In this document: positions 1 to 64,000 of the stretch, one piece after another | Numbering within the stretch: position 1 is the stretch's first letter | Layout of the letters: each line of letters starts with the position of its first letter | IMG/VR virus record: IMGVR_UViG_3300012943_000030 | Span: 43,698-107,697 of that record | Reading direction: 5' to 3' (one strand) | Length of the DNA: 64,000 bases | Origin: a virus | Lineage: Duplodnaviria; Heunggongvirae; Uroviricota; Caudoviricetes | Program-made: the position numbers and the translations under genes | Notes under the pieces: generated by a model | Seen by the model: only the letters and a program-made list of their open reading frames with translations | Database searches by the model: none | What the model was told of the DNA's origin: nothing

Positions 1-678
1 GGCTTCAAGAAGTCCAAGAAGGAAATGTACGCCTTCGGCAAGACGCGCCCAATCACGCTCCTCACCAAGAACGACACGCTAGGCGGCCTTGAGGTCACCT
101 ACCAGTACGTCATCAACCCAAGGACCGGCGCCTGGCTTCTCAACGCCTGCTTGAAGGGGCAGTCACAAGACGACATGGTGCAGTTCACCCAGGGCGATGA
201 TCCTACGTCGCTTGCCAAGAACTTGAAGAAGAAGAACCGCATCACCGCCCACCAGGCAGTCGAGTTCCTCAAGCCGCCAGCAGACAAGGTAACTGAGGGT
301 GCTAAGTCAATTCGTGAGGCAACCGCAGGCCGTCGCCCAACCCCAATTTCTGGTGATTTTGCAGAGTGGAAGGCAGAGATGGTGAAGCGTGGTGCCACAA
401 AGTTCGGTGGGCCACACGGCCCACATGATTTCACCACAACTGCATACAACAAAAATGGTGCTACGCTTGGCTTCTTCAACGCTGATGCCGGTATCGGGTA
501 TGAGGCGATTAAGGAAGAGGAGAACGCAGAAGATCTTCGAGCTCGCCTAAAAGATCTTGACCATGATATCGCCGCCGCCCAGCTAGAAAAGAACCAGGTC
601 AGTGAACTTCGTGGTGAACGCTATCGACTTCGTGAAAAGCTCAAGAAGATTGAGAACATCACCGAGGCCAAGGCCTAA
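1..678 (+). CDS. hypothetical protein (5' end probably outside window); C-terminal coiled coil
   Basis: Frame 1 is open from position 1, upstream of the first ATG at 25. The ORF ends at 678. C-terminal heptad/charged repeats. Confidence 0.45.
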   Translation, partial: GFKKSKKEMYAFGKTRPITLLTKNDTLGGLEVTYQYVINPRTGAWLLNACLKGQSQDDMVQFTQGDDPTSLAKNLKKKNRITAHQAVEFLKPPADKVTEGAKSIREATAGRRPTPISGDFAEWKAEMVKRGATKFGGPHGPHDFTTTAYNKNGATLGFFNADAGIGYEAIKEEENAEDLRARLKDLDHDIAAAQLEKNQVSELRGERYRLREKLKKIENITEAKA

Positions 679-718
679 CCTAGTTTACAACCTGCTCGTG
701 TCATGATATGATCCTGGC

Positions 719-1024
719 ATGAGCACAGTCAATGCTGACAACATAGAGCGACGCGGTACTACCCGCCACCGCGCCAGAACCAAGGTGCATATCAAGAGCA
801 CCCACGGCAAGAAGCGGCTGTGTCAAGCAGTCAACCTCTCTGCTGGCGGTGTTGCCATCGAGACGAAGGACCTCGGCCTCACAAAGAACGAGATCGTTGA
901 GCTTACCTTCGTCATCAATCTCGGTGCAATCGCGAAGATGCATCACCGCAAGGCCAGGGTAGTTCATGTCAAGAACGGCATCACTGGCTTCGCCATGGCC
1001 AGCTACGAAGCTCCGAAGAGATAG
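719..1024 (+). CDS. PilZ-domain protein (putative c-di-GMP binding)
   Basis: N-terminal RRGTTRHRAR (RxxxR) and downstream NLSAGGVAIE (D/NxSxGG) fit the PilZ signature. 101 aa. Confidence 0.5.
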   Translation: MSTVNADNIERRGTTRHRARTKVHIKSTHGKKRLCQAVNLSAGGVAIETKDLGLTKNEIVELTFVINLGAIAKMHHRKARVVHVKNGITGFAMASYEAPKR

Positions 1025-1054
1025 ACAGGTCATCGCAAGGATAGCGTCCCCCGT

Positions 1055-1062
1055 ATAAATAG
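1055..1062 (+). promoter_or_regulatory. T4-like late promoter core TATAAATA
   Basis: Exact TATAAATA about 25 nt upstream of a small ORF. The G/CG-TAAATA motif recurs before many genes. Confidence 0.4.
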
Positions 1063-1083
1063 AGACAGATTGTACAAGCAGAT

Positions 1084-1266
1084 TTGGATGTGATACTATC
1101 CTCTTCTGTTCAAGTAATTCAACACACTGAGACTTCAATGCGTACCACGTTCAGAAACATCACGATGAAAACCTGGCAAGAATGCCAGCGTACCGTCGTG
1201 CGCTTCGAACGAAAGCATGATAATACGCAACTCACCCTCAGTGCAATGGAGAAGACCGGCTTCTAA
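1084..1266 (+). CDS. small hypothetical protein (start uncertain)
   Basis: ORF lies between the late-promoter motif at 1055 and the terminator hairpin at 1293-1328. Confidence 0.2.
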   Translation: MDVILSSSVQVIQHTETSMRTTFRNITMKTWQECQRTVVRFERKHDNTQLTLSAMEKTGF

Positions 1267-1292
1267 AGCCTAAGCTCCAAAAAGGTTTAAGC

Positions 1293-1328
1293 ACTGAGGG
1301 TTCCGAGAGGAACCCTCAGTTCGTTTCC
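1293..1328 (+). terminator. rho-independent terminator
   Basis: Hairpin CTGAGGGTTCC-GAGA-GGAACCCTCAG followed by TTCGTTTCC. Confidence 0.55.
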
Positions 1329-1565
1329 GCAGATGAAAATCTGCCACCCAGTTTCAGAGGTTCTGGGAGAACAAAAAGCTGGACCGCGATGACATCACCG
1401 AGTAGTCTTCAGGTGATCGAGTGCGATAAAGGCAAGATTTTGGTAAAAAGTCCTGCACCTCCGGGTGCAGGCAACCTAATTCAATGTGGCGCTATCATAA
1501 AAGTAATGTCTCGGACTGTGATCCCGACTAAGAGAGGGCAGTACTCTCGCGTCACCCCAATCAAT

Positions 1566-1642
1566 GGCGTGTGTAGCTCAGTTGGTAGAGCCCTGGATTG
1601 TGATTCCAGCCGTCGTGGGTTCGAACCCCATCACTCGCCCCA
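1566..1642 (+). tRNA. tRNA-His(GTG)
   Basis: G-1 plus GCGTGTG acceptor, TAGCTCAGTTGGTAGAGC D-arm, anticodon loop TTGTGAT, GGGTTCGAACCCC T-arm, discriminator C, encoded CCA. Confidence 0.7.
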
Positions 1643-1751
1643 AATATCGATGATGAGCTCATTCAACCGCACCCTAAGCAAGGTGTAGGGAGTTCAAAGT
1701 CCACTGACCGCAATGTCAGTCGCATGGCAGGAACGCGAAAGACTGCCCTTC

Positions 1752-1825
1752 GCTCGCTTAGTACAGTGGTAGTATGCAGCCCTCGTAACGCTGAGACGTC
1801 AGTCCGATTCTGACAGTGAGCACCA
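1752..1825 (+). tRNA. tRNA-Thr(CGT) (atypical TCCGATT T-loop)
   Basis: Acceptor GCTCGCT/AGTGAGC, anticodon loop CTCGTAA, T-arm GTCAG-TCCGATT-CTGAC, CCA encoded. Confidence 0.45.
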
Positions 1826-1833
1826 ATTTCAAT

Positions 1834-1909
1834 GGACCGTTCGACTTCTGGTGAGGTCAACAGGCTTTCACCCTGTTCAGGCGGGTTCGATTCTCCGTAC
1901 GGTCTACCA
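1834..1909 (+). tRNA. tRNA-Glu(TTC)
   Basis: Glu-type 3-bp D-stem (TCGACTTCTGGTGAGGTC), anticodon stem ACAGG/CCTGT with loop CTTTCAC, GGGTTCGATTCTCCG T-arm, CCA. Confidence 0.65.
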
Positions 1910-1917
1910 ATTTCAAT

Positions 1918-1994
1918 GCGCGTGTCGTATAGTGGCTTATTATACCTGGCTCTTACCCAGGCTGACGTGGGTTCGAATCCCACTGCGCGCACCA
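1918..1994 (+). tRNA. tRNA-Lys(CTT) (identity tentative)
   Basis: Acceptor GCGCGTG/TGCGCGC, anticodon stem CCTGG/CCAGG with loop CTCTTAC, T-arm GTGGG-TTCGAAT-CCCAC, CCA. Confidence 0.5.
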
Positions 1995-2002
1995 ATTTCT
2001 GT

Positions 2003-2093
2003 TCCAGTGCCGGACCAATGGTGGTGCCCGCGTCGCTGTTAACGACGAGACAACGAAAGTTGTCGGGAGGTTCGATCCCTCTCACTGGAGCCA
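2003..2093 (+). tRNA. type II (long variable arm) tRNA, apparent anticodon GTT on a Tyr-like scaffold
   Basis: 91 nt. Acceptor TCCAGTG/CACTGGA, anticodon stem CGTCG/CGACG with loop CTGTTAA, extra arm GACAAC-GAAA-GTTGTC, T-arm GGAGG-TTCGATC-CCTCT, CCA. Confidence 0.45.
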
Positions 2094-2100
2094 AATTCAC

Positions 2101-2175
2101 GGGTCACTAGCTCAGCGGTAGAGCACTCGCCTCTTAAGCGATCGGTCCAGGGTTCGATCCCCTGGTGGCCCACCA
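2101..2175 (+). tRNA. tRNA-Lys(CTT)
   Basis: GGGTCACTAGCTCAGCGGTAGAGC closely resembles the E. coli tRNA-Lys scaffold. Anticodon loop CTCTTAA, T-arm CAGGG-TTCGATC-CCCTG, CCA. Confidence 0.6.
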
Positions 2176-2183
2176 ATTTCTGT

Positions 2184-2313
2184 TGCGATGTAGCTCAGTG
2201 GTTAGAGCGCTAAACATCGACTACTACTTTTCGTTGACGTAAGTCAACCGGCTTGTGGTTGGTTATCTCTACGAAAGAAGAGGACCCTGGTTCAACTCCA
2301 GGCATCGCAGCCA
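2184..2313 (+). tRNA. tRNA-like gene (Arg ACG-like anticodon arm) with about 53-nt insertion between D-arm and anticodon stem
   Basis: Acceptor TGCGATG/CATCGCA pairs across 130 nt. Canonical D-arm TAGCTCAGTGGTTAGAGC at the 5' end. 3' part has anticodon arm TATCT-CTACGAA-AGAAG, T-arm CCTGG-TTCAACT-CCAGG and CCA. The inserted segment contains hairpin GTTGAC-GTAA-GTCAAC. Confidence 0.4.
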
Positions 2314-2322
2314 AATTTCAAC

Positions 2323-2397
2323 GGGTTTGTAGCTCAGAGGCAGAGCAGCGGGCTTTTAACCCGACGGTCGAGATTTCAAAATTCTCCAGACCCACCA
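2323..2397 (+). tRNA. tRNA-Lys(TTT)
   Basis: Acceptor GGGTTTG/CAGACCC, TAGCTCAGAGGCAGAGC D-arm, anticodon loop CTTTTAA, T-loop TTCAAAA, CCA. Confidence 0.5.
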
Positions 2398-2402
2398 ATT
2401 TC

Positions 2403-2478
2403 GGATCCTTAACTCAGATGGCTAGAGACCCGCCTTTTAAGCGACGTGACGTCGGTTCGATGCCGACAGGATCCACCA
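2403..2478 (+). tRNA. tRNA (anticodon uncertain, loop CTTTTAA/TTTTAAG; weak anticodon stem)
   Basis: Acceptor GGATCCT/AGGATCC perfect, T-arm GTCGG-TTCGATG-CCGAC, CCA. Anticodon stem pairs poorly. Confidence 0.4.
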
Positions 2479-2486
2479 ATTTCAAT

Positions 2487-2561
2487 GCTCGTATCGTCTA
2501 GTGGTTCGGACGCTACCCTCTCAAGGTGGAGACCGGGGTTCGATTCCCCGTACGAGTACCA
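2487..2561 (+). tRNA. tRNA-Glu(CTC)
   Basis: Acceptor GCTCGTA/TACGAGT, Glu-type D-arm TCGTCTAGTGGTTCGGAC, anticodon stem CTACC/GGTGG with loop CTCTCAA, T-arm CGGGG-TTCGATT-CCCCG, CCA. Confidence 0.65.
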
Positions 2562-2566
2562 ATTTC

Positions 2567-2641
2567 GCACTTGTAGCTCAGTGAAAGAGTACCACCTTAA
2601 CGTGGTGGGGGTCGGTGGTTAAAGTCCATCCGAGTGCACCA
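2567..2641 (+). tRNA. atypical tRNA, apparent anticodon AAC (Val?)
   Basis: Acceptor GCACTTG/CGAGTGC, anticodon stem CCACC/GGTGG with loop TTAACGT, unusual T-loop TTAAAGT, CCA. Confidence 0.35.
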
Positions 2642-2735
2642 AGTTTTGACAACCGGATCGCAATCGAGGGTTATCCTTTCACGATGTCCCCCTCAACCGC
2701 ACTGGACGCAAGTCCCTTTGTTGTCAATTGATTTT

Positions 2736-2810
2736 CCCTGTGTAGTTCAGTGGTAGAACGCCTGGCCGATTACCGGGATGTTGTGGGTTCGATTCCTACC
2801 ACAGGGACCA
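2736..2810 (+). tRNA. tRNA, apparent anticodon GAT (Ile?), loop CCGATTA
   Basis: Perfect acceptor CCCTGTG/CACAGGG, D-arm TAGTTCAGTGGTAGAAC, T-arm GTGGG-TTCGATT-CCTAC, CCA. Confidence 0.45.
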
Positions 2811-2815
2811 ATTTC

Positions 2816-2889
2816 GCTTCTCTAGTTCAATGGTAGAACACCGCTTTCACACGGCGAAGACAATGGTCCGATTCCATTGAGAAGCACCA
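2816..2889 (+). tRNA. tRNA-Val(CAC) (TCCGATT T-loop)
   Basis: Perfect acceptor GCTTCTC/GAGAAGC, anticodon loop TTCACAC, T-arm AATGG-TCCGATT-CCATT, CCA. Confidence 0.5.
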
Positions 2890-2979
2890 AGATCAATTCA
2901 GGGCGATCGCACCGATGCGCGAATCGGTGAGGGTTGGTGGTAATGTAATCCCTGAAGGACAGAACCACCGCAAATTCAT

Positions 2980-3057
2980 GGCTACGTGGCAGAGAGGCCC
3001 ATTGCGACACTCTCATAAGGTGTAAAGTCGTCGGTTCGATTCCGACCGTAGCCACCA
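2980..3057 (+). tRNA. tRNA-Met/Ile2(CAT)
   Basis: Acceptor GGCTACG/CGTAGCC, anticodon stem ACACT/GGTGT with loop CTCATAA, T-arm GTCGG-TTCGATT-CCGAC, CCA. Confidence 0.6.
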
Positions 3058-3148
3058 ACTTCCGTAAATACGCAAGACCACATCCGATCGATGTTTAAGC
3101 TGAGCGCATCAGATACTCCACCACGTGGCTTTTCACAGGAGTAGCGCC

Positions 3149-3361
3149 ATGACGAAGGGAAATTTGAGGGTCGCAATCGACTCTGGACTTGCAATTGCAA
3201 TCGTATCTCTAGCTTTCTGGGTTGGTGTTCAATCTGAAAAGATCAACACTTTGGAAGTTGCTGTAACTAACAGAGGTCGCGTACAAATCAGTATTGAGGC
3301 TGATCACCGCTTGACAAAGTTGGAAGAGCAAATGAAAAACGCGCAGGAAAAGCTTAAGTAA
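3149..3361 (+). CDS. small membrane protein (one TM helix plus coiled coil) inside the tRNA array
   Basis: RBS AGGAG 7 nt before ATG 3149. Hydrophobic segment IAIVSLAFWVGV. Preceded by GTAAATA at 3064. Confidence 0.4.
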   Translation: MTKGNLRVAIDSGLAIAIVSLAFWVGVQSEKINTLEVAVTNRGRVQISIEADHRLTKLEEQMKNAQEKLK

Positions 3362-3369
3362 ACCAATAT

Positions 3370-3443
3370 TGAGGAATCGTCTAGCGGCAGGACGGCGGCC
3401 TTTGACCCCGCGAACCTTGGTTCGAATCCAAGTTCCTCATCCA
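3370..3443 (+). tRNA. tRNA-Gln(TTG)
   Basis: Acceptor TGAGGAA/TTCCTCA, Gln/Glu-type 3-bp D-stem (TCGTCTAGCGGCAGGAC), anticodon loop CTTTGAC, T-arm CTTGG-TTCGAAT-CCAAG, CCA. Confidence 0.6.
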
Positions 3444-3478
3444 AACTTAGCGCGCATGTTAGAAGACGTGCGCCATAT

Positions 3479-3552
3479 TCACGGTTCGTCTAATGGCAGG
3501 ACACTACGCTCTGAACGTAGCAACGAAGGTTCGACCCCTTCACTGTGATCCA
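3479..3552 (+). tRNA. tRNA-Gln(CTG)
   Basis: Acceptor TCACGGT/ACTGTGA, TCGTCTAATGGCAGGAC D-arm, anticodon stem CTACG/CGTAG with loop CTCTGAA, T-arm GAAGG-TTCGACC-CCTTC, CCA. Confidence 0.55.
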
Positions 3553-3558
3553 AATTCT

Positions 3559-3632
3559 TGGGGGATCGTCTAGCGGTAGGACTACAGGCTCTGACCCTGT
3601 CGACATTGGTTCGAATCCAGTTCCCCCAGCCA
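3559..3632 (+). tRNA. tRNA-Gln(CTG) (second copy by eye)
   Basis: Perfect acceptor TGGGGGA/TCCCCCA, TCGTCTAGCGGTAGGAC D-arm, anticodon stem ACAGG/CCTGT with loop CTCTGAC, T-arm ATTGG-TTCGAAT-CCAGT, CCA. Confidence 0.55.
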
Positions 3633-3639
3633 ATTCAAT

Positions 3640-3714
3640 GCCGGTGTGGTGTAGTGGTCTGCACGCGACCCTGTCACGGTTGTAGTAGGGGTTCGATCCC
3701 CCTCATCGGCGCCA
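3640..3714 (+). tRNA. tRNA-Asp(GTC)
   Basis: Acceptor GCCGGTG/CATCGGC, anticodon stem CGACC/GGTTG with loop CTGTCAC (as in E. coli tRNA-Asp), T-arm AGGGG-TTCGATC-CCCCT, CCA. Confidence 0.6.
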
Positions 3715-3720
3715 AATCTT

Positions 3721-3799
3721 GGAGTGTTAGCATAGTCCGGCTTAATGCGCTACCCTGTCACGGTAGAGACCACGGGTTCAAATCCCGTACACTCCGCCA
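3721..3799 (+). tRNA. tRNA-Asp(GTC) (second copy by eye)
   Basis: Perfect acceptor GGAGTGT/ACACTCC, anticodon stem CTACC/GGTAG with loop CTGTCAC, T-arm ACGGG-TTCAAAT-CCCGT, CCA. Confidence 0.55.
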
Positions 3800-3807
3800 A
3801 TTTCAAT

Positions 3808-3885
3808 GCCTCTGTAGTTCAGCCCGGATAGAACGTCTCGCTACGAACGAGAAGGTCGTGGGTTCAAATCCTGCCAGGGGTGCCA
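3808..3885 (+). tRNA. tRNA-Arg(ACG)
   Basis: Acceptor GCCTCTG/CAGGGGT (with GU pairs), TAGTTCAGCCCGGATAGAAC D-arm, anticodon stem TCTCG/CGAGA with loop CTACGAA, T-loop TTCAAAT, CCA. Confidence 0.6.
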
Positions 3886-3901
3886 ATTTCTAAATACCTG
3901 C

Positions 3902-4276
3902 ATGAAGATACAGGAACTCTTTGAGGGCTATGATCCAACAAAAGGTAGGGTACTAGCTAGTGCCACTGACAAGGACGGCTATCGCATAGAGATCCACAGT
4001 CACGTCGAGGAGCCACTGCCTGACCACTTTAAGGGATACAACGAGCTTGGCTACGCGGTAGATCGCTTCGGCACGAAGTACATCTTCGCTCCTGATGGTC
4101 GCTGGGTTCAAGGTGGTTACTGGATGAACTGGCCAGAACCAGAGTGGAAGATTGGGGTTGGAACTTGGCTGAAGACGCCGCTCAGGAAGCGCGCCCAGCT
4201 CGAGGCCGACTGGCAAACACACGCATATGATCCTTTGAAGGTACAGTTCAAGAAGCGCATAAGGGAAAGAAAATGA
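3902..4276 (+). CDS. hypothetical protein
   Basis: 124-aa ORF directly after the tRNA cluster. Trp-rich. Confidence 0.45.
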   Translation: MKIQELFEGYDPTKGRVLASATDKDGYRIEIHSHVEEPLPDHFKGYNELGYAVDRFGTKYIFAPDGRWVQGGYWMNWPEPEWKIGVGTWLKTPLRKRAQLEADWQTHAYDPLKVQFKKRIRERK

Positions 4277-4479
4277 AGGTCAATGATCTTTTCGTTAGAG
4301 GGTCTTCATACCTTTCAGGCGTTGTAAAGGGCAAGCCGCTCAAGGTACGCAACATGTACAGCGCCGCAGATACAGCAGCAGTTGTCAAGGATGGCGCAAA
4401 AGTTTCGACGCAGACGATCACTCTCCGCAATGCAGTTACTGGAAGCATTGTTGGTATGAGATCAGTCGCGCAAAAGTAA
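4273..4479 (+). CDS. hypothetical protein
   Basis: 68-aa ORF overlapping the upstream gene at ATGA. Confidence 0.4.
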   Translation: MKVNDLFVRGSSYLSGVVKGKPLKVRNMYSAADTAAVVKDGAKVSTQTITLRNAVTGSIVGMRSVAQK

Positions 4480-4482
4480 TTT

Positions 4483-4556
4483 GTCTCGTTGGTCTAATGG
4501 TATGACGGTGAGCTGCAACCTCACAGGCGCTGGTCCGATTCCGGCACGAGACTCCA
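4483..4556 (+). tRNA. tRNA-Cys(GCA)
   Basis: Perfect acceptor GTCTCGT/ACGAGAC, anticodon stem GTGAG/CTCAC with loop CTGCAAC, T-arm GCTGG-TCCGATT-CCGGC, CCA. Confidence 0.65.
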
Positions 4557-4564
4557 ATTTCTGT

Positions 4565-4640
4565 TCTCGGGTAGCTCAGCTGGTAGAGCGACACGCTGTT
4601 AACGTGTTGGTCGGGGGTTCGAGTCCCTCCCTGGGAGCCA
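4565..4640 (+). tRNA. tRNA-Asn(GTT)
   Basis: TAGCTCAGCTGGTAGAGC D-arm, anticodon stem ACACG/CGTGT with loop CTGTTAA, T-loop TTCGAGT and discriminator G as in E. coli tRNA-Asn, CCA. Confidence 0.7.
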
Positions 4641-4646
4641 ATTTCT

Positions 4647-4720
4647 AGAGGATTGGTGTAGTGGTAGCGCTGCGGTCTCCAAAACCGCCGGCTGGGGTTC
4701 GATTCCCTAATCCTCTGCCA
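4647..4720 (+). tRNA. tRNA-Trp(CCA)
   Basis: Perfect acceptor AGAGGAT/ATCCTCT, anticodon stem GCGGT/ACCGC with loop CTCCAAA, T-arm TGGGG-TTCGATT-CCCTA, discriminator G, CCA. Confidence 0.7.
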
Positions 4721-4741
4721 AATGAACGATTGATGAGCACG

Positions 4742-4748
4742 GTAAATA
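4742..4748 (+). promoter_or_regulatory. late-promoter-like GGTAAATA
   Basis: CGGTAAATACTCC upstream of the CDS at 4811. Same motif at 6645-6657 (rc), 30884 and 34559. Confidence 0.35.
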
Positions 4749-4810
4749 CTCCTGTCCATCCCGCTCAGCTTATGCTGTGATGAGGATGCTAATCCACATA
4801 GGAGATTATC

Positions 4811-5044
4811 ATGACCTTCAACAATCAGTCCAGCAATGCGTTCGTCGACATTTCGTCCGAACAGTTTCGCACGTACCGCTTTCCAAGTGGCGACGAAGTA
4901 ACAATCGAAAGCCCAACCCACCTCAGTGTCTCAACGAGCGGTCACCGCCTCTTTGATGCAAGCGGTGTATCGCACTACGTGCCGAAAGGTTGGATCCACC
5001 TCAAGTGGAAAGCGAAGGACGGGTCGCCGCACTTCGTCAAGTAA
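4811..5044 (+). CDS. hypothetical protein
   Basis: RBS AGGAG at 4800. 77 aa. Confidence 0.4.
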   Translation: MTFNNQSSNAFVDISSEQFRTYRFPSGDEVTIESPTHLSVSTSGHRLFDASGVSHYVPKGWIHLKWKAKDGSPHFVK

Positions 5045-5050
5045 AGAATT

Positions 5051-5126
5051 CTCTCTGTAGTGAAACTGGATATCATACGGGTGTACGAAGCCTGGGTTGT
5101 GGGTTCGAGTCCCACTGGAGAGGCCA
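5051..5126 (+). tRNA. tRNA-like, apparent anticodon ACG (loop GTACGAA), atypical D-arm
   Basis: Acceptor CTCTCTG/TGGAGAG, T-arm GTGGG-TTCGAGT-CCCAC, CCA. Confidence 0.4.
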
Positions 5127-5233
5127 AGATTGATTTCCAAGGTAAAACATCCCTCACCGGCCATAATGACCTTGGATTGATCCGCGATGCTGTGGTGCTC
5201 CTTCGCGTTATAAAAATCCACCACGCCAAATTC

Positions 5234-5308
5234 TGCCGCTGTAGCTGAGATGGATTAGCGTGACCCTGAAAAGGTCGAGAGGTCGGATCGATACCGACCG
5301 GCGGCACC
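5234..5308 (+). tRNA. tRNA-Phe(GAA) (T-loop ATCGATA atypical)
   Basis: Acceptor GCCGCTG/CGGCGGC, anticodon stem TGACC/GGTCG with loop CTGAAAA, T-arm GTCGG-ATCGATA-CCGAC, discriminator A, CCA. Confidence 0.55.
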
Positions 5309-5450
5309 ACTTTTGACAACCGTTGTGGATTGATTATCTTCGCCAAAACTGAAGGGCCAAGCATCTGGTTATGCGCCGAACTACCGCGAGGTACTAGGAG
5401 ATGGGTTCGAGTCCCGGTCTAAACGTCGATCTGCGCTTTTCGTTGTCGAT

Positions 5451-5690
5451 TTATTCTGTAAGCCAATTCATGAGCGCGAAGACCTTTCGCACGATGCTCA
5501 CGACGGTGAACAAGCACATCATCGGCATGATGCACACCCAGAAAAATGAGCTGATGGTCGGCGGCATCTCAAAGCCCTTCTTCTCAAGCCATTCCTCGAT
5601 CTTGCCTGCGTTCTTCATGGCCCGCACAAACGCGAACATGACGACGCCGAACGCGAACAGACCACACAACGTTGAGATGAGAAATTCCAT
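5451..5690 (-). CDS. small hydrophobic membrane protein
   Basis: 79 aa with 2-3 predicted TM segments. Late-promoter-like GTAAATA lies immediately upstream on the - strand (plus coordinates 5691-5710). Confidence 0.4.
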   Translation of the reverse strand: MEFLISTLCGLFAFGVVMFAFVRAMKNAGKIEEWLEKKGFEMPPTISSFFWVCIMPMMCLFTVVSIVRKVFALMNWLTE

Positions 5691-5701
5691 CTCATATTTA
5701 C

Positions 5702-5777
5702 GCCCTCGTAGCTCAGTGGATAGAGCAGCAAGTTCCTACCTTGCAGGTCGGAGGTTCAAATCCTCTTGAGGGCGCCA
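5702..5777 (+). tRNA. tRNA-Arg(CCT)
   Basis: Acceptor GCCCTCG/TGAGGGC, TAGCTCAGTGGATAGAGC D-arm, anticodon stem GCAAG/CTTGC with loop TTCCTAC, T-arm GGAGG-TTCAAAT-CCTCT, CCA. Confidence 0.6.
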
Positions 5778-5785
5778 AACACAAT

Positions 5786-5861
5786 GCCTCCGTAGCTCAG
5801 TGGACAGAGCGGCAAGCTTCTACCTTGCGGGTCGCGGGTTCAAATCCTGCCGGGGGCTCCA
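5786..5861 (+). tRNA. tRNA-Arg(TCT)
   Basis: Acceptor GCCTCCG/CGGGGGC, anticodon stem GCAAG/CTTGC with loop CTTCTAC, T-arm GCGGG-TTCAAAT-CCTGC, CCA. Confidence 0.6.
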
Positions 5862-5863
5862 AT

Positions 5864-6643
5864 TCAGAGCTTAGGTGCAACGGCTTTCCAGTACTCGCTG
5901 CACATGCTGGTGTGAGAACCTACGCCAGGGTGGATACCATCTCGCGCATGAGGTCGTCTGAAATTTTCTACTGGATATCGAACGAAGTTGTTTCCAGTTG
6001 AGCGTATGAGCTCACTCGCCTGTGGCTCCCAAGCCGCATGATAGGCGTCGCACTCCCAGTGCATGTACAGCGCCTCCATAATGTTGAGGCTTCTCACGCA
6101 CTGATGCTGCGCGAAGTGCGCATCGGTAAACAGCTTGTCTACATCAGCGCAGCTGCTGTTCGGCGTCCACAGCTGACCATTCGCTTTTCCGAAGCAGTAG
6201 TCTCTGCGGTGCATTGATGGAAACAGTGAGAACACCAGCACGGGCTTCACCTTTACGTTCTTGGCGAACCACATTGATGTTGCGGCCATGGTGTCAAATC
6301 CACCACCGCCGAAGGCGATGTTCCAATATGGTATCTTTTTGCCGGTTGCGGCTCGAAGCTTTTCGACCAGCTGGTAGGACCACGTGCTCGTCACTGGAAC
6401 TCCAATCCCTTCTGTTACGCTGCAGCCATTGAATAGAACTGGCAGCTCGCTCTCCTCGCTGAACTCATCGCATCTAAAACCGGCCGAGTTGAAGCTGTAG
6501 CTGAAGTCCTCAGGGCTGAACTGATTTGTCCAGCGAGGGTGCTGCTTTTTGTAGTTGGCTGCCGTGTCAGTTCCACACCACTGGCGAGTTTCACCACGCC
6601 GTGAGTTGATGCAGCCGAGATAATGATCAATGATGGTATCCAT
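5864..6643 (-). CDS. SGNH/GDSL-like hydrolase-family protein (paralogue of 54613..55428)
   Basis: Shares DFxYSFNxxGFRCxEF, GCSxTEGxGxP, IPYWNxAxxGG..DTMA and ARDGxHxG (DxxH) blocks with the ORF at 54613. Late-promoter-like GGTAAATACTCC directly upstream on the - strand. Confidence 0.5.
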   Translation of the reverse strand: MDTIIDHYLGCINSRRGETRQWCGTDTAANYKKQHPRWTNQFSPEDFSYSFNSAGFRCDEFSEESELPVLFNGCSVTEGIGVPVTSTWSYQLVEKLRAATGKKIPYWNIAFGGGGFDTMAATSMWFAKNVKVKPVLVFSLFPSMHRRDYCFGKANGQLWTPNSSCADVDKLFTDAHFAQHQCVRSLNIMEALYMHWECDAYHAAWEPQASELIRSTGNNFVRYPVENFRRPHARDGIHPGVGSHTSMCSEYWKAVAPKL

Positions 6644-6668
6644 GGAGTATTTACCGTGGGGTGCCTAT

Positions 6669-6743
6669 GCGCCCGTAGCTCAGTGGACAGAGCATCGTCA
6701 TCCGAAGGCGAAGGTCGTGGGTTCGATCCCCACCTGGCGCTCC
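6669..6743 (+). tRNA. tRNA-Arg(CCG)
   Basis: TAGCTCAGTGGACAGAGC D-arm, anticodon stem TCGTC/GGCGA with loop ATCCGAA, T-arm GTGGG-TTCGATC-CCCAC, CCA. Confidence 0.55.
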
Positions 6744-6745
6744 AG

Positions 6746-6753
6746 ATAAATAT
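6746..6753 (+). promoter_or_regulatory. late-promoter-like GATAAATA
   Basis: GATAAATATG immediately after tRNA-Arg(CCG), upstream of def. Confidence 0.35.
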
Positions 6754-6843
6754 GTGTACGAGATTTTGCCCTTGTAGTATATTGGTATTACGCGGCTTTG
6801 GTAAGGCTGAAAAAACAGTTCAATTCTGTTCTAGGGCACCACT

Positions 6844-7347
6844 TTGTTGAAGGTACTACACTATCCTGATAAGGCACTGAAGCTTCGAAGCCAGGAGATC
6901 GTTGATGGTCTCACTGATGCTTCGAAGGCGATCATCGCTGAGATGATCCTCCTCATGCGCACCGAGAACGGTGTTGGGCTGTCAGCAATTCAGGTGGGCT
7001 ACCCCTTCCGCATCTTCATCATGGACACGTCGTCCATGAATGGAAAGGTCGTTGGCAAGATCTTCGTCAATCCCGAGATTGTTGAGGCGGCCACCGAGAT
7101 CCTTCCATACAACGAAGGCTGCTTGAGCTTCCCTGGCCTGTTCGCCGTGGTGAAGCGCCCAGCCTGGGTGAAGGTGAAGGCACGCGATGACAACTTTGAA
7201 GAATTCGAACTCACGCTGGACGGCATCGACGCGGTCTGCTTTCAGCATGAACTTGATCACCTGAACGGAATTACGTTCTACGATCACTTGAGCCAGGTCA
7301 AGAAGGAATGGCTCAAGAAGAAGATGAAGAAACTCGGGCTCGCTTAG
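6844..7347 (+). CDS. def: peptide deformylase
   Basis: GVGLSAIQV, EGCLSFPG and QHELDHLNG motifs match the three conserved PDF motifs. 167 aa. Confidence 0.85.
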   Translation: MLKVLHYPDKALKLRSQEIVDGLTDASKAIIAEMILLMRTENGVGLSAIQVGYPFRIFIMDTSSMNGKVVGKIFVNPEIVEAATEILPYNEGCLSFPGLFAVVKRPAWVKVKARDDNFEEFELTLDGIDAVCFQHELDHLNGITFYDHLSQVKKEWLKKKMKKLGLA

Positions 7348-7412
7348 CTCAGTGGTAGAGCACTTCTTTGACATAGAAGAGGTCGTAGGTTCGATCCCTA
7401 CAGCGAGCACCA
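7338..7412 (+). tRNA. tRNA-Val(GAC); its 5' end overlaps the last 10 nt of def, including the stop codon
   Basis: Perfect acceptor GCTCGCT/AGCGAGC, TAGCTCAGTGGTAGAGC D-arm, anticodon stem CTTCT/AGAAG with loop TTGACAT, T-arm GTAGG-TTCGATC-CCTAC, CCA. Confidence 0.65.
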
Positions 7413-7438
7413 CCCCACCAAGATCTTGCCACCAACGC

Positions 7439-7446
7439 CATAAATA
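7439..7446 (+). promoter_or_regulatory. late-promoter-like CATAAATA
   Basis: Upstream of the ORF at 7471. Confidence 0.3.
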
Positions 7447-7470
7447 GACAGTCATCCAAGGCTGTATCCT

Positions 7471-7674
7471 ATGAACACCGGCGAACTTCTTTCCAAGCAG
7501 AGCACCACCGCGGCCAAGATCGCCAATGATCTTGTCACGCACATGCTCAAGCACCTCGCCCCTGAGGATGTAGAGGCCGGCGTCGAGAAGGCAATCAGCC
7601 AGCTCGCCAACAACATCCGTGCTGCAGCGAAGAACGAGCTCAAGTTCCGCCGCATGAAGAGCGCAGCGGGGTAG
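7471..7674 (+). CDS. hypothetical protein
   Basis: 67-aa ORF after the late-promoter motif. Confidence 0.35.
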   Translation: MNTGELLSKQSTTAAKIANDLVTHMLKHLAPEDVEAGVEKAISQLANNIRAAAKNELKFRRMKSAAG

Positions 7675-7891
7675 ACCAGCTTCAGCTGATCGATGACCGC
7701 GTCGCCGAGCTAGGTGAGCGGCTCACTCAAGTTCAAGCTGAGGTACGCGAGCTCAAGCGGCTCAAGCTCTCACCATCACCAGGCCTGCTCGCGCAGGTGC
7801 AAGCAATTTACAACAAGCAAGAAGCATTGGCCCAATCGCGGGAAATGTGGATTGCCATTCTCAGAGAATGTCCACGACTAAAGGAGCGATC

Positions 7892-8566
7892 ATGAAGCGC
7901 ATCATTGAGATCCGTTCCGCCGAGGGCGGAGACGACGCCAAGCTCTTCGTAAGAGACCTGGCCAACGCATACGTAAGGTACCTTCTCAAGGCGGGCTGAA
8001 AGCACCGGGTCGCCTACCCACGCCTGGGAGAAGCCACCATTGAGGTAGAAGGCGATGCCCTCCAGCAACTTGATGGAGAGGCCGGTGGCCACCGCATTCA
8101 GCGCATCCCACCAACTGAGCGAAGAGGACGAGTACACTCGTCCACCATCACCGTTGCCGTCATCAACCCGCTCGTGCAGAGGCGCGTCGAGTTCAATGAC
8201 CGCGACTTCAGGGTGGAATGGTACTCAGGCTCAGGAGCGGGTGGACAGCACCGCAACAAGCACCAAAATTCTTGCCGCATCACCCACGTTCCAAGTGGGG
8301 TCATCATCACGGCCCAAACGCGAAGTCGACAGAGCTCTCTGCAGCAGGCGAAGGACGAGATCCTACGCAGGTTGAATGAGTTCCAGTCGCGTCAGGTTCT
8401 TGATATAATGGCCGCAGATAGGAAGCAGCAGGTGGGCACCGGTGAACGCGCCGACAAGATCCGCACCTACCGCTTCCAAGACAACATCGTCAAGGACCAC
8501 CGCACAGAGCGTCAGGCCCCAGCCGATGCAGTTCTTGCAGGCAACATCCAGCTCCTGTGGAGATAA
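7892..8566 (+). CDS. RF1/PrfH-like peptide chain release factor homologue (domains 2-4, PxT-type PPT, GGQ) with in-frame TGA at 7997-7999
   Basis: RBS AAGGAG then ATG 7892. IRSAEGGDDAKLF..YVRY matches RF domain 2. After the in-frame TGA the same frame continues open with GGHRIQRIPPTERRGRVHSSTITVAV (cf. RF1 [26 protein letters not shown]), SGSGAGGQHRNKHQNSCRITHVPSGV and DRxxKIRTYxF to the stop at 8566. The TGA aligns with the conserved Trp of RF1 (RYAEARRW). Confidence 0.6.
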
Positions 8567-8569
8567 ATA
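8562..8569 (+). promoter_or_regulatory. late-promoter-like GATAAATA
   Basis: Immediately after the RF-like gene stop, upstream of the CDS at 8604. Confidence 0.35.
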
Positions 8570-8603
8570 TGGTGTACGAGTTAACTTACACGCAGGTGCC
8601 ATC

Positions 8604-9089
8604 ATGAAGCTTCACCAACACGCCATCTCACTGACTGAGGCCAAGCAGCTTGACGGCACCGCCGAGGTTGTATCTGCTCTCAAGCAGTACCTCACGGGCA
8701 AGAAGATCGTTGCCTTCGGCAAGGGCGGCGGTGGACTATGGGGCACTGATCATGAGCAGCATGTCTACAATATCTCGAAGGTAAGAAGCACCTATCACGA
8801 CGATGACTTTGTCAGCGTCGACATCTACCTTGATGATTACAGCTCGAGCGGCATCAAGCTTGGCAACTCACTCGAGCATGCAAAGCTCAAGGCAAAAGGG
8901 CAGACCCATCGTGGCGGTCTGATCTACACCGACAGGAACTTCAAGCGCCACCTGAAGGAGCTGATTTCCAAGTCGCCAGCCCTTTCAGCTGCCATCAGGA
9001 GCATTGACTACTCCGAGCAGGGAATGCAGGGCCGCAACTACGTGAACCTCGACGTTACCATTCGCAAGCCGAAAAAGCCAAAGGTCTAA
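8604..9089 (+). CDS. hypothetical protein
   Basis: ATG at 8604 downstream of the late-promoter motif. 161 aa. Confidence 0.5.
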   Translation: MKLHQHAISLTEAKQLDGTAEVVSALKQYLTGKKIVAFGKGGGGLWGTDHEQHVYNISKVRSTYHDDDFVSVDIYLDDYSSSGIKLGNSLEHAKLKAKGQTHRGGLIYTDRNFKRHLKELISKSPALSAAIRSIDYSEQGMQGRNYVNLDVTIRKPKKPKV

Positions 9090-9091
9090 CA

Positions 9092-9400
9092 ATGGAAGAC
9101 ACGCTGTCGCACCTCAACACGGTTGAGGCCATCGCTGATGACGTCATCAGCAAGCTTAGTGATGAGGACAAAACCTGGATAAGGGCACGTCCAATTGAGG
9201 GCGTAGTGGCTCTTCATCATTCAGCTGGCCAGTGGATCAGAAACACGTACGGGCTATGGCACGACAACGCGCTCACCGAGCAGTGGCGCACCAAGCCAGA
9301 AATGCATGACATCCGTGCCGGTGTCGACTACTCTGCCGACCATCCAGATGCTGTGTCAACCATTATCCTCGAGACCATCTGGAAGAAGCTCAACGCATGA
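9092..9400 (+). CDS. hypothetical protein
   Basis: 102-aa ORF, tightly packed. Confidence 0.45.
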   Translation: MEDTLSHLNTVEAIADDVISKLSDEDKTWIRARPIEGVVALHHSAGQWIRNTYGLWHDNALTEQWRTKPEMHDIRAGVDYSADHPDAVSTIILETIWKKLNA

Positions 9401-9720
9401 ACATCAACATCACCTCATCAGCCGCCAAGAAGGTCGCCGCTCTGCTGGCGCAGAACCCTGGCAACGAGGCGCTGCGCGTCTATGTTGAGGGTGGTGGCTG
9501 CTCAGGCATGAAGTACGGCTTCGCCTTCGAGAACCTCGTTGAGGACGGTGACTTCACGGTTGAGAAGGACGGCGTCAAGTTCATCGTGGACGCCATCTCT
9601 GCCAACTACCTTGAGGGTGCTGAGATCGACTACGTCGAGGACCTCATGAGCTCAACATTCCACATCTCCAACCCGAACGCTACCGGCTCCTGCGGCTGCG
9701 GCTCATCGTTTGCCGTATGA
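9397..9720 (+). CDS. HesB/IscA-family iron-sulfur cluster insertion protein
   Basis: VYVEGGGCSGMKYGFAFE and C-terminal SNPNATGSCGCGSSF match the IscA/ErpA signature (three conserved Cys). Confidence 0.75.
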   Translation: MNINITSSAAKKVAALLAQNPGNEALRVYVEGGGCSGMKYGFAFENLVEDGDFTVEKDGVKFIVDAISANYLEGAEIDYVEDLMSSTFHISNPNATGSCGCGSSFAV

Positions 9721-10157
9721 AGCTCTTCGAAGTGGCCCACATAACTGAGCGCGCTGGCTTTTTACCGTACGTCATCGAGAACGATGAGCCGGTGTTCTAC
9801 TTCATGAAACCGTCAAAGCCGAACTACGGCGGTCCTCTCTTCCAGGTTGCCAAGGGCAGAATGGACAAGGGTGAGACGGCGATTGAGACCGCTCTACGTG
9901 AGGCAAAGGAAGAGCTCGGGCTAAAGCGCTCCAACATCAAGCCTGACACAGTGAAGCTCGTGTGGCGCGGCAAGGTCCGTGGTTCCGAGGAAACGTACAC
10001 GCTGTCGGTCTACATGGGTGAGGTCAAGAAGAAAGACAACTTCAAGGAACCGCACCACGAGACCGGCGAGACCGCTTGGCTGACCGCCAAGGAGTTCTCC
10101 AAGCAGGGGCGCCAGCCTCAGCAGCACATCATTCGCAAGGCCGTCGAGCTGATCTAG
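9717..10157 (+). CDS. Nudix hydrolase
   Basis: Nudix box GRMDKGETAIETALREAKEELGL (Gx5Ex7REUxEExGU). Confidence 0.7.
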   Translation: MKLFEVAHITERAGFLPYVIENDEPVFYFMKPSKPNYGGPLFQVAKGRMDKGETAIETALREAKEELGLKRSNIKPDTVKLVWRGKVRGSEETYTLSVYMGEVKKKDNFKEPHHETGETAWLTAKEFSKQGRQPQQHIIRKAVELI

Positions 10158-10200
10158 TTTCTCGGCAGGCCTAATCAAGTTATAATCAGAGGTATCCGAT

Positions 10201-10344
10201 ATGGGAGAGGCAAAGCGCAGAGGAACTTTCGAGCAGCGTCGAGATGCGGCAATTGAGCGCAATCGAAAGGTGCAGGAAGAGGCTGACAGGCTGTTCGATA
10301 TCTGGAAGCAGAAGCAGGCAGCGAAAGAACCATCAAAGCAGTGA
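10201..10344 (+). CDS. small hypothetical protein
   Basis: 47-aa ORF, charged. Not in the ORF track because it is shorter than 60 aa. Confidence 0.2.
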   Translation: MGEAKRRGTFEQRRDAAIERNRKVQEEADRLFDIWKQKQAAKEPSKQ

Positions 10345-10348
10345 GATC

Positions 10349-10501
10349 ATGAGCTACGAGAAAAAGAAAAAGCTGAAGAGAGTAATCTCGCAGCGCGTGG
10401 TGTCGATGAACCGTACCACAACCCACAATGCAGCGCAGCCCGACAAGCAAGGCGCAGTGCTCCGCATCAACAGATTTTCAAGCATCAAGAAGGCAGCATG
10501 A
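10349..10501 (+). CDS. small basic hypothetical protein
   Basis: 50-aa ORF ending at ATGA with the next gene. Confidence 0.25.
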   Translation: MSYEKKKKLKRVISQRVVSMNRTTTHNAAQPDKQGAVLRINRFSSIKKAA

Positions 10502-11025
10502 TGCGCAAGGTCTTCAGCCCTGCGACGAGCGTCGTGTACCTCGACATGGACGGGGTGCTCGCCGATTTTGACAAGTTCGTTCATGACAACATGGGCCGTG
10601 TATTCGTTCACGCTGATGGCCCAGGTGCCGACCTCGACATGTGGAACTTCCTCAAGTCGGTTCCACACATGTACCTCAATCTTGAGCCAACGCCATACTG
10701 TCATGAGCTGGTTGAAGCCGCTAAGGCGCTTGGTGCAAAAGTGGAGATCCTTACAGCGGTTCCACGGCGCGTCGTCATTGAAGAAGCGAACCAAGACAAG
10801 ATTGACTGGGCGCGCAAGCACCTCGGTCCAGACATCAAGGTGAACTTCGGCCCATACTCAGGCGACAAGTGGAAACACGCGAAGCCTGGTGACGTGCTGC
10901 TAGACGACCGCCACAGCAACATTCAAGAGTGGATCAATCACGGAATGGGCTTCGGCATCCTCCATGAGTACAAGGATCACACCAGATCACTGTCGGCGTT
11001 GAAGTCACTTGCTGGCCGGTTCTGA
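10498..11025 (+). CDS. HAD-family 5'(3')-deoxyribonucleotidase-like protein
   Basis: VYLDMDGVLADF (DxDxV motif I), NT5C-like length of 175 aa. Confidence 0.6.
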   Translation: MMRKVFSPATSVVYLDMDGVLADFDKFVHDNMGRVFVHADGPGADLDMWNFLKSVPHMYLNLEPTPYCHELVEAAKALGAKVEILTAVPRRVVIEEANQDKIDWARKHLGPDIKVNFGPYSGDKWKHAKPGDVLLDDRHSNIQEWINHGMGFGILHEYKDHTRSLSALKSLAGRF

Positions 11026-11031
11026 TAAATA
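11024..11031 (+). promoter_or_regulatory. late-promoter-like GATAAATA
   Basis: Upstream of the membrane-protein gene at 11110. Confidence 0.35.
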
Positions 11032-11109
11032 TCCGCATAGGTTTTGACATCATCTCATAAAGCATACGGGCCACGATCAGTGGTCATTTTCATTCTTTAG
11101 GAGATCATC

Positions 11110-11373
11110 ATGGACTTCATGACTTACATTCTGGGCCTGCTCGCAAAGAGCGTCATCAGCCCTTACACCTACGTCGGCATCGTTCTCGGTGCACTTTTCT
11201 CACCACTCTGGATTGCTGCCTACAACTTCGCAAAGTACAAGATCGTCGCAAAGATCCCATTTGCTGCGTTTTTCTTCTCGAAGGTAGAGAGCACTGTCGA
11301 CACCATTCAGGATGCCGCAGAGCCAGTTGCTGACAAGCTTGAGAAGAAGCTCGAGAAAAAGACGAAGAAGTAA
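11110..11373 (+). CDS. small membrane protein (holin-like topology)
   Basis: RBS AGGAG. Two hydrophobic helices plus a Lys-rich C terminus. Followed by a terminator. Confidence 0.45.
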   Translation: MDFMTYILGLLAKSVISPYTYVGIVLGALFSPLWIAAYNFAKYKIVAKIPFAAFFFSKVESTVDTIQDAAEPVADKLEKKLEKKTKK

Positions 11374-11397
11374 GGTCTTCCAACAACGCATCAAATC

Positions 11398-11427
11398 AAA
11401 GGGGCCCAATGGGCCCCTTTTCTTTAC
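11398..11427. terminator. bidirectional rho-independent terminator
   Basis: GGGGCCC-AAT-GGGCCCC flanked by T-runs on both strands, between convergent genes. Confidence 0.6.
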
Positions 11428-12260
11428 TCGAAGGCCACTGCGTCAGTGTACTTCGTTGGCAACTTTGGCATGACGTTGAGATCGCCTAGGATCAGCTTGA
11501 GGTTCTTGAGCGAGATGAAGTACGCCACAAGCGTGGATGAAGGCAGACCCTCATAGTTCGGTATGATTAACGCGTATGAGCGGCCTGAGCCTGGTGCGTA
11601 GACGAGCTTGAACAGGCGGGTTGGAATTGCTGTGCCATCTGGCAGCGCAACGACCTTCCCATCGTAGACAGCGCCGGTCACGATGTAGACCTTACCTTCC
11701 CTGACTGCAATCTTCCTCACACGATCTTCAAGCGACTTCCAAATTCCGTGGTTATTACCAGCCCGCTGCGGCACGATGTTCGTCATGTAGAACGATTGGT
11801 CGGCGGCGATTGGATCATCAGCGACATCTGCAAAGTTCGTGAGGTGACCGCGGTCGTAGCCAGTCCCAACGTACGCCTTCTCCGATGACTGCTTGTCTTT
11901 TGGATAGTCTGGGTCCGCCTTGAACCCAGCGTCACGTTCGGCTGGTTCAATGCTTAGATCATCAGCTGTCAGCACCTCAGCCGACCAGAGCGGGCCCTTG
12001 AAGGTGGAAGAGTAACCGACGACGAAGCTCTTGTGACAAATGATGACCTGATCTTTAGCCTTCGGAAAGGTTTCGGCGTAGACCATTCCTGCACAGTCAG
12101 CCTGGTCGGCCCCATGGGCCGGGGTGGCGACCAAGGCACCACTAAATAGTATGAGAGCCGATAGGATAATTCGGATCTTGCTCATGATGATCTCCAAGCT
12201 GAATATGAACGCTCGGGTATTTACGAGTGACCAAGCTGTCCCGGTGATTACCATCAACAA
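11424..12260 (-). CDS. secreted DNA/RNA non-specific endonuclease (Serratia NucA family)
   Basis: N-terminal signal peptide MSKIRIILSALILFSGALVA. GYDRGHLTNF active-site motif (DRGH). Confidence 0.7.
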   Translation of the reverse strand: MLMVITGTAWSLVNTRAFIFSLEIIMSKIRIILSALILFSGALVATPAHGADQADCAGMVYAETFPKAKDQVIICHKSFVVGYSSTFKGPLWSAEVLTADDLSIEPAERDAGFKADPDYPKDKQSSEKAYVGTGYDRGHLTNFADVADDPIAADQSFYMTNIVPQRAGNNHGIWKSLEDRVRKIAVREGKVYIVTGAVYDGKVVALPDGTAIPTRLFKLVYAPGSGRSYALIIPNYEGLPSSTLVAYFISLKNLKLILGDLNVMPKLPTKYTDAVAFE

Positions 12261-12497
12261 TGGACCTGTAGTTTATCTGCACAGGTCGGTATGATACAAT
12301 CGAACCAGATCAAGCCTGGTTCAAAGGGACTAAAATGAACATTGGACTAGACGTGATCACCGGCGTTTCGTGCGGATTTGAGTACGTGGCGCCAACAGAC
12401 GATGAAGACATGAACACGTTGCTGATCGACATCTTCATCATTCGGCTGCTGATTATGTGGCCCTAATAGAGGAGCGGTTCGTTTGAACCTTTGAACA

Positions 12498-13067
12498 ATG
12501 GCGCTAATTCTCCAACTAGACGCATCTGGCCAGCCGAACAAGTGGATCACGTGGAAGGCTGCCGTCACTTACCATGCCAAGAACCTGGTCGCCTGGGAAA
12601 TCGGTGAGGTAGAGACGGTCGTGAAGGGTGGTACGAGCTCCAAGACTGGATCTCAGACCGTCGTCGTGACGTCATCTATCATGGCAGTGAAGGGCAACGC
12701 GAAGCGCAAGTACCGCGTTCCAGCTCTTGATAATCCGGCGCTGTTTCGCCGTGACCACCACCTATGCGCCTACTGTGGAGACAAGTTCCACGAGGATGAT
12801 CTTACTCGTGATCACATCATCCCGCAGGCCCACAATGGTGAGGACACCTGGATGAACTGCGTGTCAGCGTGCATTCGCTGCAACCAGCGCAAGGATGACC
12901 GCACGCCGGAACAGGCGCGCATGCCGCTGCTGTTCGCACCGTACATCCCGAACAAGGCTGAGCACCTTATCCTGAAGAACCGCAACATCCTTGCGGATCA
13001 GATGGAGTTCCTGCTCTCGTTCGTCGACGAAAAGTCAAGCGTCCGCAGACACGCGGCAAAGAGGTAA
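12498..13067 (+). CDS. HNH endonuclease
   Basis: CAYCGDKF...DHIIPQAHNGEDTWMNCVSACIRCNQRK (HNH with zinc-binding Cys pairs). Confidence 0.7.
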   Translation: MALILQLDASGQPNKWITWKAAVTYHAKNLVAWEIGEVETVVKGGTSSKTGSQTVVVTSSIMAVKGNAKRKYRVPALDNPALFRRDHHLCAYCGDKFHEDDLTRDHIIPQAHNGEDTWMNCVSACIRCNQRKDDRTPEQARMPLLFAPYIPNKAEHLILKNRNILADQMEFLLSFVDEKSSVRRHAAKR

Positions 13068-13071
13068 TAGA

Positions 13072-13638
13072 ATGATAGGCTCACGCATGGAAAAGTTTCT
13101 CGAAGCTCAACGGCGTGGGTCTCTCATCATTGCTTTTCTATCGTCCTTCACTGGTGTTCTGTTGCTTGTCAAGACGTTTCACCACGGCTTCTGGTCGTTC
13201 ATCTTGGCAGCTCTCAGCGCCTACGTCCTCTCGCGCGTCGCGTCTTGGTTCCACTTTCTGTGGCTCCAGCACCGCATCTACAACAACGACCTTCATGCCT
13301 TCATGGAGGACGCGAAGGGGGCCTTCGATCACTTCACCGTGATCTTGAACAAGGCAGACACCGCCATTCTTCAGCAGAAGCTCTATGCTGGCGGCAAGCT
13401 GAACCTTGCAGCTATCTCCCCATTCATGGTGATCGGTGGCCCTGAGAAGCACATCGCCAACTACATGGACGCCAAGATCTACGATTGGCTCGACATGGTT
13501 GGTCAAGATGGCATCAAGCGCCGCTTCAACTACCACTCGGTAGCAACCAAGCCGGAACATCACCATGGAATTCTTCCTGAGGGTTGCATCATCATCCAGC
13601 CTGGCATCATTTATCAGGTTGACGAAACTAGTAAATAG
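13072..13638 (+). CDS. membrane hypothetical protein
   Basis: RBS AGAGG. Two N-terminal TM helices. 188 aa. Confidence 0.45.
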   Translation: MIGSRMEKFLEAQRRGSLIIAFLSSFTGVLLLVKTFHHGFWSFILAALSAYVLSRVASWFHFLWLQHRIYNNDLHAFMEDAKGAFDHFTVILNKADTAILQQKLYAGGKLNLAAISPFMVIGGPEKHIANYMDAKIYDWLDMVGQDGIKRRFNYHSVATKPEHHHGILPEGCIIIQPGIIYQVDETSK

Positions 13639-14234
13639 CCTCACGAGAGTTTACGCCACGCCACCTCTGTGGTACAATTCTCATCTGCAAAGAGTTCATC
13701 GGAACCGGAACAAGTTGATTATCCCAACGGTCCTAACAGGCCGTCAACATTTCTACTTGTACACCCTTTGTTCCATCCTCTGAACTCTTATCCATAAAGT
13801 TTGACTTAGAAAAGTTGTCTCTGTCCGTAGGTGTTGGTTATCCAATATTACACGGTAGGTTTCAGGAGTGGGCCAGCAGCTCATGAATGAATAGGCGCAT
13901 GTACCGAATTGCATGTGGGTTCTCTTGACCGGTCCAGGCGTATGCCGCAACCACCCAACAAGAGATAGTGCGAGGTAGAACACTCGATATTTGCGGGATT
14001 GAAAACCCGATATTTGCTGGCATGAATAGCCAGATTGGCTACCAATGGCTAAATTCATTTGGTGTAGGAACCAGGCGATTACGAAACCTTCGGGTTAGTA
14101 TCCTTGTGCGGACAGTGAAGCTGTTTGCAGCTGAAGTATCCGAAGTCCCGACATCACCCTTTGTCGGAGACAACCTTTCTAAGTCAAGCTTACTTTGCTG
14201 CCACAAGGCAGCCGTCATCAAGGAGTATCACATC

Positions 14235-15854
14235 ATGGCACGCGCATCTTCAATCTACGTTTCAACGAACACTCGCAAGCTGTCGTCAACTTCGACGCCA
14301 CAGACGCAGGCACTGCCTGGCCGTGAGGACGAGATGGTACGCAACTCGGCAGGCGGAATGACCTTCCAGCTTGACCAGTGGGGCTACCTCGACCGCTTCC
14401 TCATTCTCGGCTCTGAGGCTCCTTCGTACTACGCTTCTGCAAAGAAGCTGACGAAGCTCAACTCAGCCAACCTTCTCGCCTGCATCAAGGCCGATGGTAT
14501 CAAGACCGTCGACCGCATCGTTGAGCTGTCGCTTGCTGGCCGTGCGCCAAAGAACGATCCAGCCGTCTTCGCCCTGGCGATGTGCGCTGTTCATGGCAAC
14601 GAGGCTACCATCAAGGCAGCCTACGAGGCCCTGCCAAAGGTATGCCGCATTGGCACGCACCTTTTCCAGTTCGTGTCTGCGCTCGATGAGCTCGGCAAGT
14701 GGAACGCCGCTGCGAAGCGTGGTGTTGCTGCATGGTACACCAAGCGTGGTGAGGACAAGCTGGCCCTCCAGCTGCTCAAGTACCAGCAGCGCGATGGCTG
14801 GGCGCACCGCGACGTGCTCCGCCTGGCGCACGTGAAGCCGCAGACAGAAGTACAGTCGAACCTCTTCCGCTACGTCGTGAAGGGTTCGGACGGTCTCGCA
14901 GAGGGCTCAGTAGTTCCGCAGCTGGTCAACGACTTCGAGGCGCTCAAGGGTGCCGATGCGAAGAAGGCGATCAAGCTGATCGAGAGCAACGATGCAATCA
15001 CTTGGGAGATGATCCCAACTGAGCTGCAGCGTGATGTGAACGTGATGTCTGCCCTGCTCCCAGGCATGGGTATCACCGCGCTCATCCGCAAGCTTGGTCA
15101 GCTGACGAACGTTGGCGTGATCGCACCGCTGTCGGCCGACGCGAAGACCGTTATCGCGAAGCTGTCTGACAAGGAGCTCATCAAGTCTGGTCGTGTTCAC
15201 CCGATCACGATCCTCAACGCCTTCAACACGTACAAGAAGGGCCACGGCGACAAGGGTTCACTCACTTGGAAGCCAGTGCAGCCAGTTGTTGACGCGCTGA
15301 ACGATGCGTTCTACGAAGCATTCGAGTTCATCGAGAGCACCGGTGAGGGCTACCTCATTGGTATCGACTGCTCGGGTTCGATGTGGTGGGACACCTCGCG
15401 CGTCAAGGGTATGAACCTGACCGCAGCAGAAGTTGCAGCCGTCATGGCGCTTGGTCTTGCAAAGCGTGAGCCGAACCACTGGATCGGCGCATTCGGCACG
15501 ACCATGAAGGAGCTCAAGATCACGCCAAAGATGCGCCTCGACCAGGTGTTGAACGTGATGCAGACTTCGATGATGGGTGGTACGGACTGCTCGCTGCCGA
15601 TGACGCACGCGTCAACTCACAAGATGTCAGGCGTGGACAAGTTCTGCGTGTACACCGACAACGAGACGTACGCTGGTCGTGCGCAGCCGGTGGAGACGCT
15701 GGCTCGTTACCGCAAGCAGTACAACCCGAAGGCGAAGCTGATCGTGTGCGGCGTGGCCGCGACCGACTTCACGATCGCTGATCCGAAGGATCCTGGCATG
15801 CTAGACATTGTCGGATTTGATAGCGCTGCACCGCAGCTCATTCAGTCCTTCTAA
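14235..15854 (+). CDS. Ro60-like TROVE-domain protein with C-terminal vWA domain (Rsr homologue)
   Basis: RBS AAGGAG at 14219. N-terminal TROVE-like region. C-terminal vWA MIDAS DCSGSM and GGTDCS. 539 aa. Confidence 0.55.
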   Translation: MARASSIYVSTNTRKLSSTSTPQTQALPGREDEMVRNSAGGMTFQLDQWGYLDRFLILGSEAPSYYASAKKLTKLNSANLLACIKADGIKTVDRIVELSLAGRAPKNDPAVFALAMCAVHGNEATIKAAYEALPKVCRIGTHLFQFVSALDELGKWNAAAKRGVAAWYTKRGEDKLALQLLKYQQRDGWAHRDVLRLAHVKPQTEVQSNLFRYVVKGSDGLAEGSVVPQLVNDFEALKGADAKKAIKLIESNDAITWEMIPTELQRDVNVMSALLPGMGITALIRKLGQLTNVGVIAPLSADAKTVIAKLSDKELIKSGRVHPITILNAFNTYKKGHGDKGSLTWKPVQPVVDALNDAFYEAFEFIESTGEGYLIGIDCSGSMWWDTSRVKGMNLTAAEVAAVMALGLAKREPNHWIGAFGTTMKELKITPKMRLDQVLNVMQTSMMGGTDCSLPMTHASTHKMSGVDKFCVYTDNETYAGRAQPVETLARYRKQYNPKAKLIVCGVAATDFTIADPKDPGMLDIVGFDSAAPQLIQSF

Positions 15855-16093
15855 TGAGACGCCTCCTCTCATCTCTTCTCAAGTTCCTCAGGGAAAGTTG
15901 GGAAGAGATGGGAGAAGCCTCAGTTGCCTCCTCCATGCAGATGGAAGGATACACTGACTTCGAGATTGATCTCGAGTTAAATAGGCTTAGGAAGTGGAAG
16001 GAGAAGTCCAATGTTCAGCATGTTGACGAACCTCACGAAGGCAGCAGTAGCGACAGCTCTGACGCCGGTAGCCGTAGCGGTAGACATCGTTAA
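15854..16093 (+). CDS. hypothetical protein
   Basis: 79-aa ORF. Gene calls in 15.85-16.43 kb are ambiguous (overlapping frames). Confidence 0.25.
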   Translation: MRRLLSSLLKFLRESWEEMGEASVASSMQMEGYTDFEIDLELNRLRKWKEKSNVQHVDEPHEGSSSDSSDAGSRSGRHR

Positions 16094-16165
16094 GCTGCCA
16101 TCAACAGCGTACAACAACGAGCCAGCGTTTGGTGAAACTGAGAAAATGCTCAAGACGGCAGGCGA

Positions 16166-16360
16166 ATGCGTAGAAAAAGCAGTCGAACCGGAGTAGACAA
16201 GCCCGACGAGAAAATCGTCGAGGTAAAGTCAAAGGCTGAGGTGATAGAGCTCTTCGGTACACCGAAGGATTTCACTGAAGACGAGCTTCGTGGCTTTTGG
16301 AACGCGTTCAGAACACCGCTGGTTCCTATTCGGCGAGTGCCACCAAAACGCAGGACATAG
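16166..16360 (+). CDS. hypothetical protein
   Basis: 64-aa ORF. Confidence 0.25.
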   Translation: MRRKSSRTGVDKPDEKIVEVKSKAEVIELFGTPKDFTEDELRGFWNAFRTPLVPIRRVPPKRRT

Positions 16361-16427
16361 TTTATGATCGGGGTGAGTAGGTTAGAATGATCTCTCACCC
16401 TTTGTTTTACCTCGAAGATGGGCAAAC

Positions 16428-16640
16428 ATGAAAGTTCACGTTACCTACAAGACCCCTGACGCTGTTCACTTCGGCGTTGTTGACGCCCTCGCCGATGTAG
16501 AGTGTACTCCTGAAGAACGGCGCACAGACTACGAGGACCTCAATGAGGCCGTACTCGCCATACTCGGTTCTGACGAGTACCTCACCGTCATCATCGACAC
16601 TGAAGAGAAGTCGGTCACCTTCAAGAAACCTCACCGATGA
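16428..16640 (+). CDS. hypothetical protein
   Basis: 70-aa acidic ORF ending at ATGA with DHFR. Confidence 0.4.
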   Translation: MKVHVTYKTPDAVHFGVVDALADVECTPEERRTDYEDLNEAVLAILGSDEYLTVIIDTEEKSVTFKKPHR

Positions 16641-17176
16641 AACTCAACATCATCGCCGCCGTTGCGCTCAATGGTGTCATCGGCGACAGCAGAACCAACA
16701 CGATCCCTTGGCACCTGCCCGCGGATCTGTTCAACTTCAAGCGCGTCACAGCTGAGAAGACCGTCGTCATGGGTCGCAGGACCTTTGAGAGCATTGGTCG
16801 TCCGCTGCCAAAGCGCAAGAACATCGTCATCACCTCTGATCCTCAGTTCAAGTGGCGCCACAAGGTCGCAACATTCACCACCCTCGCTGATGCCTTGGCC
16901 CAAGAAGAAGGCGAGGTGTTCGTCATCGGTGGCCAGAAGATCTACGAAGAGGCCTGCTCACTTCGGCCTGACGTGTTCTACATCACGGTCGTCAATGCCC
17001 AACCAGAAGGTGACGTCAAGTTTCCATATGATGGGTGGCAGTTCAAGGGAGGCATCTTCATGCCGATTGGCTGCTCAGCGCTCTACTACAACCGCTACAC
17101 ATCTCCTGAGCTGAACGAAAATGGCTACAGCTACCAATTTACCGAGTTCTCAAAAGATCCTCCGCCTACACCTTGA
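16637..17176 (+). CDS. folA: dihydrofolate reductase
   Basis: IAAVALNGVIG...PWHLPADLFNFKRVT...VMGRRTFESIGRPLPKRKN closely matches E. coli FolA. Confidence 0.85.
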   Translation: MKLNIIAAVALNGVIGDSRTNTIPWHLPADLFNFKRVTAEKTVVMGRRTFESIGRPLPKRKNIVITSDPQFKWRHKVATFTTLADALAQEEGEVFVIGGQKIYEEACSLRPDVFYITVVNAQPEGDVKFPYDGWQFKGGIFMPIGCSALYYNRYTSPELNENGYSYQFTEFSKDPPPTP

Positions 17177-17708
17177 CACGGAGTTCACTGACTTCGCCAA
17201 GGCAGACATGATCTCAATCGGCCTAGCCGCGTCTACCGACTTGACGTTCTATGCTGAGAACCTGGACTTTGATCAATCGCTGTCATCTGTTTGGGTCATT
17301 CAGAACATCTATCCCCTGCTCGACCATGTCAAGTATGGCATGAAGCGTTCCACGCTTGTGGCTCGACTTTGGGAGTGGCTTGATGAGCTGCCGTCAGAGA
17401 AGTTTGCAGTCGTCGTTGACTACCCTACTGACTGGCTCCTCTTCAAAGCCCATGGTCTCGCTGACCATCCAAAGTTTAGCCATGTTGAGTTTATATTCGA
17501 CAACATCTCGCGCTTCGCACGGCAGTCGCTTGCTGAAGGGATGGCGCTCGATGAGGTTACCGCCGTCTATCAGCGCGGTGTTGAGACCTTCCAGAAAGCG
17601 CTCGAGGATTACTTTTCGGACCCAGCAGTGGTCCGACATCACGCGCTTCATGACGCCATTGGCAACATGAAAGCGTACACTAAGCTGACCATCGACTACG
17701 GGATCTAA
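17121..17708 (+). CDS. DEDDh (DnaQ-like) 3'-5' exonuclease
   Basis: LHLDTEFTD (exo I, DxE) and HHALHDAIGN (exo III, Hx4D). Start uncertain, overlaps the DHFR 3' end. Confidence 0.5.
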   Translation: MATATNLPSSQKILRLHLDTEFTDFAKADMISIGLAASTDLTFYAENLDFDQSLSSVWVIQNIYPLLDHVKYGMKRSTLVARLWEWLDELPSEKFAVVVDYPTDWLLFKAHGLADHPKFSHVEFIFDNISRFARQSLAEGMALDEVTAVYQRGVETFQKALEDYFSDPAVVRHHALHDAIGNMKAYTKLTIDYGI

Positions 17709-17709
17709 C

Positions 17710-17928
17710 ATGACCACCTACAGAGTTGACATCATTGAAAGCGAGCGGGGCTGGGGACAGAAGGTAGACGAGCGCAGGTACTTCAGCGGTCCAAACGCGC
17801 TGAAGGAAGCCGAGGCCTTCGTCACTGACCACAATCGCAAGAGCATGCCGCCAGGACCAGTGCCTGACATCTACTGGCGCGCCGACACCCCGTTCCTCGT
17901 GCCCGATGAAGAGGCACCGAAGAAGTGA
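17710..17928 (+). CDS. hypothetical protein
   Basis: 72-aa ORF. Confidence 0.35.
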   Translation: MTTYRVDIIESERGWGQKVDERRYFSGPNALKEAEAFVTDHNRKSMPPGPVPDIYWRADTPFLVPDEEAPKK

Positions 17929-18125
17929 AAGAGCCAATCTCAGAGACTGGCCCATGGAACGTCTGCGACTGGAGCAAGGATGGGACAAGCGTAGTCGTAC
18001 TTCAGTCTGACGACTTTCAACATGATGTTGCCCTGTATATCGGCGGCGACTTCTGGGACCATGAGCAGAAGCTTGAATATGCCCATTCACTCTGCTCGCG
18101 CATGAACCGGATGCCACCTGCCTAA
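17925..18125 (+). CDS. hypothetical protein
   Basis: 66-aa ORF, ATGA overlap. Confidence 0.35.
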   Translation: MKEPISETGPWNVCDWSKDGTSVVVLQSDDFQHDVALYIGGDFWDHEQKLEYAHSLCSRMNRMPPA

Positions 18126-18141
18126 TCCCTGTTGAGCCCAC

Positions 18142-18212
18142 ATTATGTTAAATAGGTTGGCAGTTAACATAACTGCCAACCTGTGTACATGCCCCAGACT
18201 TCTTGATATGAT
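18142..18212 (+). promoter_or_regulatory. conserved phage promoter P1 (TTATGTTAA/TTAACATAA inverted half-sites, -35 TGTACA, -10 TATGAT)
   Basis: ATTATGTTAAAT..GTTAACATAAC..CCTGTGTACAT-N18-TATGAT. Member of the 6-copy family. Confidence 0.55.
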
Positions 18213-18241
18213 GCCTCCACGTTGAACACTTGGAGACCGAG

Positions 18242-18814
18242 ATGAAGAAGTCCATCATTGTTCTTGCCCTCATGGTTGCTACGGCATCCATCGCCCAGGG
18301 CATTGACAGCCGCGCACCTGAAGGTGCCACTGGTCCCGGCGTGCAGTTCACAAAGCGCGTTCGTGGAACCATCATCGGCGTCGGCTCGCCGATCTATCGC
18401 AACGTCGTTGTTGCCGTCGATTGCCCCAAACCAAAAGAACGTGAGCGTCACAGCGTCGTGAACCCTGGCACGGCCGTCGGCGCCGTAGTAGGTGGCGTCG
18501 CTGGTCGAGCCATTGGCAAGAACACAACATCCACCGTGATAGGCGCCGTCGCAGGCGCGGCGGTCGGAAACGAGATTGATCGACGCGCCGACGAGCGGCG
18601 CTATTCTGCCCCAGACGCCAACGGCTGCGTCTCGATATTCGAGCAGCAGATCGTCGGTTGGAACTACACGGCTGCCCAGCTCTGCCCACGCAATCAGGCT
18701 CAGCCGATGGACGAGGTGTGCGGAATACAGGCGCATGGCATCAAGACCCGTCAGCCGAACATCGGTGACGACACCACGCTTATCGTTGTATCAACAGTCT
18801 ACGCAGGAGAATGA
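18242..18814 (+). CDS. glycine-zipper (Gly-zipper 2TM-type) outer-membrane lipoprotein-like protein
   Basis: Signal peptide MKKSIIVLALMVATASIAQG. GxxxG-rich AVVGGVAGRAIG...IGAVAGAAVGNEID. Confidence 0.5.
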   Translation: MKKSIIVLALMVATASIAQGIDSRAPEGATGPGVQFTKRVRGTIIGVGSPIYRNVVVAVDCPKPKERERHSVVNPGTAVGAVVGGVAGRAIGKNTTSTVIGAVAGAAVGNEIDRRADERRYSAPDANGCVSIFEQQIVGWNYTAAQLCPRNQAQPMDEVCGIQAHGIKTRQPNIGDDTTLIVVSTVYAGE

Positions 18815-18999
18815 ACATGGACACGTTTTTCCGACTGGATACGCTGCTCTTCAGGGGCTTCATCCTTATCGTCGCAGCCTTCATGTTCATGTTTGATATG
18901 ATCGAACTCGCAATCATGCACGTGGTGCTGATGTTCACGCACGCGTATTACCGCTCGCGGCTCGCGATGAACTCGTTCAAGATTTTCCTCTATAGCTGA
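18811..18999 (+). CDS. small membrane protein
   Basis: 62 aa, one long hydrophobic helix. Confidence 0.35.
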   Translation: MNMDTFFRLDTLLFRGFILIVAAFMFMFDMIELAIMHVVLMFTHAYYRSRLAMNSFKIFLYS

Positions 19000-19021
19000 C
19001 AGGCTGCTGGCAGGCGCTGTT

Positions 19022-19050
19022 GGGCCAGGGAAACCTGGCCCATTTTCTTT
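19022..19050 (+). terminator. rho-independent terminator
   Basis: GGGCCAGG-GAAA-CCTGGCCC followed by ATTTTCTTT. Confidence 0.6.
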
Positions 19051-19999
19051 AGCCTAGAGCCTGATCGGTTGAGCAAGATGGCGCGGCAATCGCTGAGGTA
19101 AGCGGTGAGCCGGTTGCGCGGAGGTGGCTAAGAGTTGCCACCGTTCCAGCCTGAGCCACGTCGTAGTAGGCGTTGGCATGATCTTCGTTGAAGTTACAGG
19201 CAATCTCTATGTAGGTACCCTTGGCACCGTTAACTCCGGCAATCGACGCTGCCTTGGCATAAACGCCGAGGGAGTTTGCTGAGTAAGCACCTGAACCAGA
19301 CACTGTAAAAATCTGCTGCCAGCTGGTTGTCAGCTCGTAATAGCCAATGCTGCTGCCTGTACCGTTGCCTGAAAGCTTTGTCGTTGAGTGAGCCCTGAAC
19401 GCGATGTTCAGGTTGTTCAACATGGTATTCCAGTCGATGTCCTGCGGTGAGCCGGTGTTTGGGTGGGCTAGAGCCAAGCGAAGCTCGCCGCCAGTGTTGA
19501 AGAAGTGACGAGCTGCATTCTCTGATGCAAACGATGTTCCGAAAACACACTGAATGAACGTGTTCCACGTAGTGCTGCGCGTTGTGCTTGCTGCAGACGA
19601 AGTCAGCGTCATGTTGCCGATCTGATAGTTCAGGCGGTTCGTGTCGAGCGTGCTGAGAATATCTGGGAAGCTTTTGCTGTCGCCTGCTTGATGCGCAACG
19701 ATGGGCGCACCGGCTGCCACCTGTGCAGCAGATGGAAGAGCTGTCGTTGAGGTGTTCTGCCATGAGCAGAGGTTTGATACAACGGTCTGAAGAGTTGACC
19801 AGCTTTGAGCGGTATTACCAGCGCTGAGGGCGGTAAGAGCAGGCGATGACTGACCGTATCCACGGTCTCCATAGCCAATGCCCCAGAGATATCCAGCCAC
19901 AGCAGTGGCGGCCGCTCCATTTCCTGCAGCAGTTCCCGTAAGACCTGCTAGCGCATTGTAATCAGCGGCTCTAACTGTCTGGCCGTGAGAGTAGCTCAT
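19049..19999 (-). CDS. tail fibre protein (C-terminal/receptor-binding part)
   Basis: Gly/Ala/Thr/Ser-rich. RBS GAGAG on the - strand. Adjacent to the large fibre gene. Confidence 0.55.
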   Translation of the reverse strand: MSYSHGQTVRAADYNALAGLTGTAAGNGAAATAVAGYLWGIGYGDRGYGQSSPALTALSAGNTAQSWSTLQTVVSNLCSWQNTSTTALPSAAQVAAGAPIVAHQAGDSKSFPDILSTLDTNRLNYQIGNMTLTSSAASTTRSTTWNTFIQCVFGTSFASENAARHFFNTGGELRLALAHPNTGSPQDIDWNTMLNNLNIAFRAHSTTKLSGNGTGSSIGYYELTTSWQQIFTVSGSGAYSANSLGVYAKAASIAGVNGAKGTYIEIACNFNEDHANAYYDVAQAGTVATLSHLRATGSPLTSAIAAPSCSTDQALG

Positions 20000-20019
20000 T
20001 CTATAGTCTCTCTTCTAAC

Positions 20020-22224
20020 TTAGGCGTATGTCGCGTTCAACACTACATATGAAGGGTTTGCATCGAGCTGCACGAACATGATGTTTGCACCCTGCGCAAG
20101 GCTGAATGCCGTGTTGACGCCGAGACCACCTCCGCCACCAGGGAAGATCTGACCTCCAGATGGTGGATAAACGTTGACAGCCGAACCAGAGTAGTTCATA
20201 ACGATGAACGTTGTGCCTACTGAGTTTGGCAGCTTCACGCCTGCGCCGCCGCCAGCGGCGACGTGGTTGATCTCAGCTGCAAGCTGCAGAGCGCCAGACT
20301 GGTCTGAGCCAGTAGCGGTAAGGCTTGCACCTACTGATCTCTTGACGTATGTCGTTACCTGAATTGAACCAGGTGCGACGAACGTTGATGGGATCGAGAT
20401 TGTGATGGAGCCGGTTGCACCAGATACTGAGACCTGGTTTGAAGTACCAGCAAGTGCCGTAACGCCGGCGTTGTTGAGCGTAACGGTGCCACCGAGTGAT
20501 ACCGAACCACCACCCGACATGCCAGTTCCGGCCGTAACCGTGAGCGAGCTGTTGGTGAGAGCTGCATTTGGAATGCCGCTGAAGTTGGTACCAGTGAGGG
20601 TTGGTGTGGTCGTGTAAGCTGGCGTACCACCAGAAGCGGCGAGAACGCCGGTGCCAGTAGCGATGAAGCCAGTTGTACCAGCACCAGTCTGATAGACGAG
20701 GCTGTTTGCTGCGCCGCCAGCAACGTTCGTTGCGGTAGTTGCAGAGGTGGCCGAAGCGACGGTACCGGTCACGCTGATCGTGATCGCACCAGTTGCAGCC
20801 GACACGTTGATGTTCGTGCCGCCAGTGAGGTTCGTTACACCAGTGTTAGAGATCGTGACTGCGCCAGTTGCGCCAGATACGTTGATACCTGTGCCACCAG
20901 CAACCGACGTCACGCCAGTGTTGGAGATAGTTGTGCCAGCAATGTTGATGCCGCTGCCAGCAAGGTATGTGCCTGGACCACCGAACTGAGTGAAGACAAG
21001 GTTGCTGGTACCGATCGTGATCGAGCCAGTCGTTGTCTGTACCCACTGTGTGGTAGCCTGCGAACCTTCCTGAATGAAGGTGCTGTCGCCAGCAACAACT
21101 TCACCGGCTGGTGAGTTGTCAAAGTCGTCTGCACGGGTAAGGACCCAGTTAGCAGTTGTCTGCGTAACAACGTACACACCGTTCTGCTTGGCATCTGACT
21201 GGTCCTTGACGAGAACGCGGTCAGTTACGACAAGAGTTACACCGTCAACAGCTGCCATCGCGCCAGATCCAGTGAGGGTAGCGCCGGTGCCCGAGACACC
21301 GTTGTCATACGTGGCTGAAAGGTTGACAGTCGTTGCAGCACGGCAGGCAAGGTGAACGTTCATGCCAGAGGCGACGTTGTCCACATAGCCCTTGGTTGCA
21401 ACGTGGCTGCTTACCGTTGGCATCGTGTTCTGTGTGATGGCGTTGTTGAACGTCCATGAGCCAGAGATGGTCTCGTTTGCAGCGACGCGAGCAAGAGTTG
21501 CACCATCGGTGATCTGCGCTTCGAGGATCGTCAGCGCAGCTTCATGCTGTGTGACGCTGGCCTGTGAGATGCGACCGTTGGCAAAGGTGCCTGAGGTAAC
21601 AGCTGAGGCGTCAATTGCGATTGTCGTGTTTGACGCTGCGGTCAAGCGACCCTTTGCATCGACAGTAAAGGTAGGAACGCTTGTTGCGTTACCATACGAA
21701 CCAGCACCAACGGCGGTGTTGGCAAGCGTGGTTGAGATGGAGGTAGAGCCAGAACCGGATACATCACCTGAGAGGGTGATTGTCTGGTTTGCGCTAAGGA
21801 ATGTTGAAGTGTCAAGCGACCATGTGTTCGCTGCGGTCTTGCGCAGGAGACCAGAGGTAGCTGAGATGGCGCCGATAGCTGTAAGGTCGGCGTCGAGTGG
21901 CTGTGCATCTGAGATGCCATAGCCTGAGAGAGTGGTCGGGTTGGTGCCAGCTGAGACAAGGCCCTTAGCAGTAACTGTGACTGACTTGTAGGTGCCTGGT
22001 GTTACGATGTCAGCAAGAACGTCGCTGATGTCATCGCCTTCTGCAATCTGGCGGAACCAATCACCACCAGTGTACACATAGAGGCCGACCGGATTTGCAT
22101 CCACATCGTCATCAATGAAGAATAGCTCACCCTCATTCGGCGATGCCGGGAATACTGATCCGGTGTCTACGACTAGGTTCTGGACCTCAGAACCTTCTAC
22201 AAGCTTGATACCATCGAATAGCAT
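20020..22224 (-). CDS. large tail fibre protein
   Basis: RBS AGGAGTG plus ATG (MLFDGIKLV). Late-promoter-like CATAAATA on the - strand at 22262-22275. Repeats GVT..GGTNINVSAATGAITIS and TVDAKGRLTAASN. Confidence 0.65.
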   Translation of the reverse strand: MLFDGIKLVEGSEVQNLVVDTGSVFPASPNEGELFFIDDDVDANPVGLYVYTGGDWFRQIAEGDDISDVLADIVTPGTYKSVTVTAKGLVSAGTNPTTLSGYGISDAQPLDADLTAIGAISATSGLLRKTAANTWSLDTSTFLSANQTITLSGDVSGSGSTSISTTLANTAVGAGSYGNATSVPTFTVDAKGRLTAASNTTIAIDASAVTSGTFANGRISQASVTQHEAALTILEAQITDGATLARVAANETISGSWTFNNAITQNTMPTVSSHVATKGYVDNVASGMNVHLACRAATTVNLSATYDNGVSGTGATLTGSGAMAAVDGVTLVVTDRVLVKDQSDAKQNGVYVVTQTTANWVLTRADDFDNSPAGEVVAGDSTFIQEGSQATTQWVQTTTGSITIGTSNLVFTQFGGPGTYLAGSGINIAGTTISNTGVTSVAGGTGINVSGATGAVTISNTGVTNLTGGTNINVSAATGAITISVTGTVASATSATTATNVAGGAANSLVYQTGAGTTGFIATGTGVLAASGGTPAYTTTPTLTGTNFSGIPNAALTNSSLTVTAGTGMSGGGSVSLGGTVTLNNAGVTALAGTSNQVSVSGATGSITISIPSTFVAPGSIQVTTYVKRSVGASLTATGSDQSGALQLAAEINHVAAGGGAGVKLPNSVGTTFIVMNYSGSAVNVYPPSGGQIFPGGGGGLGVNTAFSLAQGANIMFVQLDANPSYVVLNATYA

Positions 22225-22334
22225 TTCTAGCACTCCTAGTAAGACGTGTCGCCAGCTGTGCGACTTTTCTCTTTTCATATTTATGCCAGGACGATGAAAG
22301 CAAGCGTAAATACAATATCGTCCTGAGGTATCCT

Positions 22335-23198
22335 ATGATCTCGTTTAAGCAGTTCCTAACGGAAGGTGGCCATGCAACGGCAAAGTATAGCACTGAGCGC
22401 GCCACGCAGAAGGATGTCAAATCTGCCATCGATTTTGTGTCAAGGGCGACTGGTATCTCACCGACCCAACTCAAAAATAGCTTGCTTGGATCAACTCGGC
22501 TGACAGCCAGCGGTAAGAAAGAAGACAGCGGTGATATCGACATCGCGCTTCCATACGATGACGCGAATGTTTCTGACGTGCACCGCAAAATGATGAAGGC
22601 CGTCAATGACGAAGGCCTCTTCAACGCCGGCACAAAGGTTGGCTCATACGCAGTTCCAGTCAATGGCAAGAAGGTCCAGGTTGACCTCATGTTTGTTGAC
22701 AACATGAACTGGGCAAACTTCATCTATCACTCGGCGCAGGGAGATGGTTCAAAGTACCCAGGCGCAGTACGCAACATCATTCTCTTCACCGCGCTTGCCC
22801 ACACTCAGGAACCTGGCAAGGACTTCATCATTCGAGACAGCTCCGGCAGAACCGTAGCTCGCGCCTCGCGGTCGATCACCCTCGCTGACGGCATGAAGCG
22901 TCTCTTCAAGTACGCGAAGCCTGGCAACAAAACGCTTGACAAGGTATCACCAGAGAAGCTGCGCGACTTCCTCAAGACCATCAATCAAGACGCTGAGTTC
23001 TCCGACAAGGAAGAGCCAACGAGCGACCCATCAAAGATCGTCTCATTCATCTTCGGCTCAGGTGTGAAGCCTGAGGACGTCACCACGGCAGAGGACGTCA
23101 TCAAGCTTGTGAAGAAGCTGAAGAATGGAAAGCGCATCCTGAAGGTAAGCAGGTCAGAGCTAGAGAAGGCGCACCTACCAGTTCCTGACGAGCTGTAA
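22335..23198 (+). CDS. Pol-beta-superfamily nucleotidyltransferase-like protein
   Basis: LGSTRLTASGKKEDSGDIDIAL fits the hG[GS]x9-13DhD signature of minimal/CD-type NTases. Confidence 0.4.
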   Translation: MISFKQFLTEGGHATAKYSTERATQKDVKSAIDFVSRATGISPTQLKNSLLGSTRLTASGKKEDSGDIDIALPYDDANVSDVHRKMMKAVNDEGLFNAGTKVGSYAVPVNGKKVQVDLMFVDNMNWANFIYHSAQGDGSKYPGAVRNIILFTALAHTQEPGKDFIIRDSSGRTVARASRSITLADGMKRLFKYAKPGNKTLDKVSPEKLRDFLKTINQDAEFSDKEEPTSDPSKIVSFIFGSGVKPEDVTTAEDVIKLVKKLKNGKRILKVSRSELEKAHLPVPDEL

Positions 23199-23269
23199 GT
23201 TTTCCGGGCGCTCAGCCTATGATATGATTGGTGGTAAGAACAAGCATCGCCGCAGCACGGCGACCACCA

Positions 23270-23914
23270 ATGAACCTCAATAAGATCACCGACCAGATCC
23301 TGCACTTCGAGGCAGAGACGCTGAAAGAGCTCACGCTCACCTTTTGCCGGGTGCAGGAGTTCTACGAAAGTCCGCACGCTAACATACGTGAGAAGAAGTT
23401 CGACCTCTTCGACTTCATCTTCACTCACATGGACGATGACGGTGAACTCGCCTACTTCTACTCGTGGCACGGCTTCAACTTCCACAGCCACGTCTACGGC
23501 CGATGGCTTAAGACAAAACCAACCTTGACGCCGCTCGAGCGCAAGCTCGTCAAGGACATCAAGAAGAACACCGACAGCCGGCCATTCTACGTGATCGCCA
23601 CGGTGAAGGGCATAGGTTCAGCGCTGCATCATGAGATGGCCCACGCGATGTTCTTCCTCTATGAGGACTACAAAGCTGAGGTTCTAGCAGCGATAAATCA
23701 AATAGACCCGGAGCTGCAGGGTGCGTTCAACCGCGGGCTCTATGAGATGGGGTATGGTGAGGAGGTCTTCCAAGACGAGACCCATGCCTACCTCGCGACG
23801 AGCTCAGATGCGTACCTAATGGAGACATTCAGCATTGATGCTGATGAACATCGAGACACCATCAATACCTTCGTCAGCATCTTCGAAAAGTACAACAACA
23901 AAGTGAGAAAGTAA
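23270..23914 (+). CDS. hypothetical protein with HExxH metallopeptidase-like motif
   Basis: ALHHEMAHAMFF. The start at 23270 or 23228 is uncertain. Confidence 0.4.
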   Translation: MNLNKITDQILHFEAETLKELTLTFCRVQEFYESPHANIREKKFDLFDFIFTHMDDDGELAYFYSWHGFNFHSHVYGRWLKTKPTLTPLERKLVKDIKKNTDSRPFYVIATVKGIGSALHHEMAHAMFFLYEDYKAEVLAAINQIDPELQGAFNRGLYEMGYGEEVFQDETHAYLATSSDAYLMETFSIDADEHRDTINTFVSIFEKYNNKVRK

Positions 23915-24658
23915 ATGCTAGGACTAAGCCTCAAGACCTCGAACGTGCGCGACCTTTTCAAAGCGCTTCTGGAAACCAAACAATTCACCTCTGTCAATCG
24001 CGAGGCCAGCCTCCTAGGTTTTACCGGCGCAACGACAATCGAGATCGTTGGTGCCTCATTCATCGCTGACGAACCATCCATCTTTGGCGAAGTGAACCAT
24101 GACTACGTGCAGCGAGAGGAAGAGTGGTACAACTCCATGTCGCTGAACGTCAACGACATTCCTGGTGGAGCCCCTCAGATCTGGAAGACGGTTGCAGACA
24201 AGGACGGCTTCATCAACTCGAACTACGGCTGGTGCATCTACTCGGCCTCGAACGGCTTCACTCACTACGATGACGTGATGAACCAGCTCATTGACAACGA
24301 CTGTCAATACAACCGCGCCCTCATTGAGCTTCGCAAGAACCCAGAGAGCCGGCGAGCCATGATGATCTACACCCGTCCATCTATGTGGCTGGACTACAAC
24401 AAGAATGGCCGCTCAGACTTCATGTGCACGAATGCAGTGCAATACTTGATCCGCAATGGTAAGCTGCACGCTATCGTGCAAATGCGTAGCAACGACGCGG
24501 TGTTTGGCTACAAGAACGACTGGGCCTGGCAGCACCATGTGCTGACGAAGCTTGCCGCTGACCTTGAAGTCCCAGTTGGTGACATCCATTGGAATGCCGG
24601 TTCACTTCATGTCTACGCCCGCCACTACCACCTCGTAGATCCAAACTACACTGCATGA
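23915..24658 (+). CDS. thymidylate synthase (ThyA) family enzyme (ThyA or dNMP hydroxymethylase)
   Basis: RRAMMIYT..FMCTNAVQYL..QMRSNDAVFGYKNDWAWQHHV aligns with ThyA [38 protein letters not shown] (catalytic Cys retained). Confidence 0.65.
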   Translation: MLGLSLKTSNVRDLFKALLETKQFTSVNREASLLGFTGATTIEIVGASFIADEPSIFGEVNHDYVQREEEWYNSMSLNVNDIPGGAPQIWKTVADKDGFINSNYGWCIYSASNGFTHYDDVMNQLIDNDCQYNRALIELRKNPESRRAMMIYTRPSMWLDYNKNGRSDFMCTNAVQYLIRNGKLHAIVQMRSNDAVFGYKNDWAWQHHVLTKLAADLEVPVGDIHWNAGSLHVYARHYHLVDPNYTA

Positions 24659-24831
24659 AGCAGGACGATTGGAAGCCTGTAAGCACTGGTGATTATCTCG
24701 CCGACATGCAGATCACCTTCGAACAGGCTGTAGACTTCTGGACAATTGTGTGCCATGAAGATCAAGAGAAGGGCCGAGAAGCTGCCATCAAGAGAATTGA
24801 AGAATACAGGAGAGAACATGAAGACGTGTGA
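24655..24831 (+). CDS. small hypothetical protein
   Basis: ATGA junction with the thyA-family gene. Confidence 0.3.
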   Translation: MKQDDWKPVSTGDYLADMQITFEQAVDFWTIVCHEDQEKGREAAIKRIEEYRREHEDV

Positions 24832-25060
24832 GTGCAAGGTATGTGTTGATGAGCGGCGTTGGAGAGATGCGCTCAACATCACAACACCTGAGGCTGAGAA
24901 GGTCTTCAGAGAAATGATCATGCGCCTCGAGGCCGCTGAGACAGACGCGTGCGTTTCAAGCGAAATCTTCAAGGGGCGGTGGCCAGGTTCACAAGAGATC
25001 CTAGAGAGATCACTTTCAATCGTGCGTCAGTCTCAAAACGACGCAACCTGCGCCTGCTAA
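24818..25060 (+). CDS. small Cys-rich (zinc-binding?) protein
   Basis: RBS AGGAGAG. CECKVC...C..C motifs. Confidence 0.3.
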   Translation: MKTCECKVCVDERRWRDALNITTPEAEKVFREMIMRLEAAETDACVSSEIFKGRWPGSQEILERSLSIVRQSQNDATCAC

Positions 25061-25163
25061 ATAAAACGCTCATTCACGAGCCGCAGATTACGCGTTGTGC
25101 CAGCTATGGTATAATGTGGGACACGTGCACTCGTGCATGGAAATTCAACAACATGGAGATTAT

Positions 25164-25733
25164 ATGAAGAAGACAATTATCGCCCTCGTCGCCACCCTCG
25201 CTGTCGGTGTAGCTTCGGCTGCAGACCTCAGCTCAGTTGGCGAAACTGGCAAGGTTGTTACTGCTGAGACTTCGTTTGACGTCAGCAATGGCATCAACTA
25301 CGAAGGCGCATCACTGGGTGGCCAGCTGAACCTCGGTGCCAAGGGCTCGATCGCTCTTGACGTGGCATCTGACAAGAACTTCAGCGACGCACTCGTGACA
25401 GCAACCTACGCGAACGGTGGCAACATCGGTCCTGTGAAGCTCGTCGGCGCACTGTCGCTTGGTCGCGTTATCGATGCTGAAGTCAACGGTGCCGCCCTGG
25501 CAGTTGAAGGTCAGTTCAAGCTGGTCGGTCCGTTCGTCGGCTTCGTCGGCGGTCAGGAAGCCCTCCTGTTCGGTGACAGCCGCTTTACTGGTGCTGCTCG
25601 CGTGTCAACGGCTTCGGCTGGTACGTACGTGAAGCTCGGCTCACTGGTTGGCAAGGTTGGCTACGGTCGCAGCTGGTACGGCTCAGGCATCCACAGCAAC
25701 GGTGTTGTGGCTTCACTCAGCCTCAAGTTCTAA
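25164..25733 (+). CDS. secreted Gly/Ala/Val-rich protein (outer-membrane or periplasmic?)
   Basis: RBS GGAG. Signal peptide MKKTIIALVATLAVGVASAADL. C-terminal ...SLSLKF (beta-barrel-like terminal Phe). Confidence 0.5.
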   Translation: MKKTIIALVATLAVGVASAADLSSVGETGKVVTAETSFDVSNGINYEGASLGGQLNLGAKGSIALDVASDKNFSDALVTATYANGGNIGPVKLVGALSLGRVIDAEVNGAALAVEGQFKLVGPFVGFVGGQEALLFGDSRFTGAARVSTASAGTYVKLGSLVGKVGYGRSWYGSGIHSNGVVASLSLKF

Positions 25734-25754
25734 GCTCTAACGAGCCTGAACGGA

Positions 25755-25782
25755 AAGGGCGGGCAACCGCCCTTTCTTTTGC
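25755..25782 (+). terminator. rho-independent terminator
   Basis: AAGGGCGG-GCAA-CCGCCCTT followed by TCTTTTG. Confidence 0.6.
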
Positions 25783-25796
25783 CTCGAGGTTGGTGG

Positions 25797-25826
25797 TTTA
25801 CTGGTGATCACTCATGTGGTACAATG
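25797..25826 (+). promoter_or_regulatory. sigma70-like promoter TTTACT-N17-TACAAT
   Basis: Located right after the terminator and before the CDS at 25854. Confidence 0.4.
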
Positions 25827-25853
25827 GCCACACGGTCTTCACAGGTGGTCGTT

Positions 25854-26252
25854 ATGATCCAGTTTTTCTTCACTCGCGCTGAACTCGAACAGCTCCTAAA
25901 GGAGCTTGATGCCAAGGTGGATCAGCCACGGATCGTACGGGCGCCAATGAGCGAGAACATCCCGAACGAAGTGCAGACGATCTACATCACCCGTCGCAAC
26001 ATCAAGACCCTCCTGTCGAAGCTCAACCGAGCAGAAGCCGGTGAGCCGACGGCGTGCACTGTGATCAAGCGAGACACAGAACACGCAACCTACCCGTGCT
26101 CATGTGAAGCGATGCTTACAGCGCTTACCGCGGTGGACCGTGTTCCACTGGGCATCGACGGCGCCATCATCTACGCCCTTGAAGACGATGAGTACTACGT
26201 CGACCGTGAGCCTGGCCCAGTTCACCACAGGGACATAGGAGCGCTCTTATGA
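25854..26252 (+). CDS. hypothetical protein
   Basis: RBS AGGTGG. 132 aa. Confidence 0.45.
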   Translation: MIQFFFTRAELEQLLKELDAKVDQPRIVRAPMSENIPNEVQTIYITRRNIKTLLSKLNRAEAGEPTACTVIKRDTEHATYPCSCEAMLTALTAVDRVPLGIDGAIIYALEDDEYYVDREPGPVHHRDIGALL

Positions 26253-26566
26253 AGATCGAGCTTGACAATAGCTATCGCTCCCAGTGGGAGTTGATCTGCA
26301 AGAAGGTCATTGCTGCCATCAAGGCAGAGCGCAAGAAGCGGAACGACGAGATCGACGCCGACCTGGCAGCCATGAACCCATTCAAGCGCTGGCTTTACGC
26401 TAGCAGCGACAGCGTCATCACCGAGAAGGTCCTAGCAGGCCTGCACGCTGACAAGACGTTTGAGCTGGCGCGTGTACTTCTGCTCGCCGTCAATGACGCT
26501 AACACGAACGTAATCACGCTGACCGCCCACGAATACGACATGTTGATCGACTGGTCGCGCGACTGA
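26249..26566 (+). CDS. hypothetical protein
   Basis: 105 aa, ATGA overlap. Confidence 0.45.
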   Translation: MKIELDNSYRSQWELICKKVIAAIKAERKKRNDEIDADLAAMNPFKRWLYASSDSVITEKVLAGLHADKTFELARVLLLAVNDANTNVITLTAHEYDMLIDWSRD

Positions 26567-26803
26567 ATGGGCGTTCACTGTCATGCTGGCACCATGGAAG
26601 GTGGGCTGACGCCGATCTGCAACCGCTGCATGATCACGCTGTGCTGGGACATAAGCGAGCAAGAGTACGAAGAGCACCAGAAGTTCTGGGATGCTTGGAT
26701 CTGCGAGGAATGTAACGGCGGCGAAAAGTTCAGCAAGAGCTTCTACGAGAAATACACAACAAAAGAACATGAAGTACCTTTCACAAACGACCGCCGCATT
26801 TGA
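26567..26803 (+). CDS. small zinc-ribbon-like protein
   Basis: CHAG...CNRC...CEEC Cys/His pairs. Confidence 0.35.
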   Translation: MGVHCHAGTMEGGLTPICNRCMITLCWDISEQEYEEHQKFWDAWICEECNGGEKFSKSFYEKYTTKEHEVPFTNDRRI

Positions 26804-28496
26804 CCGCCTCGGCTTCAAGCCAAGAGCTGGACAGCTAGAAGCTGTCAACAGCATCCTTGAGGCCTTCATTGACGAGAAGGCCAAAAACGTCATCCTCAAC
26901 GCCTCAACCGGCACAGGCAAGTCCATCATTGGTGCAGCAGCCGCCGAGGCCCTGACTGCCGCCCGTGGTGCGCCAGACAACTCGATCAAGTCGTCCATCT
27001 CGCTGACAGCCACCAACGTTCTCGCAAAGCAGTACGGTGCCACGTTCGCTGAGCTTGAGAAGTACGGCAAGTACATCATGATCAAGGGCGCCAGCAACTA
27101 CGATTGCGACGCCCTCTCAACGCCAGCCGAGCCCACCTTCGCCGACGCCTGTGCCTGGTTCACGATGATCAAGGATAAGTCCTTCGAGGCCACCCTTCAG
27201 AGCACCTGCAACCAGTGCGAGTACCTGAAGATCAAGCAGAAGAAGAACCTGGTTCGCCACCTCACAACGAACTACTCATACTACTTTGTTGACCGCATGT
27301 ACACGGGTAAGTTCGAGAACCGCGACCTCATCGTCTGGGACGAAGCTCACCTTGTCAATGATCTATTCAGTGAGCACAACGCCATCTACTTCTCACAGAA
27401 GCGTATGCAGCAGTTCGCCGAGGAGATCAACACGACCGTCGGCTTGACTGACGTGAAGATAGCCAAGCTGCTGCAGTCCCTCGCGAAGGACTGTGGTACG
27501 CCAGGCAAGATCACTGAGGTCAACTACAAGGCCTACCTCAACGCCCTCATGGAGGTCTACACCTACGCGAAGGAAGCAGGACAGGCTGCAGCGCAGACGG
27601 CGCTCAGCTCGGGCCACCCGCAGAAGTACACGAAGCTGACGCGCTTTGCCAAGAAGTACGAGGGCCTCTGCTGCAAGATTGACGACCTCTTCAACTACGA
27701 CTACGAGCACGTGTTCGAGTACAAGGAAGAAGACAAGGCCGTCTCCATCAAGCCGATCTTCGTCGGCTCAATGATCGAGGCGCTGCAGTCAGCTGATCAC
27801 AACCTCTTCATGTCGGCAACGGTCTCAGAAGAGTTCATGGTGAAGACCCTGAACCTCGACCCGGCGCAGACGAAGTTCATCAAGCTGCCACCATCATTCC
27901 CGAAGGAGAACAAGGAGGTCGTGTTCTTCGACCCGCTCTCGCTCGGCTACAAGTCGCTGCAGGACCCGAAGGTCGTTGCTCAGCTGCGCAAGAACGTGGC
28001 GAAGGTCGTCAAGCACCACGTTGATGCTGGTGATCGCGGTATTATCCTGACGCCAAGCTTCAAGCTGCAGAACGAGATCGTGGCAGAGATCATCAGCGTC
28101 AAGGGCTACAAGCTGTTCGAGCATCGTCAAGGCGAGAAGCTTGAGCACATCCTCACGGCGTTCAAGTCGTATGCTGGTGGCCCAGCCGTGCTGATCTCAC
28201 CATCCATGTTTGAAGGCATCGACTTGCCAGGCGACCTTTCACGGTTCCAGGTGTTGGTGAAGGCGCCGTTCCCATCGCTTGGCGACAAGCGCATGAAGTT
28301 CATTCTTGACAAGCACCCGTCCATCTACAACATCATCACCGTGATGAAGGCAGTGCAAGGTGCTGGCCGTTCTGTCCGCTCAGCTGAGGACCACGCCACC
28401 ACGTACTGCATGGACGCTAACCTTCAGCGCCTGTGGACTGGCCACTTCAATGTGTGGAAAGACGAGTTCAACACGAGGTTCACCAAGTTCCTATGA
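26769..28496 (+). CDS. DinG/Rad3-family ATP-dependent DNA helicase
   Basis: Walker A NASTGTGKS, DEAH box VWDEAHLVND, C-terminal helicase motifs (VLVKAPFPSLGD, QGAGRSVRS). Confidence 0.7.
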   Translation: MKYLSQTTAAFDRLGFKPRAGQLEAVNSILEAFIDEKAKNVILNASTGTGKSIIGAAAAEALTAARGAPDNSIKSSISLTATNVLAKQYGATFAELEKYGKYIMIKGASNYDCDALSTPAEPTFADACAWFTMIKDKSFEATLQSTCNQCEYLKIKQKKNLVRHLTTNYSYYFVDRMYTGKFENRDLIVWDEAHLVNDLFSEHNAIYFSQKRMQQFAEEINTTVGLTDVKIAKLLQSLAKDCGTPGKITEVNYKAYLNALMEVYTYAKEAGQAAAQTALSSGHPQKYTKLTRFAKKYEGLCCKIDDLFNYDYEHVFEYKEEDKAVSIKPIFVGSMIEALQSADHNLFMSATVSEEFMVKTLNLDPAQTKFIKLPPSFPKENKEVVFFDPLSLGYKSLQDPKVVAQLRKNVAKVVKHHVDAGDRGIILTPSFKLQNEIVAEIISVKGYKLFEHRQGEKLEHILTAFKSYAGGPAVLISPSMFEGIDLPGDLSRFQVLVKAPFPSLGDKRMKFILDKHPSIYNIITVMKAVQGAGRSVRSAEDHATTYCMDANLQRLWTGHFNVWKDEFNTRFTKFL

Positions 28497-28972
28497 CCAT
28501 CGCAATCTACCCAGGTACCTTCGACCCGATTACCAACGGCCACCTCGACATCGCCATACGCGCAGCCGAGATGTTTGATAAGGTCATCGTCGCCGTCCCA
28601 GAGAAAAGCTCTAAGAACACCATGTTTAGTTTTTGTGAGCGTGTTGCTCTTCTAGAAGCTGTCTTCGCTGATGTACCAAGAATTCAGGTACACGGCTATG
28701 ATGGTCTGACTGCTGCGCATGCCAAGTTCAACGGCTGTTCAGCCATGATCCGTGGTCTGCGCGCCACATCTGACTTCGAGTATGAGTTCCAGCTGGCTCA
28801 CATCAACCAGCACCTAGCACCATGGCTCGACACCGTTCTTCTGCCAGCCAGAACTGATCACACGTTCATCTCGTCAACGATGATCCGTGAGATGATCCGC
28901 TATGGAACCGACATCAGCCCATTTGTACCGCCAGCCGTAGCTGCTGCCGTAGCGGCCAAGCAAGGAGCATAA
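28493..28972 (+). CDS. coaD: phosphopantetheine adenylyltransferase
   Basis: MTIAIYPGTFDPITNGHLDI and the rest of the 159-aa protein match CoaD. ATGA overlap with the helicase. Confidence 0.8.
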   Translation: MTIAIYPGTFDPITNGHLDIAIRAAEMFDKVIVAVPEKSSKNTMFSFCERVALLEAVFADVPRIQVHGYDGLTAAHAKFNGCSAMIRGLRATSDFEYEFQLAHINQHLAPWLDTVLLPARTDHTFISSTMIREMIRYGTDISPFVPPAVAAAVAAKQGA

Positions 28973-28973
28973 G

Positions 28974-29270
28974 ATGAATTCATTGAAACCATTTCTGAGG
29001 TTTGTGACCCGTGGTGGTGAGAACGGCAAGGTCGACCTCATCATTGGTACGACGTTCAAGGGAACCGACTGCCCGCTCAAGCCAGACACGACATACGAAA
29101 TTCGCGACATCATGGACGAGCTCGTGATCATGGAGGTTGGCAAGAGCGCGATGGATGAAAAGATGTGGGGGCATGACGTCAGCTCTCTCATCGAGTGTTA
29201 CAAGTCGCGCCTGTTCCTCACTGAGGCTGAGTACAAGCGCGCCTGCGAAAGCGGAGCTGCCAAGGAATGA
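28974..29270 (+). CDS. hypothetical protein
   Basis: 98 aa. Confidence 0.45.
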   Translation: MNSLKPFLRFVTRGGENGKVDLIIGTTFKGTDCPLKPDTTYEIRDIMDELVIMEVGKSAMDEKMWGHDVSSLIECYKSRLFLTEAEYKRACESGAAKE

Positions 29271-29593
29271 AGGTCTTCATTTCAAGCCCATACAGCGGCG
29301 ATGTGACCGGCAACATCAAGCGCCACATGGACGCTGCTGACAGCTTGATGAACCTCGGGTACATACCGTTCATGGGGCTGCTTGTGCACTTCCATGACAT
29401 CGTTCACCATCGTCCGTATGAGGACTGGTTGAAGTACTGCATGGCGTGGATTGAGGAGTGCGACTGCGTCCTTCGTTTACCTGGCGCATCTTCTGGCGCC
29501 GACGCTGAAGTTGCTCGTGCCCATGAGCTTGGCATTCCAGTGTTCACGTCAATTCCTGACCTCGTCAGGTTGAGCGGAAAGGTTGTATCTTGA
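29267..29593 (+). CDS. hypothetical protein (nucleoside 2-deoxyribosyltransferase-like fold?)
   Basis: 108 aa, MKVFISSPYSGD... pattern. Weak. Confidence 0.4.
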   Translation: MKVFISSPYSGDVTGNIKRHMDAADSLMNLGYIPFMGLLVHFHDIVHHRPYEDWLKYCMAWIEECDCVLRLPGASSGADAEVARAHELGIPVFTSIPDLVRLSGKVVS

Positions 29594-29610
29594 GACAAGC
29601 AGGTGATACT

Positions 29611-29730
29611 ATGGAGCAATCACAATTACGCGAACGACGCCGACAGAGGGCTGAGTTCGTCATGAGCCTCATCAGAACGGTGGCTGCTGTGATCGCTGCA
29701 ACCGCTCTGATCATCTCACACTGGAAGTAA
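29611..29730 (+). CDS. small TM protein
   Basis: 39-aa ORF with basic N terminus and one hydrophobic helix, directly before the kinase gene. Confidence 0.2.
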   Translation: MEQSQLRERRRQRAEFVMSLIRTVAAVIAATALIISHWK

Positions 29731-29731
29731 C

Positions 29732-30310
29732 ATGACACCACAAGTATTCGGCATCGAAGGTCTTGACCGCCTTGGGAAGAGCACGCTCATCCAAGGTATC
29801 ATGGACAAGCTTGGCTTCTATCAGGTGGTCCACTTTGCGAAGCCGCAACGCCTGAAGATCTACGACAGCGCTATCAGGGAGCACGGCATCCCAGAGGGGT
29901 CGCAGTCAGCGTATCTCTACCAGGCAGAGAGCTTCCGCAACTCAATGCTGCTTGCCAACTCTGGCGCTCGCATCATCTTCGACCGCTGGCATATCGGTGA
30001 GGTTGTCTACTCACCAATGTACCGCGGCTACAGCGGTGACTACGTGTACCAGCAGGAGCTGAACACGCGGCTCGACCATCACCCGAGCCTGCGACTGATC
30101 CTCCTCATCGAGGACTTCAAGAGTGCCCGCCACTTCATCGATGATGGGCAATCGCTAGGCCCAATCGAGAAGCGTGAGGAAGAGCAGGGTCGCTTCATCG
30201 CCGCTCTCGAGCGCTCAAACATCAAGGACAAGCGCCTCGTGGTAGTCACCAATCCGAAAACCGGTGGCTTCCATTCGAAGGAAGAAATTCTCGAGTGCGC
30301 GCTGTCATGA
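29732..30310 (+). CDS. thymidylate kinase-like dNMP kinase
   Basis: P-loop FGIEGLDRLGKST (cf. Tmk xIEGxDGxGKST). 192 aa. Confidence 0.6.
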   Translation: MTPQVFGIEGLDRLGKSTLIQGIMDKLGFYQVVHFAKPQRLKIYDSAIREHGIPEGSQSAYLYQAESFRNSMLLANSGARIIFDRWHIGEVVYSPMYRGYSGDYVYQQELNTRLDHHPSLRLILLIEDFKSARHFIDDGQSLGPIEKREEEQGRFIAALERSNIKDKRLVVVTNPKTGGFHSKEEILECALS

Positions 30311-30525
30311 GCTCCAAGCTGACCCTCACCCAGGCGCTCTGCATCACCCACGCTGGCTGGATCACTGAGGCTGAGCACACTCTGTACCTTGAGGCTCAAT
30401 CGCTGGTCTACAAGGAGGCGCGGCGCCACAAGATCGATCGTGAGATCGAAGCGCTGACGTCTAACAACCAAGAAAAGCTTGAGGCCCTACGGAAGGAACG
30501 GGCTGATCTAGGAGAAGCCTCATGA
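30295..30525 (+). CDS. hypothetical protein
   Basis: 76 aa. Confidence 0.35.
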   Translation: MRAVMSSKLTLTQALCITHAGWITEAEHTLYLEAQSLVYKEARRHKIDREIEALTSNNQEKLEALRKERADLGEAS

Positions 30526-30854
30526 GCTTCAATGACCGCCCAATGCACCTCGGAGATCTCAAGATCTGCCGCAAGCACGCCCACACAGACAACAGCGTGA
30601 TCGTCCCAGTGTGGATCACGCAGTCAAATCTCGATGGACTTCAGGCCCTCATTCACGTGGTCGAGGGAATGAACCGCGATGGCAAAGGTCAGCTGTCTGG
30701 TTCCTTCGAGCTCGTCATGTTCTACCGCAACCTCGTCAACTGTATTCGCGAGGCTGAGCGAGTAGCGGTTGAAGAAGCACCAGATACACCAGCCCCAGAG
30801 CAGCGGGTGGCGCCAGCGGCGGGCGTCAACGCTCATGGTCAGCGAGACGGTTAA
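30522..30854 (+). CDS. hypothetical protein
   Basis: 110 aa. Confidence 0.4.
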   Translation: MSFNDRPMHLGDLKICRKHAHTDNSVIVPVWITQSNLDGLQALIHVVEGMNRDGKGQLSGSFELVMFYRNLVNCIREAERVAVEEAPDTPAPEQRVAPAAGVNAHGQRDG

Positions 30855-30883
30855 GTACTGATCCACCCGCGGTCGGATGCTCG

Positions 30884-30890
30884 GTAAATA
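30884..30890 (+). promoter_or_regulatory. late-promoter-like CGGTAAATA preceded by shared element ACTGATCCACCCG
   Basis: The same two-part element recurs at 34530-34566. Confidence 0.35.
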
Positions 30891-30918
30891 ACCCGTCCCA
30901 CTTGGAGCATAAAGAATA

Positions 30919-32088
30919 ATGAAGAAGATCCTCATCACAGGGTTCAACAAAAACCAGTGCACGCGTAAGTTCTACCTGCGCCAGCAGCTCAAGGTTGTTC
31001 CATCACACTACTCGCTCTTCAACTGCCTGACGGCAATGGAGTACGAGGTAGAGCAGCGGCAAGTGACGCTGGGTGAAGACCTCAGCGGCTATGATGAGGT
31101 GATCGTCTTCATCGCTGGTCCGCGCCAGCTTGTCGCCACTACCGTGTTCGAGGGGCTATGGGCCATCTCGCAGCGCCCAGATTGTATCCTTGCCTTCGAC
31201 GACTGGCAGGTGCCAGATCTTTTCAAGGGCGTTGCCAAGTGCGAGGACTGGAGCGAGCTCTCAGCTGACTTCATTCTCGGTGTCAACAAGAAGACTGACG
31301 CGGACCTCGAGCCGTACCAGAACCAGCTGCTCGCGGCCATTAAGGTGATCACGGCCAAAAAGAACCGCATGCTTATCAGCGCGTTCCGCACTGAGCACCT
31401 CAACGACGCGGCCAACTTTGGCCCACAGCTGCTGTTCGACAAGATTGATTACCCTCGTGATCGTCTGTTCGTCTACAACCCGAACCCATACCATCGCAAC
31501 CGCACAAGCACCGACGCGCTGCATGAAGGCGCCGAGGACCCAACGTGGAACCCACCGATGGACCTTCTTTTCCAGAAGGCACCACCTCCGCTCCACAAGG
31601 AACGTCGCTTCAACTTCGCCAGCCTTGTACAGTCGAAGACGCAGAAGTGGCTCAAGAAGCAGGGCTACACGGGCAATCCAAAGAACGACGAGGAGGGAAC
31701 TATCGGCGAATGGCCAGTAGACCTCTACGGCTCAAAGGCCGAGACGCAGAAGCGCCTGACTGAGGACGAGATGGTCCTAGTCATCAACCGAGATTGGGGC
31801 TGCCTCATGCCAGGCTATGAGCATGCTGGTTCTGGCTGGTGGAGAGCACGCCCACTGCAGTGCGCTGATGCCCACAGCATCCTCATTGGTGATAAGAAGG
31901 AGCTCGCTGTTTACTACGGCGCCGACTTCCCATACCTTGATCTGACTGCTACTGACATCACTGAGGCCACAGACTATGAGCTGGCACAGATCGCCGTTGC
32001 TCAATCACAGGCGCTCTACAGGCTCCACCCGCTCGACAAGCTGCCACAGCAGGCAGAACTCAACGCCATTCTGAGGGCACAGAAATGA
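30919..32088 (+). CDS. hypothetical protein; possible GT-B DNA glucosyltransferase-like (T4 bgt-like N terminus)
   Basis: N-terminal MKKILITGFNKNQ and YDEVIVF resemble T4 beta-glucosyltransferase MKIAIINMGNNV / YDRLIVV. 389 aa. Lies next to glf. Confidence 0.4.
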   Translation: MKKILITGFNKNQCTRKFYLRQQLKVVPSHYSLFNCLTAMEYEVEQRQVTLGEDLSGYDEVIVFIAGPRQLVATTVFEGLWAISQRPDCILAFDDWQVPDLFKGVAKCEDWSELSADFILGVNKKTDADLEPYQNQLLAAIKVITAKKNRMLISAFRTEHLNDAANFGPQLLFDKIDYPRDRLFVYNPNPYHRNRTSTDALHEGAEDPTWNPPMDLLFQKAPPPLHKERRFNFASLVQSKTQKWLKKQGYTGNPKNDEEGTIGEWPVDLYGSKAETQKRLTEDEMVLVINRDWGCLMPGYEHAGSGWWRARPLQCADAHSILIGDKKELAVYYGADFPYLDLTATDITEATDYELAQIAVAQSQALYRLHPLDKLPQQAELNAILRAQK

Positions 32089-33113
32089 AGATCTTGATAG
32101 TTGGAGCCGGACTTGCTGGTGCTACAGTTGCCCGCGTTCTCGCCGATGCTGGTCATGAAGTGAACGTCATTGACAAGCGAGGCCACATCGCCGGCAACGC
32201 CTATGACTTCACCAATGAACACGGCATCCGCGTTCACAAGTATGGCTCACATATCTTTCACACGAGCAATGACGAGGTCTGGAACTTCCTGAACCGCTTC
32301 ACATCGTTCGAGCCATACAAGCACAAGGTGAAGGCGCTACTGGCCGATGGTCGCTACGCCACCCTGCCCGTCAACCGCGAGACGAAGGCAATGGTTGGTG
32401 AGGAGAACGTTCTCGACATCTTCTTCAAGCCGTACACCCTCAAGATGTGGGGCATGCCGCTCGAAGCACTAGACCCATCAATCATCAAGCGCGTTCCAAT
32501 CCGCGATGACGACAATGAGTTCTACTTTCCGAACGACACGTACCAGGGTATGCCCACAAATGGCTACACGGCCATGGTTGAGAAGATGCTGGACCATCCA
32601 AGCATCTTCGTCAAGACCGGTTGCACGTTCAGCAAGATATTCGAAGGTATGTTTGACCACATCTTCAACTCAATGCCGATCGACGAGTACTACGATTTTG
32701 AGTTCGGCGAGCTACCGTACCGCTCGATCAAGTTCACTACGTTCGACCTACCAATGTCGCGCGTGCTGCCGACACCCGTCGTCAACTTCACCCACAACGG
32801 TCCGCACACCCGCATAACCGAGTGGAAGAACTATCCAGTTCACGGCAAGAACGATAGCATCACCACGCTGACGCTTGAAGAACCGTGTGACTACCGCTAC
32901 AACAACAAGGAGCGGTACTACCCGGTCAAGGACGTTGACGGAAAGAACCGCGAGACGTACAAGAAGTACGCGGCTATCCCAAATGAGAAGACGACGTTCA
33001 TTGGTCGCTGTGGGCAGTACGTCTACATCGATATGCACCAAGCAGTTGGCAGCTCGCTAGCCACCGCCAAGAGGTTCCTGCGTGAAAAAGAAGAGCTTGC
33101 TGTCGCGAGCTGA
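32085..33113 (+). CDS. glf: UDP-galactopyranose mutase
   Basis: MKILIVGAGLAGATVA...IDKRGHIAGNAYD...HKYGSHIFHT...ELPYRSIKF...HTRITEWK align along the full length with E. coli Glf. Confidence 0.85.
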   Translation: MKILIVGAGLAGATVARVLADAGHEVNVIDKRGHIAGNAYDFTNEHGIRVHKYGSHIFHTSNDEVWNFLNRFTSFEPYKHKVKALLADGRYATLPVNRETKAMVGEENVLDIFFKPYTLKMWGMPLEALDPSIIKRVPIRDDDNEFYFPNDTYQGMPTNGYTAMVEKMLDHPSIFVKTGCTFSKIFEGMFDHIFNSMPIDEYYDFEFGELPYRSIKFTTFDLPMSRVLPTPVVNFTHNGPHTRITEWKNYPVHGKNDSITTLTLEEPCDYRYNNKERYYPVKDVDGKNRETYKKYAAIPNEKTTFIGRCGQYVYIDMHQAVGSSLATAKRFLREKEELAVAS

Positions 33114-33378
33114 ACTTGACGCCTGCGCCGCCTGCATAGAAAACTTGCGCATCATCCGCAAGTTCAGGAAGGATGCTGAGTGGCTTCCGATCAATCCAGA
33201 GGACGTGCTTGCACTTCTGCCTCGCACCATTAGCGATGAAGCGATTTACAGAACGTGTTACAATATGTTCGTCCGCATTCAATGGTCATGCTCAGTGAAG
33301 CAGGACCGAACGTGGCTGCCAGTCATTGCTGACCTGCAGGCGCTCATGATGTGGCCAATCTCAACAGAACAAGCATGA
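33082..33378 (+). CDS. hypothetical protein
   Basis: 98 aa. Confidence 0.35.
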   Translation: MKKKSLLSRAELDACAACIENLRIIRKFRKDAEWLPINPEDVLALLPRTISDEAIYRTCYNMFVRIQWSCSVKQDRTWLPVIADLQALMMWPISTEQA

Positions 33379-33887
33379 AGCCGCGCTACACAAAGCAAAG
33401 AACCAAGAGCGACTGCGGGCCGGTCGCCATCCTGAACGTCATCAAGTGGGCTGGCATCAGGGCCACGTATGGTTCATCCATTGAGTACATAAAGAGCATG
33501 GCACGTTATCGGCATACTGAGGACTTCTCAGGTACCCACCAATGGGACCTGCGCCGCGCCCTCAACCGTATGAGCCGTGGTAGACTGAAGACGCGAACTA
33601 TCCCAGTCGTGCACCTCGACCAACTGACTAAGCACATCAACGCAGATGGTGCTTTCATCCTCTATCATGCTATGAGCGACAGCGACGCCCACTACACGAC
33701 GGTCGTGAAAGGCGAGGATGGTAAGTTTGACTGGATCAACATGGGTCCAGCCACAGTCATCTCGATTACGCCAGAAGAATTCGAAAAGAAGGTCATGTCA
33801 ACACAGCGCCTACACGATCAGGTCGTTGCGCTCCTCATCAAGAAGACACCAAAGCTATGCAGCCACACGTCACGAAGCCGGTCCTGA
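33351..33887 (+). CDS. hypothetical protein (papain-fold/C39-like cysteine peptidase?)
   Basis: KSDCGPVAILNVIKWAG resembles the Cys motif of C39-like peptidases. A downstream His is present. Confidence 0.35.
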   Translation: MANLNRTSMKPRYTKQRTKSDCGPVAILNVIKWAGIRATYGSSIEYIKSMARYRHTEDFSGTHQWDLRRALNRMSRGRLKTRTIPVVHLDQLTKHINADGAFILYHAMSDSDAHYTTVVKGEDGKFDWINMGPATVISITPEEFEKKVMSTQRLHDQVVALLIKKTPKLCSHTSRSRS

Positions 33888-34513
33888 TCACCTTCACCTC
33901 GCCGACCTGCTCAGGTAAAAGCTACCTGCTCAGCTACATTCGAGATGTTGCTAAGCTGCCATGCTTTGTCTCCACCACCACCCGCCCGCAGCGCAGAGGT
34001 GAGGTTGATGGCGTCGACTACTTCTTCATCACCGATGAGCGCTCAAAGGAAATTGAAGCAGCAGATGGTTTCGCCGAGCTCATGACGTTCCGAGGTTTCC
34101 GTTACGGTGTTACCAAGGAAGAATTCAAGAAGAAGCTGGACATGGGAATGGCCTTCCTCGTGGTAGAACCCGAGGGTATCCATCACTACGCGAAGCCAGC
34201 TCTCGATGTCGGTGCTCTGTGGATCAAGTATTTTGTGGACGTGCCACAGGAAGTACGCATCAAGCGCTTCAAGGACCGCTTCATCAAGGACGCAATTGAC
34301 TGCGTGGAGCCGATCTCGCTCAGCAAGGTCATTGACAACTACCTCAACCGCTTTCAGAGCATGCTCGGACCAGAGACGCGCTGGAAGGCGATGCACGAGT
34401 GGGACGACATCCTCGACGGCGAGCTCGACCCAGAAAAGAACCTTGACAGGATCAACACTGATGTCGCTAAGGTTCGCATTCATGATGCGATTTACGGACC
34501 ACAGACTGGATGA
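33857..34513 (+). CDS. guanylate kinase-like nucleotide kinase
   Basis: TSPTCSGKSYL, VSTTTRPQRRGEVDGVDYFFI and EF..GFAE motifs match Gmk. Confidence 0.6.
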   Translation: MQPHVTKPVLITFTSPTCSGKSYLLSYIRDVAKLPCFVSTTTRPQRRGEVDGVDYFFITDERSKEIEAADGFAELMTFRGFRYGVTKEEFKKKLDMGMAFLVVEPEGIHHYAKPALDVGALWIKYFVDVPQEVRIKRFKDRFIKDAIDCVEPISLSKVIDNYLNRFQSMLGPETRWKAMHEWDDILDGELDPEKNLDRINTDVAKVRIHDAIYGPQTG

Positions 34514-34593
34514 CGTTTATAGACTGATCCACCCGTGATCCGGTGCGGGTCTCACCACCGGTAAATACATGCACAACGAGAAAAATAACAAGC

Positions 34594-35205
34594 ATGACTA
34601 CCAAGACATTTTGGATTGATGACATCAAGGACCTACACACCAAGTTTGGTGTTCGTGAGGTCATTGAAACCCTCTCACCAGAGAACCTCAAGGCCTTCAT
34701 TGACTTCCGTCTGAAGTTTCTTCAAGAGGAGCTTGACGAAGCCAAGGAAGCTACAGAGGCTGAGGACGTCGTTGACGCAATGATCGACCTTTGCGTCGTT
34801 GCGATCGGCACCCTCGATGCTGTCGGCGTTGACAGCCAGATTGCCTGGGACCGCGTTCACAAGGCCAACATGTCGAAGCAGCGCGGCATCAAGAAAGAGC
34901 GGCCAAATCCGCTCGGTCTGCCAGACCTCATCAAGCCAGAAGGCTGGACGTCACCGCAGCACTACGACAACACCGGTATCTTGATGCGCACCTACGGTGT
35001 CCCAACGAAGTGGATCAAGCAGGTGGACTTTTCCTTTGGCACTTCATCTGAAGCTCGCGTTGAGTGGATCGATAAGTTCACCGGCAAGAAGACTGTTGAG
35101 GTCATTCGCGGTAATGATGACATCGCGCTCATCACGAAGATGATGCTTGAGCAACAGAAGCTTGTTGAAGCTCAACCGCTACCAGAGGCCAGCAATGGAA
35201 ATTAA
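34594..35205 (+). CDS. MazG-like nucleotide pyrophosphohydrolase
   Basis: EELDEAKEATEAEDVVDAMIDL (EExxE...D metal-binding helix pair). Late-promoter motif at 34559. Confidence 0.55.
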   Translation: MTTKTFWIDDIKDLHTKFGVREVIETLSPENLKAFIDFRLKFLQEELDEAKEATEAEDVVDAMIDLCVVAIGTLDAVGVDSQIAWDRVHKANMSKQRGIKKERPNPLGLPDLIKPEGWTSPQHYDNTGILMRTYGVPTKWIKQVDFSFGTSSEARVEWIDKFTGKKTVEVIRGNDDIALITKMMLEQQKLVEAQPLPEASNGN

Positions 35206-35371
35206 GATCAAGCACGACGATGGTGAGTACACCATCCCAGTCAAGGTTGAGGTGCCATCATTTGCTTGCACCATCAGCTTCACGATGGAAACCCTTCAGG
35301 ACCTCATCGCCGCAGCAAAGGCTGGCGGCATGAACATCGAGCTTACAGGCCCTGATCGTCGCCATCTCTAA
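35195..35371 (+). CDS. small hypothetical protein
   Basis: 58 aa, overlaps the mazG-like stop. Confidence 0.3.
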   Translation: MEIKIKHDDGEYTIPVKVEVPSFACTISFTMETLQDLIAAAKAGGMNIELTGPDRRHL

Positions 35372-35457
35372 CGATTTGAAGCAAGCTGCTTCAAACAGTG
35401 TCGCCTAGGCGGCCTGAATTTTGAAAATCGATGCATAAGAAATAGGAGTTAACTCAC

Positions 35458-35733
35458 ATGTCCAAGTCAATCGCAACTGCACAGCGCTCGAAGGCTTACA
35501 AGGCTCTTCTCGCTGCTGGCCTCAACGACGTGACGACCGATCGCCAGGCTGCCAATGGCTCACTCGCCTTCACTGGCAAGTTCAAGGCTGGCCGCAAGAC
35601 GATCCGCCCAACGTACGTTGTGACCGCCGCTGGCGCCGTCATCAGCAACGAGTTCGTTGCTCGCAATGTCGACACGTACAGCGAAGGCTTCCAGGCCGTC
35701 GCAGAGCTTCTGACCAAGCGCCTCGCCGCCTAA
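35458..35733 (+). CDS. small abundant-type protein (own RBS and strong terminator)
   Basis: RBS AGGAG. 91 aa, Ala/Lys-rich. Confidence 0.45.
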   Translation: MSKSIATAQRSKAYKALLAAGLNDVTTDRQAANGSLAFTGKFKAGRKTIRPTYVVTAAGAVISNEFVARNVDTYSEGFQAVAELLTKRLAA

Positions 35734-35774
35734 GTCAAGAAGTCCATTTAACCTGTAATCTTCAGGTTGAAACC

Positions 35775-35810
35775 AGGGCACCTAGCGCAGGTTAGGTGCC
35801 CTTAGTTTTG
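35775..35810 (+). terminator. rho-independent terminator
   Basis: AGGGCACCTAGC-GCAG-GTTAGGTGCCCT followed by TAGTTTTG. Confidence 0.55.
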
Positions 35811-35862
35811 TCTCAGGTTTGTGCATGATAGAATGTCCTCATTGTTTGTATCGGAGGTTCGT

Positions 35863-36150
35863 ATGATACTTCTTCGCCTGTTGGCCATTCTTCTGATTTT
35901 TGGCCTGGTCGTTCTGCTCGTGTTGCAGGTCATTCTCCCGGCCATCGATGGTAGGAAGTTGTTCCCGGCATTTCGCAAGAATGAACTTGCACGCGCCGTC
36001 GAAACTACACGCGACGAGGTGGAAACACTTCGTGAGCACAACGCGAACCTCTCTGAACTGACACGATTGCAGGAGCAGAAGCGCGCCCTCGAGGAAGTCG
36101 CTGCACCTACTTCTGCTGCCGAACCAGCCGCAGAAACGAAGTCCGAGTAA
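35863..36150 (+). CDS. membrane protein with C-terminal coiled coil
   Basis: RBS GGAGG. MILLRLLAILLIFGLVVLLVLQV TM helix. Confidence 0.45.
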   Translation: MILLRLLAILLIFGLVVLLVLQVILPAIDGRKLFPAFRKNELARAVETTRDEVETLREHNANLSELTRLQEQKRALEEVAAPTSAAEPAAETKSE

Positions 36151-36186
36151 TTTTCGCCCACACTTTCATCACGAGGAGAGATACAC

Positions 36187-37434
36187 ATGGTTGATGCTGT
36201 AAATAATTTGGCTCGTAGAGGCATGCTGGTAATCGTTGCCGTTGTTGCAGCGATACTGGTGGGCATCTACACGCTCACGCAGATGTGGGTCGATGTCGAC
36301 GCCAGCGAGATCGTAGTCGTGCAGGCGCCGATCAGCGGCAAGCTTTCGGTGTACGTTGATCCGGGCTGGAAGTACCAGGGGTTCGGAACGGTCACTCGCT
36401 ACCCACGTCGCGCGCAGTTCGCCTTCCTCGTCAAGCGTGAAGGTGAAGCTCATCGTGAAACTGACGAGAGCATTGCAACTCGCTTCAACGACGGCGGCCA
36501 CGGCAACATCTCTGGCTCCATCAACTGGGCGATGCCCCTGTCGCCGGACAAGGTGATCGCGCTGCACAAGGACTTCCGCGGCTTCGAGGCCATCGAGCAG
36601 CAGCTCCTGCGCCGCGCCGTTCAGAAGGTCGTGTTCAACGTCGGCCCAACGATGTCCTCAACTGAGAGCTCAGCTGAACGTCGCCCTCAGATCCCGACGT
36701 ACATCGATGACCAGCTCGAGAATGGCCCATACTTGACGAAGACGGTGCAGCAGGTCGTGAAGGACCAGATCACCGGCCAGGACAAGCAGGCCAACATCGT
36801 GATCATCGCCACTGACGACACTGGCAAGCCGGTTCGTGAGGCTGTCTCGCCGCTCACCAACTACGGTCTGCAGCTGCAGCCGGTGTCCATCGAGGACATC
36901 AAGTACGATCCAGTCGTTGAGAACCAGATCAAGCAGCGCCAGGACGCGACGACGCAGGTGCAGATCAGCATTGCGAACGCTCGTAAAGCTGAGCAGGAAA
37001 CCATCACGACCGAACAGCAGGGTAAGGCCGCTGCTGCAAAGGCCAAGTGGGAGCAGGAGACCATCAACGCCAAGGAAGTGGCCGAGGCCGAGAAGAACAA
37101 GCAGATCGCCCTGCTTGCAGCTGAACAGGCCGTCGAGTACAAGCGCAAGCTGATCCTCGAAGGTGAAGGTGAAGCCAAGAAGCGCGAGCTGATCCTGAAC
37201 GCCGACGGCGCCCTCACGCAGAAGCTTGAAGCCTATGTGAAGGTCAACACTGCCTACGCGAATGCCATCAGCACGGCTCAGCCGGGCGCATGGACACCTT
37301 CGGTGATCATGGGTGGTGGCTCTGGCAAGGATATGGGTTCAGCCCAGGCCCTGGTTGAACTGCTCACATCGAAGACTGCCAAGGAGCTTGGCACCAGCCT
37401 CGATATTGAGCGCGGGACCTCTGCTAAGAAGTAA
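36187..37434 (+). CDS. SPFH/band-7 (prohibitin/flotillin-like) protein
   Basis: N-terminal TM helix, SPFH core, and long Ala/Gln/Glu-rich coiled coil (AKWEQETINAKEVAEAEKNKQIALLAAEQA). Confidence 0.7.
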   Translation: MVDAVNNLARRGMLVIVAVVAAILVGIYTLTQMWVDVDASEIVVVQAPISGKLSVYVDPGWKYQGFGTVTRYPRRAQFAFLVKREGEAHRETDESIATRFNDGGHGNISGSINWAMPLSPDKVIALHKDFRGFEAIEQQLLRRAVQKVVFNVGPTMSSTESSAERRPQIPTYIDDQLENGPYLTKTVQQVVKDQITGQDKQANIVIIATDDTGKPVREAVSPLTNYGLQLQPVSIEDIKYDPVVENQIKQRQDATTQVQISIANARKAEQETITTEQQGKAAAAKAKWEQETINAKEVAEAEKNKQIALLAAEQAVEYKRKLILEGEGEAKKRELILNADGALTQKLEAYVKVNTAYANAISTAQPGAWTPSVIMGGGSGKDMGSAQALVELLTSKTAKELGTSLDIERGTSAKK

Positions 37435-37453
37435 GCAGCGTCTCTTCAAGATC

Positions 37454-37484
37454 GGGGACCTCCAAGAGGTCCCCTTTCTTTTGT
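37454..37484 (+). terminator. rho-independent terminator
   Basis: GGGGACCTC-CAA-GAGGTCCCC followed by TTTCTTTTG. Confidence 0.6.
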
Positions 37485-37497
37485 CCGGTCCCAGGAC

Positions 37498-37505
37498 GAT
37501 AAATA
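37498..37505 (+). promoter_or_regulatory. late-promoter-like GATAAATA
   Basis: CCCAGGACGATAAATAG. Nearly identical context at 45675-45688. Confidence 0.35.
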
Positions 37506-37543
37506 GCTCATTGAGATCCGACTGACACAAGGACCGGCCACCA

Positions 37544-39334
37544 ATGAAACTTGTCAACCTGTATGAGCGCGAAGAGAAGTCCGAGACAGCCTCAGTAGCG
37601 CTGCCGAAGATTGCCTCCTACATAGGCGGCCAGCTAGGCTCGCAGCTCACCAAGGTTATCAGCCATGAGCACTACCACAACAGCGCTGGAACTGGTCATG
37701 GTGTTCGCTACGTCATCAATGGAACTCCTCGCTGCATACGCTTCAATTGGTCATCTCCTTCAGAGATGGGCAAGCTGACGCGCATGAAGTCTATCGACGT
37801 GTTCAACGGCAAGTCGTCAGATCCAAGCTTTACGATCAAGACCGATGGCATCAGCATTCTTCAGGCCCTCCCAGTCGTCATTAACCTTCTGCAGCACCCA
37901 ACGCTTGGAAAGTTCCAAGCGTTCCCAGCCGACCCTAAGCAGGTCCTCAGCGCATCAGAAGATGTGAGCGAAGCTGCACGCGCCACGCATCAGGAGAAGA
38001 TTTACCCTGATACAAAAGCTGGCATCAAGGACTATCTGAGAGACAATGTAAGCAAGCAGTACGTTAAGCTGCTTGACGATCCAAAGACACGATACAAGAT
38101 GGACCAGTGGGTTCATGGTGTATGGGCGGTTGATTTTGCACCAGGCACTCGCTTCATTGTCTATCTTGCTGGCTACAAGGATCCACATGGTAAGGTGCGC
38201 GAATACAACGATTTCGAAAGCGGTGAAACGCCTGACAAGGAAAAGATTGGTGAGAGCTTTATCGTTGAGGTGAAGGCAGGCTCGTTCACTGCCGCCCAGG
38301 CGCTTGATGACTTCCTTCACAAGCTCTCCTCTGGCAAGTCATTCACGCGCTCCGAGTTCGCAAGCAACTACCACATCAACAACGTTGGTATCTTTGACAC
38401 CATCGTCAGCAGCTTCAAGAACCGCATCAGGCTTGATGGTAAGCGCGTATCGCTGGCCAACAACAAGAACCTTGACACGCTTAAGGATACCATTCTCTCA
38501 AAGGCCGGTATCGTTGAGGTGGTGAAGGGCGGCTCAAAGGAAACCTACCTCAAGTCCGACAAGGAAGAAGAGGTAGAGAAGGACGACAGCCCTAAGGTGC
38601 CGTTCGGCGATACCCTCAAGCACATTGAGCAGCTCGTCGGCGCCCTCATCAAGGGACCAGTCAAGTCCATCTTTATCGCTGGTAAGTCTGGCGTCGGTAA
38701 GACGCAGACAGTTGAGCGCACGCTCCACCAGCACGGCCTCACCGACGGCAGCGGTTATTTCAAGAACACTGGTACGGCTTCTGCAGCCGGTGTTTACCTT
38801 CTTCTGTTTCATCACCGCAATGACATCGTTCTGTTTGACGACAGCGACGGCGCGCTCAGCGACATTGACGCGCGCAACCTCATCAAGGCGGCGACCGACA
38901 ACAAATCGGTCCGCAAGATGGTGTGGAACAAGAAGTCCTCATTCATCTATGACGCTGATGATCCAAATGCAGCGGAATATGAGAAGGACATGTCGATGGC
39001 ACCGAACCACTACGATTTCAAGGGTCGCGTCATCTTCATCTCAAACCTTCCACTAAAGAAGCTTGACCCAGATGGAGCTCTCCGAAACAGAGCATTCATC
39101 ATCAACGTTGACCCATCAAGTGATGAGCTGTCTACCTACCTCGACAAGATCCTCAAGGACATCCCTATTAGGGACGGCCGTGATCTATCGCTGGAAGAGC
39201 GCAAGAAGGTTCTCGATGTCGTGAGAAAGTCACGTCGCGGCGACCCAACGCCACGCAAGCTTGCTCGCGCGCTCGAGCTTGCCGCCTCACACTGGGACTC
39301 GAACTGGGAAGAACTGGTCAACCTCTACGCTTGA
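37544..39334 (+). CDS. P-loop NTPase (AAA-like ATPase) protein
   Basis: Walker A IFIAGKSGVGKTQT and Walker B-like IVLFDDSDG. 596 aa. Confidence 0.55.
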   Translation: MKLVNLYEREEKSETASVALPKIASYIGGQLGSQLTKVISHEHYHNSAGTGHGVRYVINGTPRCIRFNWSSPSEMGKLTRMKSIDVFNGKSSDPSFTIKTDGISILQALPVVINLLQHPTLGKFQAFPADPKQVLSASEDVSEAARATHQEKIYPDTKAGIKDYLRDNVSKQYVKLLDDPKTRYKMDQWVHGVWAVDFAPGTRFIVYLAGYKDPHGKVREYNDFESGETPDKEKIGESFIVEVKAGSFTAAQALDDFLHKLSSGKSFTRSEFASNYHINNVGIFDTIVSSFKNRIRLDGKRVSLANNKNLDTLKDTILSKAGIVEVVKGGSKETYLKSDKEEEVEKDDSPKVPFGDTLKHIEQLVGALIKGPVKSIFIAGKSGVGKTQTVERTLHQHGLTDGSGYFKNTGTASAAGVYLLLFHHRNDIVLFDDSDGALSDIDARNLIKAATDNKSVRKMVWNKKSSFIYDADDPNAAEYEKDMSMAPNHYDFKGRVIFISNLPLKKLDPDGALRNRAFIINVDPSSDELSTYLDKILKDIPIRDGRDLSLEERKKVLDVVRKSRRGDPTPRKLARALELAASHWDSNWEELVNLYA

Positions 39335-39350
39335 TTTAGGAGCCGATCGA

Positions 39351-40190
39351 ATGTCATTTGCACTTATCATTGAGCTGCTTGAGGAAGCCTCTCAGAAGGA
39401 GAAGCGCTTCGAGTATCTTGAGAAGATGCTTGAGCCTAACTGGAAGGGCGTTGAGGGCTACAAGAAGCTGAAGGACTTTCTCAAGGCCGTTATGGATGCC
39501 GATCCTACAAAGAACGGCGCCTACATGCAGTGGATTGCCCAGCGCATCATCAAGTCTCCGGATCACAACCGTGCCGAGGACCTTGACCGCCTTAAGAACG
39601 ATCTTGAGCTCTTCGGTGAGCACAAGGCAAAGCTCGAGGTCAAGGACATCAACGCCTACAAGACGTTCGGCGACCTCTTCACTGCCATTGAACCGCACAC
39701 CAAGCCGCGCGAGCTGACCGCCGACGAGAAGAAGGCGAAGAAGGCAGAAGAAGAAATCGCGAAGGCAAAGGAAGGCATTGAGGACGTTTATGCTGGTCCA
39801 GATGGCTGGATCAAAATTCCTACGACCAAGAAGGCCGCATGCTTCCTCGGTCAGAACACCCGCTGGTGCACCGCAATGCGTGACGCTGGCCACTTTGACA
39901 GCTACAACCGCACTGATAAGCTCTTTGTCATCTACGACAAGGCGCAGAAGGCCCGCTTCCAGCTTCACTTCAACTCTGGCCAGTTTGCTGACGAGGCAGA
40001 CCGCACCAAGGGGTTGAAGACCATTCCAGAATGGGCGCGCAAGCCAATTATTGAATGGTACAAGAAGAACACAAAGCACCTCGGCCTCAAGCACGTGTTC
40101 GCCTTCGCTGAGCTTGGTGATACAAGCGCTGCAAAGGGTACTGATCACGAAGAGGTCATTGCCATGATGAAGCAGTACGGAGTTCTGTGA
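39351..40190 (+). CDS. hypothetical protein
   Basis: RBS AGGAG. 279 aa. C terminus ...IAMMKQYGVL. Confidence 0.5.
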   Translation: MSFALIIELLEEASQKEKRFEYLEKMLEPNWKGVEGYKKLKDFLKAVMDADPTKNGAYMQWIAQRIIKSPDHNRAEDLDRLKNDLELFGEHKAKLEVKDINAYKTFGDLFTAIEPHTKPRELTADEKKAKKAEEEIAKAKEGIEDVYAGPDGWIKIPTTKKAACFLGQNTRWCTAMRDAGHFDSYNRTDKLFVIYDKAQKARFQLHFNSGQFADEADRTKGLKTIPEWARKPIIEWYKKNTKHLGLKHVFAFAELGDTSAAKGTDHEEVIAMMKQYGVL

Positions 40191-41047
40191 TGCGCTTCAA
40201 GGATTTCTTCGAAGCACCAACCACCACCAAGGACCAGACTGGCGTCGACCTTGGCATTGACCTTGACGGTCCAAAGTCAAAGGGCGATCTCACCAAGGCT
40301 GAGAGGCCGAGCGACAAGAAAAGCGACGCCAAGACGTCGCGCAAAACGGCTTCAGCTGCTACAACAACACGCAAGGTAGCCACGGCTACCATTGACCCAA
40401 ACAAGGTGCCCGACTTCAATCCAGATGATCTCGACATGAGCGCTGAGATTGATGACGATGAGGCTGCCCGCCGCGCAGGTCATGGGGCAGCACCTACTCA
40501 TGGCGCGGCGCCTGAGATCAAGCCAACGTCACAGAACCTGCCAGCTATTATTCAGACGGCACTCGCTACACTCGGCAAGAAGCTGAAAGGCATCGACCCT
40601 GCAGACATTGAGTGGCACATGGTCAAGCACCTGCCTGGCTATCTCGCAAAGCCGATCCGCACGATGGGCCGCAAGGTGTTTGAGCCATTCACCAAGACGC
40701 CGATCGAAGACATTCAGGTAATCGCCAACGTTGGTGGTGGACCAAACACGGATGCCGAGATCAACGCGATCTCAAAGTACGTCACCTCACACGGCACGCG
40801 CGAGCGCGACATTGAGCTGGCGTTCGAGAAGGTACTTCCTGGTTACAACGCGCAGGTGGTTGTGTACAACTGCCTTGGTTACACGTTCTTCCTTGTGAAG
40901 GACTTCGCAGGCAACTACATCTATAGCTGGCCTGAGAAGGACACATCACTACCAGAGTGGCAGAAGCAGCTTGGTCATGATGCAAAGCAGCTCGCCCATG
41001 ATGGGGCTGATGAGCTCAACGCCATGATGAAAAAATACGGGATCTAA
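40187..41047 (+). CDS. hypothetical protein
   Basis: 286 aa. C terminus ...NAMMKKYGI resembles the previous gene. Confidence 0.5.
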   Translation: MMRFKDFFEAPTTTKDQTGVDLGIDLDGPKSKGDLTKAERPSDKKSDAKTSRKTASAATTTRKVATATIDPNKVPDFNPDDLDMSAEIDDDEAARRAGHGAAPTHGAAPEIKPTSQNLPAIIQTALATLGKKLKGIDPADIEWHMVKHLPGYLAKPIRTMGRKVFEPFTKTPIEDIQVIANVGGGPNTDAEINAISKYVTSHGTRERDIELAFEKVLPGYNAQVVVYNCLGYTFFLVKDFAGNYIYSWPEKDTSLPEWQKQLGHDAKQLAHDGADELNAMMKKYGI

Positions 41048-41048
41048 A

Positions 41049-42350
41049 GTGCTAGTAAAAGACCTGCTCATCGAGAAACTTGGAACACTGAGCCAGCTAA
41101 AGCTCGGAAGGCTAGCTCGCGTTCTAAATCAGTCCTTCGATACCAACAGAAAAGATGGTCGCGTGAAGGCGGAACCAGTCGGTAAACGCTTCAAGAACCT
41201 TGAGCGCCGTCAGACACACTGGGACATGGGTCTCGGTTCCGAGTCCGAAATTGCTGATGTTGGTGAGGTCAAGAGCATCGCCGATCTACGGCGTGCCTAC
41301 CGCAAGCACGAAAACAAAATTGGACAGGCGTTCGCCCTCTACGCAAAAGGGAAGGCCATCGCGTTTGGTATCTTCTCAGACGACAAGATTGGTAAGCAGG
41401 TGCAGAACGGCATGTTCGCATTTGACCTCTCACCGTTCAAGGACGAGATTGAAAAGGACCACGCTGATCGTCTTGCGAAGGCAACAGACCACGAGAAGAG
41501 ATGGGGTAGCATCAAGCCTATCGAAATGCAGTCTGCCCACACCGCGACTGCTCATAAGTATGGTGGTCACCCTGATTACACGCGCACTGAGTTTGAAGTC
41601 GAACACGAGGGTAAGCCTGTCGAGGTGCACTACTTGAAGGGCTTTATTGATGATGCCGTAAGGCTGAACGGTGGAAAGCCACTGACAGCCAAGCTCGTTC
41701 TCACCGATGAGGAGGGTCGCGCAAAGCGCAGGGCCCGCCAAGATGAGAAGTTCAAGGGTGATGAGAAGTTCGGCGGGCTTGAGGACTTGAAGAAGCGCCT
41801 CGCAAGCTACAAGATCTCCAAGAAGCCAACAGCTGATAGCATTGAAGACTTCCTCAAGGCCGTGCTAAGCGGTCCAGGAAAGATTGTTCAGTTTGCTGGA
41901 CGCGGCTATTCGACGACGCCAGGTCAGTCATATGATCATGACAAGATGTCACCAGAGGCGCTGTTGAATGGTCGGCCATTCTCAATCAATTACAGCGCAA
42001 AGGACCCAGGCGTCCACGACACGCTCTACGTGCACTATGCGTTTGACAACGAGACGGGCACGCTCGCACCATTCAAGGCCACATGGACTGACCCTAAAAC
42101 TAGAACGTCTAGGTCAGGTACTCTAGATGCAAGGCGCCGCTTGAAGCATGACCTCAACATCAAGAAGGCTGACAGCAATGAACACATCATCGCAGCCATC
42201 CTAAAGAAGGTCAAGGACCAGCAGCTAGATGATGCCATGCTCGGCATTGAGCTGGCGCGCAAAATTGGTAAGGACCTTCCAGAATTCAAGGCCATTGAGA
42301 AGAGCATTGCTGCTTCAAAGAAATCAAAGGGCGAAGACGATGAAGGTTAA
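41049..42350 (+). CDS. hypothetical protein
   Basis: 433 aa, GTG start per ORF track. Charged. Confidence 0.45.
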   Translation: MLVKDLLIEKLGTLSQLKLGRLARVLNQSFDTNRKDGRVKAEPVGKRFKNLERRQTHWDMGLGSESEIADVGEVKSIADLRRAYRKHENKIGQAFALYAKGKAIAFGIFSDDKIGKQVQNGMFAFDLSPFKDEIEKDHADRLAKATDHEKRWGSIKPIEMQSAHTATAHKYGGHPDYTRTEFEVEHEGKPVEVHYLKGFIDDAVRLNGGKPLTAKLVLTDEEGRAKRRARQDEKFKGDEKFGGLEDLKKRLASYKISKKPTADSIEDFLKAVLSGPGKIVQFAGRGYSTTPGQSYDHDKMSPEALLNGRPFSINYSAKDPGVHDTLYVHYAFDNETGTLAPFKATWTDPKTRTSRSGTLDARRRLKHDLNIKKADSNEHIIAAILKKVKDQQLDDAMLGIELARKIGKDLPEFKAIEKSIAASKKSKGEDDEG

Positions 42351-43347
42351 CGAGCTACTGCAGGAAGTTAGCTACAGCGATGCTGAGAAGTGGCTGCTAG
42401 GTCCTGTCAAGGAATGGGCTAAAGAGTATGGGCTGACGCCTGAGATAGTTGCTACAGCCATGGACCAGGTGCGCAAGCTTCCTGTCTACAAGGAGCTCGA
42501 AGAGCTTGGTCTCAAGGAACTCAATGTTCCAAAGCAGCGTCGCAACGGCACGTTCAATTTCAAGTTCGGTCGCCGCTGGAAAAGCGATCAAAAGGATCTC
42601 AATCCATCATCGTACCTCGTTTACGGCAATGGCCAGATCCGCACTGCGCGTCTATCACAGAAGCGCGGCGGCGATTACGGTTCCACATCTTCAAAGCCAG
42701 ACGTTGGGTTCGGCTTTACGCGTCTGACAACGCCTAAGCCACAGCTGAACAAGAAGGACCCACTCGGTTCTCTCGTTGCTACGTACGCCGCGTCGCTTGA
42801 GCACCTCAAGCAGATCAGAATAAAGTCGAAGAAGTATCAGGAGCCGGATAATCTCTACGCTAGGGAGATTTTGGCAACACCAGAGCTCGTGGCTGGCATG
42901 AAGGCCGGTGATGAAGAGGCTTTCAAGAAACACGCTAAGAACATCAAGAAACATATTGATAACAGCAAGCAGACGTATGGTGCGCGACAGGCTCTTGAAA
43001 CCCTGCGCAAGCGTGGCCTCAAGTCACCACACCACAAGGACGTATCAGACTATCTCGACAAAGCAGACATAGCTCATAAGATCGGCATGAAGGGCCATGA
43101 GATAGACGGCTTGATCGCTCACGACCCGGAGCTACTGCGTAAGTTCATGACAAAGCTTTTGGCTTCGCTGAAGTCTGAAATCGGCGGCTACTATAGCGGC
43201 TTCGAACACACCAAGAAGATTATGGACATGGCTGAGCGCCTTGGAATTGCTGATGCTCTCAGTAATGAGTTCAAAACAATCAAGAAGAGCATTATTCAGA
43301 GTAAGAAGCAGCAGCACGATGACGATCCTGATTACGCGGAATACTGA
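42340..43347 (+). CDS. hypothetical protein
   Basis: 335 aa. Confidence 0.45.
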   Translation: MKVNELLQEVSYSDAEKWLLGPVKEWAKEYGLTPEIVATAMDQVRKLPVYKELEELGLKELNVPKQRRNGTFNFKFGRRWKSDQKDLNPSSYLVYGNGQIRTARLSQKRGGDYGSTSSKPDVGFGFTRLTTPKPQLNKKDPLGSLVATYAASLEHLKQIRIKSKKYQEPDNLYAREILATPELVAGMKAGDEEAFKKHAKNIKKHIDNSKQTYGARQALETLRKRGLKSPHHKDVSDYLDKADIAHKIGMKGHEIDGLIAHDPELLRKFMTKLLASLKSEIGGYYSGFEHTKKIMDMAERLGIADALSNEFKTIKKSIIQSKKQQHDDDPDYAEY

Positions 43348-43351
43348 GCCC

Positions 43352-43419
43352 ATTTAACATAACGGCCCAGTTAACATAACTGACTAACCTGTGTACATTC
43401 CCCGGGCCTGTGATAGAAT
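43352..43419 (+). promoter_or_regulatory. conserved phage promoter P2 (two TTAACATAAC copies, -35 TGTACA, -10 TAGAAT)
   Basis: ATTTAACATAAC..GTTAACATAAC..CCTGTGTACAT-N16-TAGAAT. Confidence 0.55.
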
Positions 43420-43425
43420 GGCCCC

Positions 43426-43746
43426 ATGAAGACAGCTCGAAAGCGCCGGTCGGACAGGGTTCACCTGATCTACGTTCTCACGAACACCATCACTGGTGAA
43501 GAGTACGTTGGACTGACGGTACGGCTTGATCGTTCAGGCAAGAAATCACTTGCTGCCCGTTGGGCTCGCCACGTCGGCCGCGCCCTCCTTCACAACAAAG
43601 ACTGGAAGCTGTGCGCGTCGATACGTGAGCACGGCCGATCGTCGTTCACTGCCAGAATTTTGCAGTTCGTTCACGGCAAAGCAGAGGCCTATGCCGTTGA
43701 AACGCGTTTGAGAAACACCGGCCTCTTCAAGCTCAATACCAACTGA
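43426..43746 (+). CDS. GIY-YIG nuclease-domain protein
   Basis: RVHLIYVLTN..GEEYVGLT..R....H pattern. The ATG lies only about 7 nt after the -10 box (leaderless, or start further in). Confidence 0.5.
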   Translation: MKTARKRRSDRVHLIYVLTNTITGEEYVGLTVRLDRSGKKSLAARWARHVGRALLHNKDWKLCASIREHGRSSFTARILQFVHGKAEAYAVETRLRNTGLFKLNTN

Positions 43747-43934
43747 TGAAGGACATCACGATGAACGTCAACATTCGCAATCTGCTGCTGGACGATGAGG
43801 ACCTTGAGATGACTGGAACGTTCCAGCGCATGCCGAGGAAGCCTCGCTTCGACGACGAAGTTCGTCGCACTGCAATCAAGAAGAAGCAGAGCCATCGCCC
43901 GGCTCAGGATCGTCGCGAAGTTGAAGCTGCTTGA
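43746..43934 (+). CDS. small hypothetical protein
   Basis: 62 aa. Confidence 0.25.
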   Translation: MKDITMNVNIRNLLLDDEDLEMTGTFQRMPRKPRFDDEVRRTAIKKKQSHRPAQDRREVEAA

Positions 43935-44581
43935 CGCACGTTGATGGACGGGCTCCTAAGGAGCCCTATCAACATCTTTTGCCTGGGGTAATCTCGGTCA
44001 AAAAATTCTTGAGCGTCATGCATGCTCAGGATAAAACGACCAAGAAGTTCAACCGGCGGAAGAGAGCCATCGACGACATGGTGCTCTTGAAGAAGATGTC
44101 TGTAGAAGAAGGCATCGAGTACATCAAGACCCAGCCATGGCGCAAGAAGGACGGCCACATCGTTGAGTGCACCACGAAGATGAAGGCCGTCAGGGTCCGC
44201 ATGTTCGCCAGTGGGCAAACGACGTGTGTGAAGTGCGGACTTGAAGGAATTTACTTCCGAATTGAACGACACAAGAACGACAGCGTCATGCCGTTCAGCG
44301 TTAACCTCTATGGCATCGACAAGTATGGCATCGAGACCATGCTTACGTGGGATCACATACTTCCACAGTCGCTGGACGGTGGCAACACCATCGAGAACGC
44401 ACAGTGCATGTGCCGACCGTGCAATGAAAAGAAGGGCAACAAGATGTCCTTGATGGACATAATCGGCGTCGCAACACATCCGCGGCCAGCCCAAATCTGG
44501 AAGAACCACCAGCTTCAAAGAATGCGTTTCGCCGACATTATCTGCTCGGCTCAGGCCGCATACAACAGGCTTGGAAAATAG
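43931..44581 (+). CDS. HNH homing-type endonuclease
   Basis: CVKCG...WDHILPQSLDGGNTIENAQCMCRPCNEKKGNK. Confidence 0.7.
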   Translation: MTHVDGRAPKEPYQHLLPGVISVKKFLSVMHAQDKTTKKFNRRKRAIDDMVLLKKMSVEEGIEYIKTQPWRKKDGHIVECTTKMKAVRVRMFASGQTTCVKCGLEGIYFRIERHKNDSVMPFSVNLYGIDKYGIETMLTWDHILPQSLDGGNTIENAQCMCRPCNEKKGNKMSLMDIIGVATHPRPAQIWKNHQLQRMRFADIICSAQAAYNRLGK

Positions 44582-44656
44582 GAGCCAACCTTTCCAATCT
44601 ATGTACAGTTTCAATCGTTCGTAATACAATCTAACATCGCTTGAAGAGGGGATACC

Positions 44657-45103
44657 ATGCTGCAAGAAATCTCGAAGATCACGAAGCTGCCATATGATGT
44701 GGCTCGCCCAGACACTCTCGCCCTCCTGCGCCGCATTGAGCGCAAGCTTCCGGTCGAGGTGAACGTCGATCTTCTCGACCGTACTTTCCGCTCGCAGGTG
44801 CTGGACGCTGCCAAGGTCGTTGACGCTGAAGGGCCGATCGTCGAGGAAGAGCAGAAGCCACAGGGCCCACGCGTCCTCAAGATCAAGTCGTCGATAAAGG
44901 GCAAGCGCTGCGAGGTGCCGGCTCCAAATGGTCGTCGCTACGCCTTCGGACCGAAGTGGAACGACAGCGTGAAGCGTGCCCGTGGTATCTGCCTCCATGA
45001 CAAGGAGAAGCTTGATCACCATGCGAGGATCGTCCTCGACCTGAAGAACCCAGAGAAGCACACTGACCTCGAGCTCTGTGCCCTCCTGGGTGCAGTCCTC
45101 TAG
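44657..45103 (+). CDS. hypothetical protein (paralogue of 45204..45602)
   Basis: Shared FGPKWNDSVKRARGICLHDKEKL versus FGPKWLASVKSGAGIAVHPSNMPKL. Confidence 0.45.
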   Translation: MLQEISKITKLPYDVARPDTLALLRRIERKLPVEVNVDLLDRTFRSQVLDAAKVVDAEGPIVEEEQKPQGPRVLKIKSSIKGKRCEVPAPNGRRYAFGPKWNDSVKRARGICLHDKEKLDHHARIVLDLKNPEKHTDLELCALLGAVL

Positions 45104-45107
45104 ACAC

Positions 45108-45158
45108 ATTATGTTAAATCACGAAGTTGTGTACATTTTCTAGAACATGATCTAGAAT
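45108..45158 (+). promoter_or_regulatory. conserved phage promoter P3
   Basis: ATTATGTTAAAT..GTTGTGTACAT-N17-TAGAAT. Confidence 0.55.
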
Positions 45159-45203
45159 GGCCACAGTTCGAAAGTGTTTGTTTCTACAACTGATGAGGAG
45201 ATG

Positions 45204-45602
45204 ATGACAATGAGCAAGCAGCCGAAAGTTGGTGATCTGGTTGTGAAGGCCGTGGAACTGGGCATGAGCGATGAAGCCGCCGTCCGCGCCCTGATCAAGA
45301 AGAGCAACGTCCGTTCGTTCAAGCGCCTGCAGGAAGTCGTGTCGAAGGTGCTGGCACGTGTCGCCAAGACCGGCGGCCAGCTGCGCGTCGCGAAGTTCCG
45401 CAGCAAGGTCGTGCACGCTGAAGGCAAGCGCGGCTTCCAGTTCGGTCCCAAGTGGCTCGCTTCGGTCAAGTCGGGCGCCGGCATTGCCGTCCACCCGTCA
45501 AACATGCCGAAGCTGCTGAAGACCGCCGAGAAGTACAACGTTTCGGTGCCGGCGAAGGCTACCCAGGTGGAGATCGCCGCGGCGGTCGCCAAGGCGCTGT
45601 AA
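45204..45602 (+). CDS. hypothetical protein (paralogue of 44657..45103)
   Basis: RBS GAGGAG. 132 aa. Confidence 0.45.
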   Translation: MTMSKQPKVGDLVVKAVELGMSDEAAVRALIKKSNVRSFKRLQEVVSKVLARVAKTGGQLRVAKFRSKVVHAEGKRGFQFGPKWLASVKSGAGIAVHPSNMPKLLKTAEKYNVSVPAKATQVEIAAAVAKAL

Positions 45603-45627
45603 TACAGCACCTGCCTGGTCGAGTGAA

Positions 45628-45656
45628 AGGGCCCTCACGTAGGGCCCTTTCTTTTG
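45628..45656 (+). terminator. rho-independent terminator
   Basis: AAGGGCCC-TCACGT-AGGGCCCTT followed by TCTTTTG. Confidence 0.6.
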
Positions 45657-45680
45657 CCTCGGACCTGACAGTCCAGGGCA

Positions 45681-45688
45681 CGATAAAT
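45681..45688 (+). promoter_or_regulatory. late-promoter-like GATAAATA heading the biosynthetic island
   Basis: CCAGGGCACGATAAATATG 6 nt before the ATG at 45694. Confidence 0.35.
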
Positions 45689-45693
45689 ATGAG

Positions 45694-46476
45694 ATGAAAT
45701 TTGCCTTTTGCATCTCAGGACAACCACGAACTTGGAAGAAGTGCTACAAGAGCTGGTATCAGCTCTTCGATCGGTTCGGCAGCGTTGACACATTTCTCCA
45801 TGCCTGGGACTTCAACAGCCAAGCCCGCTACAAGGCAGAGTACGTCGACAATGAACCCAAAGAAACTCCTGTTCCAAAGGAAGAGCTGAATGAGATGCTT
45901 GCCGCGCTTCAGCCAAAGAAGTTTATCATCGAGAGCAAGCGCGATGTGGAGCTCACCTGTGCCACTGGCCGAACCATTGCGCCGTACGCTCATCCACAAT
46001 ACTACGGTATTTGGAGAGCTGCTCACCTCAAGCGCCAGTATGAGATCGAGAACGATTTTCAGTATGATGTTGTTGTTCGGCTGAGGACTGACCTTCTGCT
46101 GCCGCAGCAGTGGGAACCGCTCTCAGCGAACCTGAGGTTTGATCCTTTAATTCTCATGGGAACGCCGCCAAATACCATCTTCACGGCGCAGAATGTTTTC
46201 ACACCTGGTGTTGGTCACCGCGTTAACGACATGTTCTTTTTTGCAGACAGCCTAACATACGATCATGCGGCTGCGTTCTACACAAGCTTCACCTACATAC
46301 AAGAAGACGTTGCTGTCCCACAGCAGAAGGATTACCCACCAGAGATGGCGCTCTACTTCTACTTTGCATCACTTGGCATTACCAACGTTGCTATGCCAAT
46401 GCGCGAGATAAAGATCATGCGTGATGAAGAGCACCTCCACCGCGTCGGCGAGCTGCAGAACTATGAAACAGCTTAA
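45694..46476 (+). CDS. uncharacterized family A protein (transferase-like; SGQxRTW / FxHxWD motifs)
   Basis: Shares N-terminal CISGQPRTW...FLHAWD and mid YDVVVRLRTD blocks with the ORFs at 46463 and 53280. Confidence 0.5.
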   Translation: MKFAFCISGQPRTWKKCYKSWYQLFDRFGSVDTFLHAWDFNSQARYKAEYVDNEPKETPVPKEELNEMLAALQPKKFIIESKRDVELTCATGRTIAPYAHPQYYGIWRAAHLKRQYEIENDFQYDVVVRLRTDLLLPQQWEPLSANLRFDPLILMGTPPNTIFTAQNVFTPGVGHRVNDMFFFADSLTYDHAAAFYTSFTYIQEDVAVPQQKDYPPEMALYFYFASLGITNVAMPMREIKIMRDEEHLHRVGELQNYETA

Positions 46477-47287
46477 CGTCGCAGTCTGTGTTTCAGGCCA
46501 ATCACGCACATGGCAGGCCGGGCTCGGGTACATGAAGGCATTCTTCAACTCACCACGCTGCAACGTGAAGTTCTTTGCTCACACGTGGGATGAGAACCAC
46601 TACAAGCAACCAGGACATGCTAAGGGCTGGAAACCATTTATTGAGGTGAAGCTAAACGCCAAGGTGCTAAGGCGTCAACTACTTGCGGCCGATGTCCGTT
46701 TTGAAGAACTCGTTGTTGATAAGCAGATCGCACCTCGAGAACAAACAACACGCACTAACTCCACGTATTTCACATCCTGGGCACCGATGTTTAAGAGCGC
46801 GGCGCTGTCGATGGCCATGAAGACGCGTTATGAAGTAGAAAACAACATGACGTTTGATGTAGTTTTCAAGACACGCTTCGACGTTGCCTATGATCCGAAT
46901 TTCACCGTTGAACACTACATTCCGGTTGACATCATCCCTGACGGCATCTATGTTCACACGACTAATTTTCAGAGTGAGTTTAGAATGCCCGTGCTCAGCG
47001 ATATTGCGTACTACGGATCATCAAGGGCGATGAACGTCCTTGACAGCTTTTGGTTCTACTACGACAATGGTCGCTTCCTTGAGATGCTTGACTATTCAGA
47101 CTACAACAGGGCGTACGATCTCGTCGGCCCTGGCGTGCTGCTGTACAAGTGGGCTACCATGAAAAACTTGAAGATCATCTCAAACCTTAGGCACTTCAAC
47201 CCGGTTCCAATACGTGCCCATGTGGCCGACGCCTTCCACCCCGACGGATACAAGCGCATCATCAATGCATACACGGACAACGAATGA
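46463..47287 (+). CDS. uncharacterized family A paralogue
   Basis: VCVSGQSRTW..FFAHTWDENHYK. Confidence 0.5.
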   Translation: MKQLNVAVCVSGQSRTWQAGLGYMKAFFNSPRCNVKFFAHTWDENHYKQPGHAKGWKPFIEVKLNAKVLRRQLLAADVRFEELVVDKQIAPREQTTRTNSTYFTSWAPMFKSAALSMAMKTRYEVENNMTFDVVFKTRFDVAYDPNFTVEHYIPVDIIPDGIYVHTTNFQSEFRMPVLSDIAYYGSSRAMNVLDSFWFYYDNGRFLEMLDYSDYNRAYDLVGPGVLLYKWATMKNLKIISNLRHFNPVPIRAHVADAFHPDGYKRIINAYTDNE

Positions 47288-48183
47288 CAAAGATCCTCCT
47301 AACGAACGGCGATAGCTGGACCTATGGTAGCGAGATCGCATGTCCAGAAATTCTTGTCATACCTGGCGAGCAGGGTTATGGCATGGCCAATCGCTACAAG
47401 AAAGGAATGTTCGACACGTTCCCGATCAACGACTACTACCGCATACCTCGCATCTGGCCTACGCACCTGTCGAAGCTCCTCGATATGAAGGACGTCAACA
47501 TCTCATGGCCCGCCCGATGCAACGACAACATCTGTGATGCAACTATCGGATGGGTGCTGAAGTTTCTCAATGACGGTGGTGATCCGAAGGACCTGCTGGT
47601 CGTGATCGGCTGGTCAAGCCCAGAGCGGAAGCGCATCCTCGTTGAAGACCTGAACGACGATGTCTACATGTACACGTTCTGGCCGTTCATGAGCACTGAG
47701 GACCAGTACTATGACATGCACGCAGCGAAGCAGTACTTCAAATTCTACGTACAGCATCTATGGTTCGAGCGTGAGTTCCTTGCTCGGTACGTTGAGCAGA
47801 ACTTTACGCTGCACACCTTCCTATCATCCCGCGGCATCAAGCACAAGTTCTTCAACGCCTTCTATCTCTATGCGCATGATCCAATACCAGTGTTTGAATG
47901 GAAGGATGTTGATCTCGCCGAAATCATCTCATCGTGGAAAACCCCAAAGAAGAAGCTCAAGGGGTATTATGAGCAGACGTGGCAATCAGATGACATGGCT
48001 GACTGCACTCTCAACCAGTGGAATTCAATTCCGGAAGATGTGTTTCTCTGGAAGAACACGCTGCGCTCGTTCAAATCGTACATTGATACGTCAATCCCAA
48101 ATCACAGTGATCGCATGATCAACATGCACCCAGCTCCAGATGGACATGAGGTTTGGGCCAAATATCTGGCGACGATCCTATGA
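47284..48183 (+). CDS. SGNH/GDSL hydrolase-family protein
   Basis: Block I LLTNGDSWTYGSE and block V HPAPDGHEVWAKYLA (DxxH). Confidence 0.6.
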   Translation: MTKILLTNGDSWTYGSEIACPEILVIPGEQGYGMANRYKKGMFDTFPINDYYRIPRIWPTHLSKLLDMKDVNISWPARCNDNICDATIGWVLKFLNDGGDPKDLLVVIGWSSPERKRILVEDLNDDVYMYTFWPFMSTEDQYYDMHAAKQYFKFYVQHLWFEREFLARYVEQNFTLHTFLSSRGIKHKFFNAFYLYAHDPIPVFEWKDVDLAEIISSWKTPKKKLKGYYEQTWQSDDMADCTLNQWNSIPEDVFLWKNTLRSFKSYIDTSIPNHSDRMINMHPAPDGHEVWAKYLATIL

Positions 48184-48959
48184 AGCGCCTAATAATCTGT
48201 GGAGACAGCTTCAATTGTGGGATCGGCTGTGAGAACCTCTATACCCAGCCGTACGGCGTGCTGCTCGCTAAGAAGCTCGGCTATGAGCTCATCACGCTGG
48301 CTAGAGGTGGTGGTAGCAACTACACAACGCACCTACAGGTAGAATATGCTGTTGAGAAGCTCAACCCATCGATCATCATTATAGGAACAACTTCATTCGA
48401 TCGCTTCGAGTGGATATCTGAAGGTAAGCACCTGCCAGGTGCGCCTTCGGCTGCAAACATCAACTACCACCAATATCCACCACACAACACGCCGTTCAAT
48501 GAGCATGGTCCAACAGATCACTTCTTCAGCGGTAAGGCGGAATACAACCCGATGATCTTGACGGAACAGGCGGGTGGCATTGATTACTTTGTGCAGCACC
48601 GGAACAAAGAGGGAATGGCAGCCTACTTTGAGCGCTACCACAATGAGCCGGTGAAAAAGCTTCAACTCATGGTTGACTACTACGTTCACGCATGTGATGA
48701 GCGCATCAAGCAACAGTATGATGTAGCCGTGCTGTTCAAGTCTTACATTAAGGCCACGAGGGCAGGAATAAGGTGCGTAGTCCTCACAAACGAACCAGAG
48801 CTTATGAAGCTTGTTGGCCCAGCTCGCACTCACGAGATGAGTTGGTTCGAGCTGAGCCGCACGTATCCTGACAGAGTTGGTTCTGGTCATGCAAGCCCGG
48901 AGGCGCACGCTATGGTGGCTGACCAGCTCTACACAAAGATCACAGGAGGCGCGACATGA
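48180..48959 (+). CDS. SGNH/GDSL hydrolase-family protein
   Basis: LIICGDSFNCGIG and C-terminal GSGHASPEAHAMVA. Confidence 0.55.
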   Translation: MKRLIICGDSFNCGIGCENLYTQPYGVLLAKKLGYELITLARGGGSNYTTHLQVEYAVEKLNPSIIIIGTTSFDRFEWISEGKHLPGAPSAANINYHQYPPHNTPFNEHGPTDHFFSGKAEYNPMILTEQAGGIDYFVQHRNKEGMAAYFERYHNEPVKKLQLMVDYYVHACDERIKQQYDVAVLFKSYIKATRAGIRCVVLTNEPELMKLVGPARTHEMSWFELSRTYPDRVGSGHASPEAHAMVADQLYTKITGGAT

Positions 48960-49074
48960 AACGACTTAGAGAATTCTTCAAGGTGCTGATCTACAAGGTC
49001 CGCGCCCACTACCGCTACAAGAAAAAGCTCAAGGAAATCAGGAAGCGTGATCCCTACATCTACAAGTAACCATC

Positions 49075-49821
49075 ATGATTAAAAAGATCTATGCGAGCGG
49101 CTGTAGTTGGACGGCCGGAAATGGAATTGAAGATGATCCACTTTATGCTGGTGTTCACAAGTCAAAAGTGAACACCTACATACATACCTGGCCGGTGCAT
49201 CTTGGTAAGGAGCTCGGCGTATCTGCCATCTACAATGATGCCACTGGCGGCGGAAGCAACGCAAGAATTCTGCGCAAGCTTATCGACTTCACTCGCCGTC
49301 TACCGGAAGAAGAGCGTGAAACTACGCTCGTGGTCATTGGATGGACGAGCGTGGAGCGCAGCGAGATCTTCATAGATCACAAGTCGCAACATACGCCAGA
49401 TGGATGGTACCGCTTTAACGCGACGCAGAAGTTCGATAGCTACCTTCAGGGGCTGCCAGTTGACAAGGTCAACGACATCTGCGAATTTCAACGATCGTAT
49501 CTGGCGAATGCGTATGAGCACAAGGGATGTGTGGAGGTTTTCTACCAACAGCTGTACCTTGCGAAACACCTGCTCATGTCCCTAAACATTCCATTCATAT
49601 TCTTTGCTGGATGCTGCTCTATGGACTTCCAGCCTAACAAGCTCGTCCAAAAAGATCTTGATGATCCACACATCATTGACATGGTCAATCTCACGATGCA
49701 CAATTGGTTGCGCATGAACAACATCAAGATCGGCCCATCAATACATCCACTGATTGATGGGCATCAAGCATGGGCTAAATATCTGGCATCAGAGCTTATC
49801 TCTAGAAAGATTATCACGTGA
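49075..49821 (+). CDS. SGNH-like hydrolase-family protein (Cys variant of GDS)
   Basis: IYASGCSWTAGNG and C-terminal HPLIDGHQAWAKYLA. Confidence 0.55.
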   Translation: MIKKIYASGCSWTAGNGIEDDPLYAGVHKSKVNTYIHTWPVHLGKELGVSAIYNDATGGGSNARILRKLIDFTRRLPEEERETTLVVIGWTSVERSEIFIDHKSQHTPDGWYRFNATQKFDSYLQGLPVDKVNDICEFQRSYLANAYEHKGCVEVFYQQLYLAKHLLMSLNIPFIFFAGCCSMDFQPNKLVQKDLDDPHIIDMVNLTMHNWLRMNNIKIGPSIHPLIDGHQAWAKYLASELISRKIIT

Positions 49822-50540
49822 CACTTATCATCTGCATGGCCGGGTTCAATACTCGCTTTCACGACGCGGGATTTGATCTACCGAAGTACCTGCTGCCGTA
49901 TGGTAGGTCGACTGTAATCGCCGAAATTTTGGCTAACCTGTCAGAAGTTCACAGCCCATCCGAGATAATTTGTCTTGCGAACATTCGCGACAGCTATTTC
50001 TCTGGCAAACTGACAGCAGAGGTAGAACAGTTCGGTGCGTTCGTGCACTACATTCGCGACACCAAGGGACAAGCACATACTGCTGCCATTGGTGCCGAGC
50101 TGACCACACAGCCAGGTCCACTGCTCATTCATAATGCCGACACAGTGCTTCTGAACCGCAATCTCGCAGAGATCGAAGCTGCTCTTCGCGTCAACACGGC
50201 GTACGTCGACGTGTTCGATGGTCAAAATCCGGCCTACTGCTTCCTTGATATTGGTGCAGACAACCGCGTGCTCAGCATCGCTGAGAAGAAGAACATAACC
50301 AAGTTCGCCAGCTCCGGGCTCTATGGCTTCAGCAGCGCAGAGCGCTATCTCGAGTTGTATCGTGAAAGTCTAATGACGTTTCAGGGACCAGAGATTTTCA
50401 TCTCTGATGTGCTCGCAACAACAATCAAGTGTGGAACTGTTGTGGCAAATTCACTGAACCCTGCTCATAACACGGTTGTCATTGGTAGCCCGCAAGAATA
50501 TCTGACAGCATTGGAGAGCCACAATGATCACTCAACTTAA
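49818..50540 (+). CDS. sugar/alcohol-phosphate nucleotidyltransferase (LicC/NTP_transferase-like)
   Basis: N-terminal ICMAGFNTRF (G-x-G-x-R NTase motif), LicC-like length of 240 aa. Confidence 0.6.
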   Translation: MTLIICMAGFNTRFHDAGFDLPKYLLPYGRSTVIAEILANLSEVHSPSEIICLANIRDSYFSGKLTAEVEQFGAFVHYIRDTKGQAHTAAIGAELTTQPGPLLIHNADTVLLNRNLAEIEAALRVNTAYVDVFDGQNPAYCFLDIGADNRVLSIAEKKNITKFASSGLYGFSSAERYLELYRESLMTFQGPEIFISDVLATTIKCGTVVANSLNPAHNTVVIGSPQEYLTALESHNDHST

Positions 50541-51492
50541 AGGTGGGTCGCTCAGCTCTACAACTCTCCACGCTGGAGATGGTCTGCCATTTGTTCGTAA
50601 GTCCATCAACAACAGCAAGAACAGAGAATATGGTTACACGCGCTGGTACTCGCAGCTGAAGAAGCTGCAGCAGATAAATGCTGCGGTGCCAGGCCTTGCA
50701 CCGGACCTGCTTAGGGTAGGCGTTGACCGCAAACAGTCGTACTTCGACATAGAATTCCTTGAAGGCTACACCAACATCAAGACCCTCCTGTGTGAGAGAC
50801 AGCTAAGTGATGAAGATATCGCCAAGATCCACGCCGCCGTTTGGTGTTCATTTGACAAGCTTCATGCTATAAAGATTGACCGTATTCAAGGCGCTCCTAG
50901 CCTGTACTTCCGTGAGGAGATATGGCAGAAGCTGGAGGACGCAGAGCTCAACATGGAGTTTGCACGGTTCGAAGAGGAGGTGCTGCACTCGCTAAACGGC
51001 GAGCTTGTCCCTCGAATTTGGACCCACATTAACGCCATTGAGCAGTACTTCTCGGAGCTGGTGCTCCCATCTGAAGAGCTCATTCATGGCAACCCAACGC
51101 TTGAGAACCTCATGTACTCGTTTCATGATGATGAGGTAGTGTTCATCGATGTCTACTCAGAGAGCTGCATTGACAGCAAGCTGCTTGACTACGCGCAGGT
51201 GCTTCAGTGCTCGCGCAGCTATTACGGCTTCATCAATGACAATGATGTGGTGGTCAACCACGGTGCGGTAGAGCATTCTCTTACCATTCCAATCAACCTC
51301 AAGAAGTTCAACGACATGTTTGAGGCTGAGCTTGAGCGCAGAGTGCCGCAGCACCGAAAGACCATCGCGCTGCTTGAGGCATCGCAGTTTATCCGCATGC
51401 TACCGTTCAAAGTGCTTGCTGGAGATATTGACAAGGCAAAGTTCTTTTACACTCTCGCGTGCAAACTCTTTCACGAGGCGATGCGCCCATGA
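50524..51492 (+). CDS. APH/choline-kinase-family phosphotransferase
   Basis: LIHGNPTLENLMY (HGD..N Brenner-like) and VVFIDVYSE (DxE) motifs. 322 aa. Confidence 0.5.
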   Translation: MITQLKGGSLSSTTLHAGDGLPFVRKSINNSKNREYGYTRWYSQLKKLQQINAAVPGLAPDLLRVGVDRKQSYFDIEFLEGYTNIKTLLCERQLSDEDIAKIHAAVWCSFDKLHAIKIDRIQGAPSLYFREEIWQKLEDAELNMEFARFEEEVLHSLNGELVPRIWTHINAIEQYFSELVLPSEELIHGNPTLENLMYSFHDDEVVFIDVYSESCIDSKLLDYAQVLQCSRSYYGFINDNDVVVNHGAVEHSLTIPINLKKFNDMFEAELERRVPQHRKTIALLEASQFIRMLPFKVLAGDIDKAKFFYTLACKLFHEAMRP

Positions 51493-52667
51493 ACCTACAA
51501 GAAGACTTTCAGAATTTCAAGCGTAGATGGCTCGTCAACACGCAACAGCCAGTCTCGTTTCAGGTGCAGTATTCGAGCGACATCTTCAATCCGAAAAACC
51601 ATGACCTCGCTAGCTACGGCACGTCAGTTCGTCGCATTGTGGTTATCGACAAGACGGTCAATGAGCTCTATGGCATGCAGCTCAAGCGGTATTTCTTTGC
51701 TCTTGGTGAGATCAATGTGGTGCTCCTCGAGATAGATGCCACTGAAGAAAACAAGACATGGGAAAACGTAGACACGGTCCTGAAGTTCTTTGAAGAGCAC
51801 GGCGTGCTGCGTCGGTCAGAGCCGATCATTGCCATCGGTGGTGGCGTGCTGCTTGATCTCGTAGGCTTCTGTGCCAGCATCTATCGTCGCGGCATCCCAT
51901 ACATCAAGGTGCCGACCACACTGCTTGCGATCGTTGACGCCTCTGTGGGATCAAAGGTCGCAGTTAACCACCTTGATCGCCGCAACCGCATTGGCGGTTA
52001 TTACCCACCTATCGTATCGCTGTTGGACCGCCGCTTCATCAAGACGCAGTCAGAGCGTGAGGTCGTGAATGGCCTCGCTGAGATCTTCAAGCTCGCGCTG
52101 ATCAAAGATGCAGAGCTGTTCACGATCCTAGAAGAGAACGCTGAGCAGCTTATTGAGGAGCGCTTCCAGTATGGAGCCGTACCAGTCCGGGTAATCAACC
52201 TCGCCATCACTGGCATGGTAGACGAGCTCGCGCCAAACCTATGGGAGAAGAAGCTTGACCGCTGCGTGGACTTCGGCCACTCATTCAGCCCACTCATTGA
52301 AATGAAGAACCTACCAAACCTGCTACATGGTGAGGCCGTCGTGCTAGATTGTCTGTTCAGCTCGTGCATTGCATTTAATCGAGGCTTCATTGACGGCGCA
52401 ACGCTCTCTCGCATTTTCTCTACAGCCAGGTTGCTAAAGCTTCCGACATATCATCCTGACTTTACTGATGTTCAGTTTCTTCTCAGCGCTCTAAGAGATA
52501 CAATGAAGCATCGAGATGGCAGACAGTTCCTCCCAGTACCAATCAGTATTGGAAACTATGTCATCATCAACGACGTCACAGACGCAGAAGTGGACAAAGC
52601 AGCCACACTCTTCAAGGAGCTCCATGAAAACAGCAGTCATCACAGGGACCAGCAAGGGGCTGGGTAA
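51489..52667 (+). CDS. 3-dehydroquinate-synthase-like sugar-phosphate cyclase (DHQS/DOIS/EEVS superfamily)
   Basis: GGGVLLDLVGFCASIYRRGIPYIKVPTTLLAIVDASVGSKVAVNH...RNRIGGYYPP matches AroB [45 protein letters not shown]...KNMIGAFYQP. Confidence 0.75.
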   Translation: MNLQEDFQNFKRRWLVNTQQPVSFQVQYSSDIFNPKNHDLASYGTSVRRIVVIDKTVNELYGMQLKRYFFALGEINVVLLEIDATEENKTWENVDTVLKFFEEHGVLRRSEPIIAIGGGVLLDLVGFCASIYRRGIPYIKVPTTLLAIVDASVGSKVAVNHLDRRNRIGGYYPPIVSLLDRRFIKTQSEREVVNGLAEIFKLALIKDAELFTILEENAEQLIEERFQYGAVPVRVINLAITGMVDELAPNLWEKKLDRCVDFGHSFSPLIEMKNLPNLLHGEAVVLDCLFSSCIAFNRGFIDGATLSRIFSTARLLKLPTYHPDFTDVQFLLSALRDTMKHRDGRQFLPVPISIGNYVIINDVTDAEVDKAATLFKELHENSSHHRDQQGAG

Positions 52668-53289
52668 AGCAACTGCCGAGCGCCTTTTGGCTCTCGGTTG
52701 GAAGGTTGTTGGGCTCGCGCGCAGCAAGACAGACATTGTTGATGAGAACTTCCTTGGCATAGAGATAGACATCACGAACTATTCTGACGTCATCTACTTC
52801 TCGAAGTCATTCAAAGGGAAGGCTGACCTGCTCATCAACAACGCTGCTATTTTCAAGATGGCTCCATTCGAGAGCTGCAGCCGCCAAGACATTGATGACG
52901 TCATTGACACGAACGTGAAGGCTTCAATGTACATGACGAGGTTCGGCCTTGAGTACCTGAACAAACCATCACGCATCATCTTCATCAACTCGGTCGCCGG
53001 GCTTGGTGAGCTCCGCGGGCAATCAATCTACTGTGCTTCAAAGTACGCGCTCACTGCCTTCGCTGGCGTCCTTGGTAAGGAGCTGAGGGAAGCGGGCATC
53101 AGGGTGAGCAGCATCCACCCTGGCGGCATCGACACACCCCTTTGGAATGAGAGCAACCCGTATCCACTCGACATCAGCCAGGCACTGTCAACTGCTGAGG
53201 TTGTTAGGGCCGTCGAGTTCATCATCGACGCCCCACACAACGTTGATTACAAGACAATCAAGCTGTTCCCATCGGTCGAGTGGCACTAA
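52624..53289 (+). CDS. short-chain dehydrogenase/reductase (SDR)
   Basis: TGTSKGLG dinucleotide-binding motif, NNAA, YxxxK region (YCASKYAL). Confidence 0.7.
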   Translation: MKTAVITGTSKGLGKATAERLLALGWKVVGLARSKTDIVDENFLGIEIDITNYSDVIYFSKSFKGKADLLINNAAIFKMAPFESCSRQDIDDVIDTNVKASMYMTRFGLEYLNKPSRIIFINSVAGLGELRGQSIYCASKYALTAFAGVLGKELREAGIRVSSIHPGGIDTPLWNESNPYPLDISQALSTAEVVRAVEFIIDAPHNVDYKTIKLFPSVEWH

Positions 53290-54053
53290 TGAAGGTAGCA
53301 ATCTGCTACAGCGGCCAGTTACGAACCGGCCTGAAGGCGCTAGAGAACCAACGGCTGTTCATAGACGTCGCAGCAGATTATTTCCTTCATACCTGGACAC
53401 ACAACACCAACAAGCGATTTGTGATCAACGGCGCTGAGGCAACAGAGGTGCCCGCCAACATCATCAGCGCGTATGTTGCACAGCTTAAGCCGAAGGCGTA
53501 CTATGTTGAGGATCCGACCGTGCTTAACATGCACGGTACAAACTTGGCTTGGAAGGGGCTCTACTATTCATGGCTGAAGAGCCTAGAATATCGGCGACAG
53601 TACGAGGCTGCTCTAGGGATAAAGTACGATGTCGTAGTGAAGATGCGACCCGACATCATCTTCAAACCTGGCAGAAAGCTGAGCGCCGTCATTAAGCAGG
53701 CGCTTAGAGAAAACGCGTTCATCCTAGAGAATGGCCTTTGGAACCCACCATATTCTACTGTCGTTGACGACGTGTTTTGGGCCGCGCCAACAAAGATCAT
53801 GGACATAGCGAGCGAATACTACTGGCACCTACCAGAGCATACTGCCGATCCAGGTGGTGGGCTCGGTGCCTTCCTTACGCAGCGCGACATAGCAATTGGC
53901 CGTGTCCCAGATGGGTGCTATTCAATTCTGCGCGCTGAGGCTGATCACCTGTCGCCAGTTGCCGACTTTGACAAGTGCTTCGAGCTTGAGCGCGAGCTGT
54001 ACCATACCATCCCTGTTGCTAACCCAAGTGGTTCACCTGCCTTTTACCGCTGA
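53280..54053 (+). CDS. uncharacterized family A paralogue
   Basis: ICYSGQLRTG..FLHTWTHN, and YDVVVKMRPD. Confidence 0.5.
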   Translation: MALMKVAICYSGQLRTGLKALENQRLFIDVAADYFLHTWTHNTNKRFVINGAEATEVPANIISAYVAQLKPKAYYVEDPTVLNMHGTNLAWKGLYYSWLKSLEYRRQYEAALGIKYDVVVKMRPDIIFKPGRKLSAVIKQALRENAFILENGLWNPPYSTVVDDVFWAAPTKIMDIASEYYWHLPEHTADPGGGLGAFLTQRDIAIGRVPDGCYSILRAEADHLSPVADFDKCFELERELYHTIPVANPSGSPAFYR

Positions 54054-54067
54054 GTAAATACTCGCGT

Positions 54068-54613
54068 ATGTCAAACATCTACTTTACGTCCGACCTGCAT
54101 TTCGGACACGAAAATATCATCAAGTACTGCAATCGCCCATATTCATCTGCGCAGGAGATGGATGAAGGGCTCATTCAGAATTGGAACGCGCGAGTACGCC
54201 ACAACGACATTGTATACGTCCTAGGCGACGTCTTCTTCTGTCAGGTGGACAAAGCGAAGCAGATCATGCATCGCCTCAATGGCAGCAAGCGCCTCGTGTT
54301 GGGCAACCATGACAAGCTCATTCGAAACCAGAAGCCGCTTCAGTCAATGTTTGAGGTGATCTTCCCAGATCTGTGGCATGAGACGATTGAGGGTACCTAT
54401 GTGGCGATGTGCCACTACCCGCTGCTCACGTGGCACAAGGCCCATCGCGGCGCCTACAACCTCCATGGTCACTGTCACAACACCATCCCCTTCGACACAA
54501 CGCGCAGGCGTCTAGACGTTGGCGTTGATGCTCAAGGTTACGCACCAATTCTTTGGCAAGAAATAAAGCGAAAGCTTGACAAAATAGAGCCAGGCGATCC
54601 GCGAGATTACTGA
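54068..54613 (+). CDS. calcineurin-like metallophosphoesterase
   Basis: DLHFGH, GDVFF and GNHD motifs. Confidence 0.75.
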   Translation: MSNIYFTSDLHFGHENIIKYCNRPYSSAQEMDEGLIQNWNARVRHNDIVYVLGDVFFCQVDKAKQIMHRLNGSKRLVLGNHDKLIRNQKPLQSMFEVIFPDLWHETIEGTYVAMCHYPLLTWHKAHRGAYNLHGHCHNTIPFDTTRRRLDVGVDAQGYAPILWQEIKRKLDKIEPGDPRDY

Positions 54614-55428
54614 TGGACAGTTATGACCCAATGTTTTGGTTTTTGAAGGGGTCAGCTGAGCCACGTGTTGTACAATGGCACAGCACCGATACAGCTGAAA
54701 GCTACAGCGAAGATTTGGTCTCCGGCAAAAACCCATTCAAGCCTGGTGATTTTGATTACTCATTCAATGCCAACGGCTTTAGGTGTGAAGAGTTCAATCT
54801 TCCATCTGATCTACAGACGGTTTTCTGTGGGTGCAGCAATACTGAGGGGGTAGGCTTACCTCTAGAAAATGTATGGGCCCACTGCGTTCTTCAGCAGATG
54901 AGGGAAAAAACAGGGCTGACCATTCCGTATTGGAACACCGCTGTGTCTGGCGGTGCCGTAGATACGATGGCATCACAGCTGTTCTACATCCATCGCAAGA
55001 CAAAAATACGGCCCAAGCTTGTCATCGGCTGGATCCCACCGCTCTATGTTAGAGACTTCTCATTCCGCTCAAGCAAAGAATTTCACTACTCGAATGTTCC
55101 GGGCTCTCGACACCCAGTATTTGTTGATGAGCTGATTACGCCTGTCTTCACTGACAAATACTTCTACCACCATCAGGCCGTTAGAAGCCTAAGAATGATC
55201 TCACTGATCTGTGAAATGTGGGATGCCAAGATGGTTATGGCGTGTAGAGGTGGCTCTGGATTTGACGTGATAAGCTCGCAGCTTCAAGGCTTCACACATG
55301 TTCAAATTCCGCAGCTTAGAACGTGCGATGCGAGAGATGGCATGCACTATGGTGCCCCATTCCACAAGGAACTCGCAGGCAACTTTTGGAAAAAAATAGA
55401 ACCGCTGCTTAGCGAGCTTCAGCCGTAA
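54613..55428 (+). CDS. SGNH-like hydrolase-family protein (paralogue of the - strand gene at 5864..6643)
   Basis: FCGCSNTEGVG, IPYWNTAVSGG, ARDGMHYG. Confidence 0.5.
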   Translation: MDSYDPMFWFLKGSAEPRVVQWHSTDTAESYSEDLVSGKNPFKPGDFDYSFNANGFRCEEFNLPSDLQTVFCGCSNTEGVGLPLENVWAHCVLQQMREKTGLTIPYWNTAVSGGAVDTMASQLFYIHRKTKIRPKLVIGWIPPLYVRDFSFRSSKEFHYSNVPGSRHPVFVDELITPVFTDKYFYHHQAVRSLRMISLICEMWDAKMVMACRGGSGFDVISSQLQGFTHVQIPQLRTCDARDGMHYGAPFHKELAGNFWKKIEPLLSELQP

Positions 55429-56041
55429 ACTCAGACATCTTACCATCCTCATCGATGAGGTAGGCGCGGAAATCAACGTTAGGGTATTCGTGCTTCAGCT
55501 GAATGAAGTACGTTAGGTTCGTCTTGCTGTCATCGTACATGTAGCACGCATCATAGTCATGTGCGTCAAGGTAGCGACGAGCGACGGAGTTCTTGCGCTC
55601 TGCCGGTGATGCACCCTTGCCATGCTCAGCATGGTTGGCCTCGATGTTGTCAATGTCGATGCCATGATCCCTAAAAGTATCGTGGAATGTTTCCTCATCA
55701 TCGAGGATGCCACGTGCGGTGCTGATGATCACCTTTGAGCCGGGTGTCAGGTTCAGCTTCACCTTGTTGTGCAGACGAACGAGCGTCTGGATCATCTTCG
55801 TGATAGGTGTGCTCTCTGAGTTGAACTTCTCAGCGTCTGTGAATTCGCCGTAGTCGAAGCGCTCACCATCACCGAGCTTGTAGTCGTTGAATTCTTGGCT
55901 CGTAAGGGTACGGGCAATCTTCCCGTCTTTTACGACACGAATTTGAGCAGTGGTTCTGAAGAGCGTGTCGTCGATATCAAACACGTACAACGTGCCGCCG
56001 CTCTTCTTGCGTTCAATAAGATACTGTTTGAAACTCGCCAT
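55409..56041 (-). CDS. HAD-superfamily phosphatase-like protein
   Basis: VFDIDDTLF motif I (DxDxT). Confidence 0.55.
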   Translation of the reverse strand: MASFKQYLIERKKSGGTLYVFDIDDTLFRTTAQIRVVKDGKIARTLTSQEFNDYKLGDGERFDYGEFTDAEKFNSESTPITKMIQTLVRLHNKVKLNLTPGSKVIISTARGILDDEETFHDTFRDHGIDIDNIEANHAEHGKGASPAERKNSVARRYLDAHDYDACYMYDDSKTNLTYFIQLKHEYPNVDFRAYLIDEDGKMSEFTAEAR

Positions 56042-56626
56042 TTAGAGCTCTTTTCCTCTCCAGAAAATCCTGCCTATGTCAGGCTCATGAGCTCCAAGCG
56101 AACTGAAATCTTCAGGGATGATCCCTTCTTCACGCAGCTTCTCAAAGAAGCGTACGTCAAGGCTGTGCGCTCGGTGCCCGCCATTCATTGCGATGTGAAC
56201 TGGAACCTTTACGTCGCCCATGCCCAACAGCTGCAGTGCCTCCATCCTAGCTCTACCATCATGGGTAGCCACCTCTGCCAGCGGCTTCTTGCTGCCGTCT
56301 TCCAAGCTCACGTTGAGCTTTAGCGTTGGTGGTCCAAGTGGTACTTGGCGCTTGATGAGGTCTACGATCTGCTGTGCTGTCTCAGTGCGATCACCAGTAG
56401 CGGCAAGGTGGAGGAAATCGGCAGGCGTCAGCTCCATCGCAAAGCCAAGATACTTGATGTCCTGATTGTTCGGGACCGCGCCGACACCGTGCTCGCTGTC
56501 AAACGCGACCTGACCAACCTTGTATCGGTCGTCAATGTTCTTTGCTGATGGCTGCTGCAGCGCCGAGAATTCCGCCATCGTTAGGCTGGCTGGTTCATGC
56601 TGCTCAAACAGTTCAAACACCTTCAT
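56042..56626 (-). CDS. hypothetical protein (ParB/Srx-like nuclease fold?)
   Basis: ATHDGRARMEAL resembles the ParB GxxRxxA box. Weak. Confidence 0.35.
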   Translation of the reverse strand: MKVFELFEQHEPASLTMAEFSALQQPSAKNIDDRYKVGQVAFDSEHGVGAVPNNQDIKYLGFAMELTPADFLHLAATGDRTETAQQIVDLIKRQVPLGPPTLKLNVSLEDGSKKPLAEVATHDGRARMEALQLLGMGDVKVPVHIAMNGGHRAHSLDVRFFEKLREEGIIPEDFSSLGAHEPDIGRIFWRGKEL

Positions 56627-56686
56627 ATCGTATCACTCAAGCCTTCGAAGGAAATCTTCAATCAGGTATTTACGCGGTGCTTGTCC

Positions 56687-56734
56687 ATTTAACATAACGG
56701 CCAGATGTACAGGTTGGGCACAGCAGGTTATAAT
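56687..56734 (+). promoter_or_regulatory. conserved phage promoter P4
   Basis: ATTTAACATAAC..GATGTACAG-N17-TATAAT. Confidence 0.55.
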
Positions 56735-56765
56735 GGTCCTACCAAAGCTGTCTGAGGGTACCGTC

Positions 56766-57302
56766 ATGAGGATGTGGTTGATACAACGCGCGAAGATCAT
56801 TCACCCGCTGGCTGAGCCCACCGCTCGCATCAGCGATGCTGTTCGCTTCGACTACATGGGTTCCGCCGAGTTTGAGTTCGGTGCCTTGCCAAAGTCTCTG
56901 CGCGACATGCAGGCAGTGGACGCCCTCATCACCATCCGTACCCTTAACCACATCAAGGACGACCAGGACCGCTCAGTGCGCGTGCTGTCGGCCCTCGACG
57001 ACAAGCAGTTCGCCGAGTACAACTCACTGCTCATTGACCTCCGCGCCGACAAGGTGCGCCTCAAGGAGTGGAGCAAGTTCGCGGCTGAAGAGCCGAAGAA
57101 GGCGCCGCCCTACGTCAAGAGCAACGCTGAGCTGCGGCGCTGGACGGCCCAGCAGGCTGAGCGCGACATCTGGAAGCCTGACTTCTGGTGGGACATCAAC
57201 AACAACACCATGTTCTCCTTCAACAAGGAGTTCATGAACCGCCTCCACGACTACCTGCACGCCAGCTGGGTGTGGATGGACGAGCAGAAGAAGGCATCAT
57301 GA
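56766..57302 (+). CDS. hypothetical protein
   Basis: RBS GAGGG. The ORF-track upstream extension overlaps the promoter, so the start is set at 56766. Confidence 0.45.
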   Translation: MRMWLIQRAKIIHPLAEPTARISDAVRFDYMGSAEFEFGALPKSLRDMQAVDALITIRTLNHIKDDQDRSVRVLSALDDKQFAEYNSLLIDLRADKVRLKEWSKFAAEEPKKAPPYVKSNAELRRWTAQQAERDIWKPDFWWDINNNTMFSFNKEFMNRLHDYLHASWVWMDEQKKAS

Positions 57303-57754
57303 AGAAGGGAGAGATGCTGAACGCGATGTTGGTCCTCGCGACCAACAAGCACGCTGGTCAAATGGACAAGGGTGGCCACCCCTACATTCTCCACCCCCTC
57401 GCCGTCATGACGATGCTGAACTCAGAGGACGAGGAGCTGATGTGCGGTGCCATCGGCCATGACCTCATCGAGGACACTGACACCACGTACCATGAGCTGA
57501 AGGAAGCTGGCATGACGGAGCGCGTCGTCAACTGCATCCGCTGCCTGACAAAGCTTCCTGGTGAAACATACGATGAGTACAAGGCAAAGGTCAAGAGCAA
57601 CGCTGATGCAGTGCGCGTGAAGCTCTGCGACCTCCGCCACAACACCGACATTCGACGCCTGCGCGGCGTCGCCGAAAAAGATATTTCAAGAATGGCCCGC
57701 TATTTCCACTTCTACATGGAGCTGCAGGCGATCATCAAGGAGCCCTGCAAGTGA
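57299..57754 (+). CDS. RelA/SpoT-type HD-domain (p)ppGpp hydrolase-like protein
   Basis: LATNKHAGQMDKGGHPYILHPLAV matches the HD_4 signature AxxAHxGQxRKxGEPYIxHPL. HD...D residues present. Confidence 0.6.
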   Translation: MKKGEMLNAMLVLATNKHAGQMDKGGHPYILHPLAVMTMLNSEDEELMCGAIGHDLIEDTDTTYHELKEAGMTERVVNCIRCLTKLPGETYDEYKAKVKSNADAVRVKLCDLRHNTDIRRLRGVAEKDISRMARYFHFYMELQAIIKEPCK

Positions 57755-58278
57755 AGACGTACTACTCCTATGAGGAGATCGAGAGCACGGTCAAGAAGAT
57801 CGTGGCTGAGGAGTTCAACACAGAGGTTCACCTGCTCAGTCTCGGTACCTCATTTCGCGCCGACCTAGGAACTGACAGCCTCGACACCGTTGAGCTTGTG
57901 ATGGCCCTCGAAGAGGCCTTTGACTTCAACATATCTGATGATGACGGTGAGGGTATTGAGACGCTCGGTGATGCCGTCAACTTCGTGTGCAAGCACTTCA
58001 ACATTGAACCAAAGACAACGAAGCTCATTGAAGGTTTCTCGTTCCGCTCTGCCATCGAACAGCGCGCCATTCACTTCATGACCGTGTATGGCTTCGACGG
58101 TATGCGCTGGAGCAGCGTGAAGGAATGGCTCTTCAAGGAAACAGGTGGAGATGTGAGCACGAAGAAGGGAAAGGCCGCCGTCAAGAGGGTGCAGCCAGAG
58201 ATCATCACCACACTTTCCGATCCGAAGCTCCTCGAGCTGTATGAGCTCGTCGTTCGTCAGCACAGCAAGCAGATGTGA
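57751..58278 (+). CDS. protein with N-terminal acyl-carrier-protein-like domain
   Basis: LGTDSLDTVELVMALEEAFDF (DSL phosphopantetheine attachment motif). Confidence 0.45.
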   Translation: MKTYYSYEEIESTVKKIVAEEFNTEVHLLSLGTSFRADLGTDSLDTVELVMALEEAFDFNISDDDGEGIETLGDAVNFVCKHFNIEPKTTKLIEGFSFRSAIEQRAIHFMTVYGFDGMRWSSVKEWLFKETGGDVSTKKGKAAVKRVQPEIITTLSDPKLLELYELVVRQHSKQM

Positions 58279-58526
58279 GGTGCACCATGCTACGTGAAGC
58301 TCTCAGTGAAATTTTCAATTGGAAGAAAAACCCGCATGGCGTGTTCTTTCTCGCCATCCCACTGGCCATCATGGGGTTCGGCCTCGTCGGTCTGCGCGCC
58401 TTTCTGGAGCTGAAGCTCAATGGTGATCCGTGGTACTTCGTCATCGCCCTCGGCGGGCTGGCGCTGTTGATCGTGGCCCTCATGCCGATGCGCCACATGT
58501 TCTCAGATCTTGCGGATAGGCTGTAG
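58275..58526 (+). CDS. small membrane protein
   Basis: Two hydrophobic helices. Confidence 0.4.
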   Translation: MRCTMLREALSEIFNWKKNPHGVFFLAIPLAIMGFGLVGLRAFLELKLNGDPWYFVIALGGLALLIVALMPMRHMFSDLADRL

Positions 58527-58530
58527 GCGC

Positions 58531-59781
58531 TTACATGAACTCGAAGCACACCTTCGGGTTGTTCACATACCAGCCAACAACGTCGTTCTGAGTAGCGACG
58601 ATCTCGAAGTAGTTTCCGGCCGTCACAGGAACCCAGCCAGAGTTCAGCGTGCCGTGAGGTGGAACACCTGTTGCGTTTCCACCATAGAACGAGCTCTTCC
58701 AAACATCCTGTGAGAAGTTGTTGTTCTGACACACACGCAGCGTCCACGCCTTGTTGGCAGATGTAATTTCAAAGTCAGCAGTAAAGCTTACCTTCATCAG
58801 CGTCTTTCCAGCTGGCACAGTGAAGCGCGTTGGCTGTCCAGCATCGTGAATGGCGTCTGTGTCGTATGTTTCAGTCGAGAATGGAATTGCAGTAGCAGTC
58901 GATGCGGCGCACAGCGCTGCGTTGAATGCACCAACCGCCAAGCAACCTGAGTATGTGAAGCCACCACCTGAGCCGTTGCTCGCTGCCGTGACGCGACCCT
59001 TCGCGTCAATGGTAACATTCGCGTTCGTGTAAGAACCAGCGGTAACGCCAGAGTTGGCAAGCGTGGTGCCGAAAGAACCGGTGCCTGCGCCAGTGACATC
59101 ACCGGTAAGCGTGATTGTTTGGTCGCCAGTGTTGGTGCCTGATGAGCTACCAGTGTGCGTGCCTGAAAGGTTGCTGCCTGTGACGGCGCCCGATGCTGCG
59201 ACCGACGTAGGTGTGATTGCACCAAGACCAAGCGTGATGGTGCCGTTCGACGTAATAGGTGAGCCAGAGACGCTGATGCCATTATTGCCTGATACGCCAA
59301 CGGACGTGACGGTGCCTGCGCCGCCAGAGCCGTTGCTCGCTGCCGTGATGCGGCCTTGAGCGTCGATGGTAATGTTTGCGAGGGTGTATGAGCCAGCGCC
59401 AGGACCAACGTTAGGAAGATTGATCGTGATCGTACCTGTTGAGGTGATAGGCGAGCCAGAGACGCTGATTGTCGATGAGGCGACACCAACAGAGCTGACG
59501 CTACCTCCACCACCGCCACCAATAGAAGCCCATGACTGTGTAGCGTCGAACACCTTCAGCTCATTGTTTGGGTAGTCGAACCAGATCTGACCGACCGTCA
59601 TGTTGTTCGGTGGATAGGCCGACGCGAAGTTCTCAAGAAGGCGTAGCACGTTCTCCTGAGGGTACGCGCTGGAGAGAGCGAGTGAGGTTGACGATGTGTT
59701 GAGCGCGCCGTCAGCGATCGAGATCGTTTCCTTTCCAGGAATTCCCTCGAGGTTCTTGCTGGTCCAGTCTACCTTGTACAT
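58531..59781 (-). CDS. tail fibre protein
   Basis: Poly-Gly tract, repeats ITIDAQGRITAASNGSGG / VTIDAKGRVTAASNGSGG shared with the fibre gene at 20020. Confidence 0.6.
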   Translation of the reverse strand: MYKVDWTSKNLEGIPGKETISIADGALNTSSTSLALSSAYPQENVLRLLENFASAYPPNNMTVGQIWFDYPNNELKVFDATQSWASIGGGGGGSVSSVGVASSTISVSGSPITSTGTITINLPNVGPGAGSYTLANITIDAQGRITAASNGSGGAGTVTSVGVSGNNGISVSGSPITSNGTITLGLGAITPTSVAASGAVTGSNLSGTHTGSSSGTNTGDQTITLTGDVTGAGTGSFGTTLANSGVTAGSYTNANVTIDAKGRVTAASNGSGGGFTYSGCLAVGAFNAALCAASTATAIPFSTETYDTDAIHDAGQPTRFTVPAGKTLMKVSFTADFEITSANKAWTLRVCQNNNFSQDVWKSSFYGGNATGVPPHGTLNSGWVPVTAGNYFEIVATQNDVVGWYVNNPKVCFEFM

Positions 59782-59801
59782 GCGTCAGCTCCAGTTTATC
59801 A

Positions 59802-60071
59802 ATGCAGGCAATCAGTGTAGTATTTATCGTCTCTGACCTAGGAGTACCCATGCGCGTAGTCATTCAACCTGGCGATACCCTCGAGGTCTGCTTCGCCGAT
59901 GAAGAGGGTAACGACCTCGACGGCGACGTCATCGTGAAGTTCACCGGAGATGAAATCCGAGTTGAAAGCGACTGGGAGGACAGCGACGGCCGCAAGGGCC
60001 TCCTGTACTCAGAGCGTTTCGGAGATGGTCGCGACAGTGATCTTGAAGCACTGCTTCTACCGAACCAGTAG
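59802..60071 (+). CDS. hypothetical acidic protein
   Basis: 89 aa. Confidence 0.35.
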   Translation: MQAISVVFIVSDLGVPMRVVIQPGDTLEVCFADEEGNDLDGDVIVKFTGDEIRVESDWEDSDGRKGLLYSERFGDGRDSDLEALLLPNQ

Positions 60072-60074
60072 CTC

Positions 60075-60566
60075 GTGGACATCAAGAGACTAATCAGTAG
60101 TATGGACATCAAATCAGGCAGCGGCTACCCAGCTAACTGCCTATCCAATTTTGCACCACACCCATTTGTGTTTGATGGCGTCAAGTGCTCCTCGATGGAG
60201 GGACTGCTGCAGGCCTTCAAATTCAAGGAAGAGCACATGCAGGTGGAGGTGTGCAAGCTCGTTGGTGTTGCCGCCAAGCGGAAAGGCAAGCACAAGAATT
60301 GGCAGGAGCGACAGACGCTTCACTGGAAGGGGGTGGAGTACGAGCGCAAAGGTCTTGAATACCAGGAGCTCCTAGACCGCGCCTACCAGGCCATGTGTGA
60401 TCAGAGCGAAGGTTTCCGCAACGCGCTGCTTCATACTCAGAACGCCGTGCTAAAGCATTCGATCGGTCGCACAAAGCAGGCAGACACCGTCCTTACGCGC
60501 AATGAATTTTGCTCGCGCCTCATGAAGATGCGGCGCGTTCTTCAAACACAAGGTGTTCTCAAATGA
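60075..60566 (+). CDS. NADAR (YbiA/DUF1768) domain protein
   Basis: YPANCLSNFAPHPFVFDGVKCSSMEGLLQAFKF matches the NADAR core. Confidence 0.6.
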   Translation: MDIKRLISSMDIKSGSGYPANCLSNFAPHPFVFDGVKCSSMEGLLQAFKFKEEHMQVEVCKLVGVAAKRKGKHKNWQERQTLHWKGVEYERKGLEYQELLDRAYQAMCDQSEGFRNALLHTQNAVLKHSIGRTKQADTVLTRNEFCSRLMKMRRVLQTQGVLK

Positions 60567-60943
60567 ATGACGTTCTTGACCAGAACGGACCAATGGGCAT
60601 GGTGTACTACTTCCTCATCCCACTCGCCATTGGTATCGGCTTTCTGATGTGGCGCGAAACGTGGCCATCTATCAAGGCGCGCCGCGCCGCCGAGAAGCTT
60701 CAAGATGCAGAAGACAACAGGAAGCGCGAAGAAGAGAACGAGAGAACGCGCCAAGAGATGGCCTCGGTTCTTGCCGCAGGCAATGAAGCTGAAAGACGGC
60801 ACCACTACCTATCAATGAAAGCCGAGCTCAGCGCCAGCGAGGCCGCACAGCTGGCCGCCTTGACGGCTCGTCTCGGGTATGGTATGACAAAGGTAGTCGT
60901 TCATCGAGAAGCATGTCGCAACGACGGCTGGTGGGGCGACTGA
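60563..60943 (+). CDS. membrane/coiled-coil protein
   Basis: N-terminal TM helix VYYFLIPLAIGIGFLMW. Confidence 0.4.
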   Translation: MNDVLDQNGPMGMVYYFLIPLAIGIGFLMWRETWPSIKARRAAEKLQDAEDNRKREEENERTRQEMASVLAAGNEAERRHHYLSMKAELSASEAAQLAALTARLGYGMTKVVVHREACRNDGWWGD

Positions 60944-61104
60944 TGATCGAGATAAAGTGCGACTGCTGCGGCGCAGAGCTCAAAGAGCCGGGCGGCCTTG
61001 CCTTCTCACCACCAGCTGAGGGTAGCTGGTTCGTTATGAAGTACCACTTCTGCATCAGGTGCTGGGAAAATGTTCTCGGCCTTCTCTCAGCAAATAGGAT
61101 ATGA
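60943..61104 (+). CDS. small zinc-ribbon protein
   Basis: CDCCG...CIRC. Confidence 0.3.
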   Translation: MIEIKCDCCGAELKEPGGLAFSPPAEGSWFVMKYHFCIRCWENVLGLLSANRI

Positions 61105-61105
61105 C

Positions 61106-61324
61106 ATGATCGTCTACGTCTACTTCACTGACAAGAGCTACAAGAAGCAGATGACCGTCGCCTACACGAACGGTCAGCAACCGACGATCCCACGTATTGG
61201 CGAGCAGGTGACGCTTCACAACTGTGAGCGACCGCTCATGTTGAAGGTGACGCGCGTGCTGCACGAGTACCGCTTCCATGAGGACAAGGACCATGTCCAC
61301 GAGGTCTACGTAGAGCTGCGGTAG
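61106..61324 (+). CDS. hypothetical protein
   Basis: RBS AGGA. 72 aa. Confidence 0.35.
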   Translation: MIVYVYFTDKSYKKQMTVAYTNGQQPTIPRIGEQVTLHNCERPLMLKVTRVLHEYRFHEDKDHVHEVYVELR

Positions 61325-61376
61325 ATTATTGTTAAATGGCCAACCTGTGTACTTCACCACAGGTTCGTGATAAGAT
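61325..61376 (+). promoter_or_regulatory. conserved phage promoter P5
   Basis: ATTATTGTTAAAT..CCTGTGTACT-N17-TAAGAT. Confidence 0.5.
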
Positions 61377-61408
61377 AGATCTATCTCAGCAGAAGCCCGA
61401 GGAAAATC

Positions 61409-63373
61409 GTGGTCAAGACCATCGAGCAGAAGTTCAAGAAGTTGTCCGAGGTAGAGCATGTGTTGCTCCGCCCGGGCCGCTACATTGGCGCAATCACGCC
61501 ACATACCGAAACCGCCCACGTCTATGACCTCGCGACGAAGCGAATGGTCAAGAAGGAAGTCACCTACAATCCTGGCTTCATCAAGCTTTTCGATGAGGTC
61601 ATCTCCAACTCAGTCGACCACTCGAAGCGTCCTGAAGGCAAGCACCTCGACACCATCCGCGTCGAGGTAGACGCCGAGAAGGGAGAGATCAGCATCTACG
61701 ACAACGGCGGTATCCCTGTTGTCAAGCACAAGGAATACAATCAGTGGATCGCTGAGATGATCTTCGAGCTGCGCGCTGGCTCCAACTTCGACGACAACGA
61801 CCAGGCGATGCTCACTGGTCAGAATGGTGAAGGTGCTGCCCTCACCAACATCTTCTCCGAGAAGTTCATCGTCGAGACCTGCGACGGCAAGCAGAAGTTC
61901 AAGATGGTCTTCGAGGCGAACTCGCAGGACCGCAAGCCACCAAAGATCACCGACGCTGAAGGCACGAAGGGTTACACGCGCATCACATGGCGCACCGACT
62001 TTCCGAAGCTCGGCATGACCGGCATCGACCAGGACAACCTTGACATGCTGCTCAAGCGCGTCGTCGATGTGGCAGGCATCAACACTCACCTCAAGGTCTA
62101 CTGGAACGGTGATCGCATCCCGACCCGCACGTTCAAGGACTACGTCGAGCTCTACACCGGCGAGGAAGGCGAGTATGCCTTCGACCAGACTGACAACTGG
62201 CGCGTCGCCGTGGCAGCCGCTGCCACCGATGCTGACGGCTTCCAGCACGTCTCATTCGTCAACGGCACGAACACGAAGATCGGTGGAACGCACGTCACGT
62301 ACGTCATCAACCAGGTCGTGGACGCGCTGCGCGAATTCATCAAGAAGCGCCACAAGGTGGAGGTCAAGCCGGCCGACATTCGCCAGCACCTCACCCTCTT
62401 CCTTGACTGCAGCATCGTCAACCCTCGCTACTCGTCGCAGACGAAGGAAGACCTCATGACCGAGGTCAAGGACTACAAGACGACGTGGACGGTGCCAGAC
62501 AAGATGATCCACAAGATCGTCAAGTCGTCCATTATCCAGGCCATCCTCGACTGGGTGCTGGCAAAGCAGAAGATGGAGGAGCTGCGCGATCTTCGTAAGC
62601 TCAACAAGGACCTCGACAAGGCCAACCCCAAGCGCATCGACAAGTTCAATGATGCCAGCGAGAAGATCGACCGCAGCAAGTGCACGCTCTTCCTCGCCGA
62701 AGGAGACTCGGCCTCGAAGTCCCTCTTCGCCACCGCAGACCACTCGCTGGTTGCAACCTTCCCGCTCAAGGGCAAGCCGCTCAACGTACGCGAGAAGGAA
62801 ATCGCCCGCGTGCTCGGCCTTGACAAGCGGAAGGAAGGCAAGACGGAGCCAAACGAAATCCAGAAGATCCTCACGATCATCGGCCTGCAGATCGGCGTCA
62901 AGGTCAACACGCTTCGCGAGCTGCGGTTCGGACGTGTCGCCTTCGCCACAGACGCTGACGTCGATGGCGCCCATATCTCTGGCCTGCTCATCAACCTCTT
63001 CGACCACTTCTGGCCGGAGCTCTTCGAGATGGGCTTCGTCCACATCCTCCGCACGCCGATCGTGAAGGTGTACGTGAAGGACAAGGTCGCTCACGAGTTC
63101 TTCACTGAGCGCGAGTTCAAGGCGTGGGTGAAGAAGGACGGCGAGAAGCTGCGCGGCTGGACGCATCGCTACTTCAAGGGTCTCGGCACGACGAAGACAC
63201 CAGACTTCAAGCCCTACATGGAGAACCTGGACAAGTACCTCTTCAAGATCACCGTCCGCGATGCTGCCGATAAGGCTGCAATCGACCTCGCGTTCAACGG
63301 CCAGCGGGCAGATGATCGCAAGTCCTGGCTTGAAACGCCAGCCGCCAACTTCGAAGAATTCATCGAGGCCTGA
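61409..63373 (+). CDS. type II DNA topoisomerase large subunit (GyrB/T4 gp39-like ATPase plus TOPRIM)
   Basis: GHKL ATPase motifs (NSVDHSKR, GQNGEGA), TOPRIM EGDSA (LFLAEGDSASKS). Confidence 0.8.
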   Translation: MVKTIEQKFKKLSEVEHVLLRPGRYIGAITPHTETAHVYDLATKRMVKKEVTYNPGFIKLFDEVISNSVDHSKRPEGKHLDTIRVEVDAEKGEISIYDNGGIPVVKHKEYNQWIAEMIFELRAGSNFDDNDQAMLTGQNGEGAALTNIFSEKFIVETCDGKQKFKMVFEANSQDRKPPKITDAEGTKGYTRITWRTDFPKLGMTGIDQDNLDMLLKRVVDVAGINTHLKVYWNGDRIPTRTFKDYVELYTGEEGEYAFDQTDNWRVAVAAAATDADGFQHVSFVNGTNTKIGGTHVTYVINQVVDALREFIKKRHKVEVKPADIRQHLTLFLDCSIVNPRYSSQTKEDLMTEVKDYKTTWTVPDKMIHKIVKSSIIQAILDWVLAKQKMEELRDLRKLNKDLDKANPKRIDKFNDASEKIDRSKCTLFLAEGDSASKSLFATADHSLVATFPLKGKPLNVREKEIARVLGLDKRKEGKTEPNEIQKILTIIGLQIGVKVNTLRELRFGRVAFATDADVDGAHISGLLINLFDHFWPELFEMGFVHILRTPIVKVYVKDKVAHEFFTEREFKAWVKKDGEKLRGWTHRYFKGLGTTKTPDFKPYMENLDKYLFKITVRDAADKAAIDLAFNGQRADDRKSWLETPAANFEEFIEA

Positions 63374-63527
63374 TAGTGGTCAAGCAGCGAAAAACGCCAC
63401 GCACCGACCGCGTCGCAACTGACGGATGGAGCGGGGATGCCGCCGCCGTTCCAGTTGAATTTGCCCAAAAGCTGGAACTTGAACTCCAGGACGCGAAGCG
63501 CGAGCTTCGCAAGCTGAGGAAAAACAA

Positions 63528-63857
63528 ATGAACAAGACGGACGCAGAGCGAGCCTACTTCTCGAGGATGTACGGACAGACGCATCACGTCTCGTCTGTCG
63601 AGAAGCTGCCAAGTTCCGCGATTTACATCGTGCTGCAGAACGAGCAGCGCTCATACACTGACCCATACCACGACACCAACCCGTCGGGCATGAACACGAT
63701 CACTGACAGCCACCTTGGTGTGATATGGTTCGAGACCGAAGAGGCGCTCAACTGGTGGATCCTCAAGGAGAAGGAGGACCGCAGCGGCAAATCGTACCGC
63801 GTGTTCCACCTTCGGCCCGTGGAGGTGGAGATCAAGTCATCGGTCAAGATCACCTAA
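63528..63857 (+). CDS. hypothetical protein
   Basis: 109 aa. Confidence 0.4.
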   Translation: MNKTDAERAYFSRMYGQTHHVSSVEKLPSSAIYIVLQNEQRSYTDPYHDTNPSGMNTITDSHLGVIWFETEEALNWWILKEKEDRSGKSYRVFHLRPVEVEIKSSVKIT

Positions 63858-63893
63858 GGGCACATTATGTTAAATGTACTTCCCGTCAGGTTC
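63854..63893 (+). promoter_or_regulatory. conserved phage promoter P6
   Basis: ATTATGTTAAATGTACT-N17-TATAAT. Confidence 0.55.
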
Positions 63894-63932
63894 ATGGTAT
63901 AATGGGTTATGGCAACCAAGGGAACCAACACG

Positions 63933-64000
63933 ATGACTGACCACGCTGCCCACAACAGCCGCCAGATCCGCGCGCAGCACTTCATGAACTCAGCGTTCAA
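63933..64000 (+). CDS. hypothetical protein (3' end outside window)
   Basis: ATG about 40 nt downstream of P6. Open to the window end. Confidence 0.25.
   Translation, partial: MTDHAAHNSRQIRAQHFMNSAF

Follow-up and report, generated by a model that had tools for sequence, protein, structure and literature searches.

Predicted pre-replicative-type promoters in an uncultured jumbo phage related to T4 carry an upstream element matching the XerD-binding arm of dif

The DNA analyzed here is a 64-kb window from the genome (at least 198 kb, 54% GC) of an uncultured T4-related jumbo phage. An initial annotation had proposed six promoter modules in this window, and all six, P1 to P6, were found where it placed them (Table 1), in intergenic gaps ahead of + strand genes, with the start codon 6–52 nt downstream. 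The genes behind the modules are non-structural and of pre-replicative type. P1 precedes a gene for a glycine-zipper membrane protein (18242–18814), P2 a weak GIY-YIG-like ORF (43426–43746) with its ATG only 6 nt past the −10, and P3 an ORF at 45210–45602. Behind P4 lies an operon (56772–58526) encoding a protein with no assigned function, an HD phosphohydrolase and an acyl carrier protein. P5 precedes the gene for the topoisomerase II large subunit (61409–63373); the gene behind P6 starts at 63934, and its orthologue in the related contig L001 encodes the topoisomerase II medium subunit. A Shine-Dalgarno sequence follows five of the modules, P2 being the exception. P2 and P3 flank homing-endonuclease-like genes, and two protein-based searches found no counterpart of the P2/P3 region in relatives. 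The modules had been described as often lying just after a terminator; a terminator-like site was found upstream of none of the six, which adjoin the upstream stop codon directly, except for P4 in a divergent gap. Strong terminators are located downstream of the P1 and P3 cassettes, at 19021 and 45625, respectively. The T4-like late motifs are distinct from the modules, as proposed: TAAATA occurs 27 times in the window, with about 22 copies located 10–100 nt upstream of a same-strand gene.

All six modules have a sigma-70-type layout on the coding strand, consisting of a −35 of (G)TGTAC(A/T), a spacer of 16–17 nt, often with TGn (4/6), a −10 of TAnnAT and usually a GG discriminator. This supports the proposal of sigma-70-type promoters with a non-consensus −35, although several details required revision: the −35 is TGTACA in P1–P4 but TGTACT in P5 and P6, no spacer reaches the upper value of the 16–18 nt given, and the −10 is TATAAT in two modules only, with TAGAAT in two and TATGAT and TAAGAT in one each. 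The description of near-identical 50–70 nt modules was overstated, as mean column identity across the six is 58% and only the columns ATT, TGTAC and TA..AT are invariant.

The pattern TGTAC-N17-19-TANNAT has eight matches in the window against 0.62 expected from order-2 Markov simulations, all of them intergenic and on the + strand. The broader pattern T[GT]TA[CT]-N17-19-TANNAT matches 15 sites where 1.5 would be expected; every one of these is on the + strand, and 14 are intergenic. Generic TTGACA and TATAAT matches showed no clear enrichment in the window (22 vs 13.5 and 9 vs 9.7). The six modules are a subclass of a larger T4-early-like family with a −35 of GT[G/T]TAC, of which the window has at least 15 members, rather than a six-copy, stand-alone class. 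We refer to promoters with a −35 of TGTAC as class A and to those with TTTAC/TTTAT as class B; the class A −35 is further from TTGACA than that of class B (TTTAC). Beyond the six, the family includes seven TTTAC/TTTAT/TGTAT promoters and two more TGTAC promoters, at 1071 and 44602, which do not have the upstream 9-mer described below; the former sits directly behind a TATAAATA late motif. The existence of two class A promoters with no element speaks against the docking model proposed at the end of this report.

Table 1. Promoters and upstream elements in the 64-kb window.
Feature	Coordinates	Strand	Remarks
P1 distal element, TTATGTTAAAT (XerD-arm sequence, forward)	18143..18153	+	exact 9-mer also in L008 orthologue
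P1 proximal element, TTATGTTAACT (AGTTAACATAA on +)	18162..18172	-	11 nt from -35
P1 core, TGTACA, 17-nt spacer with TGn, TATGAT	18184..18212	+	
P2 distal element, TTATGTTAAAT	43352..43362	-	
P2 proximal element, TTATGTTAACT	43369..43379	-	12 nt from -35
P2 core, TGTACA, 16-nt spacer with TGn, TAGAAT	43392..43419	+	
P3 element, TTATGTTAAAT	45109..45119	+	12 nt from -35, counted from 9-mer
P3 core, TGTACA, 17-nt spacer, TAGAAT	45130..45158	+	
P4 element, TTATGTTAAAT	56687..56697	-	8 nt from -35
P4 core, TGTACA, 17-nt spacer, TATAAT	56706..56734	+	
P5 variant element, TTATTGTTAAAT	61326..61337	+	
P5 core, TGTACT, 17-nt spacer with CAGGTT and TGn, TAAGAT	61348..61376	+	
P6 element, TTATGTTAAAT	63865..63875	+	last base = first base of -35
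P6 core, TGTACT, 17-nt spacer with CAGGTT and TGn, TATAAT	63875..63903	+	
Class A promoter, no upstream element, TGTACA-17-TACTAT	1071..1099	+	ahead of tRNA array
Class A promoter, no upstream element, TGTACA-17-TACAAT	44602..44630	+	
Class B promoter, no element, TTTACA-17-TATGAT	684..712	+	
Class B promoter, TTTATC-17-TACAAT	12272..12300	+	kept in L008
Class B promoter, TTTACG-17-TACAAT	13650..13678	+	before non-coding leader and Ro60 gene; kept in L008
Class B promoter, TTTATG-16-TAGAAT	16361..16388	+	before DHFR operon
Class B promoter, TTTACT-17-TACAAT	25797..25825	+	behind terminator, before helicase operon
Promoter-like site, TGTATC-17-TACTAT	29584..29612	+	3' end of ORF 29267-29593; kept in L008
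Class B promoter-like site, TTTATC-17-TAGTAT	59795..59823	+	

The 9-mer TTATGTTAA/TTAACATAA is present in seven exact copies in the window against 0.15 expected, a number reached in none of 100 shuffles. The copies, at 18143(+), 18164(-), 43354(-), 43371(-), 45109(+), 56689(-) and 63865(+), are all confined to the gaps of the modules, in agreement with the original observation of one or two copies in either orientation. One-mismatch copies are absent from the window, where about 4.3 would be expected. Extended to 11 positions, five copies read TTATGTTAAAT and two TTATGTTAACT, while the element of P5, at 61326, is a variant with one base inserted, TTATTGTTAA. The central G:C pair never varies. 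The resulting 11-bp element, TTATGTTAA[A/C/G]T, occurs in one or two copies, the proximal one 1–12 bp upstream of a class A −35 (1, 6 or 8–12 bp) and the second 28–33 bp upstream. An activator in fixed contact with RNA polymerase would not usually show such a variable distance or occur in both orientations, and in this respect the arrangement weighs against the interpretation that we favor. A dimeric regulator site, as suggested previously, is not indicated, since a single copy suffices in four of the six modules and the geometry of the pairs varies (both inverted and direct repeats occur, their centres 11–22 bp apart; the inverted pair of P1 is spaced by 12 nt, not 13). TTATGT[ACT]AA was counted 20 times in roughly 190 kb of sequence from the clade, and every copy has a TGTAC −35 no more than 45 nt downstream of it. 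The element is carried by 15 of 28 class A promoters and by none of 23 class B promoters (Fisher p = 2e-5), counts that take in orthologues and are therefore not independent.

Four of the modules (P1, P4, P5 and P6) have orthologous promoters in a 358-kb IMG/VR contig. In the P1 orthologue (L008) both 9-mers are kept at 9/9 positions while the 12–13 nt linker between them has diverged; in L001, the P4 orthologue carries TTATGTAAAAT and the P6 orthologue TTATGTTAAGT. Matching architecture was identified in further related contigs (L004, L240, L248, L263 and L244), and the TATTGTTAAAT allele, the variant found in P5, recurs in L004 (flipped), L263 and L353. Exact 9-mers are shared among phages whose topoisomerase II is only 73–89% identical at the amino-acid level, and TGTAC and the spacer sequence CAGGTT are kept in contigs of 34–60% GC, the hosts of which presumably differ. 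In the lower-GC relatives L002, L003 and L324, TGTTACA(A/C)T stands in place of TTATGTTAA and the inner TTA is absent. X1 and XacN1, two cultured relatives with Xanthomonas as host, do not have the element and use TGGACA/TTGACA. L353 has a unit of arm, terminator and promoter in which the terminator hairpin separates the arm from the promoter, an arrangement unfavorable to our preferred reading. Exact retention in a relative's orthologous promoters while the linkers diverge, together with occurrence only upstream of TGTAC promoters, supports the 9-mer as a selected, orientation-independent element.

What is added here to the initial annotation is that the upstream element, read as DNA, is the XerD-binding arm of dif. 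The 11-mer TTATGTTAAAT (or the form ending in ..AACT) is identical letter for letter to this arm, a match that arose from a literature string search and so carries some look-elsewhere effect. E. coli dif consists of GGTGCGCATAA-TGTATA-TTATGTTAAAT (PMC3025954), and A. baumannii dif/pdif terminates in TTATGTTAAAT, which is bound by XerD (PMC7399989). All five phage 11-mer variants are present among predicted natural dif XerD arms, with counts of 234 for AAAT, 33 for AACT, 20 for TTATGTAAAAT, 9 for AAGT and 1 for AAAG. The phage arms keep the XerD-specifying positions 6, 7 and 9–11 as well as the contacted G5 (positions per PMC9226527). The TATTGTTAAAT allele, on the other hand, alters inner arm positions 2–3, which are reported XerD contacts, and this speaks against XerD as the reader.

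An XerC arm (inner ..ATAA) was found 6–8 bp from the inner end in none of the 20 copies in the clade, for which inner flanks were listed. The XDS combines an XerD arm, 5–6 bp and the inverted inner 5 bp of the arm, and unloads SMC (PMC9226527); no phage copy has such an inverted repeat (CATAA) 5–6 bp from its inner end. On sequence criteria, the phage elements are isolated dif half-sites and not recombination sites, since no XerC arm lies beside any copy. The 11-bp TTATGTTAAAT and its natural variants are common to dif arms, XDS and the phage, whereas the phage copies differ from dif in having neither the XerC arm nor the central-region geometry, from the XDS of B. subtilis and S. aureus in having no inner 5-bp repeat, and from both in being located directly upstream of promoters in a lytic-type phage rather than at a replication terminus. 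XerD binding at non-dif loci without XerC has precedent in B. subtilis and S. aureus. To our knowledge, no role of XerD in transcription has been described.

Among known promoter systems, T4 early promoters (Pe) resemble the phage family in several respects. T4 early promoters are read by host sigma-70 polymerase, as is predicted for the phage family, and both have a GTTTAC-type −35 instead of TTGACA (GTTTAC at −36 to −31 in T4; PMC1524935), frequent TGn, a TAnnAT −10 and extra conserved upstream information (in T4, TGn and UP-like regions; PMC1524935, PMC2988021). They also share positions before pre-replicative genes, novel small ORFs and tRNA genes, and exist beside a separate TATAAATA-type late class. 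The class B −35 matches that of T4 (TAG-TTTAC), whereas the six modules have (G/A)TGTAC, with one change at −34; a discrete 11-bp element at variable distance replaces the A-rich −40 to −44 tract, and many members carry the conserved spacer CAGGTT. PeSL (promoter-early stem-loop) units, which lie between small ORFs of T4-like phages, are repeats of an AT-rich segment, a stem-loop, a sigma-70 promoter and a Shine-Dalgarno sequence (PMC4122927). The modules are likewise repeated intergenic composites of an AT-rich segment, sigma-70 promoter, Shine-Dalgarno sequence and start codon, and serve small-ORF cassettes (P1–P3), but also an operon (P4) and topoisomerase genes (P5, P6). A stem-loop just upstream of the promoter is absent from five of six modules, with only P1 having an inverted repeat (GGTTGGCAGTTA/TAACTGCCAACC), which is lost in the L008 orthologue.

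Features shared with T4 middle promoters (MotA/AsiA) are a well-matched −10, a −35 region that departs from consensus and a phage-specific box of 9–10 bp. In T4, the place of the −35 is taken by the MotA box, (a/t)(a/t)(a/t)TGCTT(t/c)A, which is fixed with its centre at −30. Compared by eye with WWWTGCTTYA, TTATGTTAAA agrees at 7 of 10 positions; we rejected this assignment because the −30 region of the modules is TGTAC(A/T) and the 9-mer is located at −37 or further upstream, at variable distance from a retained −35-like hexamer.

Several explanations of the element were weighed. The 9-mer could be an AT-rich UP-type element for the alpha C-terminal domains of the host RNA polymerase, perhaps phage-modified (cf. 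T4 Alt), acting with no extra factor and matching the XerD arm by coincidence. The subsites of UP elements are A/T tracts located at −46 to −38 and −57 to −47, and the proximal copies, at about −37 to −58, do lie in this zone. The element moreover stands out as AT-rich against a genomic background of 54% GC, and T4-type early promoters combine their A-rich tract with other conserved upstream positions. The sequence, however, is unlike UP, as had been suggested for it, in its invariant central G:C where A/T tracts are expected, its exact retention across divergent phages, the lack of one-mismatch copies and its use in both orientations. Second copies lie about 65–80 bp upstream of the start and class B promoters of the same phage have no such element, and we consider this explanation unlikely. 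A phage-encoded regulator, such as a small ribbon-helix-helix protein, a winged-helix protein or a MotA analogue, might instead bind the element and set a delayed-early/middle class or shut off early genes, with XerD uninvolved. The element follows lineage, with TTATGTTAA in high-GC members and TGTTACA(A/C)T in L002, L003 and L324, and for this variation a co-evolving phage factor is no worse an explanation than a universal host protein. Recurrence of the TATTGTTAAAT allele, the retention of TGTAC, a non-sigma-70-consensus sequence, and of CAGGTT over a wide GC range, and the different −35 of the element-free X1 and XacN1 also favor such a regulator. It is nevertheless doubtful, as the proteins scanned (64 kb of the at least 198-kb genome) yielded neither MotA nor AsiA nor any other DNA-binding regulator, and it leaves unexplained why all five 11-mer variants fall within the natural XerD-arm repertoire.

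The two remaining alternatives invoke recombination. PeSL-like mobile cassettes, with repeats kept as recombination substrates and by gene conversion and a functionless 9-mer, have their precedent in T4-like phages (PMC4122927), and P1 and P2 are identical at about 31 of 35 positions around the proximal element and −35. The homing-endonuclease-like genes between P2 and P3, in a region with no counterpart found in relatives, and the composite unit of L353 would also fit mobility. This is improbable in view of the stem-loop, confined to P1 and not kept in its orthologue, and of the retention in place of P1, P4, P5 and P6, which are all the modules within the relative's loci; the element is also kept over deep divergence with different flanks, which argues for selection on the sequence itself. 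Integration or cassette mobility by host XerC/XerD at dif/pdif-like sites could draw on the perfect XerD arm and on the pdif modules that mobilise genes in Acinetobacter plasmids. Such recombination is highly improbable given the lack of an XerC arm or an XDS-type repeat; TGTACA is unfit as a partner arm, because forward copies turn their outer end toward it, and the paired copies are outward-facing or direct repeats. Nor did the window reveal an integrase, and the phage is of T4-like type.

Our preferred interpretation, to which we assign a probability of about 0.6, is that the six modules are pre-replicative sigma-70 promoters with a weaker −35, and that a sequence-specific protein, which may be XerD, docks upstream of this −35. 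The analysis establishes the motifs and their statistics, their strict linkage to promoters, their retention among relatives and their sequence identity with XerD arms; promoter activity, the identity of the protein and the direction of its effect are all putative. Host sigma-70 RNA polymerase would read the modules in the pre-replicative gene region, and each copy of the element would be a docking site for one protein molecule, the best candidates being host XerD as a monomer or a phage protein of equal specificity. The docked protein would then help or regulate initiation at the weaker-(−35) promoters, and class A promoters with the element would form a separately controlled set. The XerD-arm match suggests an unexpected host or XerD-like factor at these promoters. 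More tentatively, it is possible that this phage clade recruits host XerD itself, as a non-recombining monomer, through dif half-sites as a promoter-proximal factor. If so, XerD may serve these phages as an activator, as an insulator or roadblock, or as a link to SMC/FtsK handling of phage DNA, and a lytic-type phage would here be using a Xer arm in cis-regulation for the first time.

All six flagged promoter modules (P1–P6) were confirmed in the sequence, and the finding is real. The upstream element, a 9-mer reading TTATGTTAA or its complement, occurs seven times in the window against 0.15 copies expected, while P5 carries a variant with a one-base insertion. The pattern TGTAC-N17-19-TANNAT was found at eight sites versus 0.62 in simulations, all eight being intergenic and on the + strand. 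The initial annotation had assigned a TGTACA -35 box to every module and a spacer of 16–18 nt; two of the boxes read TGTACT, the rest being as described, and the spacers measure 16–17 nt. The two copies in P1 lie 12 nt apart instead of 13, and the modules, described as near-identical, have a mean column identity of just 58%. They were also said to often follow a terminator; a terminator-like structure stands ahead of none of the six, and terminators were located 3' of the P1 and P3 cassettes.

A count of six proved too low for the family. With the -35 relaxed to T[GT]TA[CT], 15 sites were detected in the window versus 1.5 expected, all on the + strand and 14 of them intergenic. Class A promoters, with a TGTAC -35, number eight, and, counting the P5 variant, six of these bear the element. 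Class B promoters (TTTAC/TTTAT) number six, plus one TGTAT site; the element is found in none of them, and their -35 usually has TAG directly before it. Generic TTGACA/TATAAT consensus matches showed no clear enrichment in the window. The early promoters of T4 have a GTTTAC -35 at -36 to -31, together with TGn and UP-like upstream information (PMC1524935, PMC2988021), and the family is therefore T4-early-like, a variant of the T4-type early promoter from which the flagged subclass is distinguished by a G at -34. The proposal that the promoters form a dedicated class with a protein-binding site upstream was largely right, apart from the terminators, the number of copies and the dimeric regulator site, which was not upheld. 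Downstream of the element-bearing promoters, and presumably driven by them, are the genes for both topoisomerase II subunits and for a membrane protein, as well as a GIY-YIG-like ORF and an HD/ACP operon. A tandem arrangement, in which TTAACA of the reversed element serves as the -35 for TACATT, fits P2 only. In P2 (43414-43428), only 6 nt separate the -10 TAGAAT from the ATG of ORF 43426-43746, which lacks a Shine-Dalgarno sequence; the transcript may have no leader, or the start may have been called wrongly.

Spacer conservation is unusual among sigma-70 promoters. The hexamer CAGGTT recurs within class A spacers, approximately 5–6 nt before the -10, and its complement AACCTG adjoins TGTAC in P1, P2 and P5; at class B promoters CAGGTT(GA) is often found 4–10 nt upstream of the -35. 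All sigma-70-like promoters of the window are on the + strand. The T4-like late motif is likewise real, as annotated, and distinct from the flagged promoters, and it is the sole motif before minus-strand genes. Ahead of the tRNA array a class A promoter comes directly after a late-type motif, TATAAATA, a tandem late/early order that resembles the arrangement reported for RB49.

Coordinates of promoter motifs and selected genes in the window
Feature	Position (nt)	Remarks
Promoter modules P1–P6	18142, 43352, 45108, 56687, 61325, 63854	+ strand
T4-late-like (G/C)(G/A)TAAATA	e.g. 4743, 22307, 30885, 34562, 37500, 45684, 54055	27 sites, mostly 10–100 nt before genes
T4-late-like motif	5700, 6653, 12223, 22283, 56672, 59826	minus strand
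CAGGTT	61360, 63887, 56710, 56724, 8393, 35814	also in L002, L003, L324 and other loci of related contigs
Late-type motif before tRNA array	1056
Class A promoter before tRNA array	1071
tRNA array	1567-7412	dense, 29 genes, + strand
Peptide deformylase; split/fragmentary release-factor-like gene	6847-7347; ~7890-8566
Free-standing homing-endonuclease-like genes	44018-44581, 12498-13067	HNH
Free-standing homing-endonuclease-like gene	43426-43746	weak GIY-YIG/SegE-like
Predicted class B promoter	13650
Ro60/TROVE + vWA protein	13968/14235-15854	region 13639-15854
UDP-galactopyranose mutase	32085-33113
Sugar/cyclitol-type biosynthetic set	46532-58278	downstream of late-type motif at 45684
Topoisomerase II large subunit	61409-63373

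The window (GC 53.7%) is part of a 198-kb metagenomic contig (ENA ERZ27256383 k141_234680) and represents a pre-replicative, auxiliary region of a large T4-related phage. Among 50,697 phage records, neither 8 kb of the window (megablast) nor the P1 module (blastn) found a match. The large subunit of topoisomerase II shares 53% identity with Xanthomonas phages BUDD and X1, 42–46% with jumbo phages XacN1, Xoo-sp13 and RsoM2USA, and 89% and 73% with its homologues on the 358-kb (IMGVR_UViG_3300012943_000028) and 368-kb (IMGVR_UViG_3300005537_000001) IMG/VR contigs, respectively. Genes of nucleotide metabolism and replication include DHFR, thymidylate synthase, dTMP and GMP kinases, NT5C, MazG, helicase, gp30.3 and RNase H, alongside the tRNA genes, a Ro60 orthologue and homing-endonuclease-like genes. 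The Ro60 gene, whose region is conserved in related locus L008, is preceded by ~600 nt of non-coding sequence downstream of a predicted class B promoter, a candidate Y-RNA-like partner; this leader had no Rfam match at the gathering threshold, and the Rfam scan returned tRNAs only. The biosynthetic set comprises two DUF6071 proteins, a nucleotidyltransferase, a short-chain dehydrogenase, a phosphoesterase, an HD protein, an acyl carrier protein and a 3-dehydroquinate-synthase-like cyclase with homologues at 62–70% identity in many viral contigs; with the UDP-galactopyranose mutase, it may serve DNA or surface modification. For the split or fragmentary release-factor-like gene, PCRF (weak) and RF-1 domains were assigned in L353, the window's own contig, to two neighbouring called genes.

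The 358-kb relative retains orthologues of P1, P4, P5 and P6; in its P1 orthologue the two elements match at 9/9 positions, while the linker that separates them has diverged and the P1 hairpin is absent. On the 368-kb contig, the P5 orthologue has the same variant element in flipped orientation. IMG/VR scans for element, TGTAC and -10 gave, among the matches listed, mostly chance hits in AT-rich contigs; the informative ones were only L240, L244, L248 and L263, jumbo-phage loci with non-orthologous promoters bearing one or two elements. Orthologues of P2 and P3 were sought by protein-based searches with 41049-42350 and 37544-39334, just upstream of P2, which found no relatives, and a search with 51489-52667 (the DHQ-synthase-like enzyme) returned mostly unrelated low-GC phages. 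Across the window and related loci (~190 kb), all 20 copies of TTATGT[ACT]AA are found no more than 45 nt upstream of a TGTAC -35, and none elsewhere. The element is present at 15 of the 28 promoters of class A and at none of the 23 of class B (Fisher p = 2e-5, with orthologues not independent). One-mismatch copies of TTATGTTAA are absent from the whole window where ~4.3 were expected (Poisson p ~0.01), which hints at avoidance of near-cognate sites. In the lower-GC relatives L002, L003 and L324, TGTAC, the spacer motif CAGGTT and TGnTATAAT are close to invariant, with promoters reading TGTACWTTYNNCAGGTTGCAGTGTATAAT, and the upstream element is TGTTACA(A/C)T. Two cultured relatives, X1 and XacN1, have TGGACA or TTGACA as the -35 of their promoters and show neither the element nor the architecture.

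A full-text literature search for the 9-mer led to Xer sites. The XerD-binding arm of E. coli dif is TTATGTTAAAT, within the whole site GGTGCGCATAA-TGTATA-TTATGTTAAAT (PMC3025954), and A. baumannii dif and pdif have the same arm (PMC7399989). As 11-mers, the phage copies read TTATGTTAAAT (n=8), TTATGTTAACT (n=7), TTATGTAAAAT (n=2), TTATGTTAAAG (n=2) and TTATGTTAAGT (n=1), and all five occur in the dif sites predicted by Kono et al. (234, 33, 20, 1 and 9 times, respectively). The positions distinguishing XerD from XerC arms (6, 7 and 9–11) and the contacted G5 are kept in the phage copies (positions per PMC9226527).

The XerD arm is among the most conserved protein-binding sites of bacteria. 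Of the candidate readers of the element, XerD has the best support, at a probability of about one in three, since the agreement in sequence extends to which variants are tolerated. The host sigma-70 polymerase would use the -10/TGn and the TGTAC box, and one protein molecule would dock per element, between about -37 and -58 or, for second copies, farther upstream; the docked protein would aid or gate initiation where the -35 departs further from consensus than in class B. Several points tell against XerD: the TATTGTTAAAT allele recurs, the low-GC relatives have another upstream element, and the distance and orientation of the element vary; moreover, we know of no transcriptional role of XerD. 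The main rival is a phage-encoded factor reading the element; a scan of ~90 window proteins detected no MotA, AsiA, recombinase or helix-turn-helix regulator.

A true Xer site is less likely: none of the copies has a XerC arm 6–8 bp from its inner end, and the phage elements, judged by sequence, are isolated half-sites rather than recombination sites. The inner 5-bp repeat of the stand-alone XerD sites of B. subtilis (PMC9226527) is also in none of them. The idea that TGTACA might be a degenerate XerC arm or the central region of a dif site was rejected as a general model, given gaps of 6–12 bp and forward copies that are wrongly oriented. Some of the dif sites predicted in actinobacteria, ..GATAA-TGTACA-TTATGTTAAGT (Kono et al. 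supplement), have as their central 6 bp the sequence of the -35 TGTACA (e.g. 18184-18189), and forward phage copies have ACA in front, as do those sites; this likeness may be a coincidence. A PeSL-type (promoter-early stem-loop) recombination cassette is also less likely, and lack of conservation led us to reject the P1 hairpin both as a terminator and as the stem of a PeSL. The sole PeSL-like arrangement seen lies ~4.3 kb upstream of the window start (L353 4925-5032), where a terminator hairpin comes between the XerD-arm element ATTTAACATAA, the only arm not adjoining a TGTAC box, and a CAGGTT/TGn/TAGAAT promoter downstream. A pure UP element is less likely as well.

Large lytic phages time their genes through promoter classes, and to our knowledge those of uncultured jumbo phages are almost unknown. 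Our analysis provides a testable two-class grammar, in which TGTAC goes with the element and TTTAC lacks it, conserved across a metagenomic clade. That the element coincides with the XerD arm was not expected, and the match lends itself to direct testing. If XerD or a mimic of its specificity truly acts here, this would be a new type of host-factor capture by phages as well as a new non-recombinational role for a Xer recombinase; if not, the promoter family still helps to annotate the early genes of the clade.

Follow-up and report, generated by a model that had tools for sequence, protein, structure and literature searches.

A candidate phage pathway for galactofuranosylation of 5-hydroxymethylcytosine in DNA, centred on a Bgt-fold glycosyltransferase paired with a UDP-galactopyranose mutase

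Among the described systems closest to the locus reported here, that of phage T4 forms 5-hydroxymethylcytosine (5hmC) before replication by means of the hydroxymethylase gp42, and transfers the sugar to it after replication by a DNA glycosyltransferase (GT) of the GT-B fold, Bgt, which works on duplex DNA by flipping out the base and uses UDP-glucose of the host. In phages RB69 and DLP3 the base is 5-hydroxycytosine (5hoC) and the sugar is D-arabinofuranose, which derives from ribulose-5-phosphate. For the Rhizobium phage RL38JI, a phage-encoded Glf was proposed in 2026 as the source of UDP-galactofuranose (UDP-Galf) for galactosyl-5-hydroxycytosine; the ThyA homologue of this phage carries D169N, the signature of 5-hydroxy-dCMP synthases, and the sugar is held by an ether linkage at C5 (PMC13326640). 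A further group of clusters contains T4 beta-GT-like GT-B enzymes located beside ThyA homologues or TET dioxygenases, sometimes together with a sugar epimerase, and no mutase or furanose donor is mentioned for them (bioRxiv 10.1101/2023.12.21.572611).

The window analysed in this study is a stretch of 64,000 nucleotides of viral DNA (IMGVR_UViG_3300012943_000030:43698-107697), in which an earlier note had described a candidate DNA-glycosylating module of four genes, encoding a Tmk-like kinase, a possible GT, Glf and a Gmk-like kinase. By using domain profiles, all of the Tmk-like, Gmk-like, MazG, ThyA-family and DHFR genes claimed at the locus were found (Table 1). All ORFs of the module are located on the + strand, and their positions agree with genes called independently on the source contig of 198 kb. 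The four-gene grouping has to be redrawn, since the conserved core consists instead of the genes for the ThyA homologue, the GT and Glf, accompanied in most relatives by one for a GalE-like epimerase. The gp42 signature, the Bgt-like fold and the GT-Glf linkage presented below support the previous proposal of a gene set for making a modified pyrimidine and then glycosylating it in DNA. We consider it probable that a pre-replicative pathway of cytosine hypermodification is encoded in the window, in which the GT places galactofuranose (Galf) from UDP-Galf on 5hmC in DNA. The lineage of the window is without a close cultured relative; megablast of positions 29000-36000 against 50,697 phage records gave zero matches. 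A scan of the region for promoters and terminators gave a number of sites not above chance.

Table 1. Positions of the genes discussed in the text and the profile matches of their products
Feature	Position	Strand	Profile evidence
gp42-type dCMP hydroxymethylase (ThyA-family)	23915..24658	+	Pfam Thymidylat_synt, 50 bits only
Tmk-like P-loop nucleotide kinase, 192 aa	29732..30310	+	Thymidylate_kin 28.9 bits (cutoff 27); phrog_761 1e-11
Bgt-fold GT-B glycosyltransferase, 389 aa	30919..32088	+	no Pfam match; phrog_14998 (annotated function unknown)
UDP-galactopyranose mutase Glf, 342 aa	32085..33113	+	GLF PF03275 1e-52; FAD Rossmann domain
Guanylate-kinase-like P-loop kinase, 218 aa	33857..34513	+	Guanylate_kin 5e-13; phrog_1815 3e-26
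MazG-type all-alpha NTP pyrophosphohydrolase	34594..35205 (alternative start 34543)	+	PRA-PH 6e-8; phrog_671
Dihydrofolate reductase	16637..17176	+	DHFR_1 2.7e-42

The ThyA homologue is 52-58% identical to T4-type gp42 enzymes (58% to T4 gp42 in the alignment), and its motif MRSNDAVFGYKND corresponds to MRSNDVVFGFRND of T4. At the positions of C146, L143, D169 and N177 of ThyA it has Cys, Asp, Asp and Asp, respectively, which are all of the residues that mark the gp42 branch, and the active-site signature is identical to that of the T4 enzyme. Asp at the position of N177 confers dCMP specificity. The enzyme is predicted from these residues to make 5-hydroxymethyl-dCMP, the nucleotide that would bear the acceptor. 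The divergence from thymidylate-synthase-specific residues, on which the previous reading had depended, was thus observed, with Asp at 143 and 177 as in T4 gp42 and Asp169 retained. A 5-hydroxy-dCMP synthase of the RB69/RL38JI type was ruled out because residue 169 is Asp and not Asn; the identity is 23% to RB69 gp48 and 19% to RL38J1 gp216. The base predicted for the window is 5hmC, in contrast to the 5hoC of RB69 and DLP3 and to the product of the D169N enzyme of RL38JI. As in T4, where gene 42 precedes beta-gt, the hydroxymethylase gene lies 5' of the GT gene.

The 389-aa protein encoded immediately upstream of Glf had been noted for an N-terminal resemblance to T4 Bgt. This resemblance is real and strong in fold but weak in sequence. 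The protein has the GT-B architecture with two Rossmann-like domains that the previous reading called for, and T4 Bgt, representing the fold of family GT63, is its best structural match. When the family profile was compared with T4 Bgt by hhalign, residues 2-68 were aligned with Bgt 1-69 at about 31% identity (E 0.002, probability 14%), and a deeper alignment run in local mode brought no improvement on this E value. BLASTP of the ORF against T4 Bgt gave no match, nor did a Pfam search at E <= 0.01, and searching the sequences of PDB with the profile of the family revealed no GT; none of these searches gave a significant match to any characterised DNA GT. Because BLASTP and hhalign provided no solid sequence match, homology to Bgt rests on fold and not on sequence. 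By sequence matching, the protein falls outside the T4 beta-glucosyltransferase family (CAZy GT63/Pfam), and in lacking significant similarity to Bgt and Agt it differs from the T4 system. It is likewise unlike GT1 gp215 of RL38JI (BLASTP E 0.89, not significant) and unrelated in sequence to the GT4-like GTs of RB69 and DLP3.

An aspartate that is invariant in the GT family, D95, follows the strand formed by residues 90-93. In Bgt we take the catalytic base to be Asp100, located after strand beta4, and Arg269 and Glu272 to bind UDP. Judging from the order of the secondary-structure elements, Asp95 after strand beta4 probably occupies the position of Bgt Asp100 and acts as the catalytic base, and a low-confidence extension of the hhalign alignment puts R311 and Q314 opposite Bgt R269 and E272. 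We regard the protein as a candidate DNA 5hmC galactofuranosyltransferase of a previously unannotated family, which is labelled 'hypothetical' nearly everywhere. It has 647 metagenomic homologues, and on viral contigs of IMG/VR 160 relatives were confirmed.

That glf encodes a UDP-galactopyranose mutase (UGM), as the earlier note had stated, was confirmed. The protein has an N-terminal FAD-binding Rossmann motif (NAD_binding_8, 5e-19) and a GLF match over the full domain (1e-52), the UGM of D. radiodurans (3hdq) matches at 1.7e-66, and 13 UGMs in PDB match at E <= 7e-47. The protein is identical to 3hdq at Tyr179, Trp184, Arg198, Arg305, Tyr335, Arg364 and Tyr370 (D. radiodurans numbering), which we take to be the substrate-binding positions of UGMs, and N372 is replaced by Asp. 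Its score on TIGR00031 is 288.3 bits, below the NCBIfam equivalog cutoff of 303.75, and it is about 40 residues shorter than bacterial UGMs owing to a deletion in the helical domain. To our knowledge, mammals lack galactofuranose, and it is seldom found other than on cell surfaces.

In the window the GT and Glf genes are joined by an ATGA start/stop overlap. A GalE-like epimerase adjoins the GT-Glf pair in 68 of 87 loci, and these epimerases score 201-229 bits on TIGR01179, their best match by a wide margin; the window and L007 have no local epimerase. This coupling of a donor-making enzyme to the GT, with the epimerase added in relatives, distinguishes the locus from the T4 system, which depends on the host for its donor. 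A furanose on a C5-modified cytosine, with a phage-made donor, would be common to the window and to RB69 and DLP3, but the furanose would here be galactofuranose made by a mutase. RL38JI and Pootjesviridae are similar in that a phage Glf is proposed to feed the base-proximal galactose on cytosine, although the glf of RL38JI is about 60 kb from the GT gene and is not fused to it (PMC13326640).

The modification might also be real and the sugar different, with the mutase acting on another UDP-sugar (UDP-L-arabinopyranose to UDP-L-arabinofuranose, or a UDP-GalNAc-type substrate); we consider this very unlikely. It is generally known that bacterial UGMs have a side activity on UDP-L-arabinose and that a Campylobacter homologue handles UDP-GalNAc. 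The deletion and the sub-cutoff score of the window Glf would agree with such a substrate, as would the UDP-glucose dehydrogenase and second SDR enzyme of phage C48C1 and the arabinofuranosyl cytosines of RB69 and DLP3. However, the adjoining epimerases match GalE best, the residues taken to contact galactose and UDP are identical in the Glf alignment, and no pentose-pathway genes are found beside the pair in the loci examined.

In 80 of 83 related loci glf comes after the GT gene in the same orientation, and a ThyA-family gene is located upstream of the GT gene in 68 of the 83, with the gp42 signature in 67 of these 68; the counts are inflated by related contigs. The GT family forms 6 clusters at 55% identity. 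The pair occurs in at least 7 lineages, among them jumbo phages, T4-like Aeromonas and Erwinia phages and a freshwater actinophage. In Straboviridae the order of the two genes is reversed. The pairing is the most conserved feature in the window family, in which it differs from the TET- and ThyS-associated GT clusters. In phage C48C1 (PF12851, 62.6 bits) and the MAG contig L089 (85.9 bits), a Tet/JBP dioxygenase is present in place of the ThyA homologue, and therefore two unrelated hydroxymethyl-pyrimidine routes feed the pair. The order Tet/JBP - epimerase - GT - Glf in these two fits the TET-associated clusters, whereas the window takes the ThyA-homologue route and has no Tet_JBP dioxygenase near its GT. 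Since the sole annotated DNA methyltransferase of C48C1 is of the Dam type, its acceptor may be 5hmU instead of 5hmC. Five loci in which the upstream sequence extends for 3 kb or more (L022, L023, L025, L029 and L062) show no ThyA homologue and no TET.

These linkages bear on the target of the enzymes. A capsule- or LPS-modifying context of glf in relatives would have spoken against the previous reading, and glf was found instead to be tied to the GT and to a gp42-type enzyme or a Tet/JBP dioxygenase. It is improbable that the pair acts on a non-DNA target (virion proteins, or host LPS or capsule for superinfection exclusion) and lies near nucleotide genes by chance: the top fold match is a DNA GT, several lineages link the pair to enzymes of these two types, both of which make hydroxymethyl-pyrimidines, and the pair is located in early/replication gene blocks and not in structural ones, being adjacent within the DNA-replication block in the actinophage. 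In addition, the GT family is practically missing from cellular genomes; 185,579 species genomes yielded no more than three MAG contigs, all of them phage-like.

Somewhat less improbable, yet still unlikely, is that the 389-aa enzyme glycosylates 5hmC in DNA from a pyranose donor (UDP-Glc or UDP-Galp), and that Glf serves a second transferase in glycan extension or elsewhere. T4 Bgt, the closest solved fold, takes UDP-glucose, a second GT-like gene adjoins glf in actinophage DSL-LC01, and the galactose on RL38JI DNA is extended by glucoses through several GTs (PMC13326640). The search for GTs covered the 64 kb of the window, out of a genome that measures 198 kb or more, and no second GT, GalE or TET was found among the about 40 window ORFs scanned. 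Most loci, however, have one GT between Glf and the GalE-like enzyme, and the gene overlap in the window also points to Glf serving the 389-aa enzyme.

In the favoured pathway, with UDP-Galf as the donor, the gp42-type enzyme would convert dCMP to 5-hydroxymethyl-dCMP, as its residues suggest, and phage or host kinases, possibly the Tmk-like and Gmk-like ones, would raise this to the triphosphate. The MazG-type pyrophosphohydrolase may lower the competing canonical dNTP, and the phage polymerase would put 5hmC into DNA. By homology, Glf would turn host UDP-galactopyranose into UDP-Galf, the GalE-like epimerase of most relatives supplying UDP-Gal from UDP-Glc. The GT, translationally coupled to Glf, would then move Galf to the hydroxymethyl group of 5hmC, as suggested by its fold, invariant residues and gene linkage, with the same division into a pre-replicative and a post-replicative step as in T4. 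If it is inverting like Bgt, the product would be beta-D-galactofuranosyl-5hmC. The modification would be expected to shield the DNA against restriction, CRISPR and defences tuned to glucosyl-hmC.

We lean slightly towards the view that D-galactofuranosyl-5hmC is a new base (possibly base-J-like Galf-5hmU in C48C1-type relatives), made by a Bgt-fold GT family obligately paired with UGM. The earlier note held Galf-modified DNA bases to be undescribed; Galf on 5hmC would be a new DNA base if true, whereas Glf-coupled DNA glycosylation as such has already been proposed for RL38JI (PMC13326640). Such a base would add one more phage sugar against restriction, CRISPR and type IV systems specific for glucosyl-hmC, and a Galf-specific DNA GT is a possible tool for selective labelling of 5hmC. 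Although abundant, the GT family escapes sequence annotation, and its recognition lets many phage genomes be reread as hypermodified. The presence of the pair on two independent routes, through a ThyA homologue or Tet/JBP, illustrates how hypermodification pathways are built of interchangeable parts.

The cassette was also found in cultured phages, namely Aeromonas phages 25, Aes508 and phiAS4, Stenotrophomonas phage IME13 and Erwinia phage FBB1, which make the chemistry directly testable. A T4-type gp42 is present in phage 25 and FBB1, and phage 25 has been noted to be without a recognised glucosyltransferase (PMC2993671). If true, the proposed pathway would answer the question raised in 2010 (Petrov et al.) of how gene-42 phages without known glucosyltransferases finish their DNA modification.

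The flanking kinases and the MazG-type enzyme are lineage-specific accessories, and DHFR, which is without synteny to the GT in IMG/VR relatives, is peripheral folate-cycle support outside the cassette. The Tmk-like kinase, a candidate modified-dNMP kinase, shows synteny in no more than 11 of the 83 loci; a position upstream of the GT gene is limited to the closest relatives, and in L069/72/76 the kinase adjoins the ThyA homologue. When profiles were compared, its family matched RB69 p045 over 124 columns (E 1.8e-5), but the T4 gp1-type kinase did not align, and a Tmk-like kinase near the GT and ThyA homologue is shared with RB69, DLP3 and RL38JI. The Gmk-like kinase, for which guanylate kinases are the top hits in PDB (E as low as 2e-10), follows glf in only 7 of 83 loci, all close relatives, and presumably has an accessory role in the pathway. 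Unlike the T4 kinase, neither is of the gp1 type: there was no PDB match to 1dek/1del, and no similarity to RL38J1 gp219. The MazG-type enzyme has as its top PDB match DR2231, a MazG-like dUTPase, and differs from the T4 system in showing no similarity to gp56, so that a gp56-type dCTPase was rejected; it is a candidate dCTP/dUTP-clearing enzyme. It is 33% identical (E 3e-18) to RL38J1 gp218, which belongs to the cytosine-modification cluster of that phage (PMC13326640). In 45 loci a homologue precedes the GT gene at a distance of 3.5-7.4 kb, and in DSL-LC01 one lies on the downstream side of the GT-Glf pair, two genes away.

All of the ORFs described in the earlier note were found on the + strand at their reported positions, and the gene calls of the source contig (ENA ERZ27256383, 198,078 bp) independently concur. 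The window is part of a large phage, because it carries 29 tRNA genes, a Ro60 orthologue and topoisomerase II, and its relatives lie on contigs of 292-358 kb; a DNA-similarity search revealed no close cultured relative. The gene module is real, and its core in the window consists of three genes encoding a ThyA homologue, a candidate glycosyltransferase (GT) and the mutase Glf; in relatives a GalE-like epimerase joins this core, or a Tet/JBP alternative is used.

Features of the window and the evidence for their assignment
Feature	Position	Strand	Size	Evidence
tRNA array	1567-7412	+		29 genes by ARAGORN, 27 of them also by Rfam
Ro60 orthologue	13968-15854			TROVE domain 2.7e-32; Ro60 vWA domain 4e-55
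DHFR	16637-17176	+	179 aa	2.7e-42
ThyA-family protein, divergent	23915-24658	+	247 aa	only 50 bits
Cytidylyltransferase-like protein	28433-28972			PF01467 2e-25
DUF4406/DUF7768 protein	29267-29593			PHROG annotated nucleoside 2-deoxyribosyltransferase, 9e-23
Tmk-like kinase	29732-30310	+	192 aa	Thymidylate_kin 28.9 bits (cutoff 27); phrog_761 1e-11
GT candidate	30919-32088	+	389 aa	PHROG of unknown function
Glf, UDP-galactopyranose mutase (by homology)	32085-33113	+	342 aa	PF03275 1e-52; FAD Rossmann domain
ORF between Glf and Gmk-like kinase	33351-33887		178 aa	no family match
Gmk-like kinase	33857-34513	+	218 aa	Guanylate_kin 5e-13
MazG-type pyrophosphohydrolase	34543/34594-35205	+	220/203 aa	PRA-PH 6e-8
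SPFH/Band-7 protein	36187-37434
Paralogous ORF, first	45694-46476			phrog_13607 (unknown function), 1e-16
Paralogous ORF, second	46421-47287			phrog_13607 (unknown function), 1e-5

The 389-aa protein has no match in Pfam or NCBIfam, BLASTP against T4 DNA beta-glucosyltransferase (Bgt) and against 'galactosyltransferase 1' (gp215) of RL38J1 gave nothing, and a sequence search with the GT family profile against solved structures detected no relative. The Bgt-like N terminus claimed for this protein is present but weak in sequence, the hhalign alignment with Bgt being confined to the N-terminal ~60 residues (E 0.002, probability 13-14%). In the fold search, T4 Bgt (1c3j) ranked first with a score of 17.7 over 285 aligned residues, T4 alpha-glucosyltransferase fourth (15.9) and the DNA glycosyltransferase of phage HY126 16th (14.5); the remaining high matches are GT-B enzymes with lipid or small-molecule substrates. 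The closest BFVD entries are viral members of the same family, likewise uncharacterised; rank 6 is a 351-residue entry, equal in length to T4 Bgt, and a glycosyltransferase of Bacillus phage SP-15 appears at lower ranks. Even in the most distant family members, D95, which directly follows the fourth strand of the N domain, and the C-domain residues R309, R311, Q314 and E328 are invariant. From the order of secondary-structure elements, we infer that D95 occupies the place of the catalytic Asp100 of Bgt. R311 and Q314 are paired with the UDP-binding R269 and E272 of Bgt in a low-confidence alignment and may be their equivalents.

Glf matched the D. radiodurans UDP-galactopyranose mutase (UGM) at 1.7e-66, and its residues are identical at the positions that we take to be substrate-binding in that enzyme. 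By homology Glf is judged to be a UDP-galactopyranose mutase, with a score just under the NCBIfam equivalog cutoff; to our knowledge, UDP-galactofuranose (UDP-Galf) supply is the sole established role of this enzyme family. The GT and Glf genes of the window overlap by ATGA. The phage Glf is ~40 residues shorter than bacterial UGMs, with a gap between query residues ~101 and 108 that corresponds to residues 129-170 of D. radiodurans UGM, in the helical domain.

Gene linkage was analyzed in 80 IMG/VR loci with GT homologues of 43-86% identity, together with annotated phages found by tblastn and three MAG contigs; clustering of the GT family gives 6 groups at a threshold of 55% identity and 12 groups at 70%. 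In 80 of 83 loci Glf directly follows GT, both genes being on one strand; at one of the three others the contig stops 407 bp past GT. In 68 loci GT is preceded, on its own strand, by a ThyA-family gene that often adjoins it directly, and all but one of these linked genes (67/68) bear the signature of gp42, the T4 dCMP hydroxymethylase. Of 87 loci, 68 have an NAD-dependent sugar epimerase next to the GT-Glf pair, placed either immediately upstream of GT or immediately downstream of Glf; GalE (TIGR01179) is the best family for the upstream type, at 201-229 bits, below the trusted cutoff of 262, and the second-best family reaches 50-71 bits. No local epimerase was found in the window or in its closest relative, L007. 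Among Straboviridae (Aeromonas phages 25, Aes508 and phiAS4, Stenotrophomonas IME13 and Erwinia FBB1), the reversed order Glf-GT occurs beside motA, and the gp42 gene, with the T4 signature, lies away from the pair. The freshwater actinophage DSL-LC01 carries GT, Glf, a second GT-like gene and MazG, in that order, within its DNA-replication block. By eye, the product of the second GT-like gene, a 'hypothetical protein' (L097 7145-8134), looks like a very divergent GT-family paralogue ('...FWWSPRYAQALAACTPVV...' vs 'GWWRARPLQCADAHSILI'), which would point to a glycan built in two steps; tblastn did not detect it.

The capsule- or LPS-modifying context of glf that the earlier note had named as refuting its reading was not borne out, since a scan of one genome for each of 185,579 species yielded only three MAG contigs from cellular genomes, all with phage synteny. 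The central interpretation, a glycosylating DNA-hypermodification module, survives every refutation test proposed for it, on GT fold, ThyA residues and glf context.

The ThyA homologue of the window shares 52-58% identity with gp42 enzymes of the T4 type. In a 2026 study (PMC13326640), 5-hydroxy-dCMP was shown to be the product of ThyA homologues that carry Asn at E. coli ThyA position 169 (RB69, DLP3, RL38JI); substrate specificity is set by N177, and whether the product is a hydroxymethyl or a methyl compound correlates with L143. The window protein has Cys146 and Asp at 143, 169 and 177, and its motif, MRSNDAVFGYKND, resembles MRSNDVVFGFRND of T4 gp42; the motif is RSQN in RB69 gp48 and RL38J1 gp216. 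From Cys146 and these Asp residues it is predicted to be a dCMP hydroxymethylase, which would make 5-hydroxymethylcytosine (5hmC), rather than 5-hydroxycytosine (5hoC), the acceptor base; a 5-hydroxy-dCMP synthase was rejected on the Asp, in place of Asn, at 169.

In phage C48C1, whose genome is complete, a ThyA-family gene is absent altogether; a Tet/JBP dioxygenase (PF12851, 62.6 bits) lies directly upstream of GT, and in a related Bacteroidetes-MAG phage contig (L089) the operon runs Tet/JBP - GalE-like - GT - Glf. With Tet/JBP in place of the ThyA homologue, two biochemically unrelated hydroxymethyl-pyrimidine routes therefore feed one GT-Glf pair. Where C48C1 pairs the dioxygenase with GT-Glf (L001 6580-7998; L092 33480-34364), the sole DNA methyltransferase in its annotation is an N6-adenine enzyme of the D12 class. 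If a C5-cytosine methyltransferase is missing, thymine may be the base hydroxylated, in the manner of JBP, and the product would be a base-J-like galactofuranosyl-5hmU. Immediately 3' of Glf on the MAG contig is a Druantia DruA domain protein (L089 10060-11184; PF14236, 9e-12), a defence-system component adjoining an anti-defence DNA-modification operon.

In the pathway that we propose, the gp42-type enzyme, judged by its residues, would make 5hmdCMP, Glf, identified by homology, would supply UDP-Galf, and GT, to judge from fold, invariant residues and linkage, would move galactofuranose from UDP-Galf onto 5hmC in DNA. The sugar linkage would be beta if GT inverts like Bgt. On balance, we lean towards the full statement that the cassette makes the predicted galactofuranosyl-5hmC DNA.

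The flanking kinases and MazG, which the earlier note had placed in the module beside its ThyA homologue, GT and Glf, are lineage-specific accessories. The Tmk-like kinase is syntenic in only 11 of 83 loci, namely the closest jumbo-phage relatives and three further loci (L069/72/76) where its gene abuts the ThyA homologue, and also occurs on two of the MAG contigs; the Gmk-like kinase is syntenic in 7 loci only. The Tmk-like family aligns with RB69 p045 (E 1.8e-5), a Tmk-like kinase beside the GT and ThyA homologue of RB69; it does not align with the gp1 type, and a gp1-type dNMP kinase identity was rejected. The MazG-type protein resembles DR2231, a dUTPase-type MazG, and RL38J1 gp218, a member of that phage's modification cluster; it shows no resemblance to gp56, and that identity was likewise rejected. 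It is plausible that the kinases raise 5hmdCMP to the triphosphate and that the MazG-type protein clears canonical dNTPs.

The window shares with T4 the logic of gp42 then GT, and T4's own gene order is 42 then beta-gt. Unlike Bgt, the window GT falls outside the Bgt family in sequence and is coupled to donor biosynthesis. The earlier view that galactofuranosylated DNA bases were undescribed needs updating, as DNA glycosylation supplied by a phage Glf was proposed for RL38JI in 2026 (PMC13326640), the only paper that full-text searches found to tie phage Glf to DNA hypermodification. The RL38JI system has 5hoC as its base, an unrelated GT and a Glf gene at a distance from that of GT. A 2023 survey of T4 beta-GT-like GT-B enzymes beside ThyS or TET genes, sometimes with epimerases (bioRxiv 10.1101/2023.12.21.572611), makes no mention in its text of a mutase or furanose. 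What is new is thus the DNA-GT family and the predicted sugar-base combination, galactofuranosyl-5hmC; the mechanism is not categorically new. Petrov et al. 2010 (PMC2993671) reported that genes 42 and 56 of Aeromonas phages 44RR, 31 and 25 come without any recognised glucosyltransferase; whether Hm-dCMP undergoes further modification was left open in that work. The Glf-GT pair of phage 25, which forms an accessory cassette 'not conserved in 44RR2.8t', offers a concrete candidate for the answer.

Several other features of the window were observed. The tRNA array has isoacceptor duplications including Lys x4, Arg x5 and Gln x3, and greedy-list ORFs overlapping its genes are probably spurious. 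Across the whole window, Rfam gave no Y-RNA family at or above its gathering score, so the partner RNA of Ro60, if any, is unrecognised or located elsewhere. The cytidylyltransferase-like protein, kept in L007, has an N-terminal motif, PGTFDPITNGH, resembling phosphopantetheine adenylyltransferase (CoaD), which is unusual for a phage. The DUF4406/DUF7768 protein, encoded directly upstream of the Tmk-like kinase and syntenic with the GT locus in L007 only, could act on (deoxy)nucleotide pools, e.g. as a dNMP N-glycosidase, and might be part of the modification pathway. The ORF following Glf is conserved (80%) only in L007, and its 'SDCGPVAILN ... H' pattern recalls cysteine peptidases of the papain/C39-like kind. 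The SPFH/Band-7 gene (compare L098 8454-9314) follows the MazG gene at a distance of ~1 kb; in Gordonia phage Mareelih, which has a distant GT homologue, the surroundings of the GTs likewise include a band-7-like protein, together with a dUTPase and a large tRNA array, and the shared Band-7/tRNA surroundings may be coincidence or a recurrent neighbourhood. Finally, the two adjacent paralogous ORFs look like a tandem duplication.

Follow-up and report, generated by a model that had tools for sequence, protein, structure and literature searches.

An uncultured large phage, represented by a metagenomic contig of 198,078 bp, carries a biosynthetic island that is probably an operon making a nucleotide-activated C7-cyclitol (carbasugar), used to decorate an acceptor. 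The phage also has 29 tRNAs and T4-type replication genes. The window analysed here is a 64,000-nucleotide stretch of this contig, and the island occupies positions 45694-55428 within it. A first-pass annotation had described such an island; its presence as a whole was confirmed, and the interpretation given to it was supported, as the cyclase did not group with AroB, its catalytic residues are conserved, and the block recurs in related phages. We infer the product and the acceptor, as that annotation did. No prior report of such a phage operon was found in the literature.

Layout of the island and its cyclase

The island is a contiguous block of 12 co-oriented, overlapping ORFs (gA to gL) on the + strand, all at their annotated positions. 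The ATGA coupling described for its junctions holds at gB/gC, gC/gD and gG/gH; other junctions are GTGA (gE/gF), TAATG (gI/gJ) and TGATG (gK/gL), and the remaining overlaps measure 14, 17 and 44 nt. Just two gaps occur, one of 14 nt and one of 115 nt between gD and gE. The latter contains a doubtful gene, a very basic 37-aa ORF (48956..49069, + strand), which is called in loci L028 and L029 and is not kept in L033, a relative of the window's phage with which it has flanking genes in common.

A late-promoter motif directly after a terminator had been noticed at the start of the island, and both elements were recovered. The upstream gene is closed by an intrinsic-terminator-like hairpin (45625..45651, + strand), with an 11-bp GC-rich stem including 7 GC pairs, followed by the T-run TTTTGCC. 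The putative promoter, a T4-late-promoter-like motif GATAAATA (45682..45689, + strand), ends 5 nt upstream of the gA ATG. This octamer is present in 6 copies in the window versus 0.36 expected, a number reached in none of 100 shuffles. A terminator hairpin precedes two of the copies, and CAGrrcACGATAAATA is common to three.

gH (51489..52667, + strand) is, as proposed, a member of the 3-dehydroquinate-synthase superfamily of sugar-phosphate cyclases (Pfam DHQ_synthase, N domain 119 bits, C domain 70 bits). Its best match was the EEVS enzyme ValA (4P53; 332 bits, 46% identity), versus 210 bits for DDGS, at most 155 for DHQS and 90 for DOIS, and the aroB equivalog model scored 209.7 against a cut-off of 305. 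All 120 gH homologues compared keep the three metal ligands, Asp281 and His360 (ValA numbering), and both the Lys and the Asn contact residues. Asp281 and His360, the two of the 14 published EEVS fingerprint residues covered by our comparison, are shared by gH and ValA, and are replaced by Ala/Thr in DDGS and Asn/Val in DHQS. At three sites compared with ValA, the Asn, His and Val of DHQS are Asp, Pro and His in gH. Judged by its sequence, gH is a validamycin-type (EEVS-type) cyclase, not AroB.

Activation, transfer and SGNH genes

The gene upstream of the cyclase, gG (50524..51492, + strand), had been called an APH/choline-kinase-like phosphotransferase. Sequence searches of Pfam (including APH) and PDB gave no match, and its identification comes from the predicted fold. 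The AF2 model (pLDDT 93.5) retrieved with Foldseek the anomeric sugar kinase NahK first (4OCJ, E 7e-8, TM 0.59; just 12% sequence identity), then APH(2'') and APH(3'). The predicted fold is protein-kinase-like; Lys26, Glu35, Asp209 and the Gly-rich loop do not vary across the family. The catalytic loop, IHGNPTLEN, is atypical: the catalytic-base Asp of HxDxxxxN is an Asn in 119/120 homologues, and this part of the proposed identity is weakened. As a kinase gG may be slow or unusual, or its activity may be a different one altogether.

The other two predicted enzymes of the set were also identified. gF (49818..50540, + strand) is a sugar-phosphate-type nucleotidyltransferase, above the cut-off for PF00483, NTP_transferase (29.2 versus 21.2 bits), and matching the NDP-sugar pyrophosphorylase 4EVW over residues 3-232 (E 7.5e-18). 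gI (52624..53289, + strand) is a classical SDR (adh_short, 138 bits; motifs TGTSKGLG, NNAA and YCASK) and presumably the cyclitol ketoreductase. The metallophosphoesterase gK (54068..54613, + strand; phrog_547, E 1e-59), originally counted among the pathway enzymes, keeps its family assignment but not that role. Homologues of gK turned up in 1967 deposited phage records, all lacking both cyclase and kinase, and it adjoins the cassette just in the window's own lineage (L001, L031, L033). It probably belongs to the general gene stock of phages and does not take part in the pathway.

Three transferase-like paralogues of unrecognised family, first listed at 45694, 46463 and 53280, form one family, here called X, assigned to phrog_13607. 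These are gA (45694..46476, + strand), gB (46463..47287, + strand; BLASTP to gA E 6e-8, aligning in alignment A1) and gJ (53289..54053, + strand; BLASTP to gA E 7e-18). According to structure prediction, all three fold as GT-A glycosyltransferases, and their structural relatives include phage and giant-virus transferases, one being the enzyme with which PBCV-1 glycosylates its capsid protein.

The five proteins described as SGNH paralogues do all belong to that superfamily, but as two subfamilies rather than one group. The first comprises gC (47284..48183, + strand; DUF6071, 55.7 bits; GDS and DGH motifs), gE (49075..49821, + strand; DUF6071, 45.2 bits; BLASTP to gC E 1e-10) and the divergent DUF6071-like gD (48180..48959, + strand; BLASTP to gE E 9e-4), which has invariant G9, S11 and H282 in alignment A3 and is 50% identical to the syntenic L033 gene. 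The second includes gL (54613..55428, + strand), whose family profile matches the SGNH esterase 9OTV (E 8e-7); 8/40 family members match Pfam Lipase_GDSL, with G73, S75, T77 and G79 invariant and D242 and H245 near-invariant. Its paralogue gM (5864..6643, - strand; 36% identity to gL, E 7e-55) does lie inside the tRNA array, between tRNA-Arg genes at 5786-5861 and 6669-6744, and gM-like genes are found within the module in 12/80 related loci. The two subfamilies are linked by profile comparison only (gC to the GDSL-like gL family, hhalign 97%, E 7e-11).

Conservation and exchange of the precursor cassette

A gH relative was found in 109 IMG/VR contigs, and neighbours were counted in the best 80 of these. 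The kinase lies directly upstream of the cyclase in 73/73 loci and the SDR directly downstream in 74/74, while a nucleotidyltransferase is upstream in 69/73 viral loci. The kinase-EEVS-SDR order is collinear in all IMG/VR loci with sufficient flank, over a GC content from 33% to 53%. One context of the cassette is a set of cyanomyophage-like contigs, with a gp41 homologue 62% identical to that of Synechococcus phages. The upstream X-X-SGNH-SGNH block is kept in 62-79 of 80 further loci found via family X. The cyclase, kinase and DUF6071 were absent from all deposited phage records searched, including Synechococcus phage S-SM2.

In L033, a different cassette is held at the equivalent position, between the same transferase genes. 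It encodes shikimate-DH-like, GatZ/KbaZ-like and cupin proteins, and a fused nucleotidyltransferase-APH protein. Through the fusion, kinase and nucleotidyltransferase are linked as parts of a single activation step, and the swap shows that the cassette for the precursor can be exchanged as a whole.

Proposed pathway, related systems and alternatives

From homology and synteny, we propose that gH would convert host sedoheptulose 7-phosphate (S7P) into 2-epi-5-epi-valiolone and phosphate, and that gI would reduce the ring ketone to give a cyclitol. gG would phosphorylate one of the ring hydroxyls, the pseudo-anomeric C1-OH being the likeliest, and gF would join the cyclitol phosphate with an NTP into an NDP-cyclitol. 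gA, gB and gJ would move the cyclitol, or other sugars next to it, onto a cytoplasmic acceptor, and acyl groups would be added or removed by gC, gD, gE, gL and gM. Counted against this pathway are the Asn of gG and the extent of the EEVS fingerprint comparison, 2/14 residues.

Actinomycete C7-cyclitol pathways use the EEVS ValA/AcbC, kinases ValC/AcbM/AcbU, reductases ValN/AcbL/AcbN, nucleotidyltransferases ValB/AcbR and pseudoglycosyltransferases ValL/AcbS. The phage operon has the same type of first enzyme and would follow the same logic, S7P being cyclised, reduced, phosphorylated and nucleotidyl-activated. However, it resides in a virus, its route is shorter with four genes always collinear, and it has no epimerase, dehydratase, aminotransferase or GT-B pseudoglycosyltransferase. 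Its transferases are GT-A-like and accompanied by SGNH proteins, and its NahK-like kinase differs from the actinomycete cyclitol kinases, which belong to other families. EboD of the ebo operon, like other orphan sugar-phosphate cyclases, also lies near the EEVS/DDGS clade and has spread horizontally (PMC5133447), but its cluster encodes a UbiA prenyltransferase, a TatD hydrolase and a TIM-barrel protein, and lacks the partners found here.

Other resemblances concern activation. LicA/LicC (choline kinase and CTP:phosphocholine cytidylyltransferase) likewise activate an alcohol with an APH/choline-kinase fold beside a small nucleotidyltransferase, and TarI/TarJ (CDP-ribitol) couple a reductase with a nucleotidyltransferase. 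In the phage, the cyclase itself would supply the alcohol, a carbocyclic heptitol, and the island yielded no phosphotransferase of LicD or TagF type. NahK with a sugar-1-phosphate nucleotidyltransferase performs C1-OH phosphorylation followed by NDP-sugar formation, the steps proposed here, although the substrate of gG would be a carbasugar. T4-like cyanophages have carbohydrate/'LPS' gene islands, and in that of S-SM2 a weak family X homologue (E 4e-6), SSM2_209, annotated 'capsular polysaccharide biosynthesis protein', lies among nucleotidyltransferase, carbohydrate kinase, epimerase and GT11/GT25 genes.

The proposed transfer faces a chemical objection: NDP is displaced less easily from a saturated carbasugar than it is from glycosyl donors. 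The known pseudoglycosyltransferases, ValL and AcbS, are GT-B enzymes using allylic valienol, and the island has neither dehydratase nor GT-B enzyme. The hard displacement at a non-anomeric ring carbon would be sidestepped if the same NDP-cyclitol (e.g. CDP-cyclitol) donated cyclitol phosphate, forming a phosphodiester link to a glycan or protein in the manner of CDP-choline (LicA/LicC/LicD), CDP-ribitol (TarI/TarJ) or CDP-glycerol. The kinase and nucleotidyltransferase pair, fused in the swapped cassette, follows LicA/LicC logic; this cassette resembles a polyol/ketose route more than a classical NDP-hexose route, and the L026 nucleotidyltransferase weakly matches the cytidylyltransferase IspD. 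Phosphate transfer is nevertheless unlikely: searches of the island gave no member of the LicD, TagF, Stealth or CDP-alcohol phosphatidyltransferase families, and its conserved transferases resemble GT-A enzymes.

We give little credence to a free small molecule acting on host metabolism or competitors, such as a validamycin/acarbose-like glycosidase or trehalase inhibitor or a gadusol-like sunscreen. All characterised EEVS pathways do yield secondary metabolites, the acarbose and validamycin routes pass through kinase, nucleotidyltransferase and reductase steps to a soluble product, and a methyltransferase and a DegT-type aminotransferase adjoin the cassette in cyanomyophage-like contexts. 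In the window, however, aminotransferase, GT-B pseudoglycosyltransferase and MT-Ox are all absent. The partners that stay constant belong to GT-A-like and SGNH-like families, with the PBCV-1 enzyme among their relatives, and a block accepting a quite different precursor cassette better fits decoration of one common acceptor.

There is also a small chance that gH acts on something other than S7P or releases another product (EVS-like, DDGS-like or new), so that a different carbocycle results. Its modest identity to ValA and the two-residue fingerprint would allow this, and the cassette of one viral lineage, into which genes for a RuBisCO-like protein and for a small protein of 108 aa are inserted, hints at extra ketose-phosphate chemistry. 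Yet in all 120 homologues compared both residues separating EEVS from DDGS are EEVS-type, the ValA score is far above the others, and EVS enzymes reportedly cluster with sequences of the DHQS-like kind (PMC5133447). That gH is an auxiliary shikimate-pathway AroB raising aromatic amino acid synthesis beside unrelated neighbours is extremely improbable, and already contradicted: source databases label its homologues '3-dehydroquinate synthase' and the Pfam domain names agree, but the aroB score and the three replaced DHQS residues speak against it, as do the ever-adjacent kinase and SDR and the AroB-like matches in the phage collection, which are 27-34% identical and in several cases bacterial-genome records annotated aroB.

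Returning to a nucleotide-activated C7-cyclitol used for decoration, we note that the genes of the island include neither a membrane protein nor a flippase or lipid-carrier transferase. This makes a glycan built up on a lipid carrier a less likely acceptor than a soluble precursor of the host or one of the phage's own macromolecules, virion protein or DNA.

Organisation of the island and identity of its cyclase

The window belongs to a 198,078-bp metagenomic contig (ENA ERZ27256383). It carries an array of 29 tRNA genes (1567-7412), broken by an SGNH-like gene on the opposite strand (gM, 5864-6643, -), together with genes for a helicase, a head-decoration-like protein, HNH and GIY-YIG endonucleases, and a T4-type topoisomerase II large subunit sharing 53% identity with its counterparts in Xanthomonas phages BUDD and X1. 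These features mark the source clearly as a large tailed phage. When the island and another 24 kb of the window were searched by megablast against 50,697 deposited phage records, no nucleotide-level relative was detected.

The first-pass annotation had described a co-oriented block of translationally coupled genes, starting behind a terminator with a late-promoter motif, and this organisation was recovered. Twelve ORFs, gA to gL, fill positions 45694-55428, all on the + strand. Of the eleven junctions between them, nine overlap: three read ATGA and one GTGA, TAATG and TGATG account for one each, and the other three span 14, 17 and 44 nt. The sole sizeable intergenic gap is occupied by a very basic ORF of 37 aa (MKRLREFFKVLIYKVRAHYRYKKKLKEIRKRDPYIYK, 48956-49069), which the related locus L033 does not conserve. 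The island begins after a terminator-like GC hairpin with an 11-bp stem and a T-run (45625-45651), and the octamer GATAAATA at 45682-45689 (+) ends 5 nt short of the ATG of gA. Six copies of this octamer are present in the window (6745, 8562, 11024, 37498, 45682 (+) and 59821 (-)), versus 0.36 expected. Three of them share the sequence CAGrrcACGATAAATA, two are preceded by a terminator hairpin, and at two sites other than 45682 a start codon follows some 40 nt downstream of the octamer. One copy is found between two tRNA genes. The octamer is a likely candidate for a phage promoter element; if it were a -10 element of the T4 late type, the gA mRNA would be nearly leaderless.

The cyclase gene, gH (51489-52667), encodes the two-domain architecture of the dehydroquinate synthase (DHQS) superfamily (PF01761, 119 bits; PF24621, 70 bits). 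Its score was 332 bits against ValA, the synthase of 2-epi-5-epi-valiolone (EEVS) with structure 4P53 (E 3e-98, 46% identity), compared to 210 bits against the DDGS 5TPR, 155 against the best genuine DHQS and 90 against DOIS; identity was 35% to DDGS and 33% to DHQS. Two active-site positions are reported to discriminate between EEVS and DDGS (PMC4426668). When 120 gH homologues were aligned with ValA, DDGS and one DHQS, the metal ligands Glu, His and His were invariant in all 120. In a fingerprint comparison covering 2 of 14 published residues and a set composed of ValA, DDGS and DHQS, the sites of ValA Asp281 and His360, which we take to be the two discriminating positions and which are consistent with the 4P53 alignment numbering, were Asp and His in all 120 homologues, Ala and Thr in DDGS, and Asn and Val in DHQS. 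The enzyme is most likely to convert sedoheptulose 7-phosphate (S7P) into 2-epi-5-epi-valiolone, as predicted from these residues and scores, although its product may be EVS-like or novel instead.

An auxiliary AroB of the shikimate pathway is rejected on the cyclase scores, the equivalog cut-offs (209.7 versus 305 for TIGR01357, 182 versus 333 for NF004852) and the residues at three sites compared with ValA: the Asn and second His of NxGHxxGH and the residue at the ValA-His360 site, which in the DHQS of V. cholerae are Asn, His and Val, are Asp, Pro and His in the phage clade. The earlier assignment of this gene to the superfamily is supported, as the enzyme does not group with genuine AroB and its catalytic residues are kept. 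Thousands of metagenomic homologues of gH exist; the best 120 clusters are 64-88% identical to it and, where they bear any name, it is "dehydroquinate synthase" only.

Enzymes encoded around the cyclase

Two neighbours of gH were classified in agreement with their initial naming. The gI product (52624-53289) is a classical SDR (adh_short, 138 bits; motifs TGTSKGLG, NNAA and YCASK). The gF product (49818-50540) is classed as a sugar-phosphate-type nucleotidyltransferase (NT): it matches PF00483 with 29.2 bits for a cut-off of 21.2, as well as 4EVW, an uncharacterised Vibrio NDP-sugar pyrophosphorylase (E 7.5e-18), and its N-terminal nucleotide-binding loop MAGFNTRF aligns with MAGMSSRF of the latter.

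For gG and for family X, made of the paralogues gA, gB and gJ, searches of Pfam, NCBIfam and PDB (phmmer) gave no identity, so that fold prediction was needed. The AF2 model of gG (50524-51492; pLDDT 93.5) adopts a bilobal protein-kinase-like fold, and Foldseek placed on top the anomeric sugar kinase NahK (4OCJ, E 7e-8), then APH(2'') and APH(3'), with probability 1.0. LKGGSL, K26, E35 and D209 are invariant among 32 sequences; their roles as Gly-rich loop, Lys/Glu pair and Mg-binding Asp are assigned from position in the fold, not from a residue-level structural alignment. In the loop IHGNPTLEN (residues 187-195), an Asn stands at the place of the catalytic Asp of HxDxxxxN in 119 of 120 homologues; this loop aligns with HGDLQFDN of a fused NT-APH protein, which retains HGD. 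No match to Pfam APH (PF01636) was found for gG at E ≤ 10, the sole match being Fructosamin_kin (E 0.03); one homologue, P0149, does carry PF01636. The initial description as an APH-like phosphotransferase agrees with the kinase fold and the structural kinship with NahK and APH, but gG has neither the Pfam domain nor the catalytic Asp. It may act as a kinase that is slow or unusual in its mechanism, or it may be no kinase at all.

The family X proteins, formerly described as unrecognised but transferase-like, are predicted to have a GT-A (nucleotide-diphospho-sugar transferase) fold, which agrees with that description. Residues H36, W38, E117, R131, D133 and D179 are invariant; R131-x-D133 lies at the end of strand 126-131, D125 is almost invariant, and the canonical DxD is absent. 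Neither Pfam nor NCBIfam placed gA, gB or gJ in a curated GT family, and their relatives had sub-threshold matches to DUF7796 only. Among predicted viral structures, the nearest belong to uncharacterised proteins from uncultured tailed phages, from the Synechococcus phages S-SKS1 and S-PRM1, and from giant viruses; a "DUF7796" protein is included.

The five genes that had been taken for SGNH paralogues are assigned by profile to the SGNH/GDSL hydrolase superfamily, but they form two groups. In the first, gC and gE match Pfam DUF6071 above cut-off and gD is a divergent relative. The second contains gL and gM, the latter being the fifth gene previously noticed inside the tRNA array; they are 36% identical and belong to a family of 2589 representatives, whose profile matches the SGNH esterase 9OTV (E 8e-7). 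Lipase_GDSL is matched by 8 of 40 members of this family, in which G73, S75, G113, D242 and H245 (Gly-x-Ser, block II Gly, Asp-x-x-His) are conserved. BLAST gave no link between the groups; they are joined at the profile level only (hhalign 97%, E 7e-11, 198 columns). A gM homologue resides within a glycan-type module, not in a tRNA array, in 12 of 80 related loci. Just 3' of the island, at 57299-58278, are genes for an HD_4 protein (RelA/SpoT-type HD) and for a 175-aa protein with a precomputed Pfam PP-binding (acyl-carrier-like) match on record. This putative phage acyl carrier adjoins several SGNH-type proteins, and the two may be functionally linked.

The gene at 54068, gK, does encode a metallophosphoesterase (phrog_547), as first annotated. 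Its proposed part in the pathway is unsupported: homologues occur in 1967 phage records devoid of the cassette, and gK is best left out of the pathway. It adjoins the cassette in the window's own lineage only.

Conservation and exchange of the precursor cassette

Conservation in related phages, a check proposed in the first-pass annotation, was observed. In a first IMG/VR scan, NT, kinase, cyclase and SDR were collinear in all 27 loci found. A profile-based scan for the cyclase then yielded 109 viral contigs and the best 80 were retained, partners being counted in loci with enough flank: the kinase lay directly upstream of the cyclase in 73/73 loci, the SDR directly downstream in 74/74, and the NT upstream in 69/73. 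The GC content of these loci is 33-42% (33-53% at the widest) versus approximately 50% in the island, which indicates that the cassette is maintained across very different genomes. Overall, the four-gene cassette was recovered from no fewer than 109 IMG/VR contigs and from hundreds of clusters of metagenomic proteins. An antisense ORF (52001-52414, -) that "matched" every related locus is an artefact and no gene, as its opposite strand is the conserved cyclase gene.

Outside this set, when 185,579 species genomes of bacteria and archaea were scanned with exact peptide patterns, no close relative of gH was returned, a pattern-based result that leaves absence unproven; the only homologue found, from Gracilibacteria, was 29% identical. 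Among the 50,697 deposited phage records, tblastn of gH found AroB-like matches only (27-34% identity), several of which fall in bacterial genome records and are annotated aroB, and neither the gG kinase nor DUF6071 had a match.

A second context of the EEVS cassette is that of cyanomyophage-like contigs, which encode a gp41 homologue with 62% identity to those of Synechococcus phages. There, a single family X gene precedes the cassette, a 240-aa protein follows it, and the island also encodes an NDP-sugar epimerase, a methyltransferase, a DegT-type enzyme and a 2OG oxygenase. This 240-aa protein ("family 4"; L007, L013, L024 ~11790-12520) comes directly after the SDR in 19 of the 27 loci from the first scan; it has no Pfam match and no homologue in the window. 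Other conserved genes that flank the cassette in other lineages (L026 11838-15868) encode radical-SAM proteins, an 845-aa protein and a 498-aa protein, whose N-terminus looks, by eye, like that of a putative carbamoyltransferase. On the 6.3-kb contig L031 (1935-4700), an identical cyclase protein (P0004), an SDR and a phosphoesterase are preceded by just a 76-residue kinase remnant, with a Crp-family regulator on the opposite strand; this locus represents a deletion variant or else a chimeric assembly.

Scanning IMG/VR for family X yielded 118 loci, 80 of which were retained. The block X-X-gC-gD(-gE) is kept in 62-79 of these 80 and is followed by one of several precursor cassettes. Type A, commoner than the EEVS type, comprises a cupin, a fused NT-APH with canonical HGDxxxxN, a shikimate-DH-like protein and a GatZ/KbaZ-like protein; it was found in L033 and in 52 of the 80 loci (L035-L114). 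Type B (NT, kinase, EEVS, SDR) is that of the window and of a 71.8-kb contig with four DUF6071 genes; in L032 it stands behind five family X paralogues, radical-SAM genes and a methyltransferase, with no DUF6071 there. Type C (NT', a 108-aa protein, a RuBisCO-like protein, kinase, an EEVS 50-53% identical, SDR) occurs in 9 of the 80 family X loci, L066 being the same contig as L026. The RuBisCO-like gene (RuBisCO_large, E 2e-33; L026 7614-9055) and the 108-aa gene are inserted between the NT and the kinase-EEVS-SDR trio in one lineage, and the insertion is also present in L049, L053, L055, L057, L061, L062, L064, L072, L073 and L107. In two loci, the RuBisCO-like and 108-aa genes are found without the trio.

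L033 comes from a relative of the window phage, with which it shares the GIY-YIG and HNH genes, two upstream genes, gC (56%) and gK (67%). Exactly where the window has type B, L033 carries type A (14246-19472: mannose-6-P-isomerase-like cupin, 503-aa NT-APH fusion, shikimate-dehydrogenase-like protein, 154-aa protein, GatZ/KbaZ-like protein), which amounts to a natural cassette swap. Homing-endonuclease-like genes of the GIY-YIG and HNH types are located directly upstream of the island (43426-44581) and are kept in L001 and L033; they could help in mobilising the cassette.

A possible route to an activated cyclitol

The constant kinase-EEVS-SDR trio, the near-constant NT and the fusion of kinase and NT in an exchangeable cassette argue for a single activation route, of which we infer every step. 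gH would cyclise S7P to 2-epi-5-epi-valiolone, gI would reduce the ketone, gG would phosphorylate a ring hydroxyl, and gF would turn the phosphate ester into an NDP-cyclitol. The latter would be used by the GT-A-like proteins, and the SGNH-like proteins would add or remove acyl groups. On balance, we consider it somewhat probable that the operon produces a C7-cyclitol in nucleotide-activated form and puts it to use.

The front end of this route works like those of the validamycin and acarbose pathways, and to that extent the initial suggestion of a valienol/acarbose-type pathway was apt. However, the GT-B pseudoglycosyltransferase, aminotransferase and epimerase/dehydratase of those clusters were not detected in the island, which for this reason is not to be filed among them, and its kinase and transferases have folds other than those of their counterparts there. 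The kinase-nucleotidyltransferase logic also resembles that of LicA/LicC and TarI/TarJ. A serious rival to pseudoglycosyl transfer is that the cyclitol phosphate is transferred, in the fashion of CDP-choline or CDP-ribitol; moving a saturated carbasugar off an NDP is demanding chemistry, but no LicD- or TagF-type enzyme was found in the island to carry out the phosphate transfer.

Whichever the transfer, a cytoplasmic acceptor (virion protein, DNA or a soluble precursor) appears more likely, because the island encodes no membrane protein, flippase or polyprenyl-phosphate transferase. Any one particular acceptor is much less probable than the activated cyclitol itself. PHROG scans of the surrounding window genes gave no DNA-modification or structural clue to it. 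Weak hints of virion decoration come from the late-promoter-like motif and from the resemblance in structure between family X and viral transferases, such as the one with which PBCV-1 glycosylates its capsid protein. The setting recalls the carbohydrate ("LPS") islands that cyanomyophages such as S-SM2 carry, in which a weak homologue of family X is located.

EEVS-type cyclases are documented in bacterial secondary metabolism (validamycin, acarbose, kirkamide) and in vertebrate sunscreen synthesis. Full-text literature searches returned no paper in which phages or viruses are tied to EEVS, to sugar-phosphate cyclases or to cyclitols, nor any that mentions DUF6071; phages and viruses are likewise absent from a 2026 cyclitol review. 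The island thus apparently represents a widespread, unreported EEVS-based cyclitol pathway in a new class of hosts, whose partner enzymes are new and whose architecture is modular.

More tentatively, it could be that many uncultured aquatic phages convert S7P into an NDP-carbasugar and attach it covalently to a macromolecule, which would be a protein of the virion, the DNA of the phage or a precursor of the host envelope, by means of a GT-A/SGNH locus with swappable cassettes and a protein-kinase-like kinase working without the canonical catalytic Asp. If true, this would be the first virus-made carbasugar glycoconjugate, and it would resist glycosidases. If the chemistry is right, phages own a short, portable path to an activated carbasugar, a new class of GT-A-like enzymes handling it, and a modular "decoration locus" with an exchangeable precursor cassette. 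These enzymes would be on offer for the synthesis of pseudo-sugar conjugates, and the pathway would be relevant to the ways in which phages modify virions, DNA or host surfaces against defences.
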